In this document: one piece after another, positions 1 through 64,000 of the stretch | Layout: the number at the start of each line of letters is the position of its first letter | How positions within the stretch are numbered: the stretch's first letter is position 1 | Assembly (NCBI GenBank): GCA_047602285.1 | Contig: JASGHR010000001.1 | Location: 1,326,638 to 1,390,637, forward strand | Reading direction: 5' to 3' | Length of the DNA stretch: 64,000 bases | From: Arachnia sp. | GTDB taxonomy: Bacteria > Actinomycetota > Actinomycetes > Propionibacteriales > Propionibacteriaceae | Notes under the pieces: generated by a model | Told to the model about the DNA's origin: nothing | The model's database searches: none | What the model saw: only the letters and a program-made list of their open reading frames with translations | Position numbers and translations under genes: made by a program

Positions 1-928
1 CGACAGCGCGAAGGCGTGGGTCGACCTGATGGAGCGGCTCGCCGGCCCCAGCCGGCTCTGGAACACGGGCTTCCAGCTGGGCGACTGGCTGGACCCGACG
101 GCCCCGCCCGAGGCCCCCGATCAGGCCGCCACGGACCGTCACCTCGTCGCCACCGCCTACTTCGCCCACTCCGCGCGCCGTCTCGGCGACACCGCGCAGG
201 TGCTGGGCCGCACGGCCGACGCCGAGCGCTACGCCCGGCTGGCCGGCGAGGTGACGGCGGCCTTCCGCGCCGAGTACACGCGCCCGGACGGCTTGATGAC
301 CAGCGATGCCCAGACGGCCTATGCCCTGGCCATCGAGTTCGGGCTCTTCGCCGACGATGCGGAGCGCGACCGGTGGGGTGATCGCCTCGCCGCGCTCGTC
401 CGGGGCAGCGGGCACCGGATCAGCACGGGTTTCGCCGGCACGCCGGTCATCTGCGATGCGCTCACGCATACCGGCCACCTCGACGATGCCTACGGGCTGC
501 TGCTGGAGCGCGCGTGCCCGTCGTGGCTGTACACGGTGCTCTCCGGCGGCACCACCATCTGGGAGCGGTGGGACAGTCTGATGCCCGACGGCACGGTGAA
601 TCCCGGCGAGATGACGTCGTTCAACCACTACGCGCTGGGCGCGGTGGCGGACTGGCTGCATCGGAGCGTCGCGGGGATCGCGCCGCTCGAGCCCGGCTAT
701 CGCGCCATCGAGTTCCGCCCTCGCCCGGGCGGCGGGTTGACGCATGCGAGCGCCTCGCTGGAGACGCCGTACGGCACGGCGTCGGTGGCGTGGCGGCTGG
801 ACGGCAGCATGCTCGTCGTCGCCGGCGCCGTCCCGACGGGGTCGCGCGGGGTGGTCGTCCTGCCCGACGGCACCGTCCAGGAGGTGTCGTCAGGCCCGTT
901 CGAGGTGGTGTCGGGCGCCGGGCGTTAG
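1..928 (+). CDS. alpha-L-rhamnosidase (GH78), C-terminal fragment; 5' end lies outside the window
   Basis: The frame is open to the window edge. The translation has ...GGTTIWERWDSLMPDG...FNHYALGAVADWLH..., typical of the C-terminal half of bacterial GH78 enzymes. Stop TAG at 926-928. Confidence 0.7.
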   Translation, partial: DSAKAWVDLMERLAGPSRLWNTGFQLGDWLDPTAPPEAPDQAATDRHLVATAYFAHSARRLGDTAQVLGRTADAERYARLAGEVTAAFRAEYTRPDGLMTSDAQTAYALAIEFGLFADDAERDRWGDRLAALVRGSGHRISTGFAGTPVICDALTHTGHLDDAYGLLLERACPSWLYTVLSGGTTIWERWDSLMPDGTVNPGEMTSFNHYALGAVADWLHRSVAGIAPLEPGYRAIEFRPRPGGGLTHASASLETPYGTASVAWRLDGSMLVVAGAVPTGSRGVVVLPDGTVQEVSSGPFEVVSGAGR

Positions 929-1671
929 TTTCCGGCCAGCCAGTCGACGGCCTGCCCGAAGAGCGGGCCGTAGCCGGCCCAGTCCATGAATTCCTGCGGG
1001 GCCCAGTGCGGGGAAATGTCGGAGGCGTAGGCGAGCGTGCGGCCCTGGCCCACCTCGCGGACCACGAGCAGCGGGCGGCCCTCGACCTCGGCGAGCACCG
1101 TCGCGTCGTCGCGCGCGGTGAGCTTCTGGTAGCCGAGGATGGCGGGCCACTGCTGGTCGAGCCCGGCGGTGACGGGATGCGCGACGTCGGTGAGTGTCCC
1201 CTCGACGCCCTCCGGGGTCTCGACGCGGTCGTCGTACGGCAGGATCGTGACCGGCAGCACCTCCTCGACGGGGGTGTCGAAGAAGTTCGCCTTGGCCTGG
1301 AAGCCCTGGAAGCTGAGGTAGCCGCCGGCCATCATCAGGCCGCCGCCGCGGTGCACCCACTCGCGCAGCAGCTTCAGCCGGTTCGGCGCCCGCCGTCCCT
1401 CCTCGAACACCACCGGCGGCAGCAGCAACGTGTTGGCCCCGACGTCGGAGAGGATGACCACGTCGTAGGCGTCCAGCTCCTCGAGCGTCAGCGGGAAGAA
1501 CTCCGCGACGTCATGCGAGCGCAGGTGTGTGACGTCGTGCCCCTCGCGTGCGAGCGCCGCAAGCAGAGCCGCGCACCCGATATGCACCTGGGTGTGCGGG
1601 AAAGCGTCGTAGCCCTTGTGGTCGATGACCGCGCTGACCCACGATTCGCCTGCGAGTAGCACCTTTGCCAT
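925..1671 (-). CDS. ThuA-like / class-I glutamine-amidotransferase-like cytoplasmic protein (hypothetical)
   Basis: The 359-aa ORF was trimmed to the ATG at 1671 (MAKVLLAGESW...). The discarded N-terminal part runs through repeat block C1 and is not protein-like. Motifs LSDVGANTLLLPP and GGGLMMAGGYLSFQG support the family; the call is from memory. Its stop overlaps the convergent rhamnosidase stop (925-928). Confidence 0.5.
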   Translation of the reverse strand: MAKVLLAGESWVSAVIDHKGYDAFPHTQVHIGCAALLAALAREGHDVTHLRSHDVAEFFPLTLEELDAYDVVILSDVGANTLLLPPVVFEEGRRAPNRLKLLREWVHRGGGLMMAGGYLSFQGFQAKANFFDTPVEEVLPVTILPYDDRVETPEGVEGTLTDVAHPVTAGLDQQWPAILGYQKLTARDDATVLAEVEGRPLLVVREVGQGRTLAYASDISPHWAPQEFMDWAGYGPLFGQAVDWLAGN

Positions 1672-1699
1672 GTCTGCTCCTTGATCTGGGGACGGATGC

Positions 1700-2280
1700 C
1701 GCGTTGGACGGCAGCCTATCCTGCCTGCCCCTCGCCACCAGGCGACCCATCTCGCCCCACCGCCCCCTGAGGAGCAGCGCCGCCAGCTCACACGCGTGGA
1801 CCTTTCGACCACGGCGTTCAGCGTCACCTCACGGCTGACACAAGGAACGATCCCTGAGGAGCCATCTCGCCCACCGCCGTTCCCTGAGGAGCAGCCCCGC
1901 GAGCTAACCGGCCCCAAGCAAGAACCGTGCGGGACTGCCTCGAAGGGTCCGAACGATCCCTGAGGAGCCATCTCGCCAGGCCAACCACACCCAGCGAGAA
2001 CCATGCGAGATGGCGTCTCGAAGGGTCCGAGACGCGGTCAGGGAGACGCACCAGCATTCGCATGGAGTTTTGACGCACAACCCTGTCTTCTCTGCCCAAA
2101 TGGGCACAGACAGCGGAGTTGTGCGTCAAAATTCCATGCACCCCGACGAGAGACAGCCCAAGGCTGCGCCTCACGGCCTATCTCGCTCCACCGATCCCTG
2201 AGGAGCAGCCCCGCCAGCTCACCGACACCGAGCAAAACCTCGCGCGGGGCCGCGTCTCGAAGGGTCCGAAACCAAGCAGA
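1700..2280. repeat. Intergenic structured repeat block C1 (E1 family, reverse orientation)
   Basis: Three copies of GTCTCGAAGGGTCCGA (about 1938, 2015, 2253) are paired with CCCTGAGGAGCAGCCCCGC-type cores (about 1764, 1883, 2195). The same cores recur in six other blocks of the window. Confidence 0.85.
2061..2138. repeat. 78-nt nested hairpin H1 inside block C1
   Basis: Arms CATGGAGTTTTGACGCACAAC (2061-2081) and GTTGTGCGTCAAAATTCCATG (2118-2138) match 20/21 as reverse complements. Inner stems are CTGTCT/AGACAG and GCCCA-aa-TGGGC. Confidence 0.8.
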
Positions 2281-2333
2281 CATCGACCAACGAAGACCGC
2301 CGCCCTCTGCCCGTAGCGAGCACCGGAGCTAAG

Positions 2334-2870
2334 TTGAGGTTCATGGACCATGCGATGACGGTCGGCGCTGTGGACGTTCACTACGACGACGAGCACGGCA
2401 CTGCGCGAGCTGCGCTTGTCGTGTGCCGTGGCCTGACCTTTGCCGACGTGCAGTCCGAGCACGTGGCTGACGTCGCCCGGACGGCGCCGTACGAGCCAGG
2501 TGCGTTGTACAAGCGGGAACTGCCCTGTATCGCGGCCGTACTCGCTCTAGGACCGTCCGTCGACCTGCTGGTCATCGACGGCTACGCCACGCTGGACGCC
2601 GACGGTCGCCCCGGGCTGGGCGCGCACGCGTCCGAGGCGTTGCGCATCCCCGTTATCGGCGTGGCGAAGACGCGATTTCGCACGGCGGCGCATGCAGCCG
2701 AGGTGGTGCGCGGCGCGGGTGTCAGCCCGTTATACGTCACCACCGCGGGAGGGCTCGACATCGCCCAAGCCGCGCGGATCGTGTCCACGATGGCCGGGCG
2801 CTACCGGATCCCGGACGCCCTCCGTCGGGCCGACCGCCTCGCACGAGGCCTCATCCAACCCCGCCAGTAG
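2334..2870 (+). CDS. nfi: endonuclease V-like protein
   Basis: Motifs AVDVHYDD...ARAALVV, LLVIDGYATLDADGRPGLGAHASEAL and PVIGVAKTRF resemble the EndoV catalytic core. TTG start at 2334 follows GGAG at 5-nt spacing; ATG alternatives are at 2343 and 2355. Confidence 0.55.
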   Translation: MRFMDHAMTVGAVDVHYDDEHGTARAALVVCRGLTFADVQSEHVADVARTAPYEPGALYKRELPCIAAVLALGPSVDLLVIDGYATLDADGRPGLGAHASEALRIPVIGVAKTRFRTAAHAAEVVRGAGVSPLYVTTAGGLDIAQAARIVSTMAGRYRIPDALRRADRLARGLIQPRQ

Positions 2871-2951
2871 TACCCCGGACGGCCTACTCAGGTATCTCTC
2901 GCGGCCATGCCGAATCGACGCCTTGGGGGACGAAGGCAAAGCTCCGGCTGA

Positions 2952-3341
2952 TCACCGGCTGACCCACGGATCCTGCAACAAGGAACTGGGTTCGAAGTAC
3001 TCGCCGTCGTCCTCAGCCGCCACGCAGACGCCCGCAACCACGTACCCGTCGAACGCCCCAGCTCGAACGATGAAGATCGTCGTGTCCTCCGAGGTGAGAA
3101 GCCCGGTCTCCGTGGAGATCCCCGCGGCCTCGACCGGATCCGCTTCGGCGACGACGAGCCCCTCCAGCACGGCCGGCAACTTCATCGCCTTGACGTTCTG
3201 GAAGAGCACGTCAAGGCGGGTCGCGAAAGTCTCCGACTTGGCGCTTCGCAGCAGCAGGCGCGCCATGCCGACCGAGTAGGCCCAAACCTGGAACAGCCGA
3301 TCGGTCTGTTCGATGACGACGGCGCTCACTGTGGCACCCAT
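2952..3341 (-). CDS. hypothetical small protein (immunity-like, last gene of a 3-gene unit)
   Basis: ATG at 3341. It overlaps the upstream ORF by 16 nt. The 129-aa translation has LLLRS...RLDVLFQNV, seen in conserved actinobacterial hypothetical proteins. Confidence 0.55.
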   Translation of the reverse strand: MGATVSAVVIEQTDRLFQVWAYSVGMARLLLRSAKSETFATRLDVLFQNVKAMKLPAVLEGLVVAEADPVEAAGISTETGLLTSEDTTIFIVRAGAFDGYVVAGVCVAAEDDGEYFEPSSLLQDPWVSR

Positions 3342-3694
3342 GGATTCTCGACAGGCTCCTCACTGAGCCCCGCTGACAACAGGCTGGCCTCGATCTCCTG
3401 CATGCTCGGCCGGTAGTGGCGCCGAGGCTGCATCCGCAACTCACTCATCGTCGGCAAAGCCCGCGATGGGCCCCGGTTCCCGCCGGGCACCTCGGTCGCG
3501 CCACCTTCAAGGCCACTGGCGAGAGGCACACCGAGAGCACACAAATCGGGGAGAGCTGACAGGCCCGTCAGCACCAGCCGCTCGGCCTCCCCTGTCCCGA
3601 AGAGACGCGCGACCACCGGGGACTTCTGTCCCATGATGACCACCTCGACGCGATCCGGGAAGTGCCCGACGGCGAAGCTTAGCTGTGTGCTCAT
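3326..3694 (-). CDS. hypothetical protein
   Basis: ATG at 3694 overlaps the upstream stop (ATGA at 3691-3694). 122 aa, co-oriented with its neighbours. Confidence 0.45.
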   Translation of the reverse strand: MSTQLSFAVGHFPDRVEVVIMGQKSPVVARLFGTGEAERLVLTGLSALPDLCALGVPLASGLEGGATEVPGGNRGPSRALPTMSELRMQPRRHYRPSMQEIEASLLSAGLSEEPVENPWVPQ

Positions 3695-3942
3695 CCGTCG
3701 TATGGCTGATTGGGCTTGAGGCTGAAGCGGAGTAGGTCCTTGACCCTGGCCCTCAACGATCGCGCATCCTCCGAGGTTCCGCCGAGCCGCGTCGCGAACT
3801 CCCCCTCATCCACGGCCTCCAGCGCCTCAGTGAGCGAATTCGCCAGGAGAACCAGTTCGTCTCGTGTCGCCACGATCACAACTTCGTCGTCGAGGACCTC
3901 ATCCTCACCGACCCATGAAGAATCACGATGGAGTTGCCGCAT
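3691..3942 (-). CDS. hypothetical small acidic protein
   Basis: ORF 3691-3966 was trimmed to the ATG at 3942, which is preceded by GAGGTG at 6-nt spacing. 83 aa, acidic, with a helical-looking sequence. Confidence 0.45.
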   Translation of the reverse strand: MRQLHRDSSWVGEDEVLDDEVVIVATRDELVLLANSLTEALEAVDEGEFATRLGGTSEDARSLRARVKDLLRFSLKPNQPYDG

Positions 3943-4132
3943 CCGATTCACCTCGATCCAATTCAAGACGTAATGCTAGCCGCCGTCCCGAGCGGTCGCT
4001 TCAGCGCCCGCACCCCGCCAGCCTATGGCTACGGTGCTGCGCGCGAGGCCGAAGTCACCTCTCTGGCCAAGCCATCTGACCAGCGCTCGCGTCGGCGTGA
4101 CGCTGCTCCCGTCTTCCGCTCAGGCCGCCAGA

Positions 4133-4492
4133 CTAACCACGCCGCACGAGTCGCGAGTCGAAGCCGTTGGCGGCCTGCCCGGCCGACTCATCGGTCACGG
4201 TGAACGCGCCGCACGTGCAAACGAGCTTGCAGTCCTCCGACCACAGGATCAGTTCGACGGTCCACTGCCCTGCGGTCGCCTGGCGGGCATGAACCTCGGT
4301 CACTTCGGCGTAGGTCCACGGCTCGGGTATGGAGTTCGTGAAGTGCAAGCCGGAAACGCCGGAGCACACCAAATCGTAGGACGTAGTCACATCCCCATCG
4401 ACGACGTCGATCTGAAGCACGAGGCGGTGCGCGACAGGCTCAAAGCGGACCGACGCGAGCTGCCCGCCCCAAAGAGCGTCAGTAGTGGGCAT
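4133..4492 (-). CDS. hypothetical protein (immunity-like)
   Basis: ATG at 4492 is preceded by a perfect AAGGAGG. The 119-aa translation starts MPTTDALWGGQLASVRFEP... Confidence 0.6.
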   Translation of the reverse strand: MPTTDALWGGQLASVRFEPVAHRLVLQIDVVDGDVTTSYDLVCSGVSGLHFTNSIPEPWTYAEVTEVHARQATAGQWTVELILWSEDCKLVCTCGAFTVTDESAGQAANGFDSRLVRRG

Positions 4493-4882
4493 CAGCCACC
4501 TCCTTGAATTCAGCAACCATCGAGAGGATGCCGTTCAGCAAGGACTCATCGATACTCACAAAGCTTAGTGCAGCGTCGGTGGAGGCCTCAGGCGTTGCCG
4601 CGCACGATCAGTGGCCGGCTTGAACTCGCCTGCTCTCATGAGTGCGCCCGTTCGACGAGACCGGCAGCCCTCCGGAATCGGGTATTTCGCGCCCGCTGAG
4701 AATCAGGTATGCACTACTCTGAGTTAACCCCCGGAGGCAAGGTTGCCGAAAGAATCTGCTCTGCACCCACCCCGGGGCGATGGACGACATGATCAACGAC
4801 ATCCGAAGGGCGGCACTCGTGGCCAGCACGACAGCAACTCAGCGACACCTCGCCCTTTTCAGCGGCCAACCCAACTGACGAC

Positions 4883-5323
4883 ATGGTTTCCTGGCGAGAC
4901 GCGGCCTCCCAGCAGGCCCAAGATGATCTAGACGGTCTGCTCGGACCGGCTCTTGAATTTGCCCAACAACAGCTGGACAAGCGCGGCGAGTTCCATCCCT
5001 ACGCGGTCGTCGTCGACGTAGCTGGACAGCAGCGGATGGTCATGGCAGACATCGCCAGCAATCCGCCCGCCTCGGCTGACCTGATCACCAGACTGATCGC
5101 CGCGCTCTCGGAGGACCGTGACAGCCTGCGGGCGGCTGCGATCGTCGCCGATGTCCGGCTCCCAGAGACCGGCAGCGACGCTGTCCGCGTCACCCTGGAG
5201 CACGCCGAACATGTCGCACTCTCAGTCTTCCTGCCCTACCGACGTCGGTGGCTCGGCCGCAGGATCGACTACGGCGATCTCCAAGCGGGCGCGGCAGCAG
5301 CGCTCATCTGGCCAGGCAACTAG
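4883..5323 (+). CDS. hypothetical protein
   Basis: 146-aa ORF divergent from 4133-4492. Coding-like composition; no motif recognised. Confidence 0.5.
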   Translation: MVSWRDAASQQAQDDLDGLLGPALEFAQQQLDKRGEFHPYAVVVDVAGQQRMVMADIASNPPASADLITRLIAALSEDRDSLRAAAIVADVRLPETGSDAVRVTLEHAEHVALSVFLPYRRRWLGRRIDYGDLQAGAAAALIWPGN

Positions 5324-5410
5324 GTCGTGTTGCGAAAGTGGAAGTGGCCTACTGAACGACGCCCTGCCGCGCCGGGAAGCCGCTCACCACGGCCACCACT
5401 TCGGTAAGGA

Positions 5411-5925
5411 CACCGTTCCTTGAGCCGGCCGTGAGGCGCTAGCCGAACGCCGTGTCGAAAGGTCCCGCACCCGTCCGCCAAGTCGACCACGAGGGCAGCC
5501 CGGCTCTGTGACCACAGTCACTCTTGCTCTCAGTGCATGGATGTTCTTACGCTTCGACGAAGCGCCTCCCCACCTCACCCTCTGTCATCTCCCAGGGCGG
5601 CGGACCGCCGTCCTCCCTCACCGTGACCAACGTTGGCCAGTCTTGCGGCGGTTTCCCTGCACAAATCTCCGTATACGGGCAGCGGCGCAACTATTCGCGC
5701 GGCTGCCCATATACAAAGAATTGTGCGTGGTGGAGGGTGCGACACTGGCTCTTGGAGATAGGTCGGGCTGTGGGTTTCGGACCCTTCGAGACGCAGCCCC
5801 GCAGGATTCTCGCTCGGCGTCAGTCAGCGAGCGGGGCTGCTCCTCAGGGACCGACCGTCGTGCGCTGCTCCTCAGGGACCGGCCGTGGCCCGACCGTGGT
5901 GCGCCGCTCCCTTGGATCCCGAACT
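5411..5925. repeat. Intergenic structured repeat block C2 (E1 family, forward orientation)
   Basis: Module A variant CCGTTCCTTGAGCCGGCCGTGAGGCGCTAGCCGAACGCCGTGTCGAAAGGTCCCGC runs 5413-5468. It is followed by hairpin H2, then GGACCCTTCGAGACGCAGCCCCGC...GCGGGGCTGCTCCTCAGGGACCG (about 5779-5861). Confidence 0.85.
5659..5726. repeat. Hairpin element H2, copy 1
   Basis: GCACAAATCTCCGTATACGGGCAGC (5659-5683) faces GCTGCCCATATACAAAGAATTGTGC (5702-5726) as an imperfect inverted repeat. A better-preserved copy lies at 29829-29896. Confidence 0.75.
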
Positions 5926-6057
5926 CAGCACCCAGCCGTGGTCGTTAGAGCCGAAACCAGGGGCAAGGAGTTGCGGCAGCAAGCTCAGGGCACCCATCTC
6001 ATCGGAGGCCGACCGGGTCTGCGTGAACCACACCATTTCGGCTTTTCGCAACACGAC

Positions 6058-6648
6058 CTAGCCCAGCGCCGTCAGCCCACACTTGGCTTCCTTACGCACC
6101 CATGCACGCTCGTCGGTGAGCATCGACTCAAGCCCGGCGCGCGCTCGCGGATCCTTGAGCTTTCGCAGCGCAGCCACCGCATGACCATTCACGGCAGGAT
6201 CGTCCAGCAGCTCAAGGGCCACGTAACAGGCGTCCGGGTTCTTCGAACGCCCCAATCCGAGAACGACCATCTCGCGGTCCCGGCCGTACGAGCGTTCACG
6301 AGCCAGGGCGACTAACTCGTCGAACCACCGGTCATCCCACACCACCTCGAGGGCGTTCCCGACAATCCAGCGCAACCCGGGCTCAGTCTCGCCATCAACC
6401 TTCTTGAACTCCTCGATGAGCGGTCCCACCGCGGACGGCTTCGCCCACGGAACACTGAGAGCCCTCACCAGCTCACCCTTGACCATCCGATTCGTTGCAC
6501 GCTGCAAACTGGCAAGCAGCACGGGGATAGCATCCCGATACCTGCCTCCCGACGTCCGCAGATCAGCAATCGACGGGACGACGTAGCCCACCGCGGCCAG
6601 ATCCCGGAGGACCTCCTCCTCGCGCGGCACCGGATAGATGTACATCAC
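6058..6648 (-). CDS. HEAT-repeat protein (immunity-like)
   Basis: 196 aa with repeated helical units: ...AIPVLLASLQ..., ...VRALS..., and LLDDPAVNGHAVAALRKLKDPRARAGLESMLTDERAWVRKEA. Confidence 0.6.
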   Translation of the reverse strand: MMYIYPVPREEEVLRDLAAVGYVVPSIADLRTSGGRYRDAIPVLLASLQRATNRMVKGELVRALSVPWAKPSAVGPLIEEFKKVDGETEPGLRWIVGNALEVVWDDRWFDELVALARERSYGRDREMVVLGLGRSKNPDACYVALELLDDPAVNGHAVAALRKLKDPRARAGLESMLTDERAWVRKEAKCGLTALG

Positions 6649-6654
6649 CCCAGC

Positions 6655-6915
6655 CTAGTGATGTAGACGAACGTCCACCTGACGTCGGTCGCGTTCCCGA
6701 AGCCGGAAGACGACCTCCTCCATCGAGTCGAAAAGCTCAGGCGTGGGCAACTCGAAGAGGGCCTTCGACAGGAAGTCGTGATCCGACGAGTCCAGCTCGA
6801 TGTCCTCAGCGCTATGGACAGCTTCGGCCCAGCGTTCGAGCATGACTGGCGATAGAGCACCTTGGCTGAGCGCTTCGTGAGCTCGTCGAAGAGCGGCGCG
6901 GTCCAGGCACGACAA
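6655..6915 (-). CDS. hypothetical small protein
   Basis: 86-aa ORF, co-oriented in the array. It has a TTG start with only a weak RBS, so the boundaries are uncertain. Confidence 0.35.
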   Translation of the reverse strand: MSCLDRAALRRAHEALSQGALSPVMLERWAEAVHSAEDIELDSSDHDFLSKALFELPTPELFDSMEEVVFRLRERDRRQVDVRLHH

Positions 6916-6969
6916 AGATCCACTTGGCCGCGACTCCAGTCGTCTCGGCCTTCGAACGCTGCGTCGAGA

Positions 6970-7254
6970 TCAGGGCCCCAGGCCATACGTCGCGTCTTCC
7001 CACAGATGATCGGTGAGTTCGCGGCGAGCATCGAGGATCGCGCCGAGACCTTCAAGATCACGAATAACGTCGGGCTCGAGCCCTATGCTCCATTCGTAGA
7101 TCTGGGTGCACAGCGTCTCGAACGCTACGAGCCACTCACCTCCATCGATCAGCGACTGCACGTTACCGATGTCGTCCGGCGTGAGTCCCGCAGCTGCGTC
7201 GATCGCCTTGTGAAGTCTCACGGTCATCTCCTCAGGACCCGGTCTCGTGGTCAT
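6970..7254 (-). CDS. MafI-like immunity protein
   Basis: About 90 aa with LIDGGEWLVAFETLCTQIYEWSI, the pattern I associate with the MafI immunity family. ATGA overlap with the upstream ORF at 7251-7254; an alternative ATG is at 7227. Confidence 0.5.
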   Translation of the reverse strand: MTTRPGPEEMTVRLHKAIDAAAGLTPDDIGNVQSLIDGGEWLVAFETLCTQIYEWSIGLEPDVIRDLEGLGAILDARRELTDHLWEDATYGLGP

Positions 7255-7519
7255 CGGAGGAGCACCAAGCGCCCCTCGACCAGTCGAAACTCGTACCGAT
7301 GCCCGACCGCGTCAGAGACCACAAGAAGACCATCACTCCAAGTGGCACCATCTACCACCTCACCGAGTTCAATCCTCGACACCTCCGATGCACCGACCAA
7401 GCTACGAACCGAGGACTCGCAGACCAACAGAAGAACACTGCCACTCCGGAAGACATAGCGGATGTCGTCATCCACAGTGATAATGCGTCGGTCCGGGTCA
7501 TCCTCCCAGTCGAGAACCA

Positions 7520-8587
7520 CTAGTGTCCCGTGTTTGAAGTCTGTTTACGGTGGGCTTTGGTGAGGATGTCGTCTGCGGTTTTGGTCCACACGAATGGTTC
7601 GCAGCGTTCGTTCCAGCCATCGATGAAGGTCTCGATCGCGGTGACGAGTTCTTTGACGCTGGTGAAGGTGCCTCGGCGAATGGCTTGACGGGTGATGATC
7701 CCGAAGAAGATCTCGACCATGTTCAGCCACGACCCGGAGGTTGGGGTGAAGTGCATCGTGATCCGGGGGTTCTTCGCCAGCCAGGCCTTGATCTTGGGGT
7801 GCTTGTGCGTGGCGTAGTTGTCGGCCACCACGTGCAGCTTGACCCGAGGGTAGGTCTTCGCGGTGAGCTTGAGGAAGTCGAGGAACTCGGCATGGGTGTG
7901 GCGTTGGTAGCAGCGGTCGGTGACCTTCCCGGTCGCGACCTCGAGCGCGGCGAACAGGCTGGTGGTGCCGTTGCGGACGTAGTCGCGGGTGGCTCTTTCT
8001 GGCAACCCGGGTCGCAGCGGAAGGATCGGCGCGGTGCGGTCTAGGGCTTGGACCTGGGTCTTCTCGTCGACGCAGACCACGACCGCTTTCTCGGGCGGGT
8101 TCAGGTAGAGCCCCACCACATCGCGGACCTTTGCGTCTAGCTCGGGATCGGTGGAGAACTTGAACGTTCCACGCCGCCAGGGCTGCAGTTTCCACTTGCG
8201 CCAGATCCGGGCGACCTCACCAAAGGAGATCCCCAACTCCTGACCCAACAGCCGCGCCGACCAGTGCGTCACCCCCAACGAGGCCGGCGGCGGAGTCAAC
8301 GTCGCGACCACGACCGCGTTCTCATCGATCACCGCGGGGCGACCCGACCGAGCCAGATCACTCAACGCCTCGATACCACCGGCCTCGTAGCGAGACCGCC
8401 ACAGGTTCACCGTTGGACGCGATACCCCAACCTGCCGACCGATCTCGGTGTTCGACTCACCAGCGGCGGCCAACAATACGATCCGGGCCCGCTGGGCCAA
8501 CCCCGCCCCCACCGTCGAGGACCGGACAAGCGAGCTCAGCCTCGCCTCATCACCAGGACGCAGAACCAGCGGGGACGCTATCGACAT
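7520..8587 (-). CDS. IS630-family transposase
   Basis: The N-terminus shows the helix-turn-helix pattern ...RARIVLLAAAGESNTEIGRQVGVSRPTVNLWRSRYEAGG.... The C-terminal DDE region includes ...VVCVDEKTQVQAL..., ...LHVVADNYATHKH... and ...SGSWLNMVEIFF.... ATG at 8587. Stop TAG at 7520-7522 uses the duplicated TA. Confidence 0.85.
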   Translation of the reverse strand: MSIASPLVLRPGDEARLSSLVRSSTVGAGLAQRARIVLLAAAGESNTEIGRQVGVSRPTVNLWRSRYEAGGIEALSDLARSGRPAVIDENAVVVATLTPPPASLGVTHWSARLLGQELGISFGEVARIWRKWKLQPWRRGTFKFSTDPELDAKVRDVVGLYLNPPEKAVVVCVDEKTQVQALDRTAPILPLRPGLPERATRDYVRNGTTSLFAALEVATGKVTDRCYQRHTHAEFLDFLKLTAKTYPRVKLHVVADNYATHKHPKIKAWLAKNPRITMHFTPTSGSWLNMVEIFFGIITRQAIRRGTFTSVKELVTAIETFIDGWNERCEPFVWTKTADDILTKAHRKQTSNTGH

Positions 8588-8639
8588 ACCCCATTGTCTC
8601 AACCAACCACCGTAAACCTATTTACGACACGCGACACTA
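7521..8639 (-). mobile_element. IS630-family insertion sequence with TA target duplication
   Basis: The 1115-bp element (7523-8637) is flanked by TA at 7521-7522 and 8638-8639. The 31-nt imperfect terminal inverted repeats, GTGTCCCGTGT...TTTACGGTGG and the reverse complement of CCACCGTAAA...ACACGCGACAC, match 23/31. It carries a single transposase ORF. Confidence 0.85.
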
Positions 8640-8840
8640 GCTCCCGCGCAGACCACAGACAGACGACACCACCCACAACCTCCAGCGACACATCACACCA
8701 TCCAGCCATCGTAAAATGCCGCTCTGAGTGTCCATCAACGCAGAGGTGAACCGCAGCGGTCATACTCTGTCCACAATGAACGGCGTCAATCTCGTAGCGA
8801 CGCCCCCTGTTCTCTACGTACCTAGAATAGGTTGACCCTC

Positions 8841-8984
8841 TCATAACTGCCCCATCTGGATCGAGCCTGCATCTGCGGCCTCACGCCACGCTCCCGGCGC
8901 TATCAGCCCATAGGCGATGATGCCCCGCTTTTCCTCACCATCGACGATGATCGTCAGATTGTCTCGAGCAAGCAACGATCTCAT
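8841..8984 (-). CDS. possible 47-aa micro-ORF
   Basis: ATG at 8984 lies 11 nt after the upstream stop and is preceded by GGTGAGGGGGA. Its stop overlaps the next start (ATGA at 8841-8844). Support is positional only. Confidence 0.3.
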   Translation of the reverse strand: MRSLLARDNLTIIVDGEEKRGIIAYGLIAPGAWREAADAGSIQMGQL

Positions 8985-8994
8985 CGAATCCCCC

Positions 8995-9831
8995 TCACCT
9001 TCGTCTCGAATCCGTCCCCTCAGATGCCCGCGGTCCCCCATGATTCTCGCCCGGACCGTCAGATATGCCACCGGCACGCAGCAGTTCCACCAGGATCTCG
9101 TCGAGGGTCGCGACGGCCTGCGCCGTAGGCAGATCCACCGCGACGATGCCGTCCGCCCCATCTTCATACTCAAGCCCGACTGAACCGAGGGCTGAAACCA
9201 GCGCCTCATGCTGAGTCTCGTCAGAACAGGTGAGGACCCGAGTGTCGTGGCCGGCGCTGCGCACTTGGCGGACAACCAGCCTGGCCCCCATTCGAGACCG
9301 GACCTGCACCAGGTCGTACCGATGGAACCCCGAACGAGAGAACGGCACGCTCAGGATCTCGACGACGTCCTCCATGCCCGGTTCGTCGACTCGCCTCGCC
9401 CAGAGGTGCTCAAGAGAGTAGGGACGGCCCGGCATGAGGGCATAGGTCAGAGGGAAAATCCGAGGTCCGTCCTCCTGCGACACCTGCGGCCGAGCGTGGT
9501 TCAGCTGCCGGATAGGTTGCACCCAGCCGAGAAGCGCGTCCTCCCACGCCGCACTGAAGTCTGCTGCCGCCACCCGCCTCCCGGAACCGGTGGCCAGGAT
9601 CCGCGGAAGGTCGTCGATCCAGATGTCCGTCGTCTCGGGCGGCCTGGGCATCGGCGGCTCCCAGAACGCCGGCCGTGGCCGTGGATGCCCGTAGTCCACC
9701 ACCACATCAGCCCGATCGCCCTGCCGGTAGGCAATCACCCGCCGAGGTTCCCCGTCGATCAGCTCGACGAGGTAGCCAGACGGATCCTCCACCCCGCTGG
9801 CGACACTGACGAATTCCGATTCAGACGGCAT
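8995..9831 (-). CDS. hypothetical protein, C-terminal half DUF4265-like (immunity-associated)
   Basis: 278 aa. The C-terminal EHLWARRVD...ILSVPFSRSGFHRYDLVQV...SAGHDTRVL...AVDLP resembles DUF4265 as I recall it. It overlaps the upstream gene by 11 nt. Confidence 0.5.
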   Translation of the reverse strand: MPSESEFVSVASGVEDPSGYLVELIDGEPRRVIAYRQGDRADVVVDYGHPRPRPAFWEPPMPRPPETTDIWIDDLPRILATGSGRRVAAADFSAAWEDALLGWVQPIRQLNHARPQVSQEDGPRIFPLTYALMPGRPYSLEHLWARRVDEPGMEDVVEILSVPFSRSGFHRYDLVQVRSRMGARLVVRQVRSAGHDTRVLTCSDETQHEALVSALGSVGLEYEDGADGIVAVDLPTAQAVATLDEILVELLRAGGISDGPGENHGGPRASEGTDSRRR

Positions 9832-10582
9832 ATCCTGCCTTCCTCGTCGCGCTCACGATCCGCTCCGAGAGGGTGTGGATCGGCGGCCGCGCTGACGTGA
9901 TGCGCACGGCCCAGGCCACCCGATCAGATCGGGCATCCATCTCCACAACAGCACCGAAGTTCCTCAATTGGGCGACGCATTCGAGCTTGTCGAGCCCAGC
10001 CTCGTCGAAGCCCGCGGCTATCCAGGACGCGTTCAGGGAGTCGCGACGAATCACCTCCTTCACGACCGGCAGCCCCTCGCTGTCAGCCAGGACAACCCAC
10101 TGCCCGGGATACACGGTCGTGGTGTAGAAGGAGCTGGCGCACACCTCCATCTTCTCGTCGTCGATTCGCCGAGCAGGGATCTCCTCAAGGACGCCGACGA
10201 GCCCATGCCGCAAGTACACGAAGGTGTCGGCACGGTCTGCCCACACCGCCTCCGGGTGGGTCGACACAACCCACGTCCGGCGGGCGGCCTCTCTCCCGCG
10301 GCTCCACACAGCCTCGAACTCCTCCCTTGTGAGGAGATCTCGATACTCACCGAAGAGCGTTCCCTCCAGGAAGAAGCTGAGCGAGTCGGGCCCCTCACCC
10401 CAGAGGTAGGTCGGCCCGACATGTTCGCCACTCGACGAGACGTGCACCATGCCGTCACCGGTGAAACTCACACTCCGCGACAGACCTCCGTCAACCACCT
10501 CGTAGTACGAGGCCAGCACTCCAGTCCAGCGCGGCGGCCGGTACTCGACGAACCAAGAATCACCCGACGGCAACATCGTCAC
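9821..10582 (-). CDS. hypothetical protein (array member)
   Basis: 253-aa ORF with coding-like composition and a GTG start at 10582. Co-oriented and overlapping the next ORF. Confidence 0.5.
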   Translation of the reverse strand: MTMLPSGDSWFVEYRPPRWTGVLASYYEVVDGGLSRSVSFTGDGMVHVSSSGEHVGPTYLWGEGPDSLSFFLEGTLFGEYRDLLTREEFEAVWSRGREAARRTWVVSTHPEAVWADRADTFVYLRHGLVGVLEEIPARRIDDEKMEVCASSFYTTTVYPGQWVVLADSEGLPVVKEVIRRDSLNASWIAAGFDEAGLDKLECVAQLRNFGAVVEMDARSDRVAWAVRITSARPPIHTLSERIVSATRKAGYAV

Positions 10583-10874
10583 CGTCGCGCCGTGCCGACG
10601 AGCATCGGAGGGTCCGGAACGAAGCTGTGCAGCCCGTAGTCACCAACCGACATGTTGGTCACGAAGTCAGCCATCACACCCCTTCTACGTGAGCCATCCC
10701 CAGCGCTTCAATGCGCCGTCCACGGCCAGCCTATGGGTGCGCCGCTTCACGCGAGGGGGAAGCTGCACAGAGGGAACACACGTGCCCGGCCATAGTCGGT
10801 CAGCAGAAGCTCCGCACGCGCCGCTACCCGAGCGGTCGTCGAGATGGCTGCGCGCGACCGCTCGCGACGGGACT

Positions 10875-11291
10875 TCAACGCTCGTGTACCTCGACGGCAA
10901 GCTCCCCGCCCGCGACACGCGCAGACACGCTCAGGCCATCGAACGCAACGGTGAGTCCCGCAGCGCCACCGACCTCGTTGAGGTCCAGCACCGCCGAAGT
11001 CACAACCCGGCCCACCAGCCGGCACAACTCAGCCGACATCGGCGCCTGCTCCCAGAGCCCGACGCTCACCGCCAGCTCCCTTCGCTGGCTCGCGGACGCG
11101 CGAGCGAAAGGGTCGGACCACGGCTGTTCCGATAGTTCCAAAGTCCAGTCGGTCTTGACATCCACCGTCAACCAGGTGCCGTCATCCCACGTGAACTCGA
11201 TAGGGCCCGTCTCGCTCGCGGGCCCGCCTTCGAATCGGTGATGGAAGCGGCGAAGCGAGACGCAGCGGCGCCCTCGAAGCGAGTCAATCAA
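10875..11291 (-). CDS. hypothetical protein (array member)
   Basis: 138 aa. TTG start at 11291 overlaps the upstream stop (TTGA), so the start is uncertain. Confidence 0.45.
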   Translation of the reverse strand: MIDSLRGRRCVSLRRFHHRFEGGPASETGPIEFTWDDGTWLTVDVKTDWTLELSEQPWSDPFARASASQRRELAVSVGLWEQAPMSAELCRLVGRVVTSAVLDLNEVGGAAGLTVAFDGLSVSARVAGGELAVEVHER

Positions 11292-11455
11292 TGCGAAACA
11301 CCTCCGCTCAGCAGCGGCTGGGCATCCTCAGGATCGAACATCCCGGTTCGCAGTAGGCCGAGGAAACCCTCCGAGCGGTCATATTCCTGGTCAACCTCCT
11401 CGATCTGCCTCTGCAATAAACTCACAGTGGTAATCAGCCGCTTGGAGTCCGTCAC
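11288..11455 (-). CDS. hypothetical small protein
   Basis: The ORF was trimmed to the GTG at 11455, which forms a GTGA overlap with the stop of 11452-11658. About 55 aa. Confidence 0.35.
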   Translation of the reverse strand: MTDSKRLITTVSLLQRQIEEVDQEYDRSEGFLGLLRTGMFDPEDAQPLLSGGVSH

Positions 11456-11658
11456 AATCGAGTCGCCGCCTCTGCAAGCAGCCACTCAACGGCTTCGACT
11501 GGCACGTCGGCCTCAAACATCGTCACCGTACGTCGACCAGACTCGCCCTCCTCGAAGACCTCAGCCACCCGGAAGCCATCGCCCCTCGTGAGCTCGAGAG
11601 CCATTCCGTCCCGCTCGCCGACCGAGCTAGCAAGAATAAGCCGATATCCGGCGGTCAT
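11452..11658 (-). CDS. hypothetical small protein (immunity-like)
   Basis: ATG at 11658 is preceded by GGAGGTG at 5-nt spacing. The 68-aa translation starts MTAGYRLILASSVGERDGMALEL... Confidence 0.55.
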   Translation of the reverse strand: MTAGYRLILASSVGERDGMALELTRGDGFRVAEVFEEGESGRRTVTMFEADVPVEAVEWLLAEAATRL

Positions 11659-11806
11659 CGCAGCACCTCCGACCACCCCATGAAACCGCCATCGTCTTTT
11701 GATTCGCGTCCGACGCCCAGCGGAATCTCAGTTTCTGGCAGCCCTTCCGAGCGCGCCGGGCATCCGCACGCTGACCAGGTATACAGCTTGGTCACGAGCG
11801 AACCGT

Positions 11807-12754
11807 TCAGCCATACACTGGCGCGAGGGTGCCATCGAAGAGTCCTTCTATCGCAAGATCCCTCACGTCTGGATCACTACTCCTCAACGCCACCTCCCGA
11901 AGCTCGGCCCTGAACTCACGATGCCCCTGCGCCAGAAACTGCGCGCCACCGAAAACCCGCCAGTCATTCATATTGGCCGCCACCTGATCCATCAACACCG
12001 GAAGCAGGAACCTCTCCCGAGCATCGTATCCAATCCTACCCATAAGCACACTCACCCCACCGAGCCATCGATCTGACAACGACGCATCAACAAGGTCCTC
12101 CATAAGCGGAATAGTCACACTCGGCCCCAGCACCTTTAGCGCCGAGTAGGCCACAGAAGGCTCCTCATTCAGCACCTGACGCAGGAACGACACGACGCCG
12201 TCAAGATCCGACAACGCCTCCTCCCGCAAGCCGACGACCACCGACATACGATCAAGCGCCGAGGCAACCACGGACTCCACTGCCGAAGACCCATCCACCG
12301 GCCCCAAGGGCACCGACGACTCGACACCACTGGCACCTACGACAGCTCCCACACTCTGACGCACACCGTGATACCTCAGCACCTCACTTGCTCGCTTCTG
12401 AAGCTCAGGGTTCCCGACAGAAGCCTCCTCGACGGCCAACGCCAGCCCACTCTCCAACGTCGCACGAGGCGCAACACCGACCGCGAGGGTCGCCTCCGTG
12501 CCGTCTACATCAAGAACGGCCCTCGCAGCCAACAACGGAAGCAACTGCTTCACGACACCGCCGGGCGACAACATCGAAACCACCGCGTACAACGCATCCG
12601 ACGGCTGCTCCGAGAGCAGTCGTGTCAAGACACGCACACCCTCACTCGAATCAACCGTCCAGTCGGCCCTGCGCCGATAAAAGCCATCCAGAAGACCACG
12701 AGAGATCACACCAGCAGACTCCACCACTCGTACAATCGCTTTCACAACACACAC
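11807..12754 (-). CDS. candidate cognate immunity protein of the Rhs toxin (helical-repeat-like)
   Basis: This is the first ORF downstream of the Rhs stop (31-nt gap). About 315 aa, Leu/Ala/Val-rich with helical-repeat-like composition. GTG start at 12754 or 12745. Confidence 0.55.
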   Translation of the reverse strand: MCVVKAIVRVVESAGVISRGLLDGFYRRRADWTVDSSEGVRVLTRLLSEQPSDALYAVVSMLSPGGVVKQLLPLLAARAVLDVDGTEATLAVGVAPRATLESGLALAVEEASVGNPELQKRASEVLRYHGVRQSVGAVVGASGVESSVPLGPVDGSSAVESVVASALDRMSVVVGLREEALSDLDGVVSFLRQVLNEEPSVAYSALKVLGPSVTIPLMEDLVDASLSDRWLGGVSVLMGRIGYDARERFLLPVLMDQVAANMNDWRVFGGAQFLAQGHREFRAELREVALRSSDPDVRDLAIEGLFDGTLAPVYG

Positions 12755-12785
12755 CTTCCATATCGACGCAATCGGCGTCGAACCG

Positions 12786-15700
12786 CTACTTCTTGAAAGA
12801 TCTTTCCCATCGTATGGACATGATGGCCTGATCGAACTCGGAAACCATCAGTTCTCGAGTCGGATAAATCAGTATATGGCTAGAATCCTCAATAGTTGGG
12901 GCACTGACCCACTCCAAACCGGGCCCAAGATCCATGAGCGGAGCCTCCCAGATCCACCCGCTCGCCTGTATCATGTCCTTGTTCAGCGAGGCCGAAGCAC
13001 CCAGGATACCCGGATCCCCCGGCGCGAAGGGACCAACGATCTGACTGGCATCCTCCGAGGGAAGACCAAAATCCCTCATCGCACGTACCGGGCCAACGCG
13101 AGACGCGTTCCCGGCGCGATACATGATCTTACCCTCCATCTCTGCGTTACAGGATTGGATAGCGTGCCCCCGCGCCGCACAACGTTCTTCGTTTAGCCGA
13201 TCTCCAGATTCCTTCCACTGCTCTGCAAGACCGGCCTCATTCCAGATAAAGTCAGCCGCATCCGCCGCGTAGGATGCCAACCGGATATAAGGGTTAAGTT
13301 TGGGCAACAATTTAAGAACCATCGAGGGACCAAACCGCGGCCTCGCCGGCCTATTTGCGGGCCGCGTTTTCGGTTCTTGTACAGCTCGGGGCTTTACCGA
13401 CGGCAAATTTGCTTTTGTCTTCTCTATCTTTCGTCCACCAGTTGTGACGTAATGATTAGCGTCGGGGTTCTGGTGGTAGTTCCGAGGGTTGAGACCAGTG
13501 GCGTCATGCGAGTTGATCGGGTCCGCGGCCGTGTAGCCGTAGCCGTTCAACGTCTGTGTGTTCGCCGCATCCAAGACGGGATCGACGCTGAGGAACCGGC
13601 CCACCTTCGGGTTGTAGAGCCGCGCACCGGTCTGCACATACCCCGTCGTGGTGTCAGTCGGTCGGTCCAGATACGTGTGATCCGTCTGCCAGGTACCGAG
13701 CCCATCGATGCGGTTGCCGTACGGGTCGTGGTACCGCCACGTGGTCTTACTCAGATCACTCCAGTCGACGGCGACAGAAGCGGTACCCGTCTGATCGCCG
13801 TCGAGGGCCTGCAGCACCGCGGCCCCGACGCGCTGCGCCACAGACCTGCCGTTATGGCTGTAGAACCTCGTGCCGGTCTTGGTGCTCGTGCCGGTGAGCC
13901 TGAGCTCCCCCGCCGGGGTGTAGACCGTGCTGCCGTTCGGGTCCTTCCGCATCAAGATGCTTCCGCCGGCGCTGTACAGGTAGCTGGTGGTCTTCCCGCT
14001 CTTGCTCGTGCTCGCCACCTTGCCGAGCGTGTTCCACGCCAGCGACTCGGTGATGCCACCGGTGGTCGATGACGTGGTGTTGCCCGCGCTGTCATACGTG
14101 TAGGTGGTCGTCGTCCCTGTTCCGCCCGTGGGAGTCGAGGTCTGCGACGCAATCGCGTGCGCATGCCCCGTGACGCCCAGGGCATAGGTTGTGGTCGTGG
14201 TGGCCGCCGGGAGCTGCACCACCTTGTTCTTCGTCTCCTTGGTGCGCACCCCCGCGTCGTTGTGCGTCCACTGATGCCACATCGGCAGGAAGCCGTAGGT
14301 GGTGGAGGCCGTCGAGGACGGATTCGCCACGCAGTCGTCGTTGCTGGTCCAGGCATCCGTCAGACGGGCCCTGGTGTCGTAGCGGTAGCACATGGTGCGG
14401 ACCTTGGCCGGGCTATTGAAGTTCGCCGACTGAGCAGTGCGGACAATCTGGCCGGAGGCGTTTCGGACGTAGGTGAATGCCTGGATCTGCGGCCGGGTGG
14501 TCGCCCCGTTGAGGTAGGTGTTGTCGACGGCGAGGGTCTCCACGTTGTACGTGACGCTCTGAACGAGGCTGTCGCCCTCTCGCCCCACCGTCTGGGACGG
14601 GAGGCCGTGAGGTGTGTAGCTCGTCGAGTTCACGTACTTGTTCGTGCCCGTGGTCGCGTTCGGCAGGCCCTGGGGCGTGTAGGTGCGGGTCACGGTCTCC
14701 GCGGGCAGCCCGCCCAGCGCCGGGAGCGTCTGAGTGGCTACCTGGCCGGTGTTGGTGTAGGTGACCGAGGCGCTGTACGTGCCCGCGAGCGCTCCCTGGT
14801 TGGCGGGCACCACGAGGCTGCTGCCGGTGGGGCGCGCATAGGCGTCGTAGCCCGTGACCTTTTCGACGAACGGGTTCGCGGTGTCGCCGTCGATATACGA
14901 CTTCGTCTCGGTGAGCTGCCCCGGCTTGAGGGTGTCGAAGACCCACTCCCCGATCAGCTTGTCACCCGAACCACCGACCAGCTTGGTCATCCGGCCGAGC
15001 TTGTCGTAGGTGTACTTGAGAGTACCCGCGGTGCCGCGCGCATCGACGACGGTGGTCTTCTCCCCGAGATGGTTGTACGAAGTGTTCGTGGTTCCGGTGT
15101 CGGGATCGACAGCCTTGGTGCGCCGGCCACCTGCGTCGTAGGTGTAGTACCAGACTGCACCTATCGGATCGGTCAGCCTGACGAGCTGGCCGACGCCGTC
15201 GTAGGCGTAGCTTGTCGTGGTGAACGTGCCCCCGGAGACGACATTGCCGCTAACGGTGGGCGCAGTGACGTAGTCGAGCTTCTTGAGTGTCTGGCCAAGC
15301 CCGTTGACCACCGACGCCGTGATGGGCGCGGCTGCGGGCGGGAAGACCGTGGTCTGATCACCCGAGTAGACGGTCGTGGTACGTCGTGTCTCGGTGACCC
15401 CCTTGTAGGAGATGACGGTGGTCGGACGGCCCAGCGCATCGTAGGTGCTGGTGGTCCGGGAGTTGATGCCCGAATCGGCCGTGCTGATCCTCGTCTTAGC
15501 CGGATCCCCCGCCGTGTACCAGCGGTTGTTGGTGCGCACCGCCCAGCCGTGCGAGTCGTAGAACGTGTCGTCCACGATGCGTCCACCGCCGACGGCGCCG
15601 GTCTGCGTCTGGAGCAGCTGCCCGAAGGCGTCGTAGAGGGCGACGCTCGTCACCTGCGTCGGCGTCGTCCCGCTGATGGCCGTCGTGGTCTTGGTGGTGA

Positions 15701-18700
15701 TGGTCTCGTAGTCGGTGGGCGAGTTGGTGTAGGCGAAGGTCTGCGTCGCCGGGCCGCTCTTCGGGAAGCCCGGCTCCCAGAGGTCCGTGATTCTCCCCAG
15801 CGCGTCGTACGTCGCCTCGGTGATCCTGCCTGCGACGTCGACCTGCTTGAGGATCATGCCGTCCAGGTCATGGTGCGTCTCGGACGACTGCCCCAGCGCG
15901 TTGGTGACCGTGACCTTGGTCACGGGCCCGCCCGTGGCAGGCGTGTACGCGGTGGTGGACGTGCGGCCCGTGGTGTCGCTCGCCGACGTGAAGACGGTGC
16001 TGGTCAGCAACCGCCCGTAGGAATCGAAGGCCGCGGTGGACTTCGCCCACTCAGACGCTGCGACCGCCGTATCCGTGCGGGTCGGGTTGCCGATGCCGGG
16101 CACAGCTCCCAAGGTAGTTGAACCGTCGTAGTAGGTACGCGCCCCCGAGAGCAGCTTGCTGGTGGGCGCACCGCTGCTGGGACAGGCATCTGCGTATGTC
16201 GCCACCTCCGCAGGGGTCGCCAGGATGTTCCGTGATGTGTTCTCGGCATAGCTGGTGGTAGTACACGTCGATTCCGCTCCGCTGGCCAGCGTGGAGGCGG
16301 AGATCTCTCGTCCTCGCGCATCACGGGTATAGGTGACGGTCGAATTGAGCCACCCACCAGCCGCCGTGGCCGTGTAGCTGCGTTGCTTCGCCACCCCCGT
16401 CACACGGGCAACGAGCGAGCCGAGCCCGGTGCGCGCTCGGGTAGCTGTGGTGGCATAAGTCGCGAAGTCGGTGATGGTCTTCGCCGCCGGCGTGGTATCC
16501 GTCTCTTTGAGGAACGACTGCGACTCGTAGGCAGCGCCTGCGTACTGGTCGGAGTCGACGATCGTCTCCCCGCGAGAGTTCGTCACCGTAACGCTGCGGG
16601 TGCCCCCGGCCGAGAGCTTGTCACCGTTCATGCCACGTAGGTAGTAGGTCTTCGTCAGGGTACGGGCGTCTGCGGCGCCGTTCGATGAGTTGCTGGGATT
16701 CCCCGTAAGCGTGTTCACCTGGGCATAGCCGCGGAACTGGCTCCAGGTCCTCTCTCCGGCCTTCACCAGCTCGTTGTCGTCGAAGTGCCAAGCAGGGGTG
16801 CCCACGTACTGGTAGGTCGTGAGCTGGCCGGGTGACGCCGCCTGCGAGTCCTGCACCATCACCGAGGAGACGAGGTACTTGTGGAAGAAGTCGGTCTTCA
16901 TCGTGCCGTTCATGGGCCATCGGACCGGGAAGCAGCGCCGCGTGTTAGCCGAGAGATCTGTTGTGGACGGGACACTGCTCGCTGTGCAGTCCTTCGGCGT
17001 GTATGTCACCGACAGGATCGCGCCGTTCTCATCCTTGATCTGCACCAGACGCCACATCAGCATCCCGTGATAGCCCGAATACCCCGCCACGCGGTTGTCC
17101 AAGAGGTCTCCGCCGAATTCGACCGGGCCGCGAACGATGGATGCCCCCGAGGGGGTGTAGGTGGTGTGCTTGATCGATTGAAGCCACAGCGCGTCGTCAC
17201 CCAGGTCCGGATACGTCTGCGTCAGGTTCCAGACGTCACGCGTCACGAACGTACCCGCGGAATTACGCGCCTTGGTCGTGATGGCCGTGATCCGAAGCCG
17301 AGTCCAAAACGTGGGCGAAACAACGGTGCAAGCGCCATCGCCCTCACATCTCAGGTCCTGAGGGGTGTCCGGCCAGTGATCGGCGTTGGCGGGCGTGAAC
17401 TGGAGCGGGTCACAGGTGAACGAGGAGCTTGGAATGCAGCGCTCGGCGGCCGTGAACACCACCTGCGCCTCGGCGACCGTCCCGTAGACAGAGCCGCCGC
17501 TGTTACGCAAACCGTAGTCGATGCGGCTGGGCACACCGCCCCTGGTGTAGGCGACGCGAGACGTGCCGAGATTGGCCGAATAGTGGTTGGTCTCCTTCGA
17601 GTAGTAGTAGGCCATGGCGTTGCCGTGGACGTCCTCCACGTAGTCGAGATTCCATCTCCAACCCTGAACACAGCGCGAGGAAGCGAAGCCCGACGACGAG
17701 TAGCACGGGTCACCGGCGTGCGCTCCGTAGACGGGGACCGTCCACGTAGCACCGGTGAGCGTCTGATCCGTACGGCCCGGCAATGCCTCGGAGCCGAAAA
17801 GGTACTTCGTCCCATCCGGGGTCGTCAGCCGCCAGTGCTCTCCATCCTTGGCCCCGCTCGGCGCGCCGGTGAGGCGCTCGACACGGGTGCCATCGTCGGC
17901 GCGGAGCTTCCATACCCCGCTTGCGTCGTCTCGTACGAGCTCCCCCGAGTGCCCTCCGAAGTTGAGGAAAAGCGCCTCGCCCGCCCAGCACAGGTCTGCC
18001 GTGTTGCCGGCACCACCAGCAGGGTGGTCCTTGCACGTGACGTAGCGCCGCTCGATGAAGCCGGCTTCGTAGGACCAGCCTTGGCCGATCAAGCCCGGCT
18101 GATTGTTCGACGAAGCCACTCGTCCATCGACGACGGAGGACGAGTAGGTCAGCGCGACGTCCGGAACGAGCCCTCCGGTGAGACCCAGCGACGGAACACC
18201 CAGGGGATAGGCCCAGGTGAAATCACCGGTAGAAGACCCCGCTGACCACGATGACGACGGCGCAAGAGGCTGGGCTGCAAACGAACCCGACGCCCCGTCA
18301 ACGCCTGCCGCCACCGCAAAGACAGTGGCCCCGGCGCCTGCACTGCTCTTGGGGAGCGCAGCCACCAGACTCTTCTCGTCGCCCTCTCGGCTCGTCTCCA
18401 GAGACTTGACCGGCACTGAGCACTCGGGATCGTCGGGGCTCGTCGCGTAGCAAGACGGCAGCTCGACCACTCGCAGTCGGTCCTCAGCGGCCGCAGCGAA
18501 ACCCGCATCAGCCAGGGCCGCCGTGTCGATACGAACCTCGGCGCCCTGAGGGGCATCGACGGTGAACGCGAGCCCCACTCCTCCGGCGTCGATCACCTCC
18601 GCTGTGGGCAGCACCTCGACCTTCGCGGACTCCGGACCCCTCAGCTCGATGGGTGTGCGTCCGGCCCGCACCCACGCCTTCCGGCCCTTGCTACCGTCCG

Positions 18701-18992
18701 TCTTCACCGTGAAATGGCCCGACACTACGGGCTTCACACCCGCGGGCTTGGACGCCTTGGGGATCTTCAGCTTCAGCGGTTCACCCTCGGAAGCCGTCAG
18801 ATGAGGGAGCTTCTTCCACTCTTGCGCCTTTGGTCGCCAGTCAGCAGGCGTCTTCGACGGGTCAGCCGAAGCCGGCGACACACCACCGCCCAGAACGAGA
18901 GCAAGAACCAGGGCGCCGATAACACCCACACGCCACCGGGCACGCCCCAGCCGCGCGCGACGATCACTACGCGAAGTATTCATTTTGGGCAA
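12786..18992 (-). CDS. Rhs/YD-repeat polymorphic toxin with Sec signal peptide and variable C-terminal toxin module
   Basis: 2068 aa. The N-terminal signal is ...GALVLALVLGGGVSPASA. An SpvB/TcC-like N-domain is present (GVPSLGLTGGLVPDVALTYSS...GQGWSY). There are many YD repeats (YDALGRITDL, YDAFGQLLQT, YTYDAGGRRTKAVDP, YTYDKLGRMTK). The Rhs core ends at ...GARLYNPKVGRFLSVDPV...DPINSHDATGL. Confidence 0.9.
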   Translation of the reverse strand: MPKMNTSRSDRRARLGRARWRVGVIGALVLALVLGGGVSPASADPSKTPADWRPKAQEWKKLPHLTASEGEPLKLKIPKASKPAGVKPVVSGHFTVKTDGSKGRKAWVRAGRTPIELRGPESAKVEVLPTAEVIDAGGVGLAFTVDAPQGAEVRIDTAALADAGFAAAAEDRLRVVELPSCYATSPDDPECSVPVKSLETSREGDEKSLVAALPKSSAGAGATVFAVAAGVDGASGSFAAQPLAPSSSWSAGSSTGDFTWAYPLGVPSLGLTGGLVPDVALTYSSSVVDGRVASSNNQPGLIGQGWSYEAGFIERRYVTCKDHPAGGAGNTADLCWAGEALFLNFGGHSGELVRDDASGVWKLRADDGTRVERLTGAPSGAKDGEHWRLTTPDGTKYLFGSEALPGRTDQTLTGATWTVPVYGAHAGDPCYSSSGFASSRCVQGWRWNLDYVEDVHGNAMAYYYSKETNHYSANLGTSRVAYTRGGVPSRIDYGLRNSGGSVYGTVAEAQVVFTAAERCIPSSSFTCDPLQFTPANADHWPDTPQDLRCEGDGACTVVSPTFWTRLRITAITTKARNSAGTFVTRDVWNLTQTYPDLGDDALWLQSIKHTTYTPSGASIVRGPVEFGGDLLDNRVAGYSGYHGMLMWRLVQIKDENGAILSVTYTPKDCTASSVPSTTDLSANTRRCFPVRWPMNGTMKTDFFHKYLVSSVMVQDSQAASPGQLTTYQYVGTPAWHFDDNELVKAGERTWSQFRGYAQVNTLTGNPSNSSNGAADARTLTKTYYLRGMNGDKLSAGGTRSVTVTNSRGETIVDSDQYAGAAYESQSFLKETDTTPAAKTITDFATYATTATRARTGLGSLVARVTGVAKQRSYTATAAGGWLNSTVTYTRDARGREISASTLASGAESTCTTTSYAENTSRNILATPAEVATYADACPSSGAPTSKLLSGARTYYDGSTTLGAVPGIGNPTRTDTAVAASEWAKSTAAFDSYGRLLTSTVFTSASDTTGRTSTTAYTPATGGPVTKVTVTNALGQSSETHHDLDGMILKQVDVAGRITEATYDALGRITDLWEPGFPKSGPATQTFAYTNSPTDYETITTKTTTAISGTTPTQVTSVALYDAFGQLLQTQTGAVGGGRIVDDTFYDSHGWAVRTNNRWYTAGDPAKTRISTADSGINSRTTSTYDALGRPTTVISYKGVTETRRTTTVYSGDQTTVFPPAAAPITASVVNGLGQTLKKLDYVTAPTVSGNVVSGGTFTTTSYAYDGVGQLVRLTDPIGAVWYYTYDAGGRRTKAVDPDTGTTNTSYNHLGEKTTVVDARGTAGTLKYTYDKLGRMTKLVGGSGDKLIGEWVFDTLKPGQLTETKSYIDGDTANPFVEKVTGYDAYARPTGSSLVVPANQGALAGTYSASVTYTNTGQVATQTLPALGGLPAETVTRTYTPQGLPNATTGTNKYVNSTSYTPHGLPSQTVGREGDSLVQSVTYNVETLAVDNTYLNGATTRPQIQAFTYVRNASGQIVRTAQSANFNSPAKVRTMCYRYDTRARLTDAWTSNDDCVANPSSTASTTYGFLPMWHQWTHNDAGVRTKETKNKVVQLPAATTTTTYALGVTGHAHAIASQTSTPTGGTGTTTTYTYDSAGNTTSSTTGGITESLAWNTLGKVASTSKSGKTTSYLYSAGGSILMRKDPNGSTVYTPAGELRLTGTSTKTGTRFYSHNGRSVAQRVGAAVLQALDGDQTGTASVAVDWSDLSKTTWRYHDPYGNRIDGLGTWQTDHTYLDRPTDTTTGYVQTGARLYNPKVGRFLSVDPVLDAANTQTLNGYGYTAADPINSHDATGLNPRNYHQNPDANHYVTTGGRKIEKTKANLPSVKPRAVQEPKTRPANRPARPRFGPSMVLKLLPKLNPYIRLASYAADAADFIWNEAGLAEQWKESGDRLNEERCAARGHAIQSCNAEMEGKIMYRAGNASRVGPVRAMRDFGLPSEDASQIVGPFAPGDPGILGASASLNKDMIQASGWIWEAPLMDLGPGLEWVSAPTIEDSSHILIYPTRELMVSEFDQAIMSIRWERSFKK
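12789..13490 (-). other. C-terminal toxin module of the Rhs protein (234 aa after the DPxxxxDxxGL core end), fold unassigned
   Basis: The module starts right after DPINSHDATGL. Hand-counted GC is 53/120 (44%) for 12781-12900, against 72/120 (60%) for 15001-15120 in the Rhs core and 95/120 (79%) for 39001-39120 in pntA. Confidence 0.7.
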
Positions 18993-21558
18993 ACCTCACT
19001 CGGTCGATGGTGATCGTGACGCTGGTCTCGGCAGTGATGGTGAACATGTTCACCTGTCCTCCAGCCATGGGCACGGTGACGGCGGTGGCATCTGCGGAAT
19101 CGCACCCCTTCGGCTCGACGGCATAGTAGGCAAGCGAACCGGTGCCCGTGTAGGCGGTAGGCACGCAGGAAGGACCGAATCCCGTGTCGTCGCCACCCTG
19201 CGGGGTCCCAAGAACATGCCCATTGATCTGGAAGGCGACGGCCTTGCCGCTCGGGACGGTGATGTCAGATTGAACGACCCACGGCAGTTCCTCGCCGGGC
19301 GGAGCCCCCGCCTTACTGGGTGGTGTGAACGTCAGCGTGACCGGTTGTCCTGGGCTGAGTACCACCATCAGCTTCTTCCCGCCGGACGCATTCGCGTCGG
19401 TCGTGACGGACGCGGACCCGGTCGGCGACAGGTCCTCGGCTTCATAGGTCTTGACGAGAACCGGAGCCGCATTGAGCTTGAACGCGTAGTCCTTCACGCT
19501 AGAGACCTGACCGTTCAAGCTCACCGCGACGACGCGCAACTGCGCCTGCGCCCCGTTCGCCAGCGAAGGCGGAATGGTGAGAGTCGCCAGACCCGATGTC
19601 GCCTTCGCATAGCCGGTCACGGCGCCCGTCGTGCTATTCGTCGTACAACGATCGCTGGTTGTGGAGGGGACAACACCGTTCCAGGAATAGTTGAACCCGA
19701 GCACCTGCGGGTCTGTATCCGCCACCAGAAGTTTGCCGTCGGCTCGCTGATCCGTGTAGGACGCGCCGGCAGGGTGCGTGAACGACTTCACGGTAGGAGC
19801 GAGCGGCGCTCCGAGATCCACTCGGAAGTTGTACGCGGAGGTCCACGCCGAGCTGAGCGCAGTTCCGTCGGTAACGACGCTCGTCGCCTGAACCTTCAAG
19901 TAGTACTCCCCTTCGGCCAAAGCCGGGGATGGGGTTGCTGTGCCAACCGCATTCGAGGCCACAGGATCGCTGTAGTAGGTTCCGACGACGGCATCATTGG
20001 ACTTCCGGTAAACCCGGAAGGCCAGTTTCACCTTGGTAGTCGTCAAGTTGTTGTCCAGCGCCTTGGCTTCCAGCTTCGGAGTCCCCGAGCTCGCGTACAC
20101 AACGCCGTTGCAGACCAGCTTGGAGGTGCTGGCCAATCCGACAGCCGTGGGGGTCCCCGGTGGGAAGCCGTAGGTGATGGAGAGCGTCGGGTCGTTCTCG
20201 AACTTCTTCCATGCATACGGGTCGGTCTCAGTCGCGGCCCGGAGATGGAAGCCTGCCTTGCTGGCCTTGTCGTCGACCAGGTCCTGCACGTATGCAGCGA
20301 CGTCCGTGTCATCGAACGTGACACTCACCTTGCCCGACGAGGTCGAAGCTCGGTCAACCTCGGCGCCCTTCGGGCCCGGCCAGTCCGCTGACGCGCTGAA
20401 ACTGCCGGTGTTCTTCCCAAGGATGACGGCCGTCGCGGCGTTCCCTGCGGCGTGCGTCTGCTCCACGGTGACAGACGCCTTCTTGATCGTGGCCTTGGAG
20501 CCATCGGGACGTGGCTTGAGCTGGCTGATATCGAAATCGAAGTAGCTGCGCGCCTTGTAGGCGGGCGAACATCCCGTCCAGTTGCAGTACCCGACCCGCA
20601 GCACGTCGGAGGTGTTCGCGTAGTTCGACTGGGTATCGCGCACCACAAGGAAGGAGTTCTTCGCCTTGCCGAGCGACGGGTCGATGTAGACCGGGTAGAC
20701 AACGTCTTGCCCTCGGAGATCTGCCGCATCGGGAAGGAGCTGCAGCGTCACCGACTGCGCGCCTGCAGCATGACCGCCACCCCGGGCCGCCGGTCCCTCA
20801 GATGCGAGCGTTTCGATCAGCGCCGCAGACTCCCCTGGCGACTCAGTGCTCGGAACACCACTCGAGCCAGGGGTTGCATCCCAGATCAACGGGGCCGTCG
20901 ATCGGAACACCGTCTCACCCGAGGACGTCACAGCCTGCCCAGAGCCATCCTCCGCCAACGAGTAGGACAGCCCGGACGTCTCGATCCGGAAGTCCAGCGC
21001 ATCCAGCTCTGAATTCAGCGCAGCAGTCCGGTCCTTCACGACAAGGACCTCGGAGAACATCTCGGCATGGGCCGAGACCACGAGGTCGACGCCGGGAAGC
21101 ACATCCCCGTAGGTCAGCTGATCCCCGTCGACGGACGGCGCGGGCAGCACGAACGGTGCGTGCAGGACCAGCTCACCACTTCCGCTCGACACGGTGGCGA
21201 GCGCCGTGTCGCCACCGCTGGAGAAGTCCATGTCAACCGCAGCCGCTACGGGGGCGAGGCGTCCGTCCTTCGGCACAAGGGTGGTGTCAACGTCGACGAA
21301 CCCACCGCCATCACGCACACGCACAGCTTCTCGATCGACGGTCAAAGTTACCGTCCCATCGGGGTTGGCGACACTGATGCTGTGTTCATCAGTCAACTCT
21401 GCGATCTCAACGGCACTATTGGTAGCCACCGCCTCCGCTATCGCTGCCTCGATCGGGTCCGTTGACGACGGGTCAGCTATCGCCGAAGATGCGAGCCCCA
21501 TCGACGCGAACCCCAGCAAGAGAGAACCAACAGTTGCCCGACGCCACACAGTTGTCAC
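18967..21558 (-). CDS. secreted DNRLRE-domain / CBM-like accessory protein upstream of rhs
   Basis: GTG start at 21558 follows GAAGGG. The signal peptide is ...LLLGFASMGLASSAIA. A DNRLRE-like segment is present (LRVGYCNW...ARSYFDFDISQLK). The C-terminal YEAEDLSPTGSASVTTDANASGGKKL resembles CBM6/35 sugar-binding modules. It overlaps the rhs start by 26 nt. Confidence 0.65.
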   Translation of the reverse strand: MTTVWRRATVGSLLLGFASMGLASSAIADPSSTDPIEAAIAEAVATNSAVEIAELTDEHSISVANPDGTVTLTVDREAVRVRDGGGFVDVDTTLVPKDGRLAPVAAAVDMDFSSGGDTALATVSSGSGELVLHAPFVLPAPSVDGDQLTYGDVLPGVDLVVSAHAEMFSEVLVVKDRTAALNSELDALDFRIETSGLSYSLAEDGSGQAVTSSGETVFRSTAPLIWDATPGSSGVPSTESPGESAALIETLASEGPAARGGGHAAGAQSVTLQLLPDAADLRGQDVVYPVYIDPSLGKAKNSFLVVRDTQSNYANTSDVLRVGYCNWTGCSPAYKARSYFDFDISQLKPRPDGSKATIKKASVTVEQTHAAGNAATAVILGKNTGSFSASADWPGPKGAEVDRASTSSGKVSVTFDDTDVAAYVQDLVDDKASKAGFHLRAATETDPYAWKKFENDPTLSITYGFPPGTPTAVGLASTSKLVCNGVVYASSGTPKLEAKALDNNLTTTKVKLAFRVYRKSNDAVVGTYYSDPVASNAVGTATPSPALAEGEYYLKVQATSVVTDGTALSSAWTSAYNFRVDLGAPLAPTVKSFTHPAGASYTDQRADGKLLVADTDPQVLGFNYSWNGVVPSTTSDRCTTNSTTGAVTGYAKATSGLATLTIPPSLANGAQAQLRVVAVSLNGQVSSVKDYAFKLNAAPVLVKTYEAEDLSPTGSASVTTDANASGGKKLMVVLSPGQPVTLTFTPPSKAGAPPGEELPWVVQSDITVPSGKAVAFQINGHVLGTPQGGDDTGFGPSCVPTAYTGTGSLAYYAVEPKGCDSADATAVTVPMAGGQVNMFTITAETSVTITIDRVRFAQNEYFA

Positions 21559-21788
21559 GAAAGACCCTTCGGTTTCCGGAAATATACGAGAGGAGGCGGC
21601 GACCTCGCCGGCACCGTCTATCAGGAAACCTAGGGCTACGGCGCAGTGTGCGTGGCGAAAGTTTCAAAGAGGGCACATGTGTACCCTGCTCGGCTCGCAG
21701 GTGCAGGGCTGGTGCCCGTCATGCCCTCTCCAGCCGCCCCCGCACGGGTTCCCCGACCGTCGGCAGCGGCACCGCGTAGGGTGACGAC

Positions 21789-22640
21789 ATGGCAGTTCTC
21801 ATGGTGGCCCTCCTCGACGGCACGATCATCGACCCGGCGCAGCCCATCGTGCGCGCGGACGACCAAGGTGTTATTCGCGGCGACGGCGTATTCGACGCGC
21901 TGCTCGCCATCCGTGGCCAGGCCAGGGACCTGGATCTGCACCTGGAGCGCCTCGCGCGGTCGGCGGCCATGCTGGACCTTCCCGCGCCGAAGGAGGACGG
22001 CTACCGCCGCGCCGTGGACGCGCTCCTCGGCGCGTGGGACTGGGCCACATATCCGGAAGCCATGTTCCGCTTCATCCTGACACGCGGACCGGAGGGCATC
22101 TCCGACAAGCCCGGCGGCTGGGTGGCAGCTGCGCCGCTCGACGAGGCCTCGCGCCGCCAACGGGCCGGCGGCGTCGCGGTGATGCTGCTGGACCGCGGCT
22201 TCGAGGGCCCCGAGATCGCGCACCTGCCGTGGCTGCTTCCCGGCGCGAAGTCGCTCTCCTACGGCATCAACATGGCGGCCAAGCGCTACGCCGCCGCCCG
22301 GGGCGCGGACGACGTCGTCTTCCACTCCCCCTCCGGACGCCTCCTCGAAGGCCCCATGGCGAGCGTGGTGCTCGACCTCGACGGCGTGCTCGCCACGCCC
22401 CCGTTCGAGGGCATCCTGCGCTCGATCACCATCGAGGAACTGATCTCACGCGCGCCCGCGGCCGGGATCGAGGCCCAGTTCCGCGAGCTGCACCGCGACG
22501 ACTTCGACCGCTGCCGCGGCGCCTGGATGCTCTCCAGCAGCAGGGTGGTGGCCCGGATCTCGCACGTCGACGGCCGCGAACTGCCCACCTCCCCGCTCGA
22601 CGCCGAGGTGCGCCGGCTGATGGACGTGCCGGGCGAGTGA
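21789..22640 (+). CDS. class-IV aminotransferase family (aminodeoxychorismate lyase-like)
   Basis: 283 aa. ...RADDQGVIRGDGVFDAL...LHLERLARSAAML... is typical of fold-type IV PLP enzymes. Confidence 0.65.
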   Translation: MAVLMVALLDGTIIDPAQPIVRADDQGVIRGDGVFDALLAIRGQARDLDLHLERLARSAAMLDLPAPKEDGYRRAVDALLGAWDWATYPEAMFRFILTRGPEGISDKPGGWVAAAPLDEASRRQRAGGVAVMLLDRGFEGPEIAHLPWLLPGAKSLSYGINMAAKRYAAARGADDVVFHSPSGRLLEGPMASVVLDLDGVLATPPFEGILRSITIEELISRAPAAGIEAQFRELHRDDFDRCRGAWMLSSSRVVARISHVDGRELPTSPLDAEVRRLMDVPGE

Positions 22641-23263
22641 TGCTCGTCCCGCCCGACATCTCCTGGGGCAGCCTGCCCGACGAGGGCAGGGCCGTCCTCC
22701 TGAAGGTAGCCGCACGCGCGCGAGAGCTGCTGGGCGGGACCCTCACGACGGATCGCGACGGGGACCGCGTCACGCTTCGGATCACCGAGGTCGAGGCCTA
22801 CGGCGGTGGATTCGACCCCGCGTCGCATGCCTACCGCGGCCCGTCGGCACGCAACGCCGCCATGTTCGGCCCACCGCTGCACGCCTACGTCTACCGACAC
22901 ATGGGCCTGCACACCTGCATGAACGTCGTCGTGGGCGTGGACGGCCTGCCCACCGGCGTGCTGCTGCGCGCGGGCGAGGTGATCGACGGCACCCCCGTCG
23001 CCCGAGCACGCCGGTCGGCCCGCGGCGTCACCCGCACCGACCTCGACCTGGCCGCCGGACCCGCGCGGCTGACCGTGGCCATGGGCATCACGATCGACGA
23101 CGGCGGCATCCCGCTCGACGGCTCGGCCGGGCTCCTGCTCCAGACCCGTCAGGGCCCTGAGCCCGCCCTCGCCGACGGCCCGCGCATCGGCGTGGGGCGC
23201 GCCACGGACTTCCCCCTGCGGTTCTGGATCGCGGGCGACCCGACGGTCTCCAAACCCCGCTGA
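22640..23263 (+). CDS. DNA-3-methyladenine glycosylase (Mpg/AAG family)
   Basis: Motifs ITEVEAYGG..DPASHAYRG.SARNAAMFGPP.HAYVY..YG...C.NVV and GPARLTVAMGI. ATG at 22640 overlaps the upstream TGA (TGATG). Confidence 0.8.
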   Translation: MLVPPDISWGSLPDEGRAVLLKVAARARELLGGTLTTDRDGDRVTLRITEVEAYGGGFDPASHAYRGPSARNAAMFGPPLHAYVYRHMGLHTCMNVVVGVDGLPTGVLLRAGEVIDGTPVARARRSARGVTRTDLDLAAGPARLTVAMGITIDDGGIPLDGSAGLLLQTRQGPEPALADGPRIGVGRATDFPLRFWIAGDPTVSKPR

Positions 23264-23269
23264 CAAGCG

Positions 23270-23305
23270 AAGAGCCGGGCGACGCCATCGCGTCGCCCGG
23301 CTCTT
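23270..23305. terminator. bidirectional stem-loop between convergent genes
   Basis: AAGAGCCGGGCGACG (23270-23284) and CGTCGCCCGGCTCTT (23291-23305) are perfect 15-bp reverse complements. Confidence 0.6.
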
Positions 23306-23315
23306 GGTCAGGACC

Positions 23316-23879
23316 TCAGAAGGCGAGACCTGCGGGCTCGGGGCCGAGCTCGGCCTCCCGCGGGTTCACCACCTGGAAGCCGTTGGCCTTGTAGGCCTCG
23401 TAGTCGAACTCCTCGCACTCGTCGAGGCCGATCTTGTGGTACTCGTAGAAGCCGTCCCAGTCCTCGTAGCCGTCGCCCAGGTTGGTACCCAGGAACGCGT
23501 CGGCCATGGCCATGCCCAGGCGCGGCGCGATCCAGAACCCGCCCATCGCGAGCACGTTGCAGCCGTTGGCCGCCGCGGCCCGCTTGGCCGACCGCACGGA
23601 CTCCGCCACAGCGGCGTGCACGTGCGGGCATTTGCTGGCCGCCACGTGGATGCCCATGCCGGTGCCGCAGAAGGCCAGCGCCTTCTCGAACTCGCCCTCG
23701 GCGATCTGCGATCCCACCAGGAAGCCCACCCGGTGGTACATCGGGAGGTCGTCCTTCGTCGGAGTGAGGTCGGTGACCGTCCACCCGTTCTCCTCCAGGT
23801 GCGCCTTCACGTACTCCTTGAGCGGGAAGCCCGCGAAGTCCGCCCCGACGACGACCTGCTTGTCAGCTGTCGTTCGCAT
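23316..23879 (-). CDS. RpiB/LacA/LacB-family sugar-phosphate isomerase
   Basis: 187 aa with VVVGADFAGFPLKE..., FCGTGMGIHVAASK and NVLAMGG. Confidence 0.75.
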   Translation of the reverse strand: MRTTADKQVVVGADFAGFPLKEYVKAHLEENGWTVTDLTPTKDDLPMYHRVGFLVGSQIAEGEFEKALAFCGTGMGIHVAASKCPHVHAAVAESVRSAKRAAAANGCNVLAMGGFWIAPRLGMAMADAFLGTNLGDGYEDWDGFYEYHKIGLDECEEFDYEAYKANGFQVVNPREAELGPEPAGLAF

Positions 23880-23895
23880 CTCTCCTCCTCTCCCC

Positions 23896-24921
23896 TTACT
23901 TCTTCTTCCTGAACCGGGCGAGGAACCCGGTGCCGCTGTTGCCCGTGCTGATCACGATGAGCAGGACGGCGCCCCAGATGAGCGGCAGGTAGAAGTTGCT
24001 GATCTCGGGGAACGTGTTCAGGCCGGACTGCAGGATCTGCAGGATCGCGATGGCCATCACCACGCCCACCAGGCGGCCGCTGCCGCCGTTGGGATCAACA
24101 CCGCCGAGGACGACGATGAGGACGGTGAGCAGCGTGTAGGCGGTGCCGTAATCGGCCTTCGCCGAGTTGTAGTTCGCCATCATCACCAGGCCCGCGATGC
24201 CCGCGCACAGCCCGGAAAGGGCGTAGGTGCGCACGAGCAGGCTGACGGAGTTCAGGCCGCTGAACTTGGCCGCCGTCGCGTTGCTGCCAATCATGTACAG
24301 CTTCTTCCCGAAGGCCATCTTCACCAGGATGAACCCGATGATCAGGGCGACGATGACGAAGATGATCAGCGGCACCGGGATGCGCAGCAGCTTGCCGCCG
24401 AGCAGGGCGCTGTAGGCGGGCGGGAGGCCGCTGAGCGGCTTGCCCGCCGTGATCACGATGGCGATGCCGGTGAACAGCTCGAGCGTGCCGAGGGTCACGA
24501 GGATCGCCGGGATCTTCACCTTGGCGACGAGGAAGCCGTTGAACGCGCCCGCGAGCGTGCCCAGCACGATCGACAGCACGATGGCGACGAGCACAGCCGT
24601 GGCCTGCTGACCGTCGGAGGCGCCCGACGGGGCCATGGCCAGCATCACGGAGGCCGACGTGATGGCCGTCATGTTCGCGATGCCCACCGACGAGAGGTCG
24701 ATGCCGCCCGTGATCATGGTGAGCATTACGCCGAGCGCCATCAGGCCGAACTCGGGGAAGGCGACGCCCATGGCCTGCCACGTGGACACGCGGGTGAACG
24801 AGTCGGTCTTCAGGATCGCGAACAGCAGGAGCAGCGCGGCCAGCATCACGACGAGGCGCTGGAGGTGCGGGTCGAGCCCGATCCGGCGCGTCTTCTTGGG
24901 GGTAGCGGTAGTCGTGGTCAT
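23896..24921 (-). CDS. sugar ABC transporter permease (RbsC-like)
   Basis: Polytopic hydrophobic protein. ATG at 24921 is preceded by GAAAGGA at 6-nt spacing; an alternative GTG at 24936 overlaps the upstream stop. Confidence 0.8.
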   Translation of the reverse strand: MTTTTATPKKTRRIGLDPHLQRLVVMLAALLLLFAILKTDSFTRVSTWQAMGVAFPEFGLMALGVMLTMITGGIDLSSVGIANMTAITSASVMLAMAPSGASDGQQATAVLVAIVLSIVLGTLAGAFNGFLVAKVKIPAILVTLGTLELFTGIAIVITAGKPLSGLPPAYSALLGGKLLRIPVPLIIFVIVALIIGFILVKMAFGKKLYMIGSNATAAKFSGLNSVSLLVRTYALSGLCAGIAGLVMMANYNSAKADYGTAYTLLTVLIVVLGGVDPNGGSGRLVGVVMAIAILQILQSGLNTFPEISNFYLPLIWGAVLLIVISTGNSGTGFLARFRKKK

Positions 24922-24932
24922 GTCAGGTCCTT

Positions 24933-25943
24933 TCACTCCGCCACCAGACGCTGGCGCTTGCGGCGCCGCGTCAACTGGACGGCCGACACGCCCGTGCCGA
25001 CGATGATCAGCAGGCCGAGCGCGAAGCGCTGCCAGAACGTCGGCACGCCGACGAGGATCATGCTGTTCTGCACGATCACGATGAGCAGGGTGCCGAGCAT
25101 CACGCCCGTCAGCGAGCCGGTGCCGCCGGTGATGGCGGTGCCGCCGAGGACGACGGCCGCGATGACCATCATCTCCATGCCGAGCAGGTTCGTCGGGTGC
25201 ATCTGCCCCATGCTCGTGGTGCGCACCAGGCCGCCGAGGGCCGCGATGACGCCGACGATCACGTAGAGCCAGAACTTGATCCTGTTCACCTTGAAGCCCG
25301 CACGCACGGCCGACGACTCGTCGCCGCCCAGCGCGAAGATCCCGCGGCCGAACATCGTGTAGCGCATCACGAAGAAGACGATGGCCAGCACCGCGACGAG
25401 GATCAGGAACGACACCGGCATCGCAGAGGTGAGGCCCGTGGAGCTCGTCGCCTTGAACAGCGACGCGCGCCCGAACGCCTCCATCGACGGCGGCAGCTGC
25501 GAGATCTGCACCGACGCCAGCGCGCCCTGCATCACGCCGGAGAACACATTGGCCGTGCCGAGGGTGATGATCAGCGTCGGCACCGCCAACCGCGACGTGA
25601 AGACGCCGTTGAACGCACCGAGCAGCGCGCCCAGCACGATGACGAGCACGAACGGCAGCAGCACCGACCCCTGATACCCGGAGTCCACCAGGTAGCGGGT
25701 CACGGCGTACACCGCGAGCGAGGCGAGCGCCGGGAACGACACGTCGATGCCGCCGGAGACGATCACCAGGTAGGCGCCGATGGCGAACAGCCCGGGCACC
25801 ACCATGGCGTTGGCCAGGTCCACGAGGTTGTTCGGCGTGAAGAACTGGCCGGAGCGGGCCTGGATGACGAGGCTCAGCACCACGATGATCAGCAACAGGT
25901 AGAACTCGTTGGCGCGCAGCAGTTTGCCGAGGAAGCCCTGCAT
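24933..25943 (-). CDS. sugar ABC transporter permease (RbsC-like)
   Basis: 336-aa polytopic protein with the ...GGIDVSF... motif of the branched-type sugar permease family. Confidence 0.8.
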   Translation of the reverse strand: MQGFLGKLLRANEFYLLLIIVVLSLVIQARSGQFFTPNNLVDLANAMVVPGLFAIGAYLVIVSGGIDVSFPALASLAVYAVTRYLVDSGYQGSVLLPFVLVIVLGALLGAFNGVFTSRLAVPTLIITLGTANVFSGVMQGALASVQISQLPPSMEAFGRASLFKATSSTGLTSAMPVSFLILVAVLAIVFFVMRYTMFGRGIFALGGDESSAVRAGFKVNRIKFWLYVIVGVIAALGGLVRTTSMGQMHPTNLLGMEMMVIAAVVLGGTAITGGTGSLTGVMLGTLLIVIVQNSMILVGVPTFWQRFALGLLIIVGTGVSAVQLTRRRKRQRLVAE

Positions 25944-25944
25944 C

Positions 25945-27456
25945 TCACTGCTCCTTTCCGGGCGTCGAGCCGCCCGTGATCATGGCCGACATCTCCGCCT
26001 CGGTGACCGACGCGGGGTCCACCTCGGCAACGAGGCGGCCCTCCTGCAGCAGCAGGACGCGGTTGGAGACGGTCAACAGCTCGGGGATGTCGTCGGTGAT
26101 GACGATGATGCCCATGCCGCGGTTCGCGAGCTCGTTGAGGATCTCGTGGATGACCCGCTTGGAGCCGATATCGACGCCGACGGTGGGGCCGTTGAGGATG
26201 AGGATGTCCGGGTTCGTGGCGAGCCACTTGGCCAGGACGACGCGCTGCTGATTGCCGCCGGAGAGCGTGCTGACCGCGTTGTACGGGTTCGCCGTCGCGA
26301 TCTTCATCTCGTCGACCCGGAACTCGACCTCCTGCGCGCGCCGCTTGTCGTCGAGGATGCCGACGGCGTTGCTCAGCTGATCGAGCTCCGAGATCACGAT
26401 GTTGTCCGCGATGGAGCGTTGCAGCATCAGGCCCTCGGTGAGCCGGTCCTCGGGAACGTAGGCGATGCCGTTGGAGATCGCGTCCTTGATGCCCTTGAGC
26501 ACCACAGGCTTGCCGCCCACGCGGATCTCGCCCTCGTCGGCGCCGAAGACGCCGAACAGGGTGAGCGCCAACTCGGTGCGGCCCGAGCCGAGGAGGCCCG
26601 TGATGCCCAGCACCTCGCCCTTGTGGAGCGTGAAGTTGATGTCGTAGAGGGCATCCTTCAGCCCGAGGCCCTTGGCCTCGAGGACGGCGTCGCCGCGCTC
26701 CCCCGTCGGTGCCGTGCTCGACTCGTCGTAGTCGCGGCCCGTCATGTACTGGGCGAACTTCTTGCGGTCCAGCTCGGCGGGCACCGTCGTGACGACGAGC
26801 TTGCCGTTGCGGATGATGGTGAACCGCTCGCTGATCTCGAACACCTCCTCCAGCTTGTGGCTGACGAAGAGGATGGCGATGCCGCGGGACTGCAGGTCGG
26901 CGACGACCTTGAACAGCGCCTCGACCTCACGGTGCGTGAGGGCGGTGGTGGGCTCGTCCATGATGAGCAGCTTCGTGTCCGTCAGCAGCGCGCGACAGAT
27001 GGCGACGAGCTGCTTGTCGGCCACCGAGAGGTCGCCGACGCGGGCGTCGAGATCCACCTTGAAGTTGATCTTGGCGATCGCCTCCTGGGCGATCTGCCGG
27101 AAGCGCTTCCAGTTGACGAGCTTGCGGCCGTTGGAAACCTCGCCGGTGAGGGCCAGGTTCTCCATCACGGTGAGGTTCGGGAACACCGAGAAGTCCTGGT
27201 AGATCACCTGGACGCCGTTCTGGATGGCCTCGATCGGCGTCAGCTTGGAGTACGTCTTGCCGTTCATGGTGACCTGGCCGGCGGTCGGCTGATAGACGCC
27301 CGAGATGACCTTGATCATCGTCGACTTGCCGGAGCCGTTCTCGCCGGCGAGGCAGTGCACCTCGCCGGGGTATATGTCGAAGTCGACCTGGTCGAGGGCC
27401 TTCACACCGGAAAACGCCATTGTCAGACCGCGGATCGACAGGAATGGTTCAGCCAT
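25945..27456 (-). CDS. sugar ABC transporter ATP-binding protein (duplicated ATPase, RbsA-like)
   Basis: Walker A is GENGSGKST. The second half carries LSGGNQQRVVLAKW. ATG at 27456 is preceded by AGGAGAG. Confidence 0.85.
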   Translation of the reverse strand: MAEPFLSIRGLTMAFSGVKALDQVDFDIYPGEVHCLAGENGSGKSTMIKVISGVYQPTAGQVTMNGKTYSKLTPIEAIQNGVQVIYQDFSVFPNLTVMENLALTGEVSNGRKLVNWKRFRQIAQEAIAKINFKVDLDARVGDLSVADKQLVAICRALLTDTKLLIMDEPTTALTHREVEALFKVVADLQSRGIAILFVSHKLEEVFEISERFTIIRNGKLVVTTVPAELDRKKFAQYMTGRDYDESSTAPTGERGDAVLEAKGLGLKDALYDINFTLHKGEVLGITGLLGSGRTELALTLFGVFGADEGEIRVGGKPVVLKGIKDAISNGIAYVPEDRLTEGLMLQRSIADNIVISELDQLSNAVGILDDKRRAQEVEFRVDEMKIATANPYNAVSTLSGGNQQRVVLAKWLATNPDILILNGPTVGVDIGSKRVIHEILNELANRGMGIIVITDDIPELLTVSNRVLLLQEGRLVAEVDPASVTEAEMSAMITGGSTPGKEQ

Positions 27457-27531
27457 TGCTCTCCTATCGGGTGTGGGGCCGCCCATTCAAGGGCGGCCCC
27501 ACGAGGCTGTGAGTCAGGGAAAAACAGCGGG

Positions 27532-28590
27532 TCAGAAGCCGAAGCTGTCGACGTTGTCCTTGTTGATCACGATCCAGCCGGCACCCTCGAGCACCTTCTC
27601 GCTGCCCTCGGACGGCTTGACCTCCTCGTAGCCCTTGACGCCCAGGTTGATGGGGGCGTCCAGCGACTCCTTGTCGAGGATCTTGCGCGCGAGCTCGGCC
27701 ATGGCGTAGCCGGCATCGGCCGGATCCCACAGGGTGAGCGCGTGCACGAGGCCCTTCTCGAGGATCTGCTTGTTGGCCTCCGGCATGCCGGTGCCCGCGG
27801 TGAAGAACTTGCCCTGCAGGCCGAGCTCCTCGATGGCACGCGCCACACCGGGGGCGTCGAACGACGAGGTGCCCATGATGCCCTTGAGGTCCGGGTACTT
27901 CTTGATGAGCTCCTTGGCGGTCTGGTAGGCCACCTCGCCGTCGTCCTGCGACTCGACGCGGGGCTCCGCCTCGAGGAGCTTCATGTTCGGGTACTGCTGC
28001 TTCTGGTGCTCGACGCCGCCGTCGGCCCACTCGTTGTGGGAGGCGTTGGTGACGTGGCCCACCATCGTGGTGTAGAGGCCCTCGCCGCCCATGCCCTCGG
28101 CCAGGTTGTCCATGATGAAGCCGCCGTAGGCCTTGTTGTTGAAGGCCTCGAGGTCGTACTGCGTGTTCTGCTGCGAAGCACCCTCGTGCGTGACGACGAC
28201 GATGCCGGCGTCCATGGCCTCCTTGAGGACCGGCTCGAGCGCACCCGGATCCACCGGGACGACGCAGAGCGCGCTGACCTTCTCGGCGATGAGGCTGCGG
28301 ATCACGCCGGCCTGCTGCGTGGCGTCGGTGGCCGCGGGACCCTTCTGGTACACGTCGAGGCCCTTGTCGGCGGCGTACTTCTTGACGCCTACCTCCATGC
28401 GGACGAACCACGGGTTGGTCGAGTCCTTGGGGACGATGACGATGGTGTGCTTGCCGCCACCGCCGCTGCCACCGTCGCCCGAGGGCTTGGTGGTGTTGTT
28501 CGGGGTCGCCGTGTCGTCGTTGCAGGCACTGAGGCCCACAGCGGCCGCGACCGCGATGCCGTTGATCTGGATGAAGAGACGCCGCTTCAT
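27532..28590 (-). CDS. sugar ABC substrate-binding lipoprotein (PBP type I)
   Basis: The 661-aa ORF was trimmed to the ATG at 28590 (MKRRLF...). Lipobox is VGLSAC. The periplasmic-binding-protein-like sequence includes VVTHEG. Confidence 0.8.
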   Translation of the reverse strand: MKRRLFIQINGIAVAAAVGLSACNDDTATPNNTTKPSGDGGSGGGGKHTIVIVPKDSTNPWFVRMEVGVKKYAADKGLDVYQKGPAATDATQQAGVIRSLIAEKVSALCVVPVDPGALEPVLKEAMDAGIVVVTHEGASQQNTQYDLEAFNNKAYGGFIMDNLAEGMGGEGLYTTMVGHVTNASHNEWADGGVEHQKQQYPNMKLLEAEPRVESQDDGEVAYQTAKELIKKYPDLKGIMGTSSFDAPGVARAIEELGLQGKFFTAGTGMPEANKQILEKGLVHALTLWDPADAGYAMAELARKILDKESLDAPINLGVKGYEEVKPSEGSEKVLEGAGWIVINKDNVDSFGF

Positions 28591-28650
28591 GGGAGTCCGT
28601 CCTTTCGAGGCCCTGGTGTGATACGCCGGGGCGGCCCTGCCCCTGGCTTC

Positions 28651-28666
28651 CTTAAAACGCTTTAAG
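28651..28666. promoter_or_regulatory. candidate LacI-family operator
   Basis: CTTAAAACGCTTTAAG is 14/16 palindromic and centred on CG. It lies in the divergent region between the binding-protein gene and the LacI gene. Confidence 0.4.
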
Positions 28667-28756
28667 TGCGTTGCGGGAGAGACTACTCTGAGGCGAGCAG
28701 AGAGTCCACCACCGCCGGTGAGATCGATATCTTTCCGTGATCTAGAGTGAGGAGCC

Positions 28757-29779
28757 GTGGTGTCCCCCATCCTGTCGCCTGAGGGCGAGCGACCGCGCAT
28801 CGTCGACGTCGCAGCGCTCGCGGGCGTCTCCCCCGGCACCGTCTCGAACACGCTGAACCATCCCGAGCGCGTCAACGTCGACACCCGCACCCGGGTCACC
28901 GCGGCGATCGAGCGGCTGGGGTTCGTACGCAACCAGCAAGCCCGCGTCCTGACCGGCGCGCCGAGCACCACGCTGGGCCTCATCGTCGTGGACCTGCAGA
29001 GCCCGTTCTTCATGGAACTCGCCCACGCCGTCGAACGGGCCGCCTCGATGCTCGGGCACGTCGTCATCATGTGCAACTCGGAGAACGACCTCGACCGCGA
29101 AGCCCAGCTGATGGAAGTGCTAGCCAGCCAGCGCGTGGCCGGAGTGCTGCTCACCCCCGCAGGCGGACGACACGACAGGACACCCGTCGGCCCGCCGACG
29201 GTGTTGATCGACGAGGAGAGCCCCGCCCACCCGTGCTCCGTGCGCGTCGACCATGTCGAGGGCGGCCGCCAGGCCGCCCAACACCTCATCGACCTCGGCC
29301 ACCGTCGCCTCGCGTTCGTCGGCGGTCGCCCCGACCTCGGCCAGTTCCAGCAGCGCGTCGTCGGCATGCAGCGCGCGATGGCAGAGGCCGGCCTCGACCC
29401 CGCCGGTCTCGTCATCACCCGCTCCGACGGCATCAACCTGGAGAGCGGCGAGGCCTCCGCACGGCGACTCCTCGCCATGACCGACCGGCCCACCGGCCTG
29501 TGCTGCGGCAACGACATGCTCGCCTTCGGCGTGTACCGCGCGCTCGACCGCGCCGGCGTTCGCGTGCCGCAGGACGTGGCGCTCGTCGGCTACGACGACG
29601 TGGCGTTCGCCGCCAACTGGATCGTCCCCCTGACCACCGTGCGGCAGCCGACCCGCGAGATGGGCCGCCGCGCAGCCGAGCTGCTGCTGGAGCACGCCTC
29701 CGGCGGCCCGCACGAGCACCAGCGCGTGCTGCTCACCCCCGAACTGATCGTCCGGCGCTCGAGCGGCGTCGACGCCTGA
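28757..29779 (+). CDS. LacI-family transcriptional regulator
   Basis: GTG start follows GAGGAG. The HTH is IVDVAALAGVSPGTVSNTLNHP, followed by a periplasmic-binding-like effector domain. Confidence 0.85.
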   Translation: MVSPILSPEGERPRIVDVAALAGVSPGTVSNTLNHPERVNVDTRTRVTAAIERLGFVRNQQARVLTGAPSTTLGLIVVDLQSPFFMELAHAVERAASMLGHVVIMCNSENDLDREAQLMEVLASQRVAGVLLTPAGGRHDRTPVGPPTVLIDEESPAHPCSVRVDHVEGGRQAAQHLIDLGHRRLAFVGGRPDLGQFQQRVVGMQRAMAEAGLDPAGLVITRSDGINLESGEASARRLLAMTDRPTGLCCGNDMLAFGVYRALDRAGVRVPQDVALVGYDDVAFAANWIVPLTTVRQPTREMGRRAAELLLEHASGGPHEHQRVLLTPELIVRRSSGVDA

Positions 29780-29828
29780 AAAACTGCTGATCCGTCAGGT
29801 GTCGGCTGCGTCGGAGAGGGGTCCGCGT

Positions 29829-30680
29829 GCACAAATCTCTGTATACGGGCAGCCGCGCAATTATTCGCGTGGCTGCCCGTATACGGAGATTTGTGCGCGT
29901 GTGAGGGTGTGACTCCTGGTCTGCGGGGATCGCGAGTGTGGGTTTCGGACCCTTCGAGACGCAGCCCCGCGAGATCCTCGCTCGGTGTCAGCAGATCTGC
30001 GGGGCCGCTCCTCAGGGACCGATCCTTGAGCCGAGCCCCCGCGCGAAGCGCCGGGGCTCGTGTCGAAAGGTCCCGCACTCGCGCAGGAGGCCGCGGCAGC
30101 ATCGCCAGCGCTGGAGTAACGGACCCTTCGAGACGCAGCCCCGCATCAGTTCCGCTCCGCGCACGTCGCCCTGCGGGGCCGCTCCTCAGGGACCGATCCT
30201 TGAGCCGAGCCGCGACGACACCGGTCCTTGAGCCGAGCCCCCGCGCGAAGCGCCGGGCTCGTGTCGAAAGGTCCCGCGCGAAGCGCAGGAAGCCACGGCA
30301 ACATCGCCAGCGCTGGGGTAACGGACCCTTCGAGACGCAGCCCCGCATCAGTTCCGCTCCGCGCACGTCGCCCTGCGGGGCTGCTCCTCAGGGACCGATC
30401 CTTGAGCCGAGCCGCGAAGACACCGATCCTTGAGCCGCGCCCCCGCGCGAAGCGCCGGGCTCTTGGTCGTTAGGTCCCGCACCCGCACGGAGGACCGACC
30501 TAGCACCCCCAAGCACTACCATCGCAGACCGGCATCGGTTTCGGACCCTTCGAGACGCAGCCCCGCAGCAGTTCCACTCGGCGCACGTCGCCCTGCGGGG
30601 CTGCTCCTCAGGGACCGGTGTGGGCTGCTCTCCTCAGGGACCGATGCCGGTTGCTCCTCAGGGACCGACGTGCTCGCACA
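29829..30680. repeat. Intergenic structured repeat block C3 (E1 family, forward), led by hairpin H2 copy 2 (29829-29896)
   Basis: H2 arms GCACAAATCTCTGTATACGGGCAGCC / GGCTGCCCGTATACGGAGATTTGTGC match 25/26. Four GGACCCTTCGAGACGCAGCCCCGC...GCGGGGC(T/C)GCTCCTCAGGGACCG units follow (about 29945, 30120, 30322, 30543). They are interleaved with CCTTGAGCCGAGCCCCCGCGCGAAGCGCCGGG(G)CTCGTGTCGAAAGGTCCCGC modules. Confidence 0.9.
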
Positions 30681-30699
30681 CCCCCACGTCGTCACGGTT

Positions 30700-30749
30700 C
30701 GATGAGCACGTGCTCATCGGCCACCGATGCGAGGTGTGTCGTGCTCATC
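30700..30749. repeat. E2-family palindrome (GATGAGCACG ends), short copy
   Basis: CGATGAGCACGTGCTCATCG (30700-30719) is a perfect 20-bp palindrome. A further CGTGCTCATC lies at 30740-30749. Confidence 0.8.
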
Positions 30750-30944
30750 GGCGTCACAGAACCTGGGGCGGTTCAGGGGCCCCGACACACAGACCCCTTC
30801 CCAGGGACCACGACGCCGTTCTGGCTCGGCTCGAACATCGCGCTCAGATGGCACCTGATCAGCTGTTCACTGGCGGACGGATTCGCTCCCCTGAACGGGC
30901 CGAAGTAAGGTGACCCTAACCTCGTCGCGACCTCGGAGGAACCC

Positions 30945-31850
30945 GTGACCACAGCACTGCCCACCAGCGCGTTCTTCCGCGTCCGCGTGAGCGCGATCGC
31001 CGACATCACGCCGACATTCCGTCGCTTCACGCTCACCGGCGACGACGTGGCGCACTTCGGCGATCCCGGCTTCGACCAGCGCATCAAGGTGGTCTTTCCC
31101 ACCCCTGAGGCGGGGCTCGACGCGATGCCGGTGGGCGACGACTGGTACCTCCAGTGGCGGAGTCTGCCCGAGGACCGCCGCCCGCCGTTTCGCACGTACA
31201 CCACCCGCTACGTGCGGGCCGAGCAGCGCGAGCTCGACGTCGACATGGTGGCCCACGACGTGCTCGGGCCCGCATCCGACTGGATCGCCCGGGCACGCGT
31301 GGGCGACGAGCTGCTCGTCTTCGGGCCGACGACGGCCCAGTCCGGCGTCAGCTTCGGCATCGACTTCGTGCCGCCGGCGCGCGCCGACCGCATCCTCCTC
31401 GCAGGCGACGAGACGGCTGCCCCGGCGATCGCCGCCATCCTCGAGCAGCTGCCCGCCGACGCGCGCGGCGAGGTCGTCGTCGAGCTCCCCCACGCCGACG
31501 ACGCGGCCTACTTCCCGCGCCACCCGGGCTTCGAGGTGCGCGCCGCCGCGCGGCCCGGCGGCCGCCACGAGCATCTGATTCCCGCAGTGCGGGACGCCGC
31601 TCTGCGGCTGGCGCCGCCCGGCGAGGGATCCGCCGTCGAGGAGGTGGACATCGACACCGACATCCTCTGGGAGGTGCCGCGCACCGCAAAGGGCGGGGCC
31701 GCGCTCAAGAGCGCGCCGCTCTACGCCTGGCTGGCCGGCGAGGCCGGCGCCATCAAGGCCCTGCGCCGACACCTCGTCTCCGAGCTGGGCGTGGATCGCC
31801 GCGCCGTCGCATTCATGGGCTACTGGCGGCTCGGCCGCGCGGAGAACTGA
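30945..31850 (+). CDS. siderophore-interacting protein (FAD-binding, ViuB-like)
   Basis: GTG start. Supporting segments are ...FRRFTLTGDDVAHF.DPGFDQRIKVVFP..., ...YTTRYVR..., AGDETAAPAIAAILEQLP, and the C-terminal AFMGYWRLGRAE. Confidence 0.75.
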   Translation: MTTALPTSAFFRVRVSAIADITPTFRRFTLTGDDVAHFGDPGFDQRIKVVFPTPEAGLDAMPVGDDWYLQWRSLPEDRRPPFRTYTTRYVRAEQRELDVDMVAHDVLGPASDWIARARVGDELLVFGPTTAQSGVSFGIDFVPPARADRILLAGDETAAPAIAAILEQLPADARGEVVVELPHADDAAYFPRHPGFEVRAAARPGGRHEHLIPAVRDAALRLAPPGEGSAVEEVDIDTDILWEVPRTAKGGAALKSAPLYAWLAGEAGAIKALRRHLVSELGVDRRAVAFMGYWRLGRAEN

Positions 31851-31866
31851 CGCCGCGCGAACCGGG

Positions 31867-32736
31867 CTATCGGGAGGTGAGCCGGCGCAGCGCCTCGAGG
31901 TAGCGCTCGCGCGTCGCCTCGACGATCGCGGCAGGCAGCGCGGGCGGAGGGGTGTCGGAGGCCTTGTCCCAGCCGGATTCCTTGGCCAGCCAGTCGCGCA
32001 CGTACTGCTTGTCGAAGCTGGGCAGCGCGCCGCCCGGGGTCCACAGCTCGGCGTCCCAGAACCGCGAGGAGTCCGGCGTCAGCACCTCGTCGGCGAGGAC
32101 GAGCGTGCCGTCGGCGCGGCGGCCGAACTCGAACTTCGTGTCCGCGAGGATGATGCCCCGTTCGGCGGCGATGCCCTCGGCGCGGGAGTAGATGGCCAGG
32201 GTGAGGTCACGCAGGCGGGTGGACAGCTCCTCGCCGTGGATGCGCGCGATGGTCTCGAAGTCGACATTCTCGTCGTGCTCCCCCAGCGGAGCCTTGATGG
32301 CGGGCGTGAAGATCGGGGTGGGGAGCTTGTCGCCGTCGCGCAGGCCGTCGGGCAGCGGGATGCCGCACACCGTCCGCGACTGCTGGTACTCCACCCAGCC
32401 GGAGCCGGTGAGGTAGCCGCGCGCGACGCACTCCACCTCCACCATGTCGAGGGCCTCGACGACGGTGGCCCGGCCCGCGACCGCGTCGGGCACATCGGTG
32501 CTCACCACGTGGTTGTCGACGATGTCGGCCAGCTGCTCGAACCACCACAGGCTGAGCTGCGTGAGGATCTCGCCCTTGCCGGGGATGGGGGTGCTCAGCA
32601 CATGGTCGAACGCGGAGATGTTGTCCGTGGCGACCATCAGGATGCGGGGCACGCCGTCGACGTCGAGGTCGTAGAGCTCGCGGACCTTGCCCGCGTGCCG
32701 GAGGGGCAGATGCAACAGCTCACCGTACTGACTCAC
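31867..32736 (-). CDS. purC: phosphoribosylaminoimidazole-succinocarboxamide synthase
   Basis: 289 aa with GKVRELYD, ATDNISAFD and LADTKFEFG, which are SAICAR synthetase signatures. Confidence 0.9.
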   Translation of the reverse strand: MSQYGELLHLPLRHAGKVRELYDLDVDGVPRILMVATDNISAFDHVLSTPIPGKGEILTQLSLWWFEQLADIVDNHVVSTDVPDAVAGRATVVEALDMVEVECVARGYLTGSGWVEYQQSRTVCGIPLPDGLRDGDKLPTPIFTPAIKAPLGEHDENVDFETIARIHGEELSTRLRDLTLAIYSRAEGIAAERGIILADTKFEFGRRADGTLVLADEVLTPDSSRFWDAELWTPGGALPSFDKQYVRDWLAKESGWDKASDTPPPALPAAIVEATRERYLEALRRLTSR

Positions 32737-32764
32737 GGCGTTACCCTACTGGCCCGGCGCGATG

Positions 32765-33163
32765 TCAGCCGGCCTGGACCGCCGACGCCGACGAGGACGC
32801 CTCGACGTCGATACTGCGGACGCCGATCATGCCGAGGAACGAGGTCTCGTATCGGCCGCGCACGGTGACCTCCGACCGCTGGCCCACGACGCTCACGGCC
32901 GGGTCCCAGCCCGCGGCGACGACGTAGGCGACGGCGGCCCGCTTGGCAGCGCCGACGTTCAGCACCGGACCGTCCGCGGTGAGCGTGAGCTGCTGCGTCG
33001 CTGCGCGGGCCGCCTGTCCTGCGACAGCCCTGGCCTCCTGCTCGGCGGCCGCGTGGCCCGCGAGGTCGACGCCGAGGCCGACGGCGATGATGAAGGCGGG
33101 GATCATGACCGCGGTCCACACCGACAGTGCCAAGCCGCGCTCGCCGCGCACTGAACCGTTCAT
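32765..33163 (-). CDS. TadE/TadG-like pilus assembly (minor pilin-like) protein
   Basis: The ORF was trimmed to the ATG at 33163. GERGLALSVWTAVMIPAFIIAVGLGVDLAGHAAAEQEARAVAGQAARAA matches the TadE-like N-terminal pattern. Confidence 0.55.
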   Translation of the reverse strand: MNGSVRGERGLALSVWTAVMIPAFIIAVGLGVDLAGHAAAEQEARAVAGQAARAATQQLTLTADGPVLNVGAAKRAAVAYVVAAGWDPAVSVVGQRSEVTVRGRYETSFLGMIGVRSIDVEASSSASAVQAG

Positions 33164-33344
33164 CGGCCCTCCCCTCGCCTGCGGCCCATTCAACCAACTC
33201 CGGCCGCGCGGGTACAGAGGGCGGCCGCGCGCTGTGGACAACCCGATGAGAGGACTCTCATGCGACGCTCACGGCCCTCTCACCCGCGGCCGGTGAACTG
33301 ATCCCATCGCAGGCACCCCCGCCCTGAACGACTAAGGAGTCATC

Positions 33345-33950
33345 ATGAACACCACGAAGCTTCGGAAGCTCGCCGCCACCGGGTTCGCCGCCGCGCTCGC
33401 CGGCGGCCTGGCCCTTTCCTTCTCACCCCTGGCGGCCGACGCCGCCACCTACACGTGCAACGGGCAGCGCGCCACGATCGTCGGCACCAACGGCAACGAC
33501 GACATCGTCGGCACCTCGGGCCGCGACGTGATCGTCTCGCTCGGCGGGCACGACGAGATCGACGGCCGCGGCGGCAACGACATCATCTGCTCCGGCTCGG
33601 GCAACGACGAGGTGGAGGGCGGCAGCGGCAACGACTGGATCGACGCGGGCTCCGGCCACGACGAGGTCGACGGCGACTCCGGTCACGACGTCATCCGCGG
33701 CGGCTCCGGCCACGACAGCCTCGAGGGCGGCAGCGGCAACGACACCATCTACGGCGGCACCGGGAACGACCACATCGAGGGCGACTCGGGCAACGACAAG
33801 CTCTCCGGCCAGGACGGCCACGACCTCGTCGAGGGCAACCGCGGCACGGACAAGCTGAGCGGCGGCGCGGGCCGCGACATCCTCGCGCAGGGCTCGGTCT
33901 CCGAGCGCGTCGAGGACCGCTGGGAGGACAGGTACGGCTACGACGACTGA
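33345..33950 (+). CDS. secreted calcium-binding RTX-repeat protein
   Basis: The signal peptide ends ...LAADA. About a dozen GGxGxD-type nonapeptide repeats follow (GGSGNDWIDAGSGHDEVDGDSGHDVIRGGSGHD...). Confidence 0.8.
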   Translation: MNTTKLRKLAATGFAAALAGGLALSFSPLAADAATYTCNGQRATIVGTNGNDDIVGTSGRDVIVSLGGHDEIDGRGGNDIICSGSGNDEVEGGSGNDWIDAGSGHDEVDGDSGHDVIRGGSGHDSLEGGSGNDTIYGGTGNDHIEGDSGNDKLSGQDGHDLVEGNRGTDKLSGGAGRDILAQGSVSERVEDRWEDRYGYDD

Positions 33951-33970
33951 GCGTCGCCGACACCGTGAGC

Positions 33971-34003
33971 GACGGCCGCCCGCAGGCTCTGCGGGCGGCC
34001 GTC
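33971..34003 (+). terminator. GC-rich stem-loop after the RTX gene
   Basis: GACGGCCGCCCGCAG and CTGCGGGCGGCCGTC are perfect 15-nt complements around a 3-nt centre. There is no U-tract, so this would be an actinobacterial-type terminator. Confidence 0.55.
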
Positions 34004-34085
34004 GTCGTGTGTCGGGCGCGTGACAGTTCGCCGGTATTTTCCGCAAACCCTAGTGAGTGCCCCCTGAGGGTGGTTACCGTGGAAC

Positions 34086-34835
34086 ATGGCGCCGACTTCC
34101 ACAGTTCCCCTGATCGAGGTGCGAAGAGTCAACAAGTACTTCGGCCAGCACCACGTCCTCAAGGACATCGACATGTCCGTCACCAAGGGTGAGGTCGTGG
34201 TCGTGATCGGCCCGTCGGGCTCCGGCAAGTCCACTCTCTGCCGCGCCATCAACCGCCTGGAGACCATCGATTCCGGCGAGATCCTGATCGACGGCGTGCT
34301 CCTCCCGCAGGAGGGCAAGGACCTCGCCAAGCTGCGCAGCGACGTCGGCATGGTGTTCCAGGCCTTCAACCTCTTCGCCCACAAGACGGCGCTCGAGAAC
34401 GTGACGCTGGCCCCCATCAAGGTCCGCAAGGTGCCGAAGGCCCAAGCCGAGCAGCGGGCGATGGAGCTGCTGACCCGCGTCGGCGTCGCGGACCACGCCA
34501 AGAAACTGCCCGCGCAGCTGTCGGGCGGCCAGCAGCAGCGCGTCGCCATCGCCCGGTCGCTGGCGATGGACCCGAAGGTGATCCTGCTCGACGAACCCAC
34601 CAGCGCGCTGGACCCCGAGATGATCAACGAGGTGCTCGACGTCATGGTCGAGCTGGCCCGAAGCGGCATGACCATGGTGGTGGTCACCCACGAGATGGGA
34701 TTCGCCAGGAAAGCCGCTGACCGCGTGGTCTTCATGGCCGACGGCGTCATCGTCGAGGAGGCCACCCCCGAGGAGTTCTTCACCAACCCCAGATCCGACA
34801 GAGCAAAGGACTTCCTCTCGAAGATCCTGTCCTAG
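34086..34835 (+). CDS. gluA: glutamate/polar amino acid ABC transporter ATP-binding protein
   Basis: Walker A is GPSGSGKST, the signature is [13 protein letters not shown], and Walker B is [11 protein letters not shown]. It is the first gene of a four-gene ATPase/binding-protein/permease/permease operon. Confidence 0.85.
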
Positions 34836-34883
34836 ACCGTCAACGATCCCATTCCCATATCCCCGAAGAGAAGGAGAAAGACC

Positions 34884-35726
34884 ATGAAGCGGTTCACACT
34901 GGCAGGAGGCGCCGTCGCCCTGGCGGCCGCCATTGCCCTGACAGCCTGCGGAGGCGACACCGGGAAGGCGTCCGACTTCCCCGAGGGGAGCACGATGGCC
35001 AAGCTCGCCAAGGCGGGCTCCATCACCATCGGCACCAAGTTCGACCAGCCGCTGTTCGGCCTGATGGGCCCCGACGCGGTGCCCGAGGGCTTCGACGTCG
35101 AGATCGGGAAGCTGGTGGCCTCGAAACTGGGCATCGCCGCGGACAAGATCAAGTGGGTGGAGACGGTCTCGCAGAACCGCGAGCCGTACATCCAGAACGG
35201 GCAGGTCGACATCGTCATCGCCACCTACACGATCAACGACAAGCGCAAGGAGGTCATCGACTTCGCGGGGCCCTACTACATCGCGGGCCAGTCGTTCCTC
35301 GTGCCGAAGGGCAACCCGAAGGGCATCACCAGCACCGACACCGTGGGCGACAACAAGTTCTGCACAGTGACCGGCTCCACGTCGGAGAAGAACATCAAGG
35401 AGTTCACGCAGAACGTCGTGACGCTCGACAAGTACTCCGACTGCCTCGAGCCGATCCGCACCGGCGAGGCGCAGGCCCTGACCACGGACAACGTGATCCT
35501 CGCGGGCCTGGTGGCGCAGAACCCCGACGAGTTCGAGGTGGTCGACTACACCTTCACGAAGGAGCCGTACGGCATCGGGCTGAAGAAGGGCGACAACGAC
35601 TTCCGCGCGTTCATCAACGACACGCTCGACGCCGCCTACAAGGACGGCTCGTGGAAGAAGGCCTGGGAGGACACGGCGGGCAAGGTGCTGCCGACGCCCG
35701 AGCCGCCGCCGGTCGACCGGTACTGA
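34884..35726 (+). CDS. gluB: glutamate ABC transporter substrate-binding lipoprotein
   Basis: Lipobox is IALTACGG, followed by a PBP type II sequence (GFDVEIGKLVA...). Confidence 0.8.
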   Translation: MKRFTLAGGAVALAAAIALTACGGDTGKASDFPEGSTMAKLAKAGSITIGTKFDQPLFGLMGPDAVPEGFDVEIGKLVASKLGIAADKIKWVETVSQNREPYIQNGQVDIVIATYTINDKRKEVIDFAGPYYIAGQSFLVPKGNPKGITSTDTVGDNKFCTVTGSTSEKNIKEFTQNVVTLDKYSDCLEPIRTGEAQALTTDNVILAGLVAQNPDEFEVVDYTFTKEPYGIGLKKGDNDFRAFINDTLDAAYKDGSWKKAWEDTAGKVLPTPEPPPVDRY

Positions 35727-35754
35727 GGCCACGAGGAACGAGGAGGAGGCGCCC

Positions 35755-36402
35755 ATGCAGGCCGTGTTGTCCAACCTGGACACGTACTGGCTGGGGTTCA
35801 GGGGAACCCTCGAGCTGCTGGTCGTCGGCGGCCTGGGCGCCCTCCTCCTCGGCACCTTCGTCGCGCTGCTGCGCATCTCGCCCATCACGAGCCTCCGCGC
35901 GGTCGCCGTCGGCTATACCGAGCTGATCCGCAACACGCCGCTGACGCTGGTGTTCTTCTTCATCATCGTGGTGCTGCCCGCGCTGCAGATGGGCCTGAAC
36001 GCGAAGGTGGGCGCGTACATCGCGCTCGGCCTCTACACGTCGGCGTTCGTGGCGGAGGCCATCCGGTCCGGCATCAACGGCGTGCCGGTGGGCCAGGCCG
36101 AGGCGGCCCGATCCGTCGGGCTGCGGTTCGGCCAGACGGTGCGGCTCATCATCCTGCCGCAGGCCCTCCGCATGGTGGTGCCGCCGATGATCAACATCCT
36201 GATCGCGCTCACCAAGAACACCTCGGTGGCCGGCGGCTTCCTCGTCGTGGAGCTGTTCTACGTCTCGAAGGGGCTGGCCAACGAGAACGGCAATGCCGTC
36301 ATCCCGATCCTGCTCGGCATCGCGGCCTGCTACCTGGTGATCACCATCCCGCTCGGCCTCGTCGCCGCGCGGATCGAGCGGAGGGTGGCGATGCAGCGAT
36401 GA
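35755..36402 (+). CDS. gluC: amino acid ABC transporter permease
   Basis: 215-aa polytopic protein with His/Glu/Gln-type permease motifs (...EAARSVGL...ILPQALR...). Confidence 0.8.
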   Translation: MQAVLSNLDTYWLGFRGTLELLVVGGLGALLLGTFVALLRISPITSLRAVAVGYTELIRNTPLTLVFFFIIVVLPALQMGLNAKVGAYIALGLYTSAFVAEAIRSGINGVPVGQAEAARSVGLRFGQTVRLIILPQALRMVVPPMINILIALTKNTSVAGGFLVVELFYVSKGLANENGNAVIPILLGIAACYLVITIPLGLVAARIERRVAMQR

Positions 36403-37298
36403 GCACCTCTTCCATCCTCTACGACGCCCCCGGCCCCAAGGCCCGTCGGCTGTCCCGGGTGGTCTCCGTGATCTCCGCCGTCGTGATCGGCGGGGGTTTC
36501 GCCTGGCTGCTCTGGTCCCTGGGCCAGCCCCGTGTCACGGTCAACGGCGCGACGCTCACGGGGCTCTGGAGTCCTGAGCGCTGGGACATCTTCGGCGACC
36601 CGCGGGTCTGGAAGCGCCTGCTGTTCGACGGCCTGCTGCTCGGCACACTGCGTGCCGCGGGCCTCGCCGCGGTACTTTCGCTGGTCTTCGGCGTGCTGCT
36701 CTGCTTCGCCCGCACGGCTCCTCAGGCGTGGGTGCGCACGCCCGCGGCGGTGCTGCTGGAGTTCTTCCGCGGCATGCCGGTGCTGCTGATGATGCTCTTC
36801 ATCCTGCTGGCGCTGGGCACCGGCGGCTTCACCGCCGTGGTGCTGGCGCTGACGCTCTACAACGGCTCGGTCATCGGCGAGGCGCTGCGGGCGGGGCTGG
36901 CCGCGCTGCCGAAGGGGCAGCGGGAGGCGGGACTCTCGCTCGGCCTCACCTCGTTCCAGACGAGGCTGCTCGTGGAGTTCCCGCAGGCGTTCCGGCAGAT
37001 GCTGCCGATCATCGTCGCGCAGCTGGTGGTGCTGCTGAAGGACACCTCGCTGGCCTACGTGGTCTCCTACCCGGAGATCCTGCGCGTGTCCTACCAGCTG
37101 AAGGACTACTACGGCTCGACGCGGTACTCGTTCTCGCTGTTCATCGTGGTGCTGCTGACCTACCTCGCGGTGAACCTCGCGCTCTCGGCCGTGGCCCGCT
37201 GGCTGGCCCGCCGCTCCGGCCCTCGCGAAGGGGCCCTCGACGTCGGCGCCTCGGCCGTCAGGCTGCCCGACGCCGGCGTGGGCGGCGGGGTGGTCTGA
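36399..37298 (+). CDS. gluD: amino acid ABC transporter permease
   Basis: ATGA overlap with gluC. Polytopic, with ...REAGLSLGL... and ...FPQAFRQMLP.... Confidence 0.8.
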   Translation: MSTSSILYDAPGPKARRLSRVVSVISAVVIGGGFAWLLWSLGQPRVTVNGATLTGLWSPERWDIFGDPRVWKRLLFDGLLLGTLRAAGLAAVLSLVFGVLLCFARTAPQAWVRTPAAVLLEFFRGMPVLLMMLFILLALGTGGFTAVVLALTLYNGSVIGEALRAGLAALPKGQREAGLSLGLTSFQTRLLVEFPQAFRQMLPIIVAQLVVLLKDTSLAYVVSYPEILRVSYQLKDYYGSTRYSFSLFIVVLLTYLAVNLALSAVARWLARRSGPREGALDVGASAVRLPDAGVGGGVV

Positions 37299-37320
37299 CG
37301 GCCGAGGCGGACGGGGTCGG

Positions 37321-38712
37321 CTACTCCGGCAGGGCGGCGACGATGTCCTGCACCGTCTCCTTGGCGTCGCCGAAGCACATCACCGAGTTCTCGTTGAAGA
37401 ACAGCGGATTCTGCACGCCGGCGTAGCCCGCGTTCATCGAACGCTTGAACACCACGACGGTGCCCGCCTCCCACACCCGCAGCACGGGCATGCCGGAGAT
37501 CGGCGAGCCGGGCTCCATGGCGGCCGGGTTGACCGTGTCGTTGGCGCCGATGACGAGCACGACGTCGACCTCACCGAAGTCGTCGTTGATCTCGTCCATC
37601 TCGTAGACGATGTCGTAGGGCACGTGGGCCTCCGCGAGCAGCACGTTCATGTGCCCGGGAAGGCGGCCCGCGACGGGGTGGATGCCGAAGCCGACCGTGG
37701 TGCCCGCGCGCCGCAGGCGTTCGGTCAGGTCGGCGACGGCGTGCTGCGCCTGAGCCACGGCCATGCCGTAGCCCGGGACGATCATCACGTTCTGCGCGTC
37801 CGCGAGCAGGCCTGCGACGTCCTGCCGCGAGGCCTCGCGGTACTCGCCCTGCTCGCCGCTCTCCGTGATGGCCACGGCGTCGCCGAAGCCGCCGAGGATG
37901 ACGGAGACGAACGAGCGGTTCATCGCCTTGCACATGATGAAGCTCAGGATCGCGCCGGACGCGCCGACGAGCGCGCCGGTGATGATCAGCACGGTCATGT
38001 CCAGCATGAAGCCGCTGGCCGCGGCGGCCCAGCCGGAGTAGGAGTTCAGCATCGACACGACCACCGGCATGTCCGCGCCGCCGATGGCGGCCACGAGGTG
38101 CGCGCCGAGCAGCAGCGAGAGGACGGTGGCGAGCGCCAGCGGGATGATCGAGCCGGTGGCCAGATACCACCAACCGAGCAGGGCCAGCGCCACGACGATC
38201 GCCAGGTTCAGCCAGTGCCGGCCCGGCAGCGTCAGCGGCTTGGACTTCACCTTGCCGTTGAGCTTGCCCCACGCCACGAGCGAGCCCGTGAACGTGACGG
38301 CGCCGATGAAGATGCCCAGGTAGACCTCGATCATGTGGAGCGCGTCGGCGCCGTGGTGGTCGAGGTGCACGTTGTAGCCCACGAGCACGGCGGCCGCACC
38401 CACGAAACTGTGCAGCAGCGCGATGAGCTCCGGCATGCCGGTCATCTGCACCTTGCGGGCCTTCCAGATGCCGATGAACGCGCCGATGGCGAGCGCCACG
38501 TAGAGCATCACGGCGGCGTCGGGCTGCAGGTTGTGGTTCGCGTAGTCGCGGTAGGCGATGGCGAAGTTCGTGGCGACCACCGCGAACACCATGCCCATGA
38601 TCCCGTACACGTTGCCCTTGCGGGCCGTCTCGTGCTTCGACAGCCCGGCCAGCGCCAGGATGAACATCAGCCCGGCGGCGATGTAGGTGGCGTTGATGAA
38701 GTTCGTCAGCAC
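37321..38712 (-). CDS. pntB: NAD(P) transhydrogenase subunit beta
   Basis: 463 aa: a polytopic N-terminal part plus the dIII NADP(H) domain (...[13 protein letters not shown]...[18 protein letters not shown]...). GTG start at 38712. Confidence 0.9.
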
Positions 38713-38715
38713 GGG

Positions 38716-40254
38716 TCAGCCCTTCCTGAACATCGACAGCATGCGGTGGGTCACCGTGAATCCGCCGAAGACGTTGATGGAGGCCAGCAGCACCGCCACG
38801 AAAGCCACGATCTTGACGGCGTAGCTCTCGCTGGCCAGCTGCGTCATGGCGCCGACGATGATGATGCCGCTGATGGCGTTGGTGACGCTCATCAACGGGG
38901 TGTGCAGCGCGTGCGTCACGTTCCAGACCACGTAGTAGCCGACGACGCCCGCGAGCGCGAAGATGCCGAACAGGCCGACGAAGCTGGCAGGCGCGACGGT
39001 GAGGACGGCGATCAGCACCACAGCCGCGACGCCCACGAGGACCACCTGGTGCCACCACGGGCGGGGCTCCTTGGCCGGCGCGGGCTCGGCGACGGCCGCC
39101 GGTGCCGCCGCAGGAGCGGGGGCGGCCGAGACCTCGATCGGCGGCGGCGGGAAGGTGATCTCCCCGTCGCGGACCGTGGTCATCGAGCGGACCACCTCGT
39201 CGTCGAAGTCGACGACGAGCTGCCCGTCCTTGCCCGGGGTCATCAGCGTGAGCGCGTTGACGAGGTTGGTGCCGTAGAGCTGCGACGACTGGCCGGGCAG
39301 GCGGCTCGCCAGGTCGGTCCAGCCGATGACGGTCACGCCGCCGTCGGTGACGTAGCTCTCGCCGGGCCTGGTCAGCTCGCAGTTACCGCCGCCGGCGGCC
39401 GCGAGGTCGACGATCACGGAGCCGGGCCGCATCGAGTCGACCATCTCGGCCGTGATCAGCCGCGGCGACTGGCGCCCGGGGATGGCCGCCGTCGTGACGA
39501 TGATGTCGACGTCGCGGGCCTGCTCGGCGTACAGCTCTGCCGCGCGGGCCGCGTAGTCGGCGCCCACCTCCTTGGCGTAGCCGTCCGAGCTGACACCCTG
39601 GTCGCCCGAGGCGACGTGCAGGAAGGTCGCGCCCATGGACTCGACCTGTTCGGCCGTCTCGGGCCGCACGTCCGTGGCGCGCACGATGGCGCCCAGCGAG
39701 TTGGCCGCGCCGATGGCGGCGAGGCCCGCCACGCCGGTGCCGATGACGAGGACCTTCGCCGGCGGGACCTTGCCCGCGGCGGTGACCTGGCCGGTGAAGA
39801 ACCGGCCGAAGGCGTGCGCGGCCTCCACGACGGCGCGGTAGCCGGAGATGTTGGCCATCGAGCTCAGCGCGTCGAGCGCCTGGGCGCGGCTGGTGCGCGG
39901 CACCATGTCCATGCTCAGCGCGGTGACGCCCCGGGCGGCGAGCCGCTCGGTCAGCGCCGCGTCCTGGCGGGGCCAGAGGAACGCGATCAGCGTCGCGCCG
40001 GGCCGCAGCAGGGCGAGCTGAGCGTCGGTCGGCGGGTTCACCGCCAGGACCACGTCGGCGCCCCAGGCGTCGGTGGCGGCGCCGATGACGGCACCCGCCT
40101 CGACGAAGGCCTCGTCCGGCAGGGCCGCGCGTGCGCCGGCCCCGGACTCGACGGTGACGTCGTAGCCGAGGCCGATGAGTTGGGTGACGGTCTTCGGTGT
40201 CGCAGCCACCCGGTTCTCGCCGGGGGCCGCCTCTATGGGAATGCCGATTCGCAT
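38716..40254 (-). CDS. pntA: NAD(P) transhydrogenase subunit alpha (fused dI + membrane part)
   Basis: The ORF was trimmed to the ATG at 40254 ([20 protein letters not shown]...). It has an alanine-dehydrogenase-like dI domain with [15 protein letters not shown], then C-terminal transmembrane helices. Confidence 0.9.
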
Positions 40255-40321
40255 AACCAGAACCGTATCGGGTGCCCCTCGCGCACCCTCCACCGGGGTC
40301 GGCCGGGGATAAGCGCCGGCG

Positions 40322-40735
40322 TTACGCCTTGTCGGAGGGCAGTCGGGAGACGAACCGCTCCGCGTTGACCACGCCTCGCCGGTGGCTGCCCGTGCTGATC
40401 GTGGCGTACTCGTCGGCCGCCACGACGTCGAACGCGACCGCGCGGCCCGCCACCTCCGTCACGGTGACGTCGATGCGGACCGTGGAGCCCGGCACGGTGG
40501 GTGCCACGTGCGAGACGTCGACGTGCGTGCCGAGGCTGATCTCGCCCTCCTCGAGGTGCGGCGCGATGGCCTGCATGCACGCCCATTCGATGATGCCCAC
40601 CAGGTAGCCGGTGGCCAGCACCGGGGGCATGCCTGTGAACTCGGGGGCCTCCGGCAGCAGGTTGGGCACGGTGCGCTCCGCGGGGACGACGTACTCCATG
40701 GTGTGCGCGATGCCCGCGCGCAGCGTGTCGAGCAT
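40322..40735 (-). CDS. hotdog-fold thioesterase family protein
   Basis: 137 aa. ...[18 protein letters not shown]...[12 protein letters not shown] resembles FlK-like / thioesterase superfamily members. Confidence 0.6.
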
Positions 40736-40758
40736 GGGTTCTCCTTCGAACGTGGCCG

Positions 40759-42189
40759 TCAGAGTACCGCGCCCGGGCGGTAGGCCGCGGCCACCGGATC
40801 CGCGGCGACGACCTCGGCGACCTGCGCGGCGATCCGCGCCACCTGGTCCTCAGCCGTGCCCGCCAGCTCCAGCGGGCTGACCACGAGCGCGCCGAGCTCC
40901 TCGCGCGTCAGGCCGAGGCGCTCGTCGGCCGCCAGCCGGTCGAGCAGGTCGTTCTCCTTGGCGCCCTTGCGGAGCTCCAACGCCACCGCGACGGCGTGCT
41001 CCTTGATGGCCTCGTGCGCCACCTCGCGGCCCACGCCCTTGCGGACGGCGGCCATCAGCACCTTGGTGGTGGTGAGGAACGGCAGGTAGCGGGACAGCTC
41101 GGCCTCGATCACGGCCGGGAAGGCACCGAAGTCGGCCAGCACGGTCAGGAAGGTCTCGAACAGGCCGTCGAGCGCGAAGAACGCGTCGGGCAGCGCGACG
41201 CGGCGGACGACGGAGCAGGACACGTCGCCCTCGTTCCACTGGTCGCCGGCCAGCTCGCCGATCATCGACACGTAGCCGCGCACCACGACCGCCAGGCCGT
41301 TGACGCGCTCGCACGAGCGAGTGTTCATCTTGTGCGGCATCGCCGACGAGCCGACCTGGCCCTCCTTGAAGCCCTCCGTGACCAGCTCGATGCCGGCCAT
41401 CAGCCGGATGGTGGTGGCCACGTTCGACGGCGCCGCGGAGATCTGGGCGAGCGCGGTCACCGCGTCGTAGTCCAGCGAACGCGGGTAGACCTGGCCCGTC
41501 GACGTCAGCACCTGCGCGAACCCGAGCTCCTGCGCGATGCGGCGCTCCAGCTCGGCCAGCTTGCCCGCGTCGCCGCCGAGGAGGTCGAGCATGTCCTGCG
41601 CGGTGCCCACCGGCCCCTTGATGCCGCGCGCCGGGTAGCGGCCGATGAGGTCGTCGAGCCGCGCGAGGGCGACCAGCAGCTCGTCGGCCGCCGTCGCGAA
41701 CCGCTTGCCGAGCGTGGTGAGCTGCGCCGCGACGTTGTGCGAGCGGCCGGTGAGCGGCTGGTCGGCGTACTGCACGGCCAGCCGGGACAGCTGCGCGAGG
41801 GCGGCGACGACGCGCACCCGGATGACGCGCAGCGACTCGAGCACCTGCAGCTGCTCGATGTTCTCGGTCAGGTCGCGCGACGTCATGCCCTTGTGGATGT
41901 GCTCGTGGCCCGCGAGGTCGTTGAACTCCTCGATCCGCGCCTTCACGTCGTGCCGCGTCACGCGCTCGCGGGCGTTGATCGAGGCCAGGTCCACCTGGTC
42001 GATCACCCGCTCGTAGTCGGCGATCACGGCGTCGGGGTCAGCGCCGCCGAAGTCCACCCCCAGGTCCCGCTGGGCGCGCAGCACGGCGAGCCACAGCCGT
42101 CGCTCGGAGACGATCTTGGCCTCGGGGGCCCAGATGTCGCGCAGCTGGGCGGACGCGTAGCGGTTGGCAAGGACGTTCGGAACGCTCAT
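40759..42189 (-). CDS. purB: adenylosuccinate lyase
   Basis: The ORF was trimmed to the ATG at 42189 (MSVPNVLANRYAS...). The fumarate-lyase signature GSSAMPHKMNTRSCE is present. Confidence 0.9.
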   Translation of the reverse strand: MSVPNVLANRYASAQLRDIWAPEAKIVSERRLWLAVLRAQRDLGVDFGGADPDAVIADYERVIDQVDLASINARERVTRHDVKARIEEFNDLAGHEHIHKGMTSRDLTENIEQLQVLESLRVIRVRVVAALAQLSRLAVQYADQPLTGRSHNVAAQLTTLGKRFATAADELLVALARLDDLIGRYPARGIKGPVGTAQDMLDLLGGDAGKLAELERRIAQELGFAQVLTSTGQVYPRSLDYDAVTALAQISAAPSNVATTIRLMAGIELVTEGFKEGQVGSSAMPHKMNTRSCERVNGLAVVVRGYVSMIGELAGDQWNEGDVSCSVVRRVALPDAFFALDGLFETFLTVLADFGAFPAVIEAELSRYLPFLTTTKVLMAAVRKGVGREVAHEAIKEHAVAVALELRKGAKENDLLDRLAADERLGLTREELGALVVSPLELAGTAEDQVARIAAQVAEVVAADPVAAAYRPGAVL

Positions 42190-42394
42190 GGGCGCAGATT
42201 CTAGTGTCCCGGAAGGGTCGTGCCTCACGCCCGCGCCCTCGCGAGCGGCCTTGCGCATTGGCAAGCAGCTCCTCCGACAGGCTCTTTCTTTTTCACAAGC
42301 TAGGGCATGCGATTCCAAAAAAGATGAAAGACATTCGGCAGTTTGCCGCTGGGCACTAGAAATCTTCCGTAAGCACTCCTACCGTTGGGGGCGT

Positions 42395-42411
42395 TCACGA
42401 GGCCCTCGTGA
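42395..42411. promoter_or_regulatory. candidate operator upstream of the sugar ABC operon
   Basis: TCACGAGG-C-CCTCGTGA is a perfect 8-bp inverted repeat. It lies about 30 nt upstream of the binding-protein start, at the edge of a locally AT-rich stretch (about 42280-42400). Confidence 0.3.
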
Positions 42412-42441
42412 GTTCACATCGACGTGAGGAGAACACCCACA

Positions 42442-43782
42442 ATGCTTACTCGTAAGACCGCCGTCTTGGCGGGCGCCACCGCGCTGGCGCTGGCGGTTGC
42501 AGGCTGCGCTGGTGGGGCGAGCAAGCCGAATCCCACCACCAATCCCGGGAGCAGCAACGCCGCCGGCGGCAACACCGTCACCTTCCGCTCGTGGAGCCCC
42601 ATCGAGCAGACCACCAAGCAGATGATCGAGGCGTTCACCGCCGACAACGCGGGCGTGACGATCGACTCCGCCATCTTCAACTACCCCGAGTACCTCGTCG
42701 ATCTCCAGACGAGGGCCGGCTCCAACACGATGCCCGACGTGATGGGCCTCCAGCCGGGCGCCCTGACTCAGCAGTACCGCTCGAACCTGATGCCGCTGCA
42801 GGAGTGCGCGGCGAAGATCTGGGGCGCCGACTGGGAGAAGAAGTTCTTCCCCATCGGCCTCGAGCAGGCCCGCCTCGGCAACCCCGAGGGCGACGAGAAC
42901 TACTACACGCTGCCGCTGCTGACCCAGACCGTGAACATGTGGGCCAACACCAAGATCTTCGAGGAGACGAACCAGCAGATCCCGAAGACCTGGGACGAGT
43001 TGGTCGCCGTCACCAAGGCGATGGCAGGCAAGGACTACGCGCCCTTCCTGCTGCCCGCCAAGGACTCCTGGCTGCGCAACGTCGTGTTCCTGCAGATCGC
43101 CAACAACATCAACCCCGGCCTGCCGTACCGCGCCGAGAGCGGCGAGGACTCCTGGACCAACCCGGACATCGTCAAAGCCCTCGAGTACTGGCAGAAGCTG
43201 TTCACCGACGGCATCGCGCAGAGCGGCGCCATCGGCCTCGACGCCTACCCGAGCGGCGCCAACCAGTTCGAGGCGGGCAACGCCGCGATGATCCCGCTCG
43301 GTGCGTGGTGGATCCAGCAGTCCGACCCGACGAAGGCCGACATCCCCGAGCTGTCGCAGGGCATGCAGGGCTTCATGCCCTTCCTGTTCCCGACCATCCC
43401 GGGCGGCGCGGCCGAGTCGCAGCTGGTCGGCGGCATGGACGTCGGCCTCGGCATCTCGAAGAACACCGCCAACCCGGACCTGGCGTGCAAGGTGCTGACC
43501 GAGTTCATCGCAGGCAAGCCGGCGCAGAAGCTCATCAACACCATGAACGACGTCCCCGCCGTCGAGGGCCTCACCCCCGAGACGTTCACGAGCGATCGCC
43601 AGAAGGAGATCTGGGAGCTCTTCATGAACGACTGGCTGCCGAACACGAAGTACTCGCGCTACTTCAAGTCTCCCGAGATGGACCAGGCGGTGGGCGACGC
43701 CCTCGCCGCCGTCGCCACCGGTGACAAGACGCCCGCCGATGCGGCGGCCGACATCCAGAAGGCGCAGGACGCGCTCGGCTGA
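42442..43782 (+). CDS. carbohydrate ABC transporter substrate-binding lipoprotein (family 1)
   Basis: ATG at 42442 lies 10 nt after GAGGAG. Lipobox is LAVAGCAG, followed by an extracellular solute-binding sequence. Confidence 0.8.
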   Translation: MLTRKTAVLAGATALALAVAGCAGGASKPNPTTNPGSSNAAGGNTVTFRSWSPIEQTTKQMIEAFTADNAGVTIDSAIFNYPEYLVDLQTRAGSNTMPDVMGLQPGALTQQYRSNLMPLQECAAKIWGADWEKKFFPIGLEQARLGNPEGDENYYTLPLLTQTVNMWANTKIFEETNQQIPKTWDELVAVTKAMAGKDYAPFLLPAKDSWLRNVVFLQIANNINPGLPYRAESGEDSWTNPDIVKALEYWQKLFTDGIAQSGAIGLDAYPSGANQFEAGNAAMIPLGAWWIQQSDPTKADIPELSQGMQGFMPFLFPTIPGGAAESQLVGGMDVGLGISKNTANPDLACKVLTEFIAGKPAQKLINTMNDVPAVEGLTPETFTSDRQKEIWELFMNDWLPNTKYSRYFKSPEMDQAVGDALAAVATGDKTPADAAADIQKAQDALG

Positions 43783-43789
43783 TCACCCG

Positions 43790-43821
43790 GTGCGGCGCTC
43801 CCTGGCGGGGGCGCCGCACCT
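43790..43821 (+). other. intercistronic stem-loop after the binding-protein gene
   Basis: GGTGCGGCGC (43790-43799) and GCGCCGCACC (43812-43821) form a perfect 10-bp stem. The AAGGAGA RBS of the next gene follows immediately. Confidence 0.5.
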
Positions 43822-43838
43822 CCTTCAAGGAGACCCCT

Positions 43839-44729
43839 ATGTCACAACTCTGGCGCGAGCGCCTGGTCGGCCTGGCCTTCCTCCTCCCCGCCCTGCTGTT
43901 GTTCGCGGTGTTCGTGGTGTACCCCATCGTCTACAACGTGCAGGCCTCGACCCTCGACTGGGACGGCGTCAATGAGGGCACGTTCGTCGGCCTCGACAAC
44001 TACCGCGAGCTCATCGGCGACTCCGTGTTCCACCGCTCGCTGGTCAACTCGGCGCTGTGGATCCCGCTGACGATCATCCCGCAGGGCCTCTTCGGATTCC
44101 TCCTGGCCGTGGCGCTCAACCAGAAGCTGCGCGGCAGCACGATCTACCGGGCGCTCTTCTTCATCCCCGCGATCCTCTCGCCGGTGGTCGTCGGCATCGT
44201 GTGGCAGCGGATCATGGACCCGTTCAACGGCGTCCTGAAGCAGGTCGGCAAGGCCACCGGGCTGGAGTTCCTGACCAACAACTACCTGTCCGACCCGAAG
44301 ACCGCGATCTTCGCCGTCATCTTCGTCAACGTCTGGATGTGGACCGGCTTCTCGATGCTGTTCTACCTCGCGGGCCTGCAGCTGATCGACCCGAGCGTGC
44401 TCGAAGCCGCGAAGATCGACGGCGCCAGCGGCTTCCAGACCCTGACCAGGATCACGTTCCCGCTGCTCAAGTCGACGACGCTCTCACTCGTGCTGCTCGG
44501 CATCATCGGCTCGCTCAAGACATTCGAGCTCGTCTACGTGATGACGGAGGGCGGCCCCAACCACGCCTCCGAGATGCTGCCGACATTCGCGTTCCTCGAG
44601 GCGTTCAAGCTGCAGAACGTCGGCTACGCCTCAGCCATCTCGATGGTCCTGCTGGTCATCGCCATCGTCAGTTCACTTTCCATGGTCCGCGTCTTCGGCG
44701 CCGGCTTCATGACAGGGAGCGAGAAATGA
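43839..44729 (+). CDS. carbohydrate ABC transporter permease (MalF/UgpA-like)
   Basis: 296-aa polytopic protein with the EAA-like loop ...EAAKIDGASGFQTLTRITFPLL. Confidence 0.85.
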   Translation: MSQLWRERLVGLAFLLPALLLFAVFVVYPIVYNVQASTLDWDGVNEGTFVGLDNYRELIGDSVFHRSLVNSALWIPLTIIPQGLFGFLLAVALNQKLRGSTIYRALFFIPAILSPVVVGIVWQRIMDPFNGVLKQVGKATGLEFLTNNYLSDPKTAIFAVIFVNVWMWTGFSMLFYLAGLQLIDPSVLEAAKIDGASGFQTLTRITFPLLKSTTLSLVLLGIIGSLKTFELVYVMTEGGPNHASEMLPTFAFLEAFKLQNVGYASAISMVLLVIAIVSSLSMVRVFGAGFMTGSEK

Positions 44730-45589
44730 GCACCCCCACCACCGACGTCGCGCAGTACAAGAAGGGCCGCGGCGGGCAGAAGGTGCCCCGATGGCTGCAC
44801 GCCATCCTCATCCCCGTCGCCTTCCTCTGGATGGTGCCGCTGATGATGGTGGTCAGCTGGTCGATGATGCCGCCGGAGAACTCGCGCACCAGCTTCTTCG
44901 GGCTGTTCCCCGAGCAGTGGTCGGTCAAGAACTACGTCCTCATCTGGACGCAGAACCCGATCCTCCAGCACCTCCTCAACAGCCTGATGATCGCCGTGCC
45001 TTCGGTGCTGCTCACCTGCCTGCTGGGCGCGATGTCGGCCTTCGCGCTCGCCCGGCTGCGGGTGCCACTGAAGGCGCTGATCTTCGGCACGCTGCTGCTC
45101 GCGCTGATCCTGCCGATGTCGAGCATCGTCGTCGCCACGTACAAGATCCTCCAGTCGATGAGCCTGTACAACAACATCGTCGGCCTGGTGCTGGTGTACA
45201 CGGCGCTCGGCCTGCCGTTCGCCGTCATCACCATCCGCACCTCGTACCTCGCCATCCCGATGGAGACCTACGAGGCCGCGCGGATCGACGGCTGCAACGC
45301 CTGGCAGATCCTGTGGCGGATGTACCTGCCGCTCGGCAAGCCCGCGCTCGCCGTCGTGGCCATCTGGCAGACGATGATGACCTGGAACGACTTCCTGCTG
45401 CCGCTGGTCACCCTGAGCGACAACAACCTGAAGCCGCTCACGCTCGTGCCGCTGGCCTACCGGGGCATCTACCTCAGCCAGCCGGGCGCGCTGTTCGCGA
45501 TCCTGGTGTTGATCTCCATCCCGGTGATCGGGCTGTTCATCGCGGTTCAGCGCTACCTGGTCAACGGCCTCGCGGGGGCGGTCAAGTGA
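44726..45589 (+). CDS. carbohydrate ABC transporter permease (MalG/UgpE-like)
   Basis: ATG at 44726 forms an ATGA overlap with the upstream gene. The EAA loop is YEAARIDGCNAWQILWRMYLPL. Confidence 0.85.
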   Translation: MSTPTTDVAQYKKGRGGQKVPRWLHAILIPVAFLWMVPLMMVVSWSMMPPENSRTSFFGLFPEQWSVKNYVLIWTQNPILQHLLNSLMIAVPSVLLTCLLGAMSAFALARLRVPLKALIFGTLLLALILPMSSIVVATYKILQSMSLYNNIVGLVLVYTALGLPFAVITIRTSYLAIPMETYEAARIDGCNAWQILWRMYLPLGKPALAVVAIWQTMMTWNDFLLPLVTLSDNNLKPLTLVPLAYRGIYLSQPGALFAILVLISIPVIGLFIAVQRYLVNGLAGAVK

Positions 45590-47073
45590 GCGTTCTCGGG
45601 ATCGACCTCGGAACCAGCGGGATCCGGGTTGCCGCCTATGCGCTCGACGGCCGCGAGCTAGCCGCCGAGAGCAGGGACCTCGTCCTCAGCCGTCCGGCGC
45701 CCGGCCGGGTCGAGCACAGCATCGCCGACATCCGCTCCGCCGTGGAGACCGCCGTCTCGACGGTGGCCGCGCGCGAGGGGCTGCGCGGCGACCCTGTCGC
45801 GGCGCTCTCCTTCAGCGTGCTCGGGGAGGCCGTGCTGCCGGTCGACGACGACGGCGCGCCGCTGGGCCCCGTCGTGGTCAGCATGGACGACCGCGGCACA
45901 GGGCCGGCCGCGCGCATCGCGGCGGAGGTTTCGTCCGCGCGGTTCCATGCGATCACCGGCCAGCCGCTGCACCCCATGTTCTCCGCGTTCAAGATCGCGG
46001 CCGAGCACGCGTGGCGCGACGCCGCCCGCTACCTCACCGTCGGCGAGTACTTCACGCTGCTCTGGACCGGCGAGGCCGCCGTCGACTACGGCATGGCCGC
46101 GCGGACCGGGCTGTTCGACGTCGACCGTCGCGCATGGAGCGACGACCTGCTCGGCGCCTTCGGGCGGTTCGCGCCGTGGCTGACGCCGGATCGGCTCTCG
46201 CGGCCCGGACCGAGCGGCAGCGCGGTGGGCACCGTGCGACCCGCGGTCGCCGAGCGGCTCGGCCTGCCGGCCGGCGTCGTCGTCGCACTGGGCACGCACG
46301 ACCAGGCGGCCGCCTACCTGGGTGTCGGCGGGCGGGCCGGTGTGCGCTCCTGCATCAGCCTCGGCTCGTCCGACTGTTTCACCGTCGGCTCCCTCGCGCG
46401 CCCGCAGGGCTTCGACGACACCGGCCTCGCCTCCTACCCCATCGACGACGAGACGTGGATCACGCTCGCCGGCACCGCCGCGGGCGGCTGGGCGCTGGAA
46501 TGGGTGACGCGGCTCGTCGGGCGCGAACGGGTCGGCGACGTGTTCGACGACCTGAGCCCCACCCCTCCCCCGCTGATCGTGCTGCCGTACCTGCGCGGCT
46601 CCGGCACCCTCGACAACGACCCCGCGGCCACCGGCACCGTCCACGGCCTCACCCTGGAGACCAGCCTGCCCGAGCTGGCGCGCTCGTTCGTCGAGGCCTC
46701 CGGGCTGGAGTTCGCCAAGATCGCGGCCGCATTCGAGGCGCGCGGGGTCGACCCCGGCGCGCTCGTCGTGGCCGGCGGCGGAGGACGCAACGCGGCCGCG
46801 CTCCAAGCCCGCGCCAACGCGCTGGGCCGCCCACTCGCCGTCGCCGCCGACAACGCCTCCTGCCGCGGAGCCGCCCTGCTCGCCGCCCGTGCGATCGGAC
46901 TCGGCGACGCGTTCGCCGCCACCCTCGACAGCGCCTCCGCGCCGCTCGCGCCCGAGCAGGAGCACCTGGCCTGGTACGCGTCGCAGCGACAGACCTATGT
47001 CGCCCTGCGCGACGCCACGGCCCACCTCACCCCGAACCCCTCCACCCAAACCCATCATGAGGAGAAGAAATGA
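45586..47073 (+). CDS. FGGY-family carbohydrate kinase
   Basis: GTG at 45586 forms a GTGA overlap. The N-terminal motif LGIDLGTSGIRVAAY is present. About 495 aa, trimmed from the 760-aa ORF. Confidence 0.75.
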   Translation: MSVLGIDLGTSGIRVAAYALDGRELAAESRDLVLSRPAPGRVEHSIADIRSAVETAVSTVAAREGLRGDPVAALSFSVLGEAVLPVDDDGAPLGPVVVSMDDRGTGPAARIAAEVSSARFHAITGQPLHPMFSAFKIAAEHAWRDAARYLTVGEYFTLLWTGEAAVDYGMAARTGLFDVDRRAWSDDLLGAFGRFAPWLTPDRLSRPGPSGSAVGTVRPAVAERLGLPAGVVVALGTHDQAAAYLGVGGRAGVRSCISLGSSDCFTVGSLARPQGFDDTGLASYPIDDETWITLAGTAAGGWALEWVTRLVGRERVGDVFDDLSPTPPPLIVLPYLRGSGTLDNDPAATGTVHGLTLETSLPELARSFVEASGLEFAKIAAAFEARGVDPGALVVAGGGGRNAAALQARANALGRPLAVAADNASCRGAALLAARAIGLGDAFAATLDSASAPLAPEQEHLAWYASQRQTYVALRDATAHLTPNPSTQTHHEEKK

Positions 47074-47714
47074 TTGACCCGTCGTTCGACATCAAGCAGG
47101 CCCGCGAAGAGATCCTCGAGTACTGCCTGCGTTCCATGGAGTACGGCCTCAACTTCAACACCCAGGGCAACATCAGCATCCGGGTGCCGGGCGACGAGGA
47201 GCTCTTCCTGATCACCCCCACCGACCTCGAGTACGACAAGATGAATCCCGAGGACATCGTGCTCGTCAACGACCGCTACGAGGTGCTCGACGGGCACCTC
47301 GAGCCGTCGTCGGAAGTCACCGTGCATGTCGCGGTGTACAAGCGCCGGCCCGACGTGCAGGCCATCGTGCACTCCGAGCCCGTCTACACCAACGTGTGGG
47401 GCGTCGTCGGGGAGCCGATTCTCGGCACGCTGGTGAACATGGTGATCTACACCAAGGGCGACGTGCCGATCATGCCGTTCGAACTCAGCAACAACGCCGT
47501 GTTCGGCGACCACATGTGCGACGTGATGGGCGACCTGAACGCCGTCGTCTGGGCCAACCACGGCCTCCTCACCGTCGGCCCGGACCTGCGCACCGCGTTC
47601 AAGACCAGCGTCGCCGTCGAGTCGGCGGCCAAGGTGCTGGCCTATGCCCGCGCCATCACCCCCGACCCGATCGTGCTCGAGTTCGACAAGCTCGGCATCG
47701 ACCACTCCCTCTGA
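47070..47714 (+). CDS. class II aldolase/adducin-family protein (fuculose-P aldolase / ribulose-5-P epimerase-like)
   Basis: 214 aa with ...GNISIRV...ITPT...EV.VH..VY..RPDV.AIVH.H.... ATGA overlap with the kinase gene. Confidence 0.7.
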   Translation: MIDPSFDIKQAREEILEYCLRSMEYGLNFNTQGNISIRVPGDEELFLITPTDLEYDKMNPEDIVLVNDRYEVLDGHLEPSSEVTVHVAVYKRRPDVQAIVHSEPVYTNVWGVVGEPILGTLVNMVIYTKGDVPIMPFELSNNAVFGDHMCDVMGDLNAVVWANHGLLTVGPDLRTAFKTSVAVESAAKVLAYARAITPDPIVLEFDKLGIDHSL

Positions 47715-47717
47715 CAG

Positions 47718-48680
47718 ATGGGAATCCGAACACTGCGGCAGCTCCTCGCGGCTGCCGAGGCCGGCGGGTACGCCGTGGGCGCCTTCAACGTCTCCAGCCT
47801 CGACCAGGCGGTGGCGGTCATGGAGGCGGCCGCGGCGGAGCAGTCGCCGGTCATCGTGCAGGCCATCTCGGGCATGTCGCCGTACGCGTGCGAGGACCGC
47901 TGGTGGCGGCGGCTGCGCGCCGTCGTCGCCGACTACGACAGCGTGCCCGTCGCCCTCCACCTGGACCACGGCCGCACCTACGACGACTGCCTCCGCGCCA
48001 TCTCGGCCGGGTTCTCCAGCGTCATGATCGACGCCAGCCGCGACCCCGACACCGACGAGCCCGCCGGCTACGAGGCCAACCGGGACCTGACGCGCCGCGT
48101 CGTCGAGGCCGCCCACGCCGCGGGCGTGAGCGTCGAGGGCGAGCTGGGCACGGTCGGCGGCGCGGAGGCCGGCGTGCGCGGCGAGCTCGAGGAGATCGTC
48201 TTCGCCGATCCGGCCACCGCGGAGCTGTTCGTCGCCGAGACGGGGGTCGACGCCCTTGCCGTGGCGGTGGGCACCAGCCACGGCTCGGTCAAGTTCACCG
48301 ACGAGGCCGGCGGCCAGCGCCTGCGCATCGGGCTGATCGCCGAGATCAAGGAACGCCTCCCCGACACCTATCTGGTGCTGCACGGCTCGTCGTCGGTCCC
48401 GGCCGACGCCGTGGCCAGGATCAACGCGCATGGCGGCGCCGTCATCCCCTCCTACGGGATCGGCCTCGACCAGAAGCAGGAGGGCATCGCGTCCGGCATC
48501 CGGAAGATCAACCAGGGCACGGACTCGCACCTCGCGTGGACCGCCGCTCTCCGAGAGCTGATGGCGACGCGCCCGGACATCGTCGAGCCCAGCGAGCAGC
48601 TCAAGCCGGCCATGGCCGCGTTCCAGGAGATGGTCGCTCTGCGCATGCGGGAGTTCGGCTCAGCCGGCCGGGCGTCCTGA
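47718..48680 (+). CDS. class II ketose-bisphosphate aldolase family protein
   Basis: Motifs AFNV, LHLDHG, GELGTVGG, VAVGTSHG and LVLHGSSSVP. Confidence 0.8.
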   Translation: MGIRTLRQLLAAAEAGGYAVGAFNVSSLDQAVAVMEAAAAEQSPVIVQAISGMSPYACEDRWWRRLRAVVADYDSVPVALHLDHGRTYDDCLRAISAGFSSVMIDASRDPDTDEPAGYEANRDLTRRVVEAAHAAGVSVEGELGTVGGAEAGVRGELEEIVFADPATAELFVAETGVDALAVAVGTSHGSVKFTDEAGGQRLRIGLIAEIKERLPDTYLVLHGSSSVPADAVARINAHGGAVIPSYGIGLDQKQEGIASGIRKINQGTDSHLAWTAALRELMATRPDIVEPSEQLKPAMAAFQEMVALRMREFGSAGRAS

Positions 48681-48817
48681 CGCTGCAGGTGGGTCGGCTG
48701 GCCGGCTCACGGGGGTCCCGCACAGGAGGCCCACAGGGTGTTGTCCGAGAACCCCGAGGTGTTGTCCGACTCGAACAATCGTTCGTTTTTGTCGGAGGTG
48801 TCTTATAGCGTTCAGGT

Positions 48818-50543
48818 ATGCATCAGACACGCGCTCTCGGCACAAGGGAGGCCATCGAACAGATGGCCTCCCTGCTCGGGCGCGTCTCCCCCACGGAGTG
48901 GGAACACCTGCCCGAGGCTGACCTCGTCGAGCTGCTGATGAGCGCCCGACGGTTCGCCGATCGGGTGACCGGGCTCACCGCCTCACTCGTGCGGGTGGTG
49001 GACCGGCGCAACGCGGCGGGCATCGCGAAGGGCATGCCGCTGCACGCACTCATCACCCTGGAGGAGCACCGCGACGGCAGGGACACCACCCGCGCGCTGG
49101 CTGAGGGCAGGGACATCGCGCGGAACCCGCAGGTGGCGGGTGGCGTGCTGGACGGCACACTCACGCCCGATCATGCGGCCAAGGTCGTCAAGGCGATCGA
49201 CGATCTGCCCCGCGGCCTCAACCGGGAGCAGGCGGAGCGGATCACCGGGATCCTGATCGGCGAGGCCGCCCACTGTCGGCCGAGCGACCTCCCCGGCAAG
49301 GCCGAAGCGGCGCTGCGGCAGGTCGCACCCGAGCATGCCCCTTCTCGCGAGGACGAGGAACGAAAGGTCGCATGGCAGCGCCGCGAGGCCCTCAGGAGGC
49401 GTTCGCTGCGGTTCGGGGACGACGGCGAGGGATCGTTCTGGTTCAAGGGTTCACTCCCCTACCTTGAGGCGCAGCCGCTGATCTCGTCCCTGGAGCGGTT
49501 GGTCGCCGGGCAGAAGCGCGCAGAGCACGACGGCACCCGGCGCCACGGCATCGCGCCCACACACGAGCAGCGGTATGCCGATGCGCTGACCGACCTGGCC
49601 CGCGCAGCCTCGTCGTCCCTGCCCTCGGGCGGCGGCGGTGCGGGCACTGGTTCTTCGGCAGCCCCGACTGGTCCCGCGGTCCCGTCTAGGCCTGCGGCCC
49701 CGGGTGTTCCTGCCATCCCGGCTGGTCCTACCATCTCGGCTGTTCCTGCGGCCCCGGGTGTTCCTGCCATCCCGGCTGTTCCTGCGGGCCCGGGTGTTCC
49801 TGCCATCCCGGCTCTTCCCGCGGCCCCGGGTGTTCCTGCCATCCCGGCTGGTCCTGCCATCCCGAGTGCTCGTGTCATCCCGGTACTTCCTGCGATCCCG
49901 TCCGCGACGGTCGTGGTGACCATCAGCGAGGCGGACCTCACGCAGCGCGCCACCGCAGCCGGGCTGCTCGGTTCCGGGCACAGGATTCCCGCCGGTGACC
50001 TGCGCCGGCTCCTCTGCGATGCCCCACATCATCCCGGTCGTCCTCGGCTCGCACTCCGAGATCCTGGACATGGGCCGCGCCACGAGGTTCGTCACCGCCG
50101 CCCAGCGGAGAGCGCTGGCGATGCGGGATGGCGGCTGCATGTTCCCGGGCTGCGGGGTGAGTGAGCCCGAGTGCCACGCGCACCATGTCGTGCCATGGTG
50201 GCAGGGCGGCACGTCGGATCTGGAGAACCTCGTGCTGCTCTGTCCGCATCACCACGGGATCGTCGAACCCACCCGGCTGCACGGCGACAAAGCGACGACC
50301 CCATGGGAAGTGGTATTCGACCCGCTGACCCGGAAACCCACAGTCCGGCACCGCTCCTTCAGCACATCCCACGACGATGTCCGATCATCCGGACATGCGA
50401 GCAGCCCGCCGGAGTCGGCAGGGCGTGACATGCCAGGACCGCCCGGAGCACTCAGCACACCTGGAACAGCTGGGTCAACTGCCACACGTACGGCATCCTG
50501 CGCGCCTGAGACGCCCGCGGGATCCGCCGCGCTCAGCACATAA
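48818..50543 (+). pseudogene. DUF222 / HNH endonuclease (REP13E12-type), frameshifted
   Basis: The DUF222-like N-part lies in the frame of 48818-50164. The expected continuation ...IIPVVLGSHSEILDMGRATRF...CHAHHVVPWWQGGTSDLENLVLLCPHHH lies in the frame of 49995-50543. The switch is near the C4 run at 50020-50023. Confidence 0.7.
49700..49849 (+). repeat. in-frame tandem repeat encoding a Pro/Ala/Gly/Val/Ile-rich tract
   Basis: The 24-nt core CCGGGTGTTCCTGCCATCCCGGCT occurs at 49700, 49754, 49790 and 49826. The spacings (54/36/36 nt) are all multiples of 3. It translates as ...APGVPAIPAxPx.... Confidence 0.85.
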
Positions 50544-50589
50544 GGGATCCCCGGCGCGCCTGGGACACGCGCGGTCGGCGTGCAGGGTA

Positions 50590-52110
50590 GCCAACCGCGA
50601 AGCGCACGTCGTTCCTTGAGCCGGGCCCCCGCGCGAAGCGCCGGGCCCGCGTCGAAAGGTCCCGCACCAACACACCAAGGCCAGCCACAACCGGCCACTG
50701 CCGCCATCGAGCACCAAGCCGTCGGAGACACACCGCTCGGCAACCGGACCCTTCGAGACGGCGCCGCAACACCTCACACTCGGCGCAGATCAACCATGCG
50801 GCGCCTCCTCAGGGACCGACCGCAGCAACCGCACCTCAGGCCCGACCTCAAGACAGACCGAGAGATGACTCCTCAGAGCCGACCGTGGCGCACACGTCAC
50901 ACCTTGAGCCGACCTTGGAGCACGCCGTTCCTTGAGCCGGGCCCCCGCGCGAAGCGCCGGGCCCGCGTCGAAAGGTCCCGCACCAACACACCCACGCCGA
51001 CCACAACCGGACCCTTCGAGACGGCGCCGCAACACCTTCTACTCGGCGCAGTCACCACTCGGCGCCTCCTCAGGGACCGACCCCAGCAACCACGCCGCGG
51101 ATCCGCTGTTCCACTTCGGCCACGGTCCCTCCTGCCCGCGCTGCCCGCGGCACTCACCCGAGCGACTGATGAAATCCTCACGCCAGTCGTAAGACGCACG
51201 CCGTTCCCTGGGTCGACCGCGAAGCGCAGGCCGTTCCTTGAGCCGGGCCCCCGCGCGAAGCGCCGGGCCCGCGTCGAAAGGTCCCGCACCAACACACCCG
51301 GGCCAACCACAACCGGCCCGCGCAAACCGACGCCTTGGCCATCACGCCCTGCCCACTCCCGTCATCGAGCACCATGCCGTCGAGAACACACCGCCCGACA
51401 ACCGGACCCTTCGAGACGGCGCCGCAACACCTCCACTCAGCCCAGGTCAGCCACGCGGCGCCTCCTCAGGGACCGACCCCAGCAACCACACCTCAGGCCC
51501 GACCTCAAGACAGACCGAGAGATCGCTCCTCAAGAGGCGACCGTGGAGTACGGCGTCACACCTTGAGCCGACCGTGGAGCACGCCGTTCCTTGAGCCGGG
51601 CCCCCGCGCGAAGCGCCGGGCCCGGGTCGAAAGGTCCCGCACCAACACACCCGGGCCAACCACAACCGGCCACTGGGCTTGACCCTGCCGTCATCGAGCA
51701 CCATGCCGTCGAGAACACACCACCCGACAACCGGACCCTTCGAGACGGCGCCGCAACACCTCCACTCAGCCCAGGTCAACCACGCGGCGCCTCCTCAGGG
51801 ACCGACCCCAGCAACCACACCTCAGGCCCGACCTCAAGACAGACCGAGAGATCGCTCCTCAAGAGCCGACCGTGGAGCACGGCGTCACACCTTGAGCCGA
51901 CCGTGGAGCACGGCGTCACACCTTGAGCCGACCGTGGCGCACGCCGTTCCTTGAGCCGGGCCCCCGCGCGAAGCGCCGGGCCCGCGTCGAAAGGTCCCGC
52001 ACCAGCGCACCCAGGCGAACCACAACCGGACCCTTCGAGACGGCGCCGCGACAACTCCCACTCGGCGCAGGTCAACCATGCGGCGCCTCCTCAGGGACCG
52101 ACCCAGCAGC
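50590..52110. repeat. Intergenic structured repeat block C4 (E1 family, forward): tandem array of five composite units
   Basis: The anchor GTTCCTTGAGCCGGGCCCCCGCGCGAAGCGCCGGGCCCG starts at 50611, 50927, 51233, 51586 and 51946 (spacings 316/306/353/360 nt). Each unit also carries GGACCCTTCGAGACGGCGCCGC...GCGGCGCCTCCTCAGGGACCGAC. Confidence 0.9.
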
Positions 52111-52139
52111 TAGGAGTCGGCAGGGGTTAGGGTCGACTC

Positions 52140-52733
52140 GTGCTGCTCTTTCTCTTCGGACCGCCCGCCGTCGGCAAGATGACTGTGGGGCGCGCCGTGT
52201 GCGCACGCACCGGGTTTCGACTCTTTCACAACCACATGACCATCGAGCCGCTGGTGGAGACGTTCGGCCACGGGTCGCCGCAGTTCAACGTCCTCAATGA
52301 GGAGTTCCGGCGACGCGTGCTGGAGGAGGCCGCGGCAGGCGGCATCGATCTGCTGTTCACCATCGTCTGGGGCCTCGACCTCGCGGAGGACCTCGAGCTC
52401 ACGAAGAACAACATCGCGATCTTCGACGGCGACGTGGCCTTCGTCGAGCTGCGCGCCGACCTCGACACCCGACTCAACCGCAACCACACGCCCGAGCGGC
52501 TGGCGGACAAGCGCTCCAAGCGCGACCTGGCCTGGTCGGACGAGAACGTGCGCTCCATGGACGTGCACCTCATGACCAGCGTCCGGCCCAGCATCGCCGA
52601 CGAACTCCTCCAGGCCTACCCGCACCTCGTCGTCGACAACACGCACCTGACCCCAGACGAGGCGGCCGATCGCATCGCGGCCTGGGTCGCGACCCTCCCT
52701 CGTCCCTCCTCGGCAGCGGCCGAGCACCGCTGA
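52140..52733 (+). CDS. P-loop kinase-like ATP-binding protein
   Basis: GTG start. Walker A is GPPAVGKMT. The 197-aa size and layout are typical of small nucleotide/sugar-kinase-like (AAA_33-type) proteins. Confidence 0.55.
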   Translation: MLLFLFGPPAVGKMTVGRAVCARTGFRLFHNHMTIEPLVETFGHGSPQFNVLNEEFRRRVLEEAAAGGIDLLFTIVWGLDLAEDLELTKNNIAIFDGDVAFVELRADLDTRLNRNHTPERLADKRSKRDLAWSDENVRSMDVHLMTSVRPSIADELLQAYPHLVVDNTHLTPDEAADRIAAWVATLPRPSSAAAEHR

Positions 52734-52941
52734 GCGCGTCAGCCGACACCATCAGGACTCCGGCCGAGATGAGTAGGTGGCCGTAGACAACCCAGATAAC
52801 CCACATCCCGCCCGGGCTTTCCCCGTTCACCACCGCACTCGCTACCAACCTCCTGCCCGAGAACACCTCGATAGGAGCTAGCCACAAGGCACGGGCTGGC
52901 GCTAACGGTAGGACGTGACCGCAGCCCTCCCTCCACAAGCC

Positions 52942-53053
52942 GATGAGCACGTCGCCGAGTTCGTCGGCCGAAACCGGCAAGAATCGGCCGTTTCGCTCAA
53001 CGAACCCGGGCTCGTGCTCATCGAGCTCCGACGGATACCGCGCCGTGCTCATC
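52942..53053. repeat. E2-family palindromic element, copy downstream of the DeoR gene
   Basis: GATGAGCACGTCGCCGAGTTCGTCGGCCGAAAC ... GTTTCGCTCAACGAACCCGGGCTCGTGCTCATC form imperfect 33-nt arms. An extra CGTGCTCATC lies at 53044-53053. Confidence 0.75.
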
Positions 53054-53104
53054 GTGACGTTGACGAGGGGCGTGGTGCGCTCGTCGCGAAACTGGGCGGA
53101 GCGC

Positions 53105-53899
53105 CTACACCTGATGGACGGCGACGCCGGCGTCGCGGATCGGCTCCAGGTTCGACTCCGGGGTCTCGACGCCCGTGATGAGCAGGTCGATGTCGGACAG
53201 CGGGGCGACGCGGGCGAGCTGCGTGCGTCCGATCTTGGTGCTGTCGGCGACCAGCACGCGCTTCCGGGACGACTCCATGAAGCGCTTTTTCATGATCACC
53301 TCGGGCATTGACGAGTTGGTGACGCCCTCAGCGGAGACGCCGTTGCAGCCGATGAAACAGATGTCGCCCCGGATCAGGCCCATGAACATGTCGCCCAGCG
53401 GGTCGACCAGCGAGTGCTGCTTGTGCCGCACCGTTCCGCCCGTCACCCCCACCGTGAACTGGTGCTCGCCGCGCTCGAATTCGAAAGCAATGGTAAGCGA
53501 GTTGGTGAAGACGACGACGCCGGACAGGTCGTCTCGCGCGAGGAGCGCGCGGGCGACGGCGGTGGTCGTTGAGCCCGCATCCATGAGCACCGACTGATCC
53601 GTCGACACCATGGCAGCCGCCGCATGCCCGATCCTGCGCTTCTCGCTCGTCGCCCGCGTCATCGCGAGTTCGAGCGCCGGTTCTGTCGCCAAAGCGCGGT
53701 GACCAGCGACAGCACCGCCGTGCACGCGCTCGATCACATGCGCCTCGGCGAGTGCGTCGAGGTCCGTGCGGATGGTGACCTCGGAGACCTGGAACGCGCG
53801 GCTCAGCTCCGTGACCCGAGCGAATCCCTGGCGCTCGATGATCGAGACGATCTGCTCGCGCCGGACCGACGCGGGGAGGATCGGCGAAACCTGTGCCAT
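53105..53899 (-). CDS. DeoR/GlpR-family transcriptional regulator
   Basis: The ORF was trimmed to the ATG at 53899. The HTH is RREQIVSIIERQGFARVTELSRAFQVSEVTIRTDLDAL, followed by a DeoR C-terminal sensor region. Confidence 0.85.
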   Translation of the reverse strand: MAQVSPILPASVRREQIVSIIERQGFARVTELSRAFQVSEVTIRTDLDALAEAHVIERVHGGAVAGHRALATEPALELAMTRATSEKRRIGHAAAAMVSTDQSVLMDAGSTTTAVARALLARDDLSGVVVFTNSLTIAFEFERGEHQFTVGVTGGTVRHKQHSLVDPLGDMFMGLIRGDICFIGCNGVSAEGVTNSSMPEVIMKKRFMESSRKRVLVADSTKIGRTQLARVAPLSDIDLLITGVETPESNLEPIRDAGVAVHQV

Positions 53900-54106
53900 G
53901 CGGAAACGATACCCACCAGGAGCGCAAGCTATCGAAAGCGCTCGACGCACCGGCCACCCCACGCCATTCACCCTGCGTCGCCTCACGATGAGACCTCGCA
54001 GATCCCATCGTGGACGTCATCCATGTCCGGCAGCAGGCGATGACCTGGCAGCACCCGAGGTGCATCAGCGCTCCATCGAAGACGGCTGACACAAGCAAGG
54101 TAGACC

Positions 54107-54249
54107 GATGAGCACGACACACCCCTCGTCGGGCTCCGATGAGCACGCGCCGGAGTTCGTCGGGGTCGGATGAGCACGAGCCGGGGCTGGTTGCGGAAAA
54201 CGGCTGAATCCGGGCTGTTTCGGGCGACGAACTCCGGCGCGTGCTCATC
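54107..54249. repeat. E2-family palindromic element, copy upstream of the DeoR gene (inverted relative to 52942-53053)
   Basis: Three GATGAGCACG heads are present. GATGAGCACGCGCCGGAGTTCGTCG (54138-54162) is the perfect 25-nt reverse complement of CGACGAACTCCGGCGCGTGCTCATC (54225-54249). The arms correspond to the swapped arms of the other copy. Confidence 0.8.
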
Positions 54250-54429
54250 GAACCCGGAAAAAGGGGTGTTGTGGGTCAGGACTCTGTCCACGGCTTGCGG
54301 ACCCAGTGACCACATGCCCAGCGCTCCGCGCGGCGCCCAGCTCGAGGAATGATCGAGCTCGGCCCCTCCGCTCGGGGGACTTGACTCAAAGGCCGACCAC
54401 GAGTCCGGTGCTCGTGCTTCGCAGGGGCT

Positions 54430-54830
54430 GGCTCACGCCGATCCCTGAGGAGCAGCCCCGCCGGCTGACAGAACCCCGGCCTCGGCCACGCGGGGATGCG
54501 TGCTCGTTGGGTCCGAAACCCACGCCTTCAGCGAGGCATGGCCGCCCTGCTCCAACTCCCCGTCCACGGGTTTGCAGACCGAACGACCACGTACCCGCCG
54601 CACCGCGCGCAACACTCAGCACGGCCCGGCTCAGGAACGGCCCACAGGCATGGTGCCCCCCGGACGAAGCCAAGGCCAAGAACCACACCCACCGCCCGCT
54701 CTTCGCGCGGGCTGGCCCAGACCGCTCCCTGAGGAGCAGCCCCGCCCGCTGACCGGACGCCGGCCTCGGCCGTGCGGGGCCGCGTGCTCGTGGGGTCCGA
54801 AACCGACGCCTTCGCGCGCCCTTTGGATCC
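54430..54830. repeat. Intergenic structured repeat block C5 (E1 family, reverse, degenerate)
   Basis: Two units CCCTGAGGAGCAGCCCCGC...GCGGGG(A/C)(T/C)GCGTGCTCGT(T/G)GGGTCCGAAACC lie at about 54442-54520 and 54727-54805. Confidence 0.8.
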
Positions 54831-54903
54831 AATGCGCGTCGCCCGAAACGGCACCTCGCACGGCCGGGAAACCCGGCTGCGACGCGGGGGGGCCAGGGGC
54901 CGA

Positions 54904-55869
54904 TCAGCGCGGCGCGGCGAACAGCGTGTCGATCGCCGCCAGGGTGGCTTTGTCGAGCACCGTCGCTCCGGCTTCCACGTTCTGGGCGACCTGCTCCGCG
55001 CGCGTCGCTCCGGCGATCACGCTCGTGATCCCCGTGCGGCTGAGCAGCCAGGCGAACGTGGCGCCGAGCATGGAGACGCCGGCATCCGCACAGAGCACAC
55101 GGTAGGCATCGAGCTGATCCCAGTCGACGTCGCCCAGTCGGTCGACAGAGGCCGCGGCCGAACGCAGGCGACCCTCCTCGCCACCGTCGCGGGTGTACTT
55201 GCCGGTCAGCAGCCCGTTGGCCAGCGGGAAGTACGGGAAGAAGCCCAGGCCGAGGCCGACAGCGGTCGGCAGGACATCGCGCTCCGCACCCCGGTCGAGC
55301 AGCGAGAAACCGTTCTGCGCCGAGACGAACCGCACGAAGCCGTTCTCCCGCGCCACAGCATCGGCCTCCTGGGCCTGCTCAGCGGAGAAGTTCGAGTGTC
55401 CCACGTGACGCAGCTTGCCCTCTTCAACCAGCTCGGTCAGCGCCGACAACGTCTCACCGATCGGAGTCCCAGGGTCCGGCGTGTGCATCTGGAGCAGGTC
55501 GATGCGGTCCGTCCGGAGCCGCCTGAGCGATGCGTCGACGGCGTTCCTGATGTACGTGCGGCCGCCCTTCGGTCCCCACTCCTCACTGCCAGGAACCGTG
55601 CGCCCGGAGTTACCGAACTTCGTGGCGAGAACCACCTTGTCGCGACGCCCGGCAAGCGCCTCACCCATGAACTCCTCACTCCGCCCCGGCTCGCCGCCGT
55701 AGATGTCGGCGCCGTCGAGGAAGGTGATGCCCGCATCAACAGCCGCATGAATCACACGCACACTGCCCTCCAGCGACTCCGTCGCGCTGTTCGGCCGACT
55801 GAAGTTGTTACAGCCGAGCCCCACGGCGCTGACGACGAGATCGGACATGCCCACAGTGCGTTGTTCCAT
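54904..55869 (-). CDS. aldo/keto reductase
   Basis: The ORF was trimmed to the ATG at 55869 (MEQRTVGMSDLVVSAVGLGCNNF...). It shows an AKR-typical layout ending ...ATRAEQVAQNVEA. Confidence 0.8.
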   Translation of the reverse strand: MEQRTVGMSDLVVSAVGLGCNNFSRPNSATESLEGSVRVIHAAVDAGITFLDGADIYGGEPGRSEEFMGEALAGRRDKVVLATKFGNSGRTVPGSEEWGPKGGRTYIRNAVDASLRRLRTDRIDLLQMHTPDPGTPIGETLSALTELVEEGKLRHVGHSNFSAEQAQEADAVARENGFVRFVSAQNGFSLLDRGAERDVLPTAVGLGLGFFPYFPLANGLLTGKYTRDGGEEGRLRSAAASVDRLGDVDWDQLDAYRVLCADAGVSMLGATFAWLLSRTGITSVIAGATRAEQVAQNVEAGATVLDKATLAAIDTLFAAPR

Positions 55870-55974
55870 GCTCACCAGGCTAGACGGAAAGCAGCCCATC
55901 ACTGGGTGTCGCCCACGGCCTTCCGGCCCATAGGGCCATCGATGACCGCACCCTGTGCGGCAGACTCCAGGGCC

Positions 55975-56475
55975 GTCGTTGACCGAAACCCGCTACCGCG
56001 ACTCCCTGCCCATACTCTCGGACCTTTCGACACAGCGTTCGGCTGCGCCTCACGGCCGGCTCAAGGAACAACACCGCGGTCACGACTCCCCGGACCGACT
56101 CACAGACCGGTCCCTGAGGAGCAGCCCGCCCGCCAACCTCATACCGCGCCAAAACCCCGCGGGCTGCGTCTCGAGGGGTCCGAAACCCGCGGCCCACAGG
56201 TCCCGCTACCGCGACTCCCTGCCCACATGCCCGGACCTAACGACCACGGCGTTCGGCTGGCGCCTCACGGCCGGCTCAAGGAACAACCTCGCTGTCACAC
56301 CTCCTCAGAGACCGACTCACAGACCGGTCCCTGAGGAGCAGCCCGCTCGCCGGCCTCACGCCGAGCCAAACCCCCGCGGGCTGCATCTCGAAGGGTCCGA
56401 AACCACGGCCCACAGGTACCCCTACCGCCACTCCCTGCCCACACGCCCGGACCTTTCGACACGGCGTTCGGCTAG
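55975..56475. repeat. Intergenic structured repeat block C6a (E1 family, reverse), truncated by IS1182
   Basis: Units GGTCCCTGAGGAGCAGCCCGC...GCGGGCTGC(G/A)TCTCGA(G/A)GGGTCCGAAACC alternate with GGACCTTTCGACAC(A/G)GCGTTCGGCT(G)GCGCCTCACGGCCGGCTCAAGGAAC modules. The last module is cut at CTAG (56472-56475). Confidence 0.85.
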
Positions 56476-58314
56476 GAGACTGCTGATTAAAGGGCGCGCC
56501 TTCCGGGGTTGTCGGGCTGGGCTGGGATCCTGTGTGCATGCTGGGTGAGTCGGGTCGGCAGCGTGAGTTGCTGGATGTGGAGTCGGTTGCTGGGCACCTG
56601 CTTGAGCCGGGGAGCGTGTTCGCGTTGCTGGCCGGGCATCGGGACCGGTTGTTCCCGAGCGAGTTGTTCGCTGACCTGTTCCCGACCGGGCGTGGTCGGC
56701 CCTCGATCCCGGGCGAGGTGATCGCCTCGGTGATCGTGCTCCAGGCGCTTTACGGCCATTCGGACCGCGAAGCGGTTGACGCGTTGACCTTCGATCTGCG
56801 GTGGAAGGCAGCGTGCGGGTACGCGATCGACGCGAAGGGCTTCGACTCCTCGACGTTGACTCACTGGCGGCGCCGGTTGGCTGCGAGCCATCGGCCGCAG
56901 CGGATCTTCGAGGTGGTCCGCGACGTCATCGCTGAAACGGGTGCGGTGGCCGGCAAGCAGCGTCGGGCGCTGGACTCCACGATCCTTGATGACGCGGTGG
57001 CCCGGCAGGACACCGTGACCCAGTTGATCGCCCAGATTCGTCGGGTCGGCCGTGAGGTGCCCGGCGCCAAGGACCTGATCGGGGTGCAGTGCACCCGGCT
57101 GGCCGCGTTTACTGGGCAGGACTACGACTCGACCGGGAAGCCGCCGATCGCGTGGGATGACCCGGCTGCCCGTGACGAGTTGGTCTCCGCGCTGGTCGGT
57201 GACGCGCTGGCGCTGCTCGCCGCGCTGGATGTCGAGGCAATCAGCAAGGCGGGCGGGAAACCGGCCGATGCGGTCGCGCTGCTGGCTCTGGTCGCGGGTC
57301 AGGACGTGGAACCGGCCGAGGACTCCGACGGCACCGACGGCCGGTGGCGGATCGCCCGCAAGACCGCTCCCGATCGGGTGATCTCGACCGTCGACCCCGA
57401 CACCCGACATGCCCACAAGACCCGGGAACGACGCCAGGACGGGTTCAAAGCCCACGTCGTGGTCGAGCCCGATACCGGGCTGACCATGGTGTGCGAGCTG
57501 ACCAAGACCAACGGGCCGGACAACTCCGACGCCACCGTCGGTGCCGAGCTGGTCACTGCCGACTCGACCCTCGCGGCCGACCAGCAGGTCGAGGTGCTCG
57601 GGGACTCGGCCTATGCCACCGGCGACATGCTCCATGAACTCGATAAGAAGAAGTGGATTCCGCTGCTCAAGCCGTGGCCGCTCAAGCCCGCCGTTGAGGG
57701 TGGCTTCACCATCGACGATTTCACCTTCAACCCTGACGCCGACACCATGACCTGCCCGGCCGGGATCACCAGGAGACGGTCCGCGAAGGGCGCCGTCACG
57801 TTCGGGGCCGCCTGTCGCGGCTGCCCGTTACGGGAGCAGTGCACCACCGCGGTATCTGGCCGCGCTCTGCTGCTGGGCGAGCATCACCAACTGCAACGCG
57901 AGCACCGTAAACGCGCAACGGACGAAGGCTTCCGGGCCGACTACCGGCAGCACCGACCGATGGTCGAACGCTCGATCGCCTGGCTCACCCGCGGCGCCCG
58001 TCGCGTCCCATACCGAGGCGTCGAGAAGAACAACAACTGGCTCCACCACCGCGTCGCCGCCCTCAACCTGCGACGACTCCTCGCCATGGGCCTCACGATG
58101 ACCGACGAAGCCTGGGCCCTGGCCTGACCAGACCGACACGGCCTCAGTCCCGATCACTTGCACCCGGCCCCCGGGACCACACAAGATCACCGACAGCGGG
58201 CGGAACGACCCCACTGCCGCACCCAGAGCGCTAACTCAAACTCCCCGCTCCACAGCCTCGACAACCTTCCGCCCGCCACCCACACCACCAGATGACGAGT
58301 TGTTCAGCAGTCTC
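56476..58314 (+). mobile_element. IS1182-family insertion sequence flanked by CTAG
   Basis: 1839 bp. The terminal inverted repeats are GAGACTGCTGA (56476-56486) and TCAGCAGTCTC (58304-58314). CTAG lies on both sides (56472-56475 and 58315-58318). Intact copies of the target module carry a single CTAG, for example GCGCTAGCCG near 5440 and GGCTAGCGCC near 58890. Confidence 0.85.
56532..58127 (+). CDS. IS1182-family (IS5-like DDE) transposase
   Basis: 531 aa. The N-terminus ...LFPSELFADLFPTGRGRPSIPGEVIASVIVLQALYGHSDREAVDALTFDLRWKAACG is characteristic of the family. The start is GTG at 56532 or ATG at 56538. Confidence 0.85.
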   Translation: MCMLGESGRQRELLDVESVAGHLLEPGSVFALLAGHRDRLFPSELFADLFPTGRGRPSIPGEVIASVIVLQALYGHSDREAVDALTFDLRWKAACGYAIDAKGFDSSTLTHWRRRLAASHRPQRIFEVVRDVIAETGAVAGKQRRALDSTILDDAVARQDTVTQLIAQIRRVGREVPGAKDLIGVQCTRLAAFTGQDYDSTGKPPIAWDDPAARDELVSALVGDALALLAALDVEAISKAGGKPADAVALLALVAGQDVEPAEDSDGTDGRWRIARKTAPDRVISTVDPDTRHAHKTRERRQDGFKAHVVVEPDTGLTMVCELTKTNGPDNSDATVGAELVTADSTLAADQQVEVLGDSAYATGDMLHELDKKKWIPLLKPWPLKPAVEGGFTIDDFTFNPDADTMTCPAGITRRRSAKGAVTFGAACRGCPLREQCTTAVSGRALLLGEHHQLQREHRKRATDEGFRADYRQHRPMVERSIAWLTRGARRVPYRGVEKNNNWLHHRVAALNLRRLLAMGLTMTDEAWALA

Positions 58315-58935
58315 CTAGCGCCTCACGGCCGGCTCAAGGAACGACCTCGCTCAGGGACCGGCTCACAGCGATCCCTGAGGAGCAGCCCGCCCACCAACCT
58401 CACACCACGCCAAACCCCGCGGGCTGCATCTCGAAGGGTCCGAAACCACGGCCCACATGCACCGCTACCGCGGCTCCCTGCCCACGCTCCCGGACCTAAC
58501 GACCACGGCATTCGGCTGGCGCCTCACGGCCGGCTCAAGGAACGAACACGCTGCCGTGACTCTCTGCCACGCTCTCGGACCTAACGACCACGGCATTCGG
58601 CTGGCACCTCACGGCCGGCTCAAGGAACAACACCGCTGCCGCGACTCCCCGGACCGGCTCACAGACCGGTCCCTGAGGAGCGGCCCGCTCGCCAACCTCA
58701 CACCACGCCAAACCCCGCGGGCTGCATCTCGAAGGGTCCGAAACCCACAGCCCACAGGTACCGCTACCGCGGCTCCCTGCCCACACTCCGGGACCTTTCG
58801 ACACGGCGTTCGGCTGCGCCTCACGGCCGGCTCAAGGAACAACACCGCTACCGCAACTACCCGCCCACATCCCCAGGCGTTTCACGGCGTTCGGCTAGCG
58901 CCTCGCGACCCGCTCAAGGAACAACACCACACACG
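58315..58935. repeat. Intergenic structured repeat block C6b (E1 family, reverse), continuation after IS1182
   Basis: It resumes the interrupted module (CTAGCGCCTCACGGCCGGCTCAAGGAAC). Two further GGTCCCTGAGGAGC...ATCTCGAAGGGTCCGAAACC units and several module-A variants follow. Confidence 0.85.
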
Positions 58936-58948
58936 GATCCGGTCCGGG

Positions 58949-59592
58949 CTACTCCTCCGCGTCGCGGACGAGGAGGGCCAGGCGGACGCGGTTGGTGTCG
59001 CCGACTTTCGCGAAGATCCTTGTGAGGTGCGTTTTCACCGTCGCTTCTGAACAGAACAGTTTGGCGCCGATCTCGGCGTTCGAGAGCCCCTCGGCCACGC
59101 CCTGGGCGACCTCCAGCTCGCGGGGGCTGAGGTCCGCCAGCGAGCCGCGGGCGGCGTCGCGCCGCCTGTCGCGGCCGCTATCGGCGAAGTGATCCATCAG
59201 CGCGCGGGTGTGCGAGGGGCTGAGCATGGCGTCGCCGCCCGCCACGATCCGAACAGCCTCGATCAGCTCACGCGGGGGTGTGTCCTTCAGCAGGAAACCG
59301 GCCGCGCCGGCCTCGATCGCGGCGAATACATGTTCGTCCAGCTGGAAGGTGGTCAGCACCAGGACGCGCACGTCCGGGTTGCCGGCCAGCCCGCGTGTGG
59401 CCTCGATGCCGTCGACGCCCGGCATGCGGATATCCATCACCACGACGTCGGGGCGCTCACGCTCCACGAGGGAGGGCACGCCCGCGCCGTCGTCTGCGTC
59501 GCCCACGACCGTCAGGTCGTCGGCCGAAGAGAAGATGGTGCGCAGGCCCGCCCGCACGAGCGGGTCGTCGTCCACGATGGCGATCCGGATCA
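58949..59592 (-). CDS. LuxR/NarL-family response regulator
   Basis: The ORF was trimmed to the GTG at 59592 (VIRIAIVDDD...). The receiver domain has DVVVMDIRMPGVDG. The LuxR HTH is LSPRELEVAQGVAEGLSNAEIGAKLFCSEATVKTHLTRIF. GTGA overlap with the kinase stop. Confidence 0.85.
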
Positions 59593-60732
59593 CGTTTCCT
59601 CCCACGGCAGCTTGATCGAGAGCTCGAAGACGCCCTTGGTGGCGTGCGCGTCGAGGCTGCCGCCCAACACCTCGACACGGTTGCGCAGCGACGCCAGGCC
59701 GGTACCCGCGCCGCGCTCCCCGCCCGGCGCGAGCGGGTTGCGCACCGTCAGCGATATCCCCTGCCCCGGTGCGCCCGCGACGGCGACCTGCACCGGCGCA
59801 TGCGGCGCGTGCCGATGCGCGTTCGTCAGCGACTCCTGCACCCCGCGGTACAGCAGCCGGCCGACAGAGGCGGGCAGACCCGAACGGTCCACGGCCGCCC
59901 CGTCGACATACTCGACGACGGCCCCCGCGCTCCTGCTCGCCTCGACGAGCTGCGAGATGGCCTCCATCCCGGGCGCGGGATCGCGCCGCGCGTCGGCGCC
60001 GAGGGCCCGGACGACGGCGCGCAGGTCGGCGAGTCCTGTGCGGGCCGACGTGCGGATGGCCTCGGCGGCGGCCACCGTCTGCTCGTCCTTGGCGCTGACC
60101 TCGAGGGCGCCGGCCTGCATGGCGATGAGGGCAAGCACGTGGCCGACGGAGTCGTGCATCTCCTGCGCGATGCGTTCCCGCTCGGCCTGCGCGGCCTCCC
60201 TCGCCGCCACCTCGCGCTCGACCTCGGCGCGCACCGCCCGCTCGGCGACCGACGCCTCCAGCCGCCGATGGGTCCTGATGTACGCGCCGACGAGCAGCGG
60301 GAGAAGGATCATGTACAGCAGCACGAAGAGCAACGTCGTCGGCCAGGTGTCCTTCGGGGAGACCGGGCTGAACGCGGGCACGAGCAGCGTCGCCAGCCGG
60401 ATCAGTCCCCCCGCGATGGCGATCGCCCACACCTTCGGGCCGCTCCTGCGGATGGCGAGGCTGAAGACGCCGACGACGCAGACGGCATCCGTGCCGGTGA
60501 CGAGCGCGACCAAGCCGAGGAGAGGTAGCGCGAACGGCACGCGGGTCCGATAGAGGACGGCGAGCACCACGAACGGGACCAGGATCGCCTGCACGACGGC
60601 CTGCCACGGCGCCATGGTGTTGACGAGTTCCATGTTGTTGACGTACGTCGCTGCGATGGCGCCGAGATAGGCGAGGTGCGCGCCCCATTGGATGAGGCGG
60701 ACGGTGCCGCGCGGCTCGGGGCTGGCTGCCAT
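59590..60732 (-). CDS. sensor histidine kinase (HisKA_3 type)
   Basis: The N-terminal half is membrane-spanning. The H-box is ERERIAQEMHDSVGHVLALI, followed by an HATPase_c region (...ESLTNAHRHAP...GTGLASLRNRVEVLGG). Confidence 0.85.
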   Translation of the reverse strand: MAASPEPRGTVRLIQWGAHLAYLGAIAATYVNNMELVNTMAPWQAVVQAILVPFVVLAVLYRTRVPFALPLLGLVALVTGTDAVCVVGVFSLAIRRSGPKVWAIAIAGGLIRLATLLVPAFSPVSPKDTWPTTLLFVLLYMILLPLLVGAYIRTHRRLEASVAERAVRAEVEREVAAREAAQAERERIAQEMHDSVGHVLALIAMQAGALEVSAKDEQTVAAAEAIRTSARTGLADLRAVVRALGADARRDPAPGMEAISQLVEASRSAGAVVEYVDGAAVDRSGLPASVGRLLYRGVQESLTNAHRHAPHAPVQVAVAGAPGQGISLTVRNPLAPGGERGAGTGLASLRNRVEVLGGSLDAHATKGVFELSIKLPWEET

Positions 60733-60864
60733 GGCCTGACACTAGCCGAGCAGGCGGCACATCTGACACCCACCCCGGGGTGACAACCACTACGACGTTG
60801 GTCGTACCACAATGAACACCTCCTATGGATGGTGGGATGCGGCGCCCGCGGCGAGGCTTGAGTC

Positions 60865-61641
60865 ATGAGCAACCAGAAGAACCCCTCCGGCACCCTGATC
60901 GTGGCCGAGCACGTGTCCAAGTCCTACGCCGTCGGCTCCTCGAAGGTCGAGATCCTGCACGACGTGTCCCTGTCCGTCAGCGAGGGCGAGGTCTGCGCCA
61001 TCATGGGCCCGTCCGGCTCCGGCAAGTCGACCCTCCTCTACTGCCTCGCGGGCCTGGAGCCCACGACGTCGGGCGATGTCGCGCTGCTCGACCAGTCGCT
61101 CTCGCGGATGTCGCGCACCGACCTGGCCAAGCTGCGCCGCACCGACCTCGGCTTCGTGTTCCAGTCCTACAACCTCCTGCCGACGCTGCCGGTGCGCGAG
61201 AACGTCGCGCTCCCCTTCCGGCTCCGCGGCGAGCGCGTCGACGGCGGCCGCATCGAGGAGGCGCTGTCCGCGGTGGGCCTCGCCGGCCGCGGCTCCGCGC
61301 ACCCGTCGTCGATGTCCGGCGGCGAGCAGCAGCGCGTGGCCATCGCCCGCGTGCTGGCGCAGCGCCCGAAGATCGTGTTCGCCGACGAGCCGACCGGGGC
61401 GCTGGACACCGCCTCCGGCCGCGCGGTGCTCGCCGAGCTCCGACGGATCGGCGGCACGCCTGGCCAGTGCGTGCTGATCGTCACGCATGACCCGACGGTG
61501 GCCGCGGCCTGCGACCGGATCGTGTTCATGCGCGACGGCCGCCTCGTCGACCAGCTGACGGCGGCCAGCGCCGACGAGGTCGCCGCCAAGCTCGCGGCGC
61601 TCACCGGCCCGTCCGACGTCGCTGAGCGCAAGGCCGCGTGA
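60865..61641 (+). CDS. ABC transporter ATP-binding protein (MacB/FtsE-like)
   Basis: Walker A is GPSGSGKST, the signature is [13 protein letters not shown], and Walker B is IVFADEPTGALD. Confidence 0.85.
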   Translation: MSNQKNPSGTLIVAEHVSKSYAVGSSKVEILHDVSLSVSEGEVCAIMGPSGSGKSTLLYCLAGLEPTTSGDVALLDQSLSRMSRTDLAKLRRTDLGFVFQSYNLLPTLPVRENVALPFRLRGERVDGGRIEEALSAVGLAGRGSAHPSSMSGGEQQRVAIARVLAQRPKIVFADEPTGALDTASGRAVLAELRRIGGTPGQCVLIVTHDPTVAAACDRIVFMRDGRLVDQLTAASADEVAAKLAALTGPSDVAERKAA

Positions 61642-63056
61642 TGCGAGCCATCATCCTCGCGGAGCTGAAGGCCGCCTGGTCCTCCTGGGCCGCGGTCCTC
61701 CTGGCCTTCGTCGCCGCGAGCTTCGCCGTCCTCGTGTCGCTCATCGGTGTGGACGCCGTCGAGCAGACCGTCGCGCTGGGCGTGGTGGACGAGGAGGCCG
61801 TGATGTCGCTGCGCTTCCTCCCGATCTGGAACCTGCTGCTCTCGCTGCTGGCGGGGCTGAGCGTCATCGCCGCCGTCACGGGGCTCGTCGTCCAGGCCCG
61901 CCGCGGCTCGCTGGCGCGCCTGTCGCTCGCGGGGGCGACCCCGGGCCAGGTGTCGCGGATCCTGCTCGCGCAGCTCGCGGTGGTCGCGCTCCTCGGAGCA
62001 TTCGTCGGCGCGGTTCTCGCGCTCGTGTCGGTCCGCCCGATCCTCGCCACCGAGCTGCGCGACCGCGCCATCGAGCCGCAGCTGGCCAGCGACATCGCGG
62101 CTCAGGTGCATCCGAACGTGGCCTGGGCCGCGCTCGGCGCCGTCGGCTTCGTGGCCTGGGCGGTCCTCTCGGGCATGGGTCAGTCGCGCGTCGCGGCGGC
62201 CCTCTCCCCTGTCGAGGCGCTGCGCACGGTGCCCGGCGCGACGGTGCGTCGTCGCCGTATCGGGCGCTGGGTCGGCGCGGTCCTGCTCGCGCTGCTCGTC
62301 GCGGGCCTCGGCACCGCCGCGGTGCTGATGGCCCCCGAACTGGGCGTCGACGGCTCCAGCGCGGTCCTCCAGATGTCGGTGATCTGCATGCTGCTGACCG
62401 GCTCCGTGCTCTCGCTGTCCGCGCCACTGACCGTCGGCCTGCTGACGCGGGTCTGGACCGCGCTGATCCCCAGCCGCTCCGCGCCGTGGGTGCTGGCCCG
62501 CGCCGGCGTGATCGCGAAGGGCGAGCGCCTGGCCCGCACGGTGACGCCCGTCATGTTCGCGATCGGCATCCTCGTGGGGCTGGGCGCGCTGGCCGCGTCC
62601 ACCAACGCGTTCCTCGAGTCGGTCGGCCGCGAGGGCCTCGATCAGGCCGGTGTCACGTCGCTCCTGCTGCTCGTGGCGCTCGTGCTGCTCATCTCCACCG
62701 GCGGCGGCGTCAGCGTGGTGCTGATGATGTCACGTCAGCGCGAGGGCGAGCTGGCGCTGATCGGGGTCACCGGCGGAACGTCGGCCCAGCAGGTCATGGT
62801 CGTGGTCTTCGAGGGCGCGATCATCACCGTCACCGCGGTGCTCCTGGGCTGCGTGATGAGCGCGGTCGGCGTGGGCATCTTCGCGGCCGGGCTCGGCGCG
62901 CTGGGCATGGCCGCCCCCGTGATCGTCCCCTGGGGCGTGCTGGGCGCCGTCGCGCTCGTGTTCGCCGTGATCACCATCGCTTCGACGACGCTGCCGGTGC
63001 TGCCGTCGCTCGGCCGCTCCGCCCGCACGGTGGTGGCCCAGCTCGCCGCCGAGTGA
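61638..63056 (+). CDS. FtsX-like ABC transporter permease
   Basis: ATGA overlap with the ATPase gene. 472-aa polytopic protein paired with a MacB-type ATPase and an adjacent two-component system. Confidence 0.75.
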   Translation: MMRAIILAELKAAWSSWAAVLLAFVAASFAVLVSLIGVDAVEQTVALGVVDEEAVMSLRFLPIWNLLLSLLAGLSVIAAVTGLVVQARRGSLARLSLAGATPGQVSRILLAQLAVVALLGAFVGAVLALVSVRPILATELRDRAIEPQLASDIAAQVHPNVAWAALGAVGFVAWAVLSGMGQSRVAAALSPVEALRTVPGATVRRRRIGRWVGAVLLALLVAGLGTAAVLMAPELGVDGSSAVLQMSVICMLLTGSVLSLSAPLTVGLLTRVWTALIPSRSAPWVLARAGVIAKGERLARTVTPVMFAIGILVGLGALAASTNAFLESVGREGLDQAGVTSLLLLVALVLLISTGGGVSVVLMMSRQREGELALIGVTGGTSAQQVMVVVFEGAIITVTAVLLGCVMSAVGVGIFAAGLGALGMAAPVIVPWGVLGAVALVFAVITIASTTLPVLPSLGRSARTVVAQLAAE

Positions 63057-63058
63057 CG

Positions 63059-63928
63059 TCAGGCCCTCAGCTCGCCGACCAGGTGAGGCTTGCCCTCCTT
63101 GCCGACGACGGCGAACCGCCAGCCCTCGTCCTCGCGGGTGGCGGCGAAGCCCACCCGGCCGGGCAGCGGGATCGGCTTGGCGAACTGCACGCGGGCCCGG
63201 TAGGCGTCCGGCAGGCGCCCGCCGAGGCCCGCGAGAGCTCGGGCGTGGGTCCACATGCCGTGGATGATCGGGCGGCGGAAGCCGAAGAGCCGGGACGTGG
63301 CCGGGCTGAGGTGGATGGGATTGAAGTCGCCGGAGACCGCGGCGTACCGGCGGCCCAGGTCGGGCGCGAGGCGCCATTCCTGAGCGACGGCGACGTCGGG
63401 GGCGGCCAGCCGCTCGGCCACCGCGGGATCGCCGTCGATGCGGACCCCGGTGGCGAGATAGAGCGACGTGCCGCGCCAGACGGGCTCATCGTCGGCGTGC
63501 ACCTCGCCCACCATGTCGAACACCGCGCCCTTGGCGTGCGGGCGGAGGTTCTCGGCCCGCACCATCAGCCGCAGCCGATCGGCGACCGAGACGGGGCGGA
63601 GGAGCTCCATGTCGTTGCTGACGTGCACGAGGCCCGCGAGCGAGAACGGGAACGCGTCGTCGGCCATCAGCGCGGCCTGCAGCGGGAACGTGAGCACGTG
63701 CAGCCACGTGGCGGGCACCCGGTCGCTGAGCCCGAAGCCCGTCACCCGGCAGTACTGCGCGAGGCGGGCGACGTCCTGCGCCTGGTCGTCCATCAGGAGG
63801 CTGAGCCGCGGAAGGCCGTCGACGGGGGCGCCGCGTTTCCGCGCCGCGCCCGCCAGGCCCTTGACCAGCAGCTTGCCGACATCGGGCGCCTGGGTCAGCT
63901 GCCGCACCTCGCGCGCCATGTCAGGCAC
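63059..63928 (-). CDS. MaoC-like (double hotdog) dehydratase
   Basis: DFNPIHLSPATSRLFGFRRPIIHGMWT is the MaoC dehydratase motif. The start is GTG at 63928 or ATG at 63919, 1 nt after the upstream TGA. Confidence 0.75.
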   Translation of the reverse strand: MPDMAREVRQLTQAPDVGKLLVKGLAGAARKRGAPVDGLPRLSLLMDDQAQDVARLAQYCRVTGFGLSDRVPATWLHVLTFPLQAALMADDAFPFSLAGLVHVSNDMELLRPVSVADRLRLMVRAENLRPHAKGAVFDMVGEVHADDEPVWRGTSLYLATGVRIDGDPAVAERLAAPDVAVAQEWRLAPDLGRRYAAVSGDFNPIHLSPATSRLFGFRRPIIHGMWTHARALAGLGGRLPDAYRARVQFAKPIPLPGRVGFAATREDEGWRFAVVGKEGKPHLVGELRA

Positions 63929-64000
63929 CCACCAGGTTCTGGCCGCACACCCGGATGACCTGGCCGTCGACTCCGCCGGACGCCGGGCCGCACAGATACG
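63921..64000 (-). CDS. short-chain dehydrogenase/reductase, 3' end only (5' part outside window)
   Basis: The minus-strand frame open to the window edge ends ...GGVDGQVIRVCGQNLVGA*, a typical SDR / 3-oxoacyl-ACP-reductase C-terminus. Stop at 63921-63923. Confidence 0.5.
   Translation of the reverse strand, partial: YLCGPASGGVDGQVIRVCGQNLVGA

Follow-up and report, generated by a model that had tools for sequence, protein, structure and literature searches.

A probable REP/BIME-like family of palindromic repeat units, likely selfish DNA, forms mosaic intergenic clusters in Arachnia sp.

The window, a 64,000-nt stretch of Arachnia sp. DNA, carries a family of short palindromic units that is most likely an undescribed repeat family and not an RNA gene; the searchable literature contained no match to it. 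We consider it probable, though well short of certain, that this is a REP/BIME-like family of DNA units in BIME-like mosaic clusters, selfish in nature and acting as DNA hairpins. A terminator or RNA-gene function is unlikely. An earlier note on this DNA had offered REP/BIME, MITE and multicopy structured RNA as options; the REP/BIME-like one fits best, and the in-frame copies found inside genes of other genomes count against both the structured RNA and the terminator readings.

Each unit is one imperfect hairpin, in which the head GGACCCTTCGAGAC and the tail CTCCTCAGGGACC make up a conserved basal clamp beneath a GC-rich upper stem-loop that may vary in sequence provided that pairing is kept. 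The clamp of B-type units has two helices, CCCT:AGGG and GAG:CTC, with fixed unpaired bases between them. A-type units have CCTT:AAGG in place of CCCT:AGGG, a difference of one compensatory C:G to T:A change, and their heads are identical to B heads at 12 of 14 positions. Module A, read from the other strand, is a B unit that has diverged. The earlier view of A and B as two different modules pairing at long range was mistaken, since each unit closes on itself and the complementarity of A tail and B head is a by-product. The upper stems quoted for the B units, GCAGCCCCGC/GCGGGGCTGC in clusters 2 and 3, GGCGCCGC/GCGGCGCC in cluster 4 and GCAGCCCGC/GCGGGCTGC in cluster 6, were read correctly; the heads in cluster 5 are variant (GGACCC[CA]ACGAGCAC).

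A unit-by-unit census yielded 19 complete B units (the number counted before) and 15 complete A units. One more A unit is divided by an insertion sequence (IS), and about 10 fragments, each a tail or hairpin, stand as orphans; everything lies inside the blocks as first delimited. Unit length within the window is 50-75 nt, and all 34 intact units share an identical clamp-plus-stem fold. The motif excess is real: the 19 complete B and 16 A units compare with fewer than one expected by chance, GGACCCTTCGAGAC with up to two mismatches has 24 matches in the window (0.93 expected; equalled in 0 of 100 shuffles) and the module A tail has 11 (0.43 expected). This excess and the common fold bear out the description of a modular, hairpin-forming repeat family.

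The units lie in clusters totalling about 5.0 kb, as estimated before (Table 1). Seven blocks had been proposed, but 55975-56475 and 58315-58935 are one IS-interrupted cluster, leaving six. No gene backed by codon-position GC or Pfam overlaps the blocks, in agreement with the earlier note. A 359-aa ORF (925-2004) entering the first block was rejected; the real gene is 248-aa, GATase1-like and ends at 1671. Blocks 1-3 hold two further long palindromes, P1 and P2, besides the family units.

Table 1. Coordinates and strands of the repeat clusters, their units and the resident insertion sequence.
Feature	Positions	Strand	Context or remark
Cluster 1	1762-2267	-	between divergent GATase1-like 925-1671 (-) and endonuclease V 2334-2870 (+)
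Cluster 1 B units	1879-1950, 1955-2028, 2193-2267	all -	
Cluster 1 A-type unit	1798-1848		head-to-tail on +
Cluster 1 orphan tails	1762-1774, 1849-1861		
Cluster 1 long palindrome P2	2060-2140		
Cluster 2	5415-5880	+	between convergent 4883-5323 (+) and HEAT-repeat gene 6058-6648 (-)
Cluster 2 A-type unit	5415-5465		head-to-tail on -; module A of the earlier note reads on +
Cluster 2 degraded P1 palindrome	5659-5726		
Cluster 2 B unit	5779-5852	+	
Cluster 2 orphan stem-plus-tail	5868-5880		
Cluster 3	29826-30666	+	between LacI-type 28757-29779 (+) and siderophore-interacting protein gene 30945-31850 (+)
Cluster 3 palindrome P1	29826-29899		near-perfect, 33-bp stem
Cluster 3 B units	29947-30020, 30121-30194, 30323-30396, 30543-30616	+	alternate with A-type units
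Cluster 3 A-type units	30021-30073, 30223-30274, 30425-30477		head-to-tail on -
Cluster 3 orphan tails	30630-30642, 30654-30666		
Cluster 4	50611-52099	+	between DUF222 gene 48818-50164 (+) and 52140-52733 (+); five A/B pairs
Cluster 4 A-type units	50611-50662, 50927-50978, 51233-51284, 51586-51637, 51946-51997		head-to-tail on -
Cluster 4 B units	50746-50817, 51009-51078, 51404-51474, 51733-51803, 52028-52099	+	
Cluster 4 partial A head/hairpin repeats	51863-51947		31-nt
Cluster 5	54440-54798	-	between DeoR gene 53105-53986 (-) and aldo/keto reductase gene 54904-55869 (-)
Cluster 5 variant B units	54440-54514, 54724-54798	-	degenerate A-like remnant between
Cluster 6, left half	56020-56475	-	
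Cluster 6 left B units	56109-56181, 56326-56398	-	
Cluster 6 left A-type units	56020-69, 56233-84	+	
Cluster 6 left, 5' half of IS-cut A-type unit	56449-56475		
IS5/IS1182-like insertion sequence	56476-58311	+	1.84 kb; not a family member
Cluster 6, right half	58312-58922	-	seventh block of the earlier note; adjoins LuxR-type response-regulator gene (stop 58949, - strand)
Cluster 6 right, 3' half of split A-type unit	58312-58342		
Cluster 6 right B units	58370-58441, 58668-58739	-	
Cluster 6 right A-type units	58492-58543, 58577-58628, 58791-58840	+	
Cluster 6 right orphan A tail	58910-58922		

Within any cluster, A- and B-type units always occupy opposite strands; the two subtypes alternate in inverted orientation, separated by cluster-specific linkers, and inverted pairs are able to form a longer hairpin. 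The clusters grew by local tandem duplication, with periods of 202, 217 and about 330-360 nt at 84-92% identity (in cluster 3, 202 nt repeated 2.3 times at 92%). Tandem copies within clusters have diverged by 8-16%, and recent activity is not evident here except for one identical pair. Two identical A units lie 51 kb apart. The IS in cluster 6 carries a transposase gene (56532-58127) with DDE_Tnp_1_6, DUF772 and DDE_Tnp_1 domains and has the terminal inverted repeats GAGACTGCTGA. Its target was CTAG in the loop of an A-type hairpin, which it duplicated; when the halves are rejoined without the IS, they yield an A-type unit exactly copying the one at 5415-5465. Because the IS inserted inside this hairpin, cluster 6 is older than the IS.

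We quantified pairing across 22 distinct units. In the upper stem, 94% of cells are paired compared with 79% in shuffles, pairing reaches no more than 49% when partner columns are slid, and 7 of 17 pairs have changed on both sides. An independent MAFFT/RNAalifold run recovered the identical clamp and stem, and eight short units from other genomes have five pairs with double changes (0 of 500 shuffles as high). The stems thus covary, as had been claimed. The earlier note took compensatory change to indicate selection on structure; pairing is indeed maintained, but such change alone cannot separate selection from mechanisms that regenerate palindromes. Selection could maintain pairing on RNA as well as on DNA, and since G:T and A:C intermediates are equally frequent, the strand cannot be inferred. 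Across six short units and the tip of the window A unit, five of seven triloop types are, on one strand, GAA or GCA with a C:G closing pair. This is a known ultra-stable DNA mini-hairpin motif, and the preference fits hairpins made of DNA rather than of RNA.

The family extends beyond the 64-kb window. Its clamp recurs in several families of Actinomycetota, distant ones included: head and tail are matched exactly in Tessaracoccus, Gryllotalpicola, Janibacter and an uncultured Actinomycetota MAG, and four metagenome contigs also have such matches. These foreign units with the same clamp are 36-41 nt long and occur singly, in tandem or inverted; two orders share an identical 27-nt clamp, with a stem that is variable. 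A covariance model built from foreign B-type units alone finds 17 of the 19 window B units (E about 1e-11 to 5e-4), missing the two cluster 5 variants. On the opposite strand the model picks up 11 A units, two of them below E 0.01 and the other nine no better than E 0.27-0.84, and it has no other match in the window. The distribution among relatives is patchy, and about 100 kb of non-redundant sequence from other Propionibacteriaceae contains no unit.

The family had been described as intergenic, which holds for every window copy; elsewhere, however, 36-nt units are read in frame as part of ybaK, pheT, a mutA-like gene and a septum-formation-like ORF, and those in the first three stand in both orientations relative to the mRNA. 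About 10 of 16 aligned ybaK homologues hold one to three units at the same site, which is empty in the two closest homologues; flanking codons also differ there. Neither a clean empty-versus-filled junction nor a target-site duplication is definable, no such duplication flanks solitary units, and in head-to-tail arrays the units meet at an overlapping GGGACCC junction.

On the REP/BIME-like reading, the units would be selfish and non-autonomous, relying for dispersal on a trans-acting enzyme able to recognise clamp and hairpin, most plausibly on single-stranded DNA. An HUH/RAYT-like enzyme would be the leading candidate mobiliser, and neither the window nor the surroundings of the foreign loci contained an IS200/RAYT-type transposase or other candidate partner. 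Copies would persist only where harmless, in intergenic DNA or, at multiple-of-three lengths, in tolerant protein loops.

The pairing and its covariation would also be expected if the units were host-useful RNA elements in untranslated regions, serving as mRNA stabilisers against 3' exonucleases, as processing sites or as terminators without a U-tract, a reading we hold to be unlikely. Clusters do lie downstream of genes, canonical terminators are few in Actinobacteria, and in all four co-directional contexts the B units share the direction of both neighbouring genes, and so of transcription (n = 4, p about 0.06-0.13), which would fit an RNA-level role too. A conserved palindromic motif at Mycobacterium gene ends (TRIT) has been interpreted as a terminator (PMC3152330). 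However, pheT and ybaK, which are essential or housekeeping genes, and the mutA-like gene contain units in both orientations relative to the mRNA, so neither orientation can be a strong terminator. They also occupy a divergent promoter region (cluster 1), form arrays of up to 10 units, far beyond the need of one 3' end, and are not followed by a U/T run. The patchy distribution and the triloop preference weigh on the same side, as does Rfam, which gave no match at gathering score or E <= 1, in keeping with the earlier failure to assign a named RNA family.

The remaining alternatives appear very doubtful. Were the units classical MITEs, that is, internally deleted derivatives of DDE-type IS moved by an IS transposase, head and tail would be their terminal inverted repeats; head and reverse-complemented tail do form imperfect inverted repeats (GGACCCT..GAG versus GGTCCCT.GAG), the window has two DDE transposase genes, and the family is dispersed and patchy. 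Against this, solitary units lack flanking target-site duplications, 36-41 nt is far below known MITE lengths, the resident IS ends (GAGACTGCTGA...) are unlike the clamp, the overlapping GGGACCC junctions misfit cut-and-paste insertion with duplications, and phage, plasmid and viral collections held no similar sequence. It is just as improbable that the units are domesticated, no longer mobile binding sites whose clamp is kept by a conserved host protein (nucleoid-associated protein, topoisomerase or recombinase). E. coli BIMEs bind gyrase, IHF and Pol I, the clamp is constant across two orders while the stem varies, its fixed unpaired bases would suit sequence-specific recognition, and the window copies are old at 8-16% divergence. 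Yet absence from the related Propionibacteriaceae sequence indicates no general chromosomal requirement, a need for binding sites would hardly account for in-frame coding copies or long local arrays, and no candidate protein was found.

Consistent with the REP/BIME-like reading, the units share with REP/BIME elements of Enterobacteria and Pseudomonas (REPINs via RAYT/TnpA-REP) the form of short, imperfect, GC-rich palindromes in which the foot is conserved and the stem varies. As in BIMEs, including those of E. coli, two subtypes alternate inverted with characteristic linkers in intergenic clusters, and inverted pairs are foldable into a longer hairpin. An IS has inserted within a unit, and IS insertions into REPs have been reported. 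In contrast to REP, the GTAG tag is absent, conservation falls on a two-helix clamp that closes the unit as a whole rather than on an unpaired 5' tetranucleotide, window units measure 50-75 nt, an identical clamp is shared between orders where REP families are usually species- or genus-specific, and RAYT was not found in the window or beside foreign loci. Rickettsia palindromic elements likewise lie in frame in protein-coding genes, including housekeeping genes, with the frame intact; they are 100-150 bp, AT-rich and confined to Rickettsia, whereas coding copies here are 36-nt units and window copies are all intergenic.

CGTC-tagged REP families (Di Nocera et al. 2013, PMC3733652) resemble the present units in a GACG/CGTC-like motif at the stem foot (GAGAC|G; other strand C|GTCTC), in having no known dedicated transposase, in intragenic copies and in the predominance of inverted dimers. 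Their 8-9 bp stems starting with A/T pairs, 4-5 nt loops and CCA tail (PMC3733652) are all absent here, and the phyla differ; eight phyla are listed in the 2013 survey that established the tagged families, and its main text leaves Actinobacteria unmentioned (PMC3733652). TRIT (Mycobacterium, Gardner et al. 2011, PMC3152330) is also a conserved GC-rich, bidirectional palindromic motif without a U-tract, with about 150 copies near gene ends in one actinobacterial genome. According to that report it does not occur outside Mycobacterium, and its centre falls about 8 nt ahead of stop codons. It is set apart by description, not sequence, as mosaic clusters or in-frame arrays are not reported for it. 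BOX elements (Streptococcus pneumoniae) and MIRUs (Mycobacterium) are modular or tandem small intergenic repeats as well. MIRUs are actinobacterial, with lengths compatible with translation, but are direct tandem repeats without a conserved hairpin clamp. BOX modules A, B and C are unrelated sequences, whereas the modules here are inverted copies of one unit.

Every repeat unit in the window was folded individually, with DNA folding parameters also applied, and all 35 units in the 64 kb form hairpins, giving the many copies of a short imperfect palindrome that characterize REP elements. A single architecture describes them. The conserved head of a unit pairs with its conserved tail in a basal clamp, CCCT with AGGG and GAG with CTC, whose helices are set apart by a fixed TC bulge and an AC/TC internal loop and which has an A·A mismatch between its outer GG/CC pairs. 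The clamp encloses a GC-rich upper stem of 8–10 bp and a loop of 25–30 nt. In the B units, the loop of this long form holds a recurrent central motif, GCTCGG(C/T)G, across clusters and in a Tessaracoccus metagenome-assembled genome (MAG); the long form is therefore a subfamily of its own, marked by a conserved insert. Extra copies consisting of a half-stem plus tail often trail complete units (at 5868, 30630 and 30654, and as 31-nt repeats at 51863–51947).

The B head GGACCCTTCGAGAC, at up to two mismatches, has 24 matches in the window, where 0.93 are expected and no shuffle comes near, and the A tail has 11 against 0.43 expected. All but one of them, a two-mismatch match at 36262, lie inside the intergenic blocks delimited in the earlier note. 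Counted unit by unit, the window contains 19 complete B units, the same number of module B copies as that note had reported, together with 15 complete A units, one split A unit and about ten orphan fragments of hairpin plus tail. The stems quoted there are likewise correct.

The same note described A and B as two distinct modules, a division that we do not retain. Read on the opposite strand, module A is GGACCTTTCGAC-hairpin-GGCTCAAGGAAC; its head shares 12 of 14 positions with the B head, and its clamp, CCTT:AAGG, differs from the B clamp by a compensatory C:G to T:A change. An A unit is therefore a diverged, inverted copy of the B-type unit and no separate module, which also accounts for the complementarity between A tail and B head. 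In every cluster holding both, the two subtypes lie on opposite strands and alternate, and the linkers recur within a cluster, the arrangement that defines BIMEs. Spacing within the window clusters is 0–110 nt from tail to tail and 30–119 nt from head to head. Relative to replication, B units show no orientation bias (10 on the plus strand, 9 on the minus strand).

The pairing of these stems has been maintained while their sequences changed. A hand-registered alignment of 22 distinct units, with loops removed and three rows re-registered for indels (a slight lean towards structure), has 94% of its cells paired, compared to 79% in column shuffles and at most 49% when partners are slid, with both-side changes in 7 of 17 pairs (39 cells). 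When 19 full-length units are aligned unsupervised with MAFFT/RNAalifold, the clamp and stem emerge again, with four covarying pairs. A gap-free alignment of eight short units taken from other genomes contains five pairs with double changes, a number reached by none of 500 shuffles. The stems GCAGCCCCGC, GCCATCTCGC, GGCGCCGC, GGTCGC, GATCGC, GCTCGC and GGTTGC all pair perfectly despite their sequence differences, and G:T and A:C intermediates are equal in number, favouring neither strand as the functional one. The three alignment tests agree, bearing out the compensatory stem changes first noticed in the sequence.

Seven repeat blocks had been proposed. Their locations hold, and their number falls to six, since the blocks at 55975–56475 and 58315–58935 are the halves of one cluster split by an insertion sequence, and joining them recreates an exact copy of the unit at 5415–5465. 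The IS5/IS1182-like element entered at CTAG within the hairpin loop of an A unit, duplicating the CTAG, and has inverted ends GAGACTGCTGA; it is an instance of an IS targeting a repeat hairpin. According to a gene map drawn from codon-position GC and Pfam, no block overlaps a credible gene, as had been stated. The window is about 68% G+C and contains no tRNA genes.

Repeat clusters, loci and neighbouring features (window coordinates unless a locus from another genome, L, is named; P0129 and similar are YbaK homologue proteins)
Feature	Location	Description
Cluster 1	1762–2267	
Cluster 2	5415–5880	
Cluster 3	29826–30666	
Cluster 4	50611–52099	
Cluster 5	54440–54798	
Cluster 6	56020–58922	IS-split
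IS5/IS1182-like insertion sequence	56476–58311	1.84 kb; transposase gene 56532–58127; DDE_Tnp_1_6, DUF772 and DDE_Tnp_1 domains
Long-form B loops, examples	5803–5830, 30145–30172, 50770–50795; L001 2206–2233	
Palindrome P1	29826–29899; degraded second copy 5659–5726	near-perfect 33-bp stem; DNA fold z = -12
Palindrome P2	2060–2140; L001 1985–2065	about 80 nt; z = -8.9
Triloop sources	A units, e.g. 50611–50662; L002, L015, L017, L018	short units in the L loci
Tessaracoccus MAG locus	L001	shares its long-form B and A units and its P2 palindrome with the window
Gryllotalpicola ginsengisoli and Janibacter hoylei loci		both Micrococcales; among the matches listed
Uncultured Actinomycetota MAG loci		two contigs; among the matches listed
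ybaK, Cys-tRNA(Pro) deacylase	L003 1457–1569	three units, adding SLRRAGNARLEG three times
ybaK, one-unit allele	L015 1893–1933	
Further YbaK proteins with insert	P0129, P0143, P0145, P0152, P0154, P0217, P0226, P0227	
mutA-like, methylmalonyl-CoA mutase small-subunit-like gene	L005	two direct units and one inverted
pheT, phenylalanyl-tRNA synthetase beta subunit	L018 5008–5092 and 5491–5531	868 aa; all Pfam domains intact
Septum-formation-like ORF	L002	45-nt array
IS630-like transposase gene	7520–8602	within 3000–21600
RHS-repeat protein gene	12786–18992	2068 aa; within 3000–21600
863-aa gene	18967–21558	no Pfam match; within 3000–21600
Small orphan ORFs		several; within 3000–21600

The clusters were enlarged locally by duplicating whole A-linker-B-linker periods. 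Tandem periods of 202 nt (2.3 copies, 92% identity), 217 nt (2.3 copies, 87%), 85 nt and about 330–360 nt (five copies) are present, and local all-against-all BLAST yields matches of 270–530 nt at 84–88% identity within clusters. Between clusters, the shared part is limited to the unit itself (about 80–90 nt, 78–87% identity), except that a 200-nt composite of the P1 palindrome, a linker and a B unit is common to clusters 2 and 3. Comparing the two kinds of match indicates local expansion and, judged by sequence divergence, clusters that are not young. Two identical A units 51 kb apart point to recent copying or conversion. The palindromes P1 and P2 are long, lower in G+C and accompany B units: both P1 copies lie about 50 nt upstream of one, and P2 also adjoins a B unit in the Tessaracoccus MAG. 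Against Rfam, they give sub-threshold miRNA-precursor look-alikes only.

The family is not confined to the window. Scanning one genome per species for the pattern head-N(35–65)-tail located at least five loci elsewhere, and a metagenome scan added four contigs carrying head plus tail; the chance expectation for 27 specified bases is far below one in the scanned collections. Outside Tessaracoccus, the units have a short form, with the same clamp around a hairpin that is usually 15 nt long (6 bp and a 3-nt loop; consensus GNTCGC-NNN-GCGANC). They occur singly, as inverted pairs or in head-to-tail arrays with a period of 36 or 45 nt, in which each tail overlaps the next head (CTCCTCAGGGACCCTTCGAGAC). 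A covariance model built from the eight foreign short units only, and then run on the window, detects 17 of the 19 B units across the whole length of the model (E about 1e-11 to 5e-4), missing the two variant-head B units of cluster 5. On the opposite strand, it also detects 11 A units, of which two score 22–26 bits (E < 0.01) and nine about 14–16 bits (E 0.27–0.84); it has no other match in the window and no coding copy. Five other Propionibacteriaceae-like genomes, T. bendigoensis among them, contributed about 100 kb of non-redundant sequence in which no unit occurs, so that the family is patchily distributed. The relatives' regions, compared with the window clusters for orthologous empty sites, show no synteny.

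In other genomes, though not in the window, units sit in frame within genes and keep the ORF open, as RPE-type elements do. They are found in both orientations relative to the mRNA. In pheT, a single unit occupies a loop of the tRNA-binding domain and an inverted pair lies further on, both in frame. For YbaK, we aligned 16 proteins, picked by length, from the 120 best homologues; about ten of them, from several lineages, share one precise loop position for the unit, each protein carrying one to three inserts of 12 residues (such as RSLRRSRSDRPEG, GSLRRTRSARLEG and the decayed RSPRTTATARPGG). In the two homologues nearest to the three-unit YbaK (P0123 and P0124; 89% and 85% identity), the insert is missing. 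The hairpin of the one-unit allele, GGTCGC-GCA-GCGACC, differs from that of the three-unit allele, GGGCG-GGCAA-CGCCC, by a compensatory pair difference, and the flanking codons also differ. The pattern may reflect repeated hits at this one site or several clean losses of one old insertion. No target duplication is evident at the ybaK site. The empty allele in L014 reads GCCGTCTCG there, a sequence similar to a unit's 3′ end and perhaps the footprint of one.

How do these units compare to known repeat classes? RAYT-associated REPs carry an unpaired GTAG (GT[AG]G) tag at the 5′ foot; it is absent here, the foot reading ...CGAGAC before the stem on one strand and ...GAGGA on the other. CGTC-tagged REPs have a terminal CGTC tag, an 8–9 bp stem starting with A/T pairs, a 4–5 nt loop and a CCA tail (PMC3733652). 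The present units differ in having stems of 4–11 bp starting with G:C, loops of 3 or 25–30 nt and no CCA tail, with a CGTC-like string at the stem foot only. The survey defining both tagged families lists eight phyla, with Actinobacteria absent from its main text, and its family features are not found in our units (PMC3733652). The nearest thing known in the phylum is TRIT, a palindromic terminator-like motif reported as Mycobacterium-only, with a consensus given as a figure and a position about 8 nt before stop codons (PMC3152330); the present units lie 10–450 nt past stop codons. Rfam has no match to the whole window at gathering score and, following the search proposed in the earlier note, none to the A and B units of all blocks at E ≤ 1 (Rfam 15). 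A CRISPR array is rejected, as units alternate in orientation, linkers are themselves repeated and the window has no cas genes; so is an assembly or adaptor artefact, given the diverse hairpins, in-frame gene copies and independent assemblies. Protein-coding repeats are also rejected as the identity of the units.

Several features together make it most likely that these are REP-type units arranged as BIME-like mosaics and behaving like RPEs in coding DNA: the palindromic unit and its conserved foot, the alternation of two subtypes in inverted orientation, the mosaic clusters, the tandem as well as inverted arrangements, the patchy phylogeny and the harmless length of the copies within genes. 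This combination fits the REP/BIME-like option that had been listed at the outset, and the units are probably non-autonomous, selfish DNA hairpin elements. A role at the RNA level, as stabiliser, processing site or terminator, is unlikely: B units co-oriented with both flanking genes in all four co-directional contexts suggest one, but copies lie within essential genes in both orientations, U-tracts are lacking, the arrays far exceed the needs of one 3′ end, and the units are missing from relatives and from Rfam. The 36-nt size, the overlapping array junctions and the solitary units without flanking target duplications make DDE-type MITEs improbable, even with an inverted-repeat-like head and tail, and the ends of the IS elements in the window are unrelated to these. 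Equally improbable is a domesticated protein-binding site, which accounts for the invariant clamp but leaves the patchiness and the coding copies unexplained. By analogy with E. coli REPs, such roles and the selfish reading could hold together.

The clusters have grown by local duplication; the units would be dispersed by a trans-acting enzyme that reads the clamp and the hairpin. The leading candidate is a single-strand DNA mechanism of the HUH/RAYT type, on the grounds of the analogy to REPs, of target duplications that appear to be lacking and of the sequences in the loops. Of seven triloop types (six short units and the window A-unit tip GCGC-GAA-GCGC), five have GAA or GCA with a closing C:G pair on one strand, the motif of the ultra-stable d(C-GNA-G) DNA mini-hairpin; this preference hints that the DNA strand folds, not RNA. 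Neither a HUH/RAYT-like enzyme nor a Y1_Tnp domain, found in RAYTs, is encoded by any gene in the window (64 kb of a 3.94-Mb genome) or beside the foreign loci. A wider proposal, which we advance tentatively and with some doubt, is an undescribed Actinomycetota-wide mobile-DNA system. In it, an enzyme that has yet to be connected with the 36-nt hairpins would move them as single-stranded DNA, seamlessly and with site specificity. They could settle at recurrent positions within the loops of essential proteins (ybaK, pheT), and in certain lineages, that of this Propionibacteriaceae genome included, they would have grown into long-form BIME-like mosaics over several percent of the chromosome.

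REP/BIME-type elements are described mainly in Proteobacteria. We file the present units as a new family of these known palindromic repeats, one that goes beyond their usual picture in its cross-order clamp, its short and long forms and its recurrent in-frame occupancy of housekeeping genes. We found no description of the repeat in the open-access literature, using exact sequence strings and REP, RAYT or MITE with actinobacterial names. Plasmids and phages searched by blastn with both forms gave nothing relevant (one chance Halomarina match), and viral contigs gave no match to either. The translated A/B peptide had 600 pattern matches in a metagenome scan, none confirmed by tblastn, and HMMER with the in-frame repeat peptide against 1.84 billion representatives returned unrelated generic tandem-repeat proteins only.

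A 27-nt clamp identical across at least two actinobacterial orders, around a hairpin free to vary, offers a clean handle on the protein that would read it. The family would account for unannotated intergenic DNA, about 8% of the 64 kb here, from which gene callers may make spurious ORFs; for one such ORF in cluster 4, none of 8000 word-sharing candidates was significant in a protein search. In-frame 12-residue insertions in conserved proteins can now be flagged as repeat-derived, the units are natural strain-typing loci, and their survival within essential genes is a test case for selfish hairpin DNA.

Several neighbouring features merit description. The aldo/keto reductase gene (54904–55869) has repeat clusters on both sides, with B units in the same orientation (54440–58922). 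The gene assigns the genome to Propionibacteriaceae. Its closest homologues are metagenome proteins (77–78% identity), those of Tessaracoccus, Propioniciclava and Nigerium being about 63–64% identical, and the homologues in related genomes (L006–L013) have unrelated neighbourhoods, so the gene may have moved together with, or between, clusters. Adjoining the largest cluster is a DUF222 gene of the mycobacterial REP13E12 type (48818–50543), with an in-frame 18-nt tandem repeat (49699–49900) encoding PAxPGV-like repeats and an apparent frameshift at the expected start of its HNH nuclease domain. The stretch 3000–21600 has lower third-position G+C and looks like a horizontally acquired polymorphic-toxin island with its left boundary at repeat cluster 2. 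Unrelated to the hairpin family, a small protein gene at 33345–33950 consists almost entirely of RTX calcium-binding nonapeptide repeats, with a 27/54/108-nt tandem periodicity.

Follow-up and report, generated by a model that had tools for sequence, protein, structure and literature searches.

The analysed stretch of Arachnia sp. DNA (the window, 64,000 nucleotides) contains at positions 2952-12754 an array of small genes, and we regard this region as probably a heterogeneous poly-immunity locus behind a full-length Rhs toxin gene, on a genomic island of ~20 kb. An earlier note on this DNA described the array as an immunity-only stockpile. This description stands in that the array is heterogeneous, the partner toxins are absent and five genes are supported as candidate immunity genes by family or position (MafI, HEAT, two DUF4265 genes and 11452-11676). 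It goes too far for 7-8 further genes, which count as immunity genes only by association.

Organization of the locus and its island

The array ORFs are found in the ORF listing where the earlier note had placed them and amount to ~14-15 genes plus one IS630 copy. As that note claimed, one gene departs from the rhs strand, which 13 of 14 gene models share (two-sided binomial p ~0.002, our own estimate). In most of the ORFs, GC is low at the second codon position, the pattern expected of real genes in a high-GC genome. The reported GC depression is borne out: the array has a GC of 0.58-0.67 versus 0.71-0.74 in the flanks, and its GC3 is 0.55-0.85 versus 0.88-0.98 in core genes. The encoded proteins have pI values of 4.2-5.3, with the exception of the HEAT protein (6.8), and a comparison of the members with one another detects no mutual relatedness.

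The array had been viewed as a single chain hanging off rhs and linked by start/stop overlaps of 4-16 nt. All of the quoted strings are present, including ATGA at 3691-3694, 7251-7254 and 8841-8844, GTGA at 11452-11455 and 10579-10582, TTGA at 11288-11291, an 11-nt overlap at 9821-9831 and a 16-nt overlap at 3326-3341. However, the GC pattern of ORFs 8841-9275 and 6645-7061 is that of non-coding DNA, and the ORF listing holds no ORF of at least 40 aa that ends at 10579; three of the quoted overlaps therefore join no real genes. Nor is the chain single. The proximal block contains non-coding gaps of 130-320 nt, the plus-strand gene 4883-5323 runs convergently to the HEAT gene (6058-6648), and the four distal genes (4516 to 2952) diverge from 4883-5323 across ~370 nt and thus form a transcription unit of their own that needs its own promoter. 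At least three units make up the mosaic locus, namely the proximal block, the convergent HEAT/4883-5323 pair and the distal four-gene operon.

A syntenic Tessaracoccus sp. genome, the one relative compared, lacks the island (~1716-21769): its Aminotran_4 and GATase1-like genes lie ~55 nt apart, and blastn synteny blocks (77-87% identity) end at window positions 21770 and 1682. Besides the array and rhs, the island contains the EndoV-like gene, repeat elements and an 898-aa gene upstream. We rejected the EndoV-like gene as a core flank because it lies inside the island. In keeping with the earlier note, the window contains no tRNA, and no integrase domain occurs among the ORFs scanned. Recombinases are often found beside polyimmunity loci; none of this type is present here.

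The minus-strand rhs gene (12786-18992) encodes a 2068-aa protein that matches the RHS_repeat profile and consists of an N-terminal signal-like segment, YD/RHS repeats and a core that ends at aa 1834 (TIGR03696 Rhs_assc_core, aa 1756-1834). The core is followed by a basic C-terminal toxin domain (aa 1835-2068; 12786-13490, minus strand; pI 8.9), which has no match in Pfam, NCBIfam or PDB and no detected relatives. The first downstream gene (11807-12754, minus strand) begins 31 nt past the rhs stop codon, shares low GC with the toxin domain and encodes an acidic, all-alpha protein of 315 aa. This protein has a faint HEAT_2 match (Pfam, E=0.02) and an AF2 model of 18 helices with a pLDDT of only 44, and homologue searches found none. 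From its position, it is presumed to be the cognate immunity partner of the C-terminal toxin of Rhs. The claim that the array carries no toxin hallmark is upheld by Pfam, NCBIfam and tblastn searches, which found no toxin domain, Rhs core end, HNH domain (including the type that partners DUF4265) or Tox-REase-7 in the array. Likewise, no toxin family was found in any ORF or alternative frame tested.

Candidate immunity genes and their toxin partners elsewhere

About half of the array genes are typed, leaving 7-8 without a family, and HMM matches confirm the three types that had been proposed tentatively. The minus-strand gene 6970-7254 encodes a 94-aa MafI-family immunity protein (NF033691, E=9e-11, 41.4 bits against a cutoff of 31), and no MafB-type toxin lies near it. 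The 195-aa HEAT-repeat protein (6058-6648, minus strand; HEAT_2 E=2e-13, above the Pfam cutoff) is an orphan immunity candidate against Tox-REase-7 nucleases, to which HEAT repeats are listed as immunity in actinobacteria (PMC3482391). On the Aeromicrobium plasmid NZ_CP045736, 4 nt separate a 62%-identical homologue from the preceding 89-aa Tox-REase-7 fragment (Pfam E=5e-18). Another homologue, at 34% identity, adjoins DUF4265 in an array that includes SUKH-4, SUFU, Imm1 and Imm33-like genes. The converging gene 4883-5323 (plus strand, 146 aa) is conserved as a partner of HEAT: the gene that runs convergently to the HEAT homologue of locus L081 is 74% identical to it. An Arthrobacter plasmid gene with 38% identity to it has housekeeping-like surroundings without a toxin.

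Two diverged DUF4265 genes with N-terminal extensions stand in tandem on the minus strand and are orphan immunity candidates against HNH toxins. The 278-aa protein (8995-9831) matches PF14085 above the cutoff (E=1.5e-10). The direct Pfam match of the 253-aa protein (9821-10582) is weak (E=0.037), and its assignment comes from homologue alignment: an exhaustive search gave two full-length homologues plus C-terminal matches, and it aligns with the DUF4265 family, which makes up 6 of the 11 aligned members (alignment A2). DUF4265 lies directly 3' of a conserved HNH toxin domain in six of 11 sampled loci (L083, L086, L087, L091, L092 and L093), where the HNH domain is carried by Rhs proteins, an orphan Rhs C-terminal cassette or an eCIS effector. 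In L092, the same tandem DUF4265 pair (268 and 177 aa) follows the Rhs-HNH gene.

The fifth candidate is a small acidic protein (11452-11676, minus strand) that comprises 68 aa from the start MTAGY and is annotated in this form in a public collection. Its Jatrophihabitans telluris homologue (46-48% identity, E ~5e-15) lies 3 nt after a gene for a 190-aa signal-peptide protein, in a locus where toxin-like and small genes alternate.

Family-less genes and mobile elements

For 7-8 of the 14-15 array genes, the searches yield neither a significant family or homologue nor a structure model of usable quality. Four of these ORFs are annotated proteins in the public collection. We infer an immunity role for them by association, and some may represent undescribed immunity families. 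ORF 11288-11485 (minus strand, 55-65 aa) has a coding-like GC pattern, overlaps both neighbours and gives no match to Pfam or NCBIfam profiles. The adjacent 10875-11291 (minus strand), also coding-like, encodes an acidic 138-aa protein that lacks a match in Pfam, NCBIfam, PADLOC, PHROGs and PDB and has an AF2 model with a pLDDT of 40. A small coding-like ORF that was absent from the first list (6655-6915, minus strand, 62-86 aa; GC1/2/3 = 0.75/0.39/0.69) shares its frame with the MafI and HEAT genes and stands where the Aeromicrobium plasmid has the Tox-REase-7 fragment. It has no Pfam match and no similarity to Tox-REase-7. The distal block (2952-4516, minus strand) consists of 4133-4516, 3691-3966, 3326-3694 and 2952-3341, all with a coding-like GC pattern; the last three are coupled by the overlaps at 3691-3694 and 3326-3341. 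Pfam matches in this block are sub-threshold (YxiG-like E=0.003, Imm32 E=0.08 and DUF7543 E=0.007). A 48%-identical, frameshifted homologue of 3691-3966 adjoins DUF4265 in L081.

Mobile elements that target CTAG are remodelling the locus. The IS630 noted earlier is confirmed as an IS630-family insertion sequence of 1121 bp (7520-8640, minus strand; DDE_3 E=5e-21, NF033545 E=2e-76) with imperfect 34-nt terminal inverted repeats (7520-7553 and 8607-8640), and its junction sequences identify CTAG as the target with a TA duplication. Removal of the element and one TA copy joins ORFs 8599-8844 and 7251-7520 in frame. The reconstructed minus-strand gene (7251-8844; 8638-8844 plus 7251-7520) encodes a 158-aa protein without a family match in Pfam, NCBIfam, PADLOC or PHROGs. 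IS630 has thereby inactivated at least one array member, the 158-aa gene, as expected for dispensable cargo. The repeat block said to split the array turns out to be a discrete MITE-like, non-autonomous insertion of 736 bp (5323-6058). It carries the interspersed repeats and is bounded by perfect 18-nt terminal inverted repeats (5320-5337 and 6044-6061) that occur in the window as these two copies only. This element is also inserted in CTAG with a TA duplication, and the empty site in L081 is a single CTAG common to the two stop codons.

Alternative readings and biological meaning

The array may have a different origin, as what is left of Rhs C-terminal toxin/immunity modules that were replaced one after another rather than as an acquired stockpile. 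Each new module would displace the old one downstream, with deletion of the old toxin fragments and retention of the immunity genes. The array does begin directly 3' of rhs, DUF4265 partners are mostly Rhs C-terminal HNH domains, displaced cassettes lie downstream of rhs genes in L083, L086 and L092, and the non-coding gaps of the proximal block could be deletion scars. However, the 10 kb contain neither an Rhs core-end fragment nor any toxin remnant, whereas the orphan cassettes of L083, L087 and L081 retain such fragments. Moreover, MafI and the 11452-11676 homologues partner non-Rhs toxins, the distal block is a separate unit, and the HEAT/4883-5323 block also occurs at 62-74% identity on a plasmid from another family, a sign of lateral acquisition. 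We consider this origin unlikely; it overlaps with the preferred explanation in that the genes would act as orphan immunity genes either way.

Immunity might be confined to the typed genes; the others would then be unrelated cargo, hypothetical or in decay, of an island gained by lateral transfer. Certain short ORFs might not be genes, and "polyimmunity array" would overstate a cluster of 5-6 genes. The 7-8 ORFs without a family, homologue or confident fold fit this proposal, as do the IS-split gene, the non-toxin context of the 4883-5323 homologue, GC3 values down to 0.55-0.67 in some ORFs and the frequency of chance ORFs at 65% GC (138 listed in 16 kb). Nevertheless, the family-less ORFs show low second-position GC, overlaps couple them to neighbours that are typed or conserved, four are publicly annotated, and 3691-3966 recurs beside DUF4265. 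Immunity genes are also usually fast-evolving, small and family-less (PMC3482391), and we give the proposal little credence. An anti-phage defence island or prophage remnant would likewise be low in GC and bring mobile elements and many small genes without known function. This possibility is largely refuted and very improbable: PADLOC has no match beyond a generic HEAT repeat, PHROGs has none, tblastn against 50,697 phage records has none, the ORFs scanned lack an integrase domain and the window lacks a tRNA, and the typed genes belong to toxin-immunity families. The earlier note had named assignment of most ORFs to housekeeping or phage functions as contrary evidence, and the searches produced no phage, defence or housekeeping assignments.

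Under the poly-immunity reading, the secreted Rhs protein would carry a C-terminal toxin, with the 11807-12754 product as its putative cognate immunity protein by position. The following genes, if expressed, would supply unrelated small, mostly acidic cytoplasmic proteins, each of which may bind and neutralize one toxin type that the cell itself does not make. The conserved HNH nuclease domain found in Rhs and eCIS effectors would be the target of the two DUF4265 proteins, Tox-REase-7 nucleases that of the HEAT protein and MafB-type toxins that of MafI, and the 11452-11676 product would counter a small secreted toxin. Polyimmunity loci of this type were defined in PMC3482391. Rhs-linked poly-immunity clusters have been described in bioRxiv 10.64898/2026.07.13.738213 and also in a Current Biology 2026 paper cited there. 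Rhs-linked poly-immunity arrays are thus already known, and the present case is from a Gram-positive actinobacterium, in which the array proteins would jointly shield the cell against toxins that non-kin neighbours deliver.

Architecture of the array and of the adjoining rhs gene

The run of small genes downstream of rhs is best read as a heterogeneous poly-immunity locus of at least three units that is attached to an Rhs toxin gene and has been remodelled by CTAG-targeting mobile elements. The Rhs gene (12786-18992, minus strand) encodes a 2068-aa protein with RHS/YD repeats and a signal-like N-terminus. The Rhs-associated core (TIGR03696) ends at aa 1834 and is followed by a basic C-terminal domain of 234 aa (aa 1835-2068) that has no match in Pfam, NCBIfam or the PDB. 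From position alone, the gene at 11807-12754 would encode the cognate immunity partner of this domain. Relatives of the C-terminal domain and of the 11807-12754 product are absent from metagenome scans, and the two could constitute a new toxin/alpha-solenoid immunity pair. A full-length rhs gene with its C-terminal domain is present, and non-cognate immunity genes come after it. On the other side, an 898-aa gene with lowered GC3 (0.75) overlaps the rhs start on the same strand (18970-21663). It belongs to no Pfam family, is a member of the island described below and may assist the Rhs protein as an accessory or export factor.

The array consists of 14-15 genes plus one insertion sequence. The GC content of the window is approximately 65% in the array part and up to 74% in the flanks; the array lies below the core genes in GC and far below them in GC3. 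Most array ORFs combine low GC at codon position 2 with GC-rich positions 1 and 3, which is the pattern of real genes in this genome. The minus-strand ORFs that the earlier note listed between rhs and the EndoV-like gene are present, and every overlap string that it quoted is found in the sequence. Three of these overlaps couple no real genes because the ORFs at 8841-9275 and 6645-7061 have a GC pattern that is wrong for genes and no ORF of at least 40 aa ends at 10579. The real overlaps number five and span 4-16 nt. Although 13 of 14 genes are co-oriented, the array is not one continuous chain: gaps of 130, 292, 150 and ~320 nt interrupt it, one gene is convergent and the distal block is divergent. 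The gene at 4883-5323 (plus strand) converges with the HEAT gene, and ~370 nt separate it from the divergently oriented distal four genes (4516 to 2952). This distal block would thus be transcribed separately from rhs, from a promoter predicted within 4493-4882, and a transcript from rhs is predicted to run into the proximal block.

A previously unlisted coding-like ORF of 62-86 aa (6655-6915, minus strand) occupies the frame common to the MafI and HEAT genes, one stop codon from each, and matches no family. A HEAT pseudogene or a toxin remnant in the gap at 6646-6969 was considered and rejected, as alignments were never significant. Local duplication was likewise rejected as the origin of the array because no paralogy was found among its members. 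The sole exception is a pair of DUF4265 genes, whose relatedness is visible only at the profile level. All array proteins are acidic except the HEAT protein.

Candidate immunity families and the toxin partners of their homologues

The three types that had been proposed by eye were borne out by HMM searches. The gene at 6970-7254 (minus strand) encodes a MafI-family immunity protein (NF033691, 41.4 bits against a cutoff of 31, E=9e-11; profile positions 5-64 of 67). The gene at 6058-6648 (minus strand) encodes a HEAT_2 protein (Pfam), which finds only designed alphaRep proteins in the PDB. The gene at 8995-9831 (minus strand) encodes a DUF4265 protein (PF14085, 41.6 bits against a gathering threshold of 27); a homologue search with this single protein returned only the query itself. 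The adjacent gene at 9821-10582 (minus strand) scores 14.5 bits directly, below the threshold. An exhaustive search of 1.84 billion representatives yielded two full-length relatives of its product and matches to the C-terminal domain, and DUF4265 proteins account for six of the 11 sequences aligned with it. The protein also fits the DUF4265 family alignment and keeps the HPxxxWADRAD and ExxxARR motifs. Thus, 8995-9831 and 9821-10582 encode DUF4265 proteins in tandem that have diverged strongly and both carry an N-terminal extension. In a search of the PDB with the family profile, the only solved relative was 5UEB (E=1e-5), an uncharacterised structural-genomics protein from Neisseria gonorrhoeae, which is the sole available structural template for DUF4265.

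Together with the 11452-11676 family, the MafI, HEAT and two DUF4265 genes give the array at least four tandem immunity genes of unrelated families, and 7-8 genes stay untyped. The distal block produced sub-threshold matches only (YxiG-like, Imm32 and DUF7543), which are leads and not assignments. The remaining array genes have no match in Pfam, NCBIfam, PADLOC or PHROGs. No new relationships emerged when every untyped ORF was compared by jackhmmer with 16,167 ORFs of 94 loci, and neither the five array proteins that were searched against the PDB nor the C-terminal domain of Rhs gave an informative sequence match there. AlphaFold2 models built without alignments reached a pLDDT of 40 for 10875-11291 and 44 for 11807-12754, too low to use. 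Most of the untyped genes and the putative Rhs toxin-immunity pair have essentially no detectable relatives in multi-billion-protein collections. The untyped genes at 11288-11485, 10875-11291, 6655-6915, 4133-4516, 3326-3694 and 2952-3341 and the gene split by IS630 could represent immunity families that are absent from the databases.

The earlier note had stated that the array lacks partner toxins, and Pfam, NCBIfam and tblastn searches agree. The best tblastn match of the whole Rhs protein to the array has E=1.5 and includes no core fragment. The Tox-REase-7 toxin that accompanies a HEAT homologue (see below) finds nothing in the window, and the HNH toxins that accompany DUF4265 genes in Ralstonia (L083), Microbacterium (L086) and Jatrophihabitans (L087) have no match in the array. 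Nor is any described toxin family represented in alternative frames or in gap ORFs. Judged on described toxin families, the array is therefore uninterrupted by toxin genes or cassettes. Outside the array, the segments at 49604-49918 and 50004-50249 contain an 18-nt-period tandem repeat (11 copies) and, adjoining it, a stretch with weak HNH-like similarity by tblastn (26% over 83 aa, E=0.004) to the HNH domain at the C-terminus of the Ralstonia Rhs protein.

What are the neighbours of these genes in other genomes? A tblastn search of plasmids with the concatenated array identified a HEAT homologue with 62% identity on plasmid p001 of Aeromicrobium yanjiei (L081, NZ_CP045736). Only 4 nt separate the start of this homologue from a preceding 89-aa "putative toxin" that is a Tox-REase-7 domain (Pfam, E=5e-18), a toxin/HEAT immunity pairing that is listed for actinobacteria (PMC3482391). 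The order of a HEAT gene after Tox-REase-7 is thus seen for the plasmid homologue, whereas the toxin is absent in the window. The same 7-kb plasmid stretch contains a 74%-identical homologue of 4883-5323, barstar, DUF6188 and DUF4265 genes and a frameshifted homologue of 3691-3966. A more distant homologue of 4883-5323 (38% identical) lies between tadA and ycaQ on an Arthrobacter plasmid in no toxin context.

DUF4265 has at least 544 homologues, and 11 contexts were sampled; in six of these, the DUF4265 gene comes directly after an HNH domain. This domain belongs to an orphan Rhs C-terminal cassette in Ralstonia, to full-length Rhs proteins in Microbacterium and two further loci (L092 and L093), to a 61-aa HNH fragment in Jatrophihabitans (L087) and to an eCIS effector in L091. 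The HNH sequence is nearly identical across the three loci that were compared directly (L083, L086 and L087). Locus L092 contains a tandem DUF4265 pair (268 and 177 aa), as in the window. In locus L090, a DUF4265 gene adjoins a HEAT gene whose product shares 34% identity with the HEAT protein of the window, and the array there also includes SUKH-4, SUFU, Imm1 and Imm33-like genes and no toxins. DUF4265 could be a widespread immunity family that has escaped annotation and serves against one conserved HNH toxin domain that is used by Rhs proteins, orphan cassettes and eCIS effectors.

The homologue of 11452-11676 in Jatrophihabitans lies after a 190-aa signal-peptide protein in a locus that alternates toxin-like and small genes. 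At this locus in Jatrophihabitans telluris (L094, CP097332; 4606-7423), three consecutive pairs each consist of a 185-202-aa signal-peptide protein and then a small protein, and the homologue of 11452-11676 is the first gene in the immunity position. The pairs have no Pfam match and look like Sec-secreted toxin/immunity pairs of undescribed families.

Mobile elements and the genomic island

An IS630 element (7520-8640, minus strand; NF033545, E=2e-76) with 34-nt terminal inverted repeats is inserted in a CTAG sequence with a TA duplication, as is characteristic of the IS630 family. Its excision joins 8599-8844 to 7251-7520 in frame and yields a single 158-aa protein. Therefore, the two ORFs are the halves of one inactivated gene.

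A second CTAG site with a TA duplication is occupied by a 736-bp element (5323-6058) that is bounded by perfect 18-nt terminal inverted repeats (CTAGGTCGTGTTGCGAAA), which occur in only two copies in the window. What had been taken for a repeat block splitting the array is thus a discrete mobile element. The stop codons of the HEAT gene (minus strand) and of 4883-5323 (plus strand) flank it directly. At the corresponding site of the A. yanjiei plasmid, the two homologous genes have overlapping stop codons in a single CTAG (6548-6551). Because this CTAG represents the empty site, the 736-bp element is a MITE-like insertion that shares its target preference with IS630.

The 736-bp element also holds copies of interspersed intergenic repeats of ~50-110 nt, which are partly palindromic with the core GGACCCTTCGAGACGCAGCCCCGC...GCGGGGCTGCTCCTCAGGGACCG. 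These repeats, often in tandem clusters, are located at 1750-2235, 5414-5980, 29829-30633, 50579-52104, 54410-54813 and 55990-58948 and look like REP or MITE-type elements of this genome.

Housekeeping proteins encoded in the window fall into clusters, at 90% identity or more, with proteins of Tessaracoccus and Arachnia, and a Tessaracoccus sp. contig (L095) shows synteny with the window (77-87% nucleotide identity). In this contig, the Aminotran_4 and GATase1-like genes are only ~55 nt apart, and the segment between them in the window, at about 1716-21769, is thus an island of ~20 kb. Besides the array and rhs, the island comprises the EndoV-like gene, the 898-aa upstream gene and repeat elements. 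The EndoV-like gene (2334-2870, plus strand), which converges on the last array gene, does not belong to the core flank as previously assumed, since it lies inside the segment that is missing from the contig. The island is absent from the one syntenic relative examined, and no second genome with it was found. No flanking direct repeats were seen at the junction. The window has no tRNA, and integrase domains are absent from the ORFs scanned. Those ORFs also include no XerC/D-type recombinase beside the array, only the IS630 transposase in addition to the MITE-like element. A second indel relative to the Tessaracoccus contig (23257-23333 in the window against 10640-12048 in the contig) corresponds to a RIO1-like gene and a 146-aa gene that the window lacks.

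Relation to known orphan immunity arrays

Heterogeneous polyimmunity loci were defined in 2012 (Zhang, de Souza, Anantharaman, Iyer and Aravind, Biol Direct 7:18; PMC3482391), were reported in actinobacteria and were proposed to confer pre-emptive protection against non-kin toxins. Their genes are co-oriented with small intergenic distances, and their content varies between related strains. The window array resembles these loci in its tandem, unrelated immunity genes with no intervening toxins of described families; its genes are largely co-oriented and in part closely spaced. The loci often, although not obligatorily, adjoin an XerC/D-type recombinase, which the window array does without. [quoted passage not shown]

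Rhs-associated poly-immunity arrays are described for the Stenotrophomonas vgrG6 cluster (bioRxiv 10.64898/2026.07.13.738213) and reportedly by Martinkus et al. (2026, Curr Biol 36:176), whom that paper cites. In such arrays, an Rhs effector and its cognate immunity gene are followed by a variable set of unrelated non-cognate immunity genes. In the window, rhs is likewise followed by a presumed cognate immunity gene and then by unrelated non-cognate genes, and atypical GC and evidence of horizontal acquisition are common to both. However, the Rhs-associated arrays are Gram-negative and T6SS-dependent (VgrG/PAAR), whereas the window comes from a Gram-positive actinobacterium with no T6SS context, and its mobile elements are of the IS630 type instead of Xer sites or integrase/tRNA. 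The AID and rAID clusters of Bacteroidales (Ross et al. 2019; bioRxiv 10.1101/471110) are also horizontally mobile orphan immunity arrays against toxins that the cell does not encode; they reside on mobile elements with dedicated recombinases and are unattached to a toxin gene, unlike the recombinase-free window array. Eighty distant Rhs loci (best identity 39%) have no array genes in common with the window except a HEAT-like gene (L035) and IS630 (L015). The latter, an Rhs locus of Actinomadura rubrisoli (NZ_SMKU01000185, 9428-13548), has small co-oriented ORFs that include an IS630 transposase 67% identical to that of the window, which hints that IS630 elements recur in such Rhs arrays.

Could the array instead be a decayed record of displaced Rhs toxin/immunity modules? 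This main rival reading would fit the position of the array directly after rhs. Orphan rhs C-terminal cassette arrays are also immunity-related and begin right behind a full-length rhs gene (Poole et al. 2011, PMC3150448; Koskiniemi et al. 2014, PMC3967940). However, those arrays keep toxin fragments with a piece of the Rhs core, whereas the window array has neither a core fragment nor a toxin domain, and no Rhs core end (PxxxxDPxGL-like) fused to a toxin domain was found downstream of rhs. The reading is weakened by this total absence of core or toxin remnants and by the HEAT/4883-5323 block, which is common to a plasmid. A more sceptical and less likely alternative restricts the immunity function to five or six genes and regards the rest as unrelated cargo; any role of the untyped genes would be putative. 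Phage and anti-phage or defence-island readings were rejected on searches of PADLOC, PHROGs and 50,697 phage records, in which only a generic HEAT repeat was matched (PADLOC). We favour the poly-immunity locus with its mosaic structure, whose products, if expressed, would bind toxins of non-kin neighbours and protect the cell. The reading that new immunity families, a DUF4265 immunity family and an IS630/MITE assembly route set this locus apart from ordinary ones is tentative, and we consider it rather unlikely.

Orphan immunity arrays are thought to permit survival of toxins from unrelated neighbours, and most work on them concerns Gram-negative T6SS systems and gut Bacteroidales. The present locus overturns nothing, because the category has been known since 2012 and Rhs-linked arrays since 2026; what it adds beyond the known category is modest, namely the DUF4265-HNH pairing and orphan genes that are worth structural follow-up. 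It differs in four ways: a Gram-positive host without T6SS, no classic Imm families, no recombinase, and IS630 and MITE insertions. As an annotation by-product, DUF4265 behaves as an HNH-toxin immunity family in six of the 11 contexts. The locus also yields two partner predictions, which set DUF4265 against the conserved HNH toxin domain and the HEAT protein against Tox-REase-7. The locus thus provides a worked example, with an empty-site comparison, in a Propionibacteriaceae actinobacterium, and in this Gram-positive lineage CTAG-targeting IS630/MITE elements, rather than Xer or integrase systems, may build and reshuffle immunity arrays.

What the first reader, a model, noticed from the sequence alone, without database searches (positions are those of the whole stretch)
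11807..13490. Rhs C-terminal toxin module of unknown fold with a sharp GC drop, plus its candidate 315-aa immunity protein
The 234 residues after DPINSHDATGL match no toxin domain I can name. Coding GC falls abruptly at the core/tip junction: hand counts give 44% for 12781-12900 against 60% for 15001-15120 inside the core. This is the expected signature of a recently swapped toxin tip.

The tip consists of a K/P/R-rich linker followed by a globular part. The globular part has an MYRAG...(about 40 aa)...GASAS...(about 33 aa)...IED arrangement. This is faintly reminiscent of the R / S-x-S / E layout of R-S-E ADP-ribosyltransferases, but that is only a weak pattern-level hint.

The adjacent ORF (11807-12754) is unusually large for an immunity protein and looks helical-repeat-like.
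Basis: partly seen in the sequence, partly recalled or inferred. Interest (0 to 1): 0.65.

Follow-up and report, generated by a model that had tools for sequence, protein, structure and literature searches.

The report
Rhs toxin tip: divergent Tse2-like domain
The end of this large secreted Rhs protein is a very divergent copy of a known bacterial toxin domain (the Tse2 family, which has an ADP-ribosyltransferase-like fold), and the gene next to it encodes the matching protective immunity protein, so this is an ordinary but previously unrecognisable member of a known toxin-immunity system.

Summary
A 2068-aa Rhs protein ends its conserved core at DPINSHDATGL (residue 1834). A 234-aa tip follows. 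GC falls from 65% to 55% and GC3 from about 0.85 to 0.58.

The tip is not of unknown fold. Single-sequence searches found nothing: Pfam, NCBIfam, PDB, and phmmer against 1.84 billion proteins. A weak six-frame hit in a related genome opened a family of more than 175 proteins. Most are annotated PF18648, "Tse2 ADP-ribosyltransferase toxin".

- A profile built without our sequence hits only this tip in the whole 3.9-Mb genome (E 3e-7).
- AlphaFold2 folds tip residues 120-234 at pLDDT 86-98, and the best PDB match is Tse2 (weak, E 0.14).
- The family's conserved Arg, Asp, Ser and His are kept.
- The near-universal A-D-G-x-D loop is shortened and lacks the Asp.

The downstream ORF is really 312 aa. 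Its C-terminal half belongs to an all-helical family with no curated model. That family sits directly after the toxin in all 14 other loci with downstream DNA. Its profile also hits only this ORF in the genome (E 6e-7).

The closest Rhs ortholog shares the core but carries a different tip.

Verdict: a divergent new member of a known kind, of moderate-to-low interest.

The parts
12786..18992 (-). Rhs/YD-repeat polymorphic toxin gene (2068 aa from TTG; the public call is 2065 aa). It has an N-terminal Sec-type signal peptide (by eye: RRARLGRARW-hydrophobic-ASA|D).
   Evidence: RHS_repeat E 7.5e-12. TIGR03696 core 1756-1834 and YD repeats. Precomputed PF05593 and PF25023.
13491..13523 (-). End of the Rhs core, DPINSHDATGL (residues 1824-1834). 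This is a DATGL variant of the DPxGL self-cleavage motif. The presumed release point is after L1834.
   Evidence: TIGR03696 match ends at 1834. The ortholog G294 has DPINSSDPTGL at the same place.
13326..13490 (-). Tip residues 1-55: K/P/R-rich disordered linker. The first ~13-17 aa (NPRNYHQNPD) are still shared with the ortholog, so the recombination breakpoint lies just after them.
   Evidence: AF2 pLDDT 37-53 with no secondary structure. Ortholog alignment stops at query residue 317 of 534.
13140..13325 (-). Tip residues 56-117: helical region of unknown role, with no homologs found.
   Evidence: AF2 helices 56-60, 66-85, 88-106 and 111-117 at pLDDT 47-65. No family sequence covers it.
12789..13139 (-). 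Tip residues 118-234 (protein 1952-2068): divergent Tse2-family, ADP-ribosyltransferase-like toxin domain. It keeps R1970, D1974, G1998-A-S2000, H2039, Y2043, F2053 and W2062. It lacks the family's A-D-G-x-D and has S-APTIED instead.
   Evidence: Family HMM built without it: 27.4 bits; the only hit among 46,667 genome ORFs, E 3.3e-7. BLASTP 2e-7 to a PT-HINT-borne tip. AF2 pLDDT 86-98. Foldseek rank 1 is Tse2 5ako_C. Conservation table.
12754..12759 (-). Shine-Dalgarno-like GGAAGG, 8 nt before the GTG start at 12745 of the immunity gene.
   Evidence: Read from the sequence. The public gene call is 312 aa.
11807..12745 (-). Immunity gene (312 aa plus stop), starting 41 nt after the rhs stop.
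   Evidence: Only self found in 5.8 billion proteins by word search. All-alpha AF2 model.
11846..12226 (-). Conserved immunity module (about residues 177-303 of the 315-aa frame): helical repeats ending in SSDPDVRD.
   Evidence: BLASTP 1e-12 to the gene after the G078 toxin. Immunity HMM built without it: 28.1 bits; the only real hit in the genome, E 5.6e-7. hhalign probability 95%, E 3e-8. AF2 pLDDT 78-94.
12227..12745 (-). N-terminal half of the immunity protein: helical and specific to this genome. It may be a decayed duplicate of the module, but this is unproven.
   Evidence: BLASTP E 0.02-0.03. hhalign E 0.12, collinear over 109 columns but not significant. AF2 pLDDT 35-77.

Best explanation
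This is a Sec-exported Rhs (YD-repeat) polymorphic toxin of an Arachnia-like actinobacterium. Its shell ends at DATGL (residue 1834), where Rhs proteins normally cleave themselves.

The released 234-aa tip has three parts: a disordered basic linker, a poorly predicted helical segment, and a 115-aa toxin domain. The toxin domain is a far-diverged member of the Tse2 family (Pfam PF18648, ADP-ribosyltransferase clan). By analogy with Tse2, it most likely acts in the cytoplasm of a target bacterium as an NAD-dependent enzyme that arrests growth. The candidate active-site residues are R1970, S2000 and H2039.

The producer is protected by the 312-aa protein encoded 41 nt downstream. Its C-terminal helical-repeat module is the conserved binding partner of this toxin clade and probably blocks the active site.

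Tip and immunity gene form one cassette of foreign, lower GC (55-60% against 70% for the genome). It was recombined onto the core just after NPRNYHQNPD.

Shown:
- the Rhs architecture
- the family assignment by profile
- the conserved toxin-immunity adjacency
- the tip swap

Inferred:
- cleavage at DATGL
- the delivery route
- ADP-ribosyltransferase chemistry
- immunity by direct binding
For: Rhs architecture.

Family link for the tip:
- BLASTP 2e-7 to the C-terminal tip of a PT-HINT protein in G078.
- Relatives of that tip reach PF18648 above its cut-off: the Kribbella Rhs tip scores 36.3 bits, and several standalone toxins 27-37 bits.
- A profile search returned 175 proteins, mostly with precomputed PF18648 and NCBI names 'Tse2 family ADP-ribosyltransferase toxin'.
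- An HMM of 120 of them, ours excluded, matches tip residues 1946-2069 end to end (HMM 21-144 of 147) at 27.4 bits. It is the only hit among 46,667 ORFs of the genome, E 3.3e-7.
- The family profile's only PDB hit is Tse2 5ako_C, E 0.0015. The alignment puts Tse2 T79-S80 on the family's A-S of G-A-S-T-F. T79A/S80A abolishes Tse2 toxicity (PMC3325213).
- AF2 gives pLDDT 86-98 for the domain, and Foldseek rank 1 of 350,542 chains is Tse2.

Immunity:
- Homologous genes lie directly after the toxin in 14 of 14 other loci with downstream DNA. Six of these are independent test loci at E 1e-26 to 1e-40.
- These loci span three kinds of carrier: Rhs, Rhs+PT-HINT and standalone scaffolds. They come from Actinomycetota, Bacillota, a cyanobacterium (Planktothricoides) and unclassified metagenome contigs.
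- The immunity profile hits only the adjacent ORF in this genome, E 5.6e-7. hhalign gives 95%.

Tip swap.
Against: - Pfam's own PF18648 model does not detect the tip at any threshold. phmmer with the tip alone found nothing in 1.84 billion proteins.
- The Foldseek match to Tse2 is weak (E 0.14, TM 0.25/0.36).
- The tip lacks the family's most conserved acidic residue. This is the Asp of A-D-G, 98% conserved and also present in Tse2 as Q-D-S. The loop that carries it is 4 residues shorter.
- Several other near-invariant positions differ: T167A, F168S, T207L, G232F.
- To my knowledge, ADP-ribosyltransferase activity and the target of Tse2 itself rest mainly on structural similarity (Robb 2016, cited in PMC6099711 and PMC10281587; I could not read the primary paper).
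- The immunity family is unrelated to Tsi2, so the blocking mechanism is only an analogy.
Confidence: 0.8

Rival explanations
1. The domain has the Tse2 fold but has lost the family's chemistry. Without the conserved Asp, and with a shortened loop, it is an inactive or decaying tip kept only as a recombination substrate, with its immunity gene along for the ride.
For: The A-D-G-x-D motif (98/98/90% conserved) is missing. Five other near-invariant positions are substituted. The immunity C-terminal motif is also altered (DPDVRDLA instead of DPDIREVGEDF).
Against: - Both genes are intact, long open frames. The tip is on the full-length, signal-bearing Rhs, not an orphan fragment.
- R, D, S, H, Y, F and W of the core are retained.
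- AF2 is very confident in the fold.
- An E-D pair (E2035, D2036) sits in the shortened loop and could substitute.
- The immunity gene has a good ribosome-binding site.
Confidence: 0.12
2. The domain is toxic, but not as a protein- or nucleic-acid-modifying ADP-ribosyltransferase. It might instead be an NAD+ glycohydrolase that depletes NAD, or act by stoichiometric binding to an essential target.
For: - No substrate of any Tse2-family protein was found in the literature I could search.
- Other ART-clan interbacterial toxins are NADases: Tse6 is listed as an NAD(P)+ glycohydrolase in PMC6099711.
- The altered acidic loop here could change the reaction outcome.
Against: - Nothing here bears directly on the chemistry.
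- Pfam and NCBI name the family as ADP-ribosyltransferase toxins.
- Reviews report that Tse2 causes quiescence (bacteriostasis) rather than lysis. That is compatible with either mechanism.
Confidence: 0.25
3. The 312-aa ORF is not the cognate immunity protein. One of the small ORFs further downstream (74 aa at 11452-11676, 65 aa at 11288-11485, or 138 aa at 10875-11291) protects against this tip.
For: Typical immunity proteins are small. The array downstream contains many candidate immunity genes, including DUF4265 x2 and HEAT_2.
Against: - The C-half of the 312-aa protein is homologous to the gene that directly follows the toxin in 14 of 14 other loci.
- It is the only match to that family in the genome.
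- It shares the low-GC3 signature of the tip: 0.66 against 0.75-0.80 for the array genes.
Confidence: 0.04
4. The similarity to the Tse2 family is a chance or compositional match, and the tip really is a new fold.
For: The curated Pfam model, single-sequence searches and the Foldseek E-value are all non-significant.
Against: - The independent family HMM gives E 3e-7 genome-wide with a full-length collinear alignment.
- A second, independent profile for the partner immunity family hits the very next gene.
- Tse2 is rank 1 of 350,542 PDB chains, and the next hit is ten-fold worse.
Confidence: 0.03

Closest known systems
Tse2 of Pseudomonas aeruginosa (PA2702; PDB 5AKO) and the Pfam family PF18648 ADPRTs_Tse2 / NCBI 'Tse2 family ADP-ribosyltransferase toxin'
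   Same: - Same domain family by profile.
- Predicted mixed beta/alpha fold of ~115-140 aa.
- Conserved Arg, Asp, G-x-S and His-x-x-x-Tyr-Pro positions. The Ser aligns with S80, and Tse2 T79A/S80A loses toxicity.
- Cytoplasm-acting toxin encoded with a downstream immunity gene.
   Different: - It is delivered as the C-terminal tip of a Sec-exported Rhs protein in a Gram-positive actinobacterium. Tse2 is a free, Hcp-dependent T6SS substrate.
- It falls below Pfam's detection.
- It lacks the conserved Asp of the A-D-G / Q-D-S position, and its loop is 4 (versus the family) or 2 (versus Tse2) residues shorter.
- Its immunity protein is unrelated to the 77-aa Tsi2.
Rhs-borne and PT-HINT-borne Tse2-family tips in Kribbella deserti (L021), Arachnia propionica (L019, L020) and an Actinomycetota MAG (L018)
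   Same: - Same tip family fused to YD-repeat scaffolds.
- Same helical immunity family directly downstream.
- In Kribbella the same canonical Rhs core junction is followed by a helical linker.
   Different: - Only 25-32% identical to our domain.
- They keep the A-D-G-x-D motif.
- The A. propionica and MAG versions use a PT-HINT domain instead of the Rhs core junction.
- Their immunity proteins are 154-184 aa, not 312.
WapA of Bacillus subtilis and other Gram-positive Sec-dependent Rhs/YD contact-dependent inhibition toxins (from my own knowledge: Koskiniemi et al. 2013)
   Same: - Signal peptide plus YD-repeat shell plus polymorphic C-terminal toxin plus adjacent immunity gene.
- Tips differ between close relatives.
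   Different: WapA tips characterised so far are tRNases. Cell-wall anchoring and contact dependence were not examined here.
R-S-E (cholera-toxin-like) ADP-ribosyltransferases
   Same: The order of conserved residues along the chain is Arg, then a Ser-containing G-A-S-T motif, then an acidic loop.
   Different: - No significant sequence or structure match to any R-S-E enzyme was obtained.
- The acidic motif is D-G-x-D in the family and absent at that position here.
- An invariant His, not part of the R-S-E triad, is the most conserved residue.

Membership tests
Rhs / YD-repeat polymorphic toxin | RHS/YD repeats forming the shell | tested here: met
   PF05593, 5 stretches, E 7.5e-12. TIGR01643 E 3e-11. 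PF25023 precomputed.
Rhs / YD-repeat polymorphic toxin | Rhs-associated core (TIGR03696) ending in a DPxGL-type motif before the tip | tested here: met
   TIGR03696 scores 52.5 bits against a cut-off of 32.5, over residues 1756-1834. The motif reads DATGL (Pro replaced by Ala). Self-cleavage was not tested.
Rhs / YD-repeat polymorphic toxin | C-terminal tip that differs between orthologous cores, with its own immunity gene | tested here: met
   G294 ortholog: 66% identity up to residue ~1851, then an unrelated tip. Other genus hits stop at 299-302 of the 534-aa query. Immunity homology.
Tse2 family ADP-ribosyltransferase toxin (Pfam PF18648) | Score above Pfam's gathering cut-off (26.6 bits) | tested here: not met
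   No hit at E<=1 for the tip or the domain alone. No candidate in the six-frame genome search at E<=10.
Tse2 family ADP-ribosyltransferase toxin (Pfam PF18648) | Significant full-length match to a profile of accepted members | tested here: met
   HMM from 120 proteins (most with PF18648, ours excluded): 27.4 bits, HMM 21-144 of 147, the only hit in the genome, E 3.3e-7.
Tse2 family ADP-ribosyltransferase toxin (Pfam PF18648) | Fold like the Tse2 crystal structure (5AKO) | tested here: inconclusive
   Foldseek rank 1 is 5ako_C, but E 0.14, probability 0.51, TM 0.25/0.36. The query included the 115-aa non-domain part.
Tse2 family ADP-ribosyltransferase toxin (Pfam PF18648) | Conserved Arg (96%), Asp (98%), G-A-S (99%) and His (100%) positions | tested here: met
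   Tip R136, D140, G164-A-S166 and H205 are present. Tse2 aligns R, D, G-T-S and H at the same columns.
Tse2 family ADP-ribosyltransferase toxin (Pfam PF18648) | Conserved acidic residue after the fourth strand (A-D-G-x-D; Q-D-S in Tse2) | tested here: not met
   The Asp and Gly columns (98% each) fall in a gap of our sequence. The fifth residue after G-L is Ala. E201-D202 lie 4-5 residues further on in a shortened loop.
Tse2 family ADP-ribosyltransferase toxin (Pfam PF18648) | NAD-dependent toxic activity neutralised by the partner protein | not testable with these tools
   Needs expression and biochemical assays.
- A different Arg is conserved.
- The Ser is conserved.
- There is no E-x-E.
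- No R-S-E enzyme appeared in the PDB sequence or fold searches.
Tsi2 immunity protein | Small (~77 aa) acidic helical dimer encoded after tse2 | tested here: not met
   The partner is 312 aa, and the family norm is 152-184 aa. There was no Pfam or NCBIfam hit and no Tsi2 chain among the Foldseek matches.
Helical immunity family of Tse2-family toxins, with no curated model (defined here) | Profile match, position directly after the toxin, and a C-terminal D-P-D-[IV]-R-E-x-[GA]-E-D-F motif | tested here: met
   The C-half scores 28.1 bits, E 5.6e-7 genome-wide. hhalign gives 95%. The gene starts 41 nt after the rhs stop. The motif reads SDPDVRDLAIEG, so it is only partly kept.

The most novel reading that the evidence does not exclude
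The ~160-aa helical protein ending in DPDIREVGEDF is an undescribed immunity family. It partners most non-Pseudomonas Tse2-family toxins, from cyanobacteria to actinobacteria, and has no Pfam or NCBIfam model.

This Rhs tip is a functional offshoot of that system. Its remodelled acidic loop (A-D-G-x-D replaced by a shorter A-P-T-I-E-D) changes substrate or chemistry. The matching immunity protein has acquired a second, N-terminal helical half, possibly a decayed duplicate, to cope with the change.
Probability: 0.25. Interest if true: 0.5.

Novelty: new member of a known kind. Interest (0 to 1): 0.3.

Why it matters
- It turns an apparent orphan toxin into an assignable one. It also shows how: single-sequence searches of billions of proteins failed, while one weak six-frame hit in a related genome opened the family.

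- It documents that Tse2-family domains are used as polymorphic tips on Sec-dependent Rhs proteins of Gram-positive actinobacteria. They also occur on Rhs+PT-HINT proteins and as free two-gene modules.

- It identifies a widespread partner immunity family that curated libraries do not cover. That family could be added to annotation resources and used to find further toxin variants.

- The tip is a natural variant lacking the family's best-conserved Asp. Because the biochemical target of Tse2 is still unsettled, this variant could help define which residues matter.

None of this overturns current understanding.

Tried and rejected
Searches that found nothing or led nowhere:
- Pfam and NCBIfam on the tip, the domain alone and the immunity protein: nothing.
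- phmmer of the tip against PDB sequences: only noise.
- phmmer of the tip against 1.84 billion representatives: 0 hits.
- Word-indexed search of the tip inside full-length Rhs proteins, and of the immunity protein: only self.
- Two-sequence profile against PDB: noise.
It worked only with 4 closer sequences.
- Look-up of P0027 (Streptomyces) failed.
- The Tse2 structure paper (Robb 2016) is not held, so what it shows is taken from reviews.

Ideas tested and not supported:
- Duplication of the immunity module: BLASTP E 0.02-0.03 and hhalign E 0.12 are not significant. I do not claim it.
- Foldseek of the immunity model gave only generic helical-repeat matches: designed repeats, 14-3-3, TPR, HEAT.
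- NADAR as a recurrent second immunity. One NADAR gene follows the immunity gene in L018. No NADAR was seen in the regions examined after the other loci, so it is not a feature of the system.

Full report
**What is there**

ORF 12786..18992 on the minus strand encodes a 2068-aa protein.
- Pfam finds RHS repeats.
- NCBIfam finds YD repeats and the Rhs-associated core TIGR03696 at residues 1756-1834. The core ends with the L of DPINSHDATGL.
- The N-terminus reads as a Sec signal peptide (basic stretch, hydrophobic core, ASA|D). This is by eye only.
- Exactly 234 residues follow the core (window 12789-13490).
- It is the only Rhs core and the only copy of this tip in the 3.94-Mb single-contig genome.

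**The GC drop**

- Overall the tip is 55.1% GC, the core 65.4% and the genome 69.9%.
- Third-position GC falls from 0.82-0.90 in codons 1381-1800 to 0.57-0.65 after codon 1860.
- The downstream ORF shares the signature, with GC3 0.66. Genes further along the array have 0.75-0.80.

**The tip swap**

I searched the last 534 residues against 67 other genomes of the genus.
- The closest ortholog (G294, ORF 2097 aa, 66% identity) aligns only to query residue 317, which is 17 residues past the core.
- Two others (G366, G300) stop at 299-302.
- The G294 sequence reads ...DPINSSDPTGLNPRLYHQNPDSPW..., then continues into an unrelated tip.

So the breakpoint lies just after NPRNYHQNPD, where GC3 steps down.

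**What the tip is: searches that failed**

Direct searches all found nothing:
- Pfam and NCBIfam.
- PDB sequences.
- phmmer against 1.84 billion representative proteins: 0 hits at E<=0.001.
- A region-restricted search of 5.8 billion proteins: self only.

**What the tip is: the lead that opened the family**

A six-frame search of 400 genomes of the family gave one weak hit (E 0.0013) in G078. That ORF is a pretoxin-HINT domain followed by a C-terminal tip.
- The tip aligns with our residues 115-233: BLASTP 2e-7, with shared GNAS, R..DFG, VGP, GAS, H..YPT and WER.
- It has a sub-threshold Pfam hit to PF18648 ADPRTs_Tse2.

A two-sequence profile then found further members:
- two genomes of the same genus, later named as Arachnia propionica;
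- a Kribbella Rhs protein;
- a standalone gene.

The Kribbella tip passes Pfam's cut-off for PF18648, at 36.3 bits against 26.6.

Pattern scans of genome and metagenome collections added nine loci. A 10-sequence profile search returned 175 proteins, most with precomputed PF18648. Several are named 'Tse2 family ADP-ribosyltransferase toxin' by NCBI.

**What the tip is: tests of membership**

- An HMM built from 120 of these proteins, with ours left out, aligns to residues 1946-2069 over HMM positions 21-144 of 147 at 27.4 bits.
- Against all 46,667 stop-to-stop ORFs of the genome it hits only this protein, E 3.3e-7.
- Pfam's own model still does not see it.

I therefore file it as a divergent relative, not a curated member.

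**Structure**

- AlphaFold2 with a 127-sequence alignment gives pLDDT 86-98 for tip residues 120-234. That domain is predicted as six strands and two helices.
- Residues 1-59 are essentially disordered.
- Helices at 56-117 have low confidence.
- Foldseek against 350,542 PDB chains ranks Tse2 from the Tse2-Tsi2 complex (5ako_C) first. The statistics are weak (E 0.14, probability 0.51, TM 0.25/0.36), and the next hits are ten-fold worse and unrelated.
- The family profile's only PDB sequence hit is also Tse2, E 0.0015.

**Residues**

Across 126 relatives the most conserved positions, in tip numbering, are:
- R136 (96%)
- D140 (98%)
- G164-A-S166-T-F (99% for G and S)
- G178
- A-D-G-x-D after the fourth strand (98/98/98/-/90%)
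- H205 (100%)
- T207, Y209, P210, F219, W228

Our tip keeps R136, D140, G164, A165, S166, G178, H205, Y209, P210, F219 and W228.

It lacks the A-D-G-x-D. From G-L to the invariant His there are 12 residues (EWVSAPTIEDSS), against 16 in the family and 14 in Tse2. The fifth residue after G-L is Ala instead of Asp.

In the HMMER alignment Tse2 reads GTSVF against the family's GASTF. Allowing for the 21-residue tag of the crystallised chain, this places T79-S80 on the A-S positions. Li et al. showed that Tse2 T79A/S80A is non-toxic yet stable and secreted (PMC3325213). So our S2000 is at a position where mutation abolishes Tse2 toxicity.

- The Ser is correct.
- The Arg of MYRAG is Ala in 87% of relatives. 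The real conserved Arg is in GPVR.
- IED sits in the shortened loop, not at the conserved Asp.

**What is known about the family**

- Tse2 is an H1-T6SS effector of P. aeruginosa. [quoted passage not shown]
- Its structure resembles NAD-dependent ADP-ribosylating toxins, and Tsi2 occludes the putative active site. This comes from reviews PMC6099711 and PMC10281587 citing Robb et al. 2016.
- Pfam lists ADPRTs_Tse2 among the ADP-ribosyltransferase families (PMC7955679).
- I found no paper naming a substrate. The primary structure paper is not held.

**The immunity protein: gene and homology**

- The ORF has GGAAGG 8 nt before GTG 12745. That start gives 312 aa, matching the public gene call.
- Its residues 166-300 align with the 154-aa gene directly after the G078 toxin: BLASTP 1e-12, shared ...S.DPD[IV]R....

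**The immunity protein: synteny**

The same kind of gene follows the toxin in every other locus with downstream DNA:
- G421
- the MAG
- both A. propionica genomes (one also has an orphan second copy)
- Kribbella
- Brevibacillus
- two metagenome contigs

Six further loci were fetched for standalone toxins. Each has a 152-169-aa gene directly downstream. All six match the immunity HMM at E 1e-26 to 1e-40.

That makes 14 of 14 loci. They span three scaffold types. The named ones come from Actinomycetota, Bacillota and a cyanobacterium (Planktothricoides); the rest are unclassified metagenome contigs.

**The immunity protein: profile tests**

- The HMM built without our protein scores its C-half at 28.1 bits. 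It finds nothing else significant in the genome, E 5.6e-7.
- hhalign gives 95% probability, E 3e-8.

Two independent profiles, for toxin and for immunity, each have a single hit in 3.9 Mb, and those hits are adjacent genes. That is the strongest argument for the pairing.

**The immunity protein: fold and family status**

- The family has no Pfam or NCBIfam model, only faint HEAT hints.
- AF2 predicts 17 helices. pLDDT is 78-94 for the C-half and 35-77 for the N-half.
- Foldseek returns only generic helical-repeat proteins, and no Tsi2.
- The N-half (about 160 aa) has no counterpart in relatives. A decayed tandem duplicate is possible: BLASTP E 0.02-0.03, and a collinear hhalign alignment at E 0.12. 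This is not significant.

**Scaffolds carrying this tip family**

- Canonical Rhs core: this window and Kribbella.
- Rhs repeats plus PT-HINT: A. propionica and the MAG.
- Free genes of 120-180 aa in metagenomes and named cyanobacterial genomes.
- One free gene lies next to a WXG100_2 gene.

**Mechanism**

The most likely sequence of events is:
1. Sec export.
2. Self-cleavage at DATGL.
3. Entry of the tip into a neighbouring cell.
4. NAD-dependent modification by the Tse2-like domain, or possibly NAD hydrolysis, causing growth arrest.
5. Protection of the producer by tight binding of the helical C-half of the 312-aa protein.

The architecture, family assignment, synteny and cassette exchange are shown. 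The cleavage, delivery, chemistry and mode of inhibition are inferred.

The missing Asp is the main reason for caution about activity.

**Verdict**

This is a real and correctly located feature. It is a divergent new member of the known Tse2 toxin family on an Rhs carrier, with an immunity family that has no curated model but is widely conserved. Interest is moderate to low.

Noticed in passing
window 8995-9831 (-) and 9821-10582 (-): Two adjacent paralogous genes carry DUF4265 (E 1.5e-10 and 0.037). They lie in the co-oriented array downstream of the Rhs cassette and are likely orphan immunity genes.
   Followed up: partly
window 6058-6648 (-) and 7520-8602 (-): A 196-aa HEAT_2 repeat protein (E 2e-13) lies beyond an IS630-family transposase (DDE_3 plus HTH). 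Both are in the same array, and the HEAT protein may be another helical-repeat immunity gene.
   Followed up: partly
window 11452-11676 (-), 11288-11485 (-), 10875-11291 (-): Three small ORFs (74, 65 and 138 aa) directly follow the immunity gene, with overlapping or near-overlapping start and stop codons. None has a Pfam match.
   Followed up: partly
L018 4859-5437 (same DNA as L003 436-984): In the Actinomycetota MAG a NADAR-domain gene (E 1.7e-48) sits between the Tse2-type immunity gene and the next orphan PT-HINT toxin cassette. NADAR proteins are ADP-ribose-removing enzymes. No NADAR was seen in the regions examined after the other toxin loci.
   Followed up: partly
L025, L026, L027: Three standalone Tse2-family toxin genes lie immediately after a long acyl-CoA dehydrogenase gene. 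The immunity gene is seen in L026 and L027; the L025 contig ends right after the toxin. This is a conserved chromosomal context in an unidentified lineage.
   Followed up: no
L032 2410-2898: A WXG100_2 gene lies just upstream of a standalone Tse2-family toxin and its immunity gene. This suggests type VII secretion as another delivery route.
   Followed up: no
L021 about 3650-3980 (Kribbella deserti Rhs): Between the Rhs core and the Tse2-like domain there is a ~110-aa strongly amphipathic, Val/Lys/Ile-rich helical segment. Our tip has a shorter helical segment at the same place. It may be a translocation helper.
   Followed up: no
L022 3860-4303 (Brevibacillus migulae): The Tse2-like gene is truncated after LPDGLAVIADDYD, while its immunity gene is intact. 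This is a decayed toxin with a retained immunity gene.
   Followed up: no
window 18967-21558 (-): An 863-aa protein with a signal-peptide-like N-terminus is encoded just upstream, and its stop overlaps the start of rhs by 26 nt. There is no confident Pfam domain.
   Followed up: no
L034 (G294), C-terminal ~120 aa of the orthologous Rhs: The orthologous Rhs of a sister species carries a different tip, unidentified here, ending ...GEYISMFPTKYNGHWAKAVSFYVR. A 283-aa ORF follows it.
   Followed up: no
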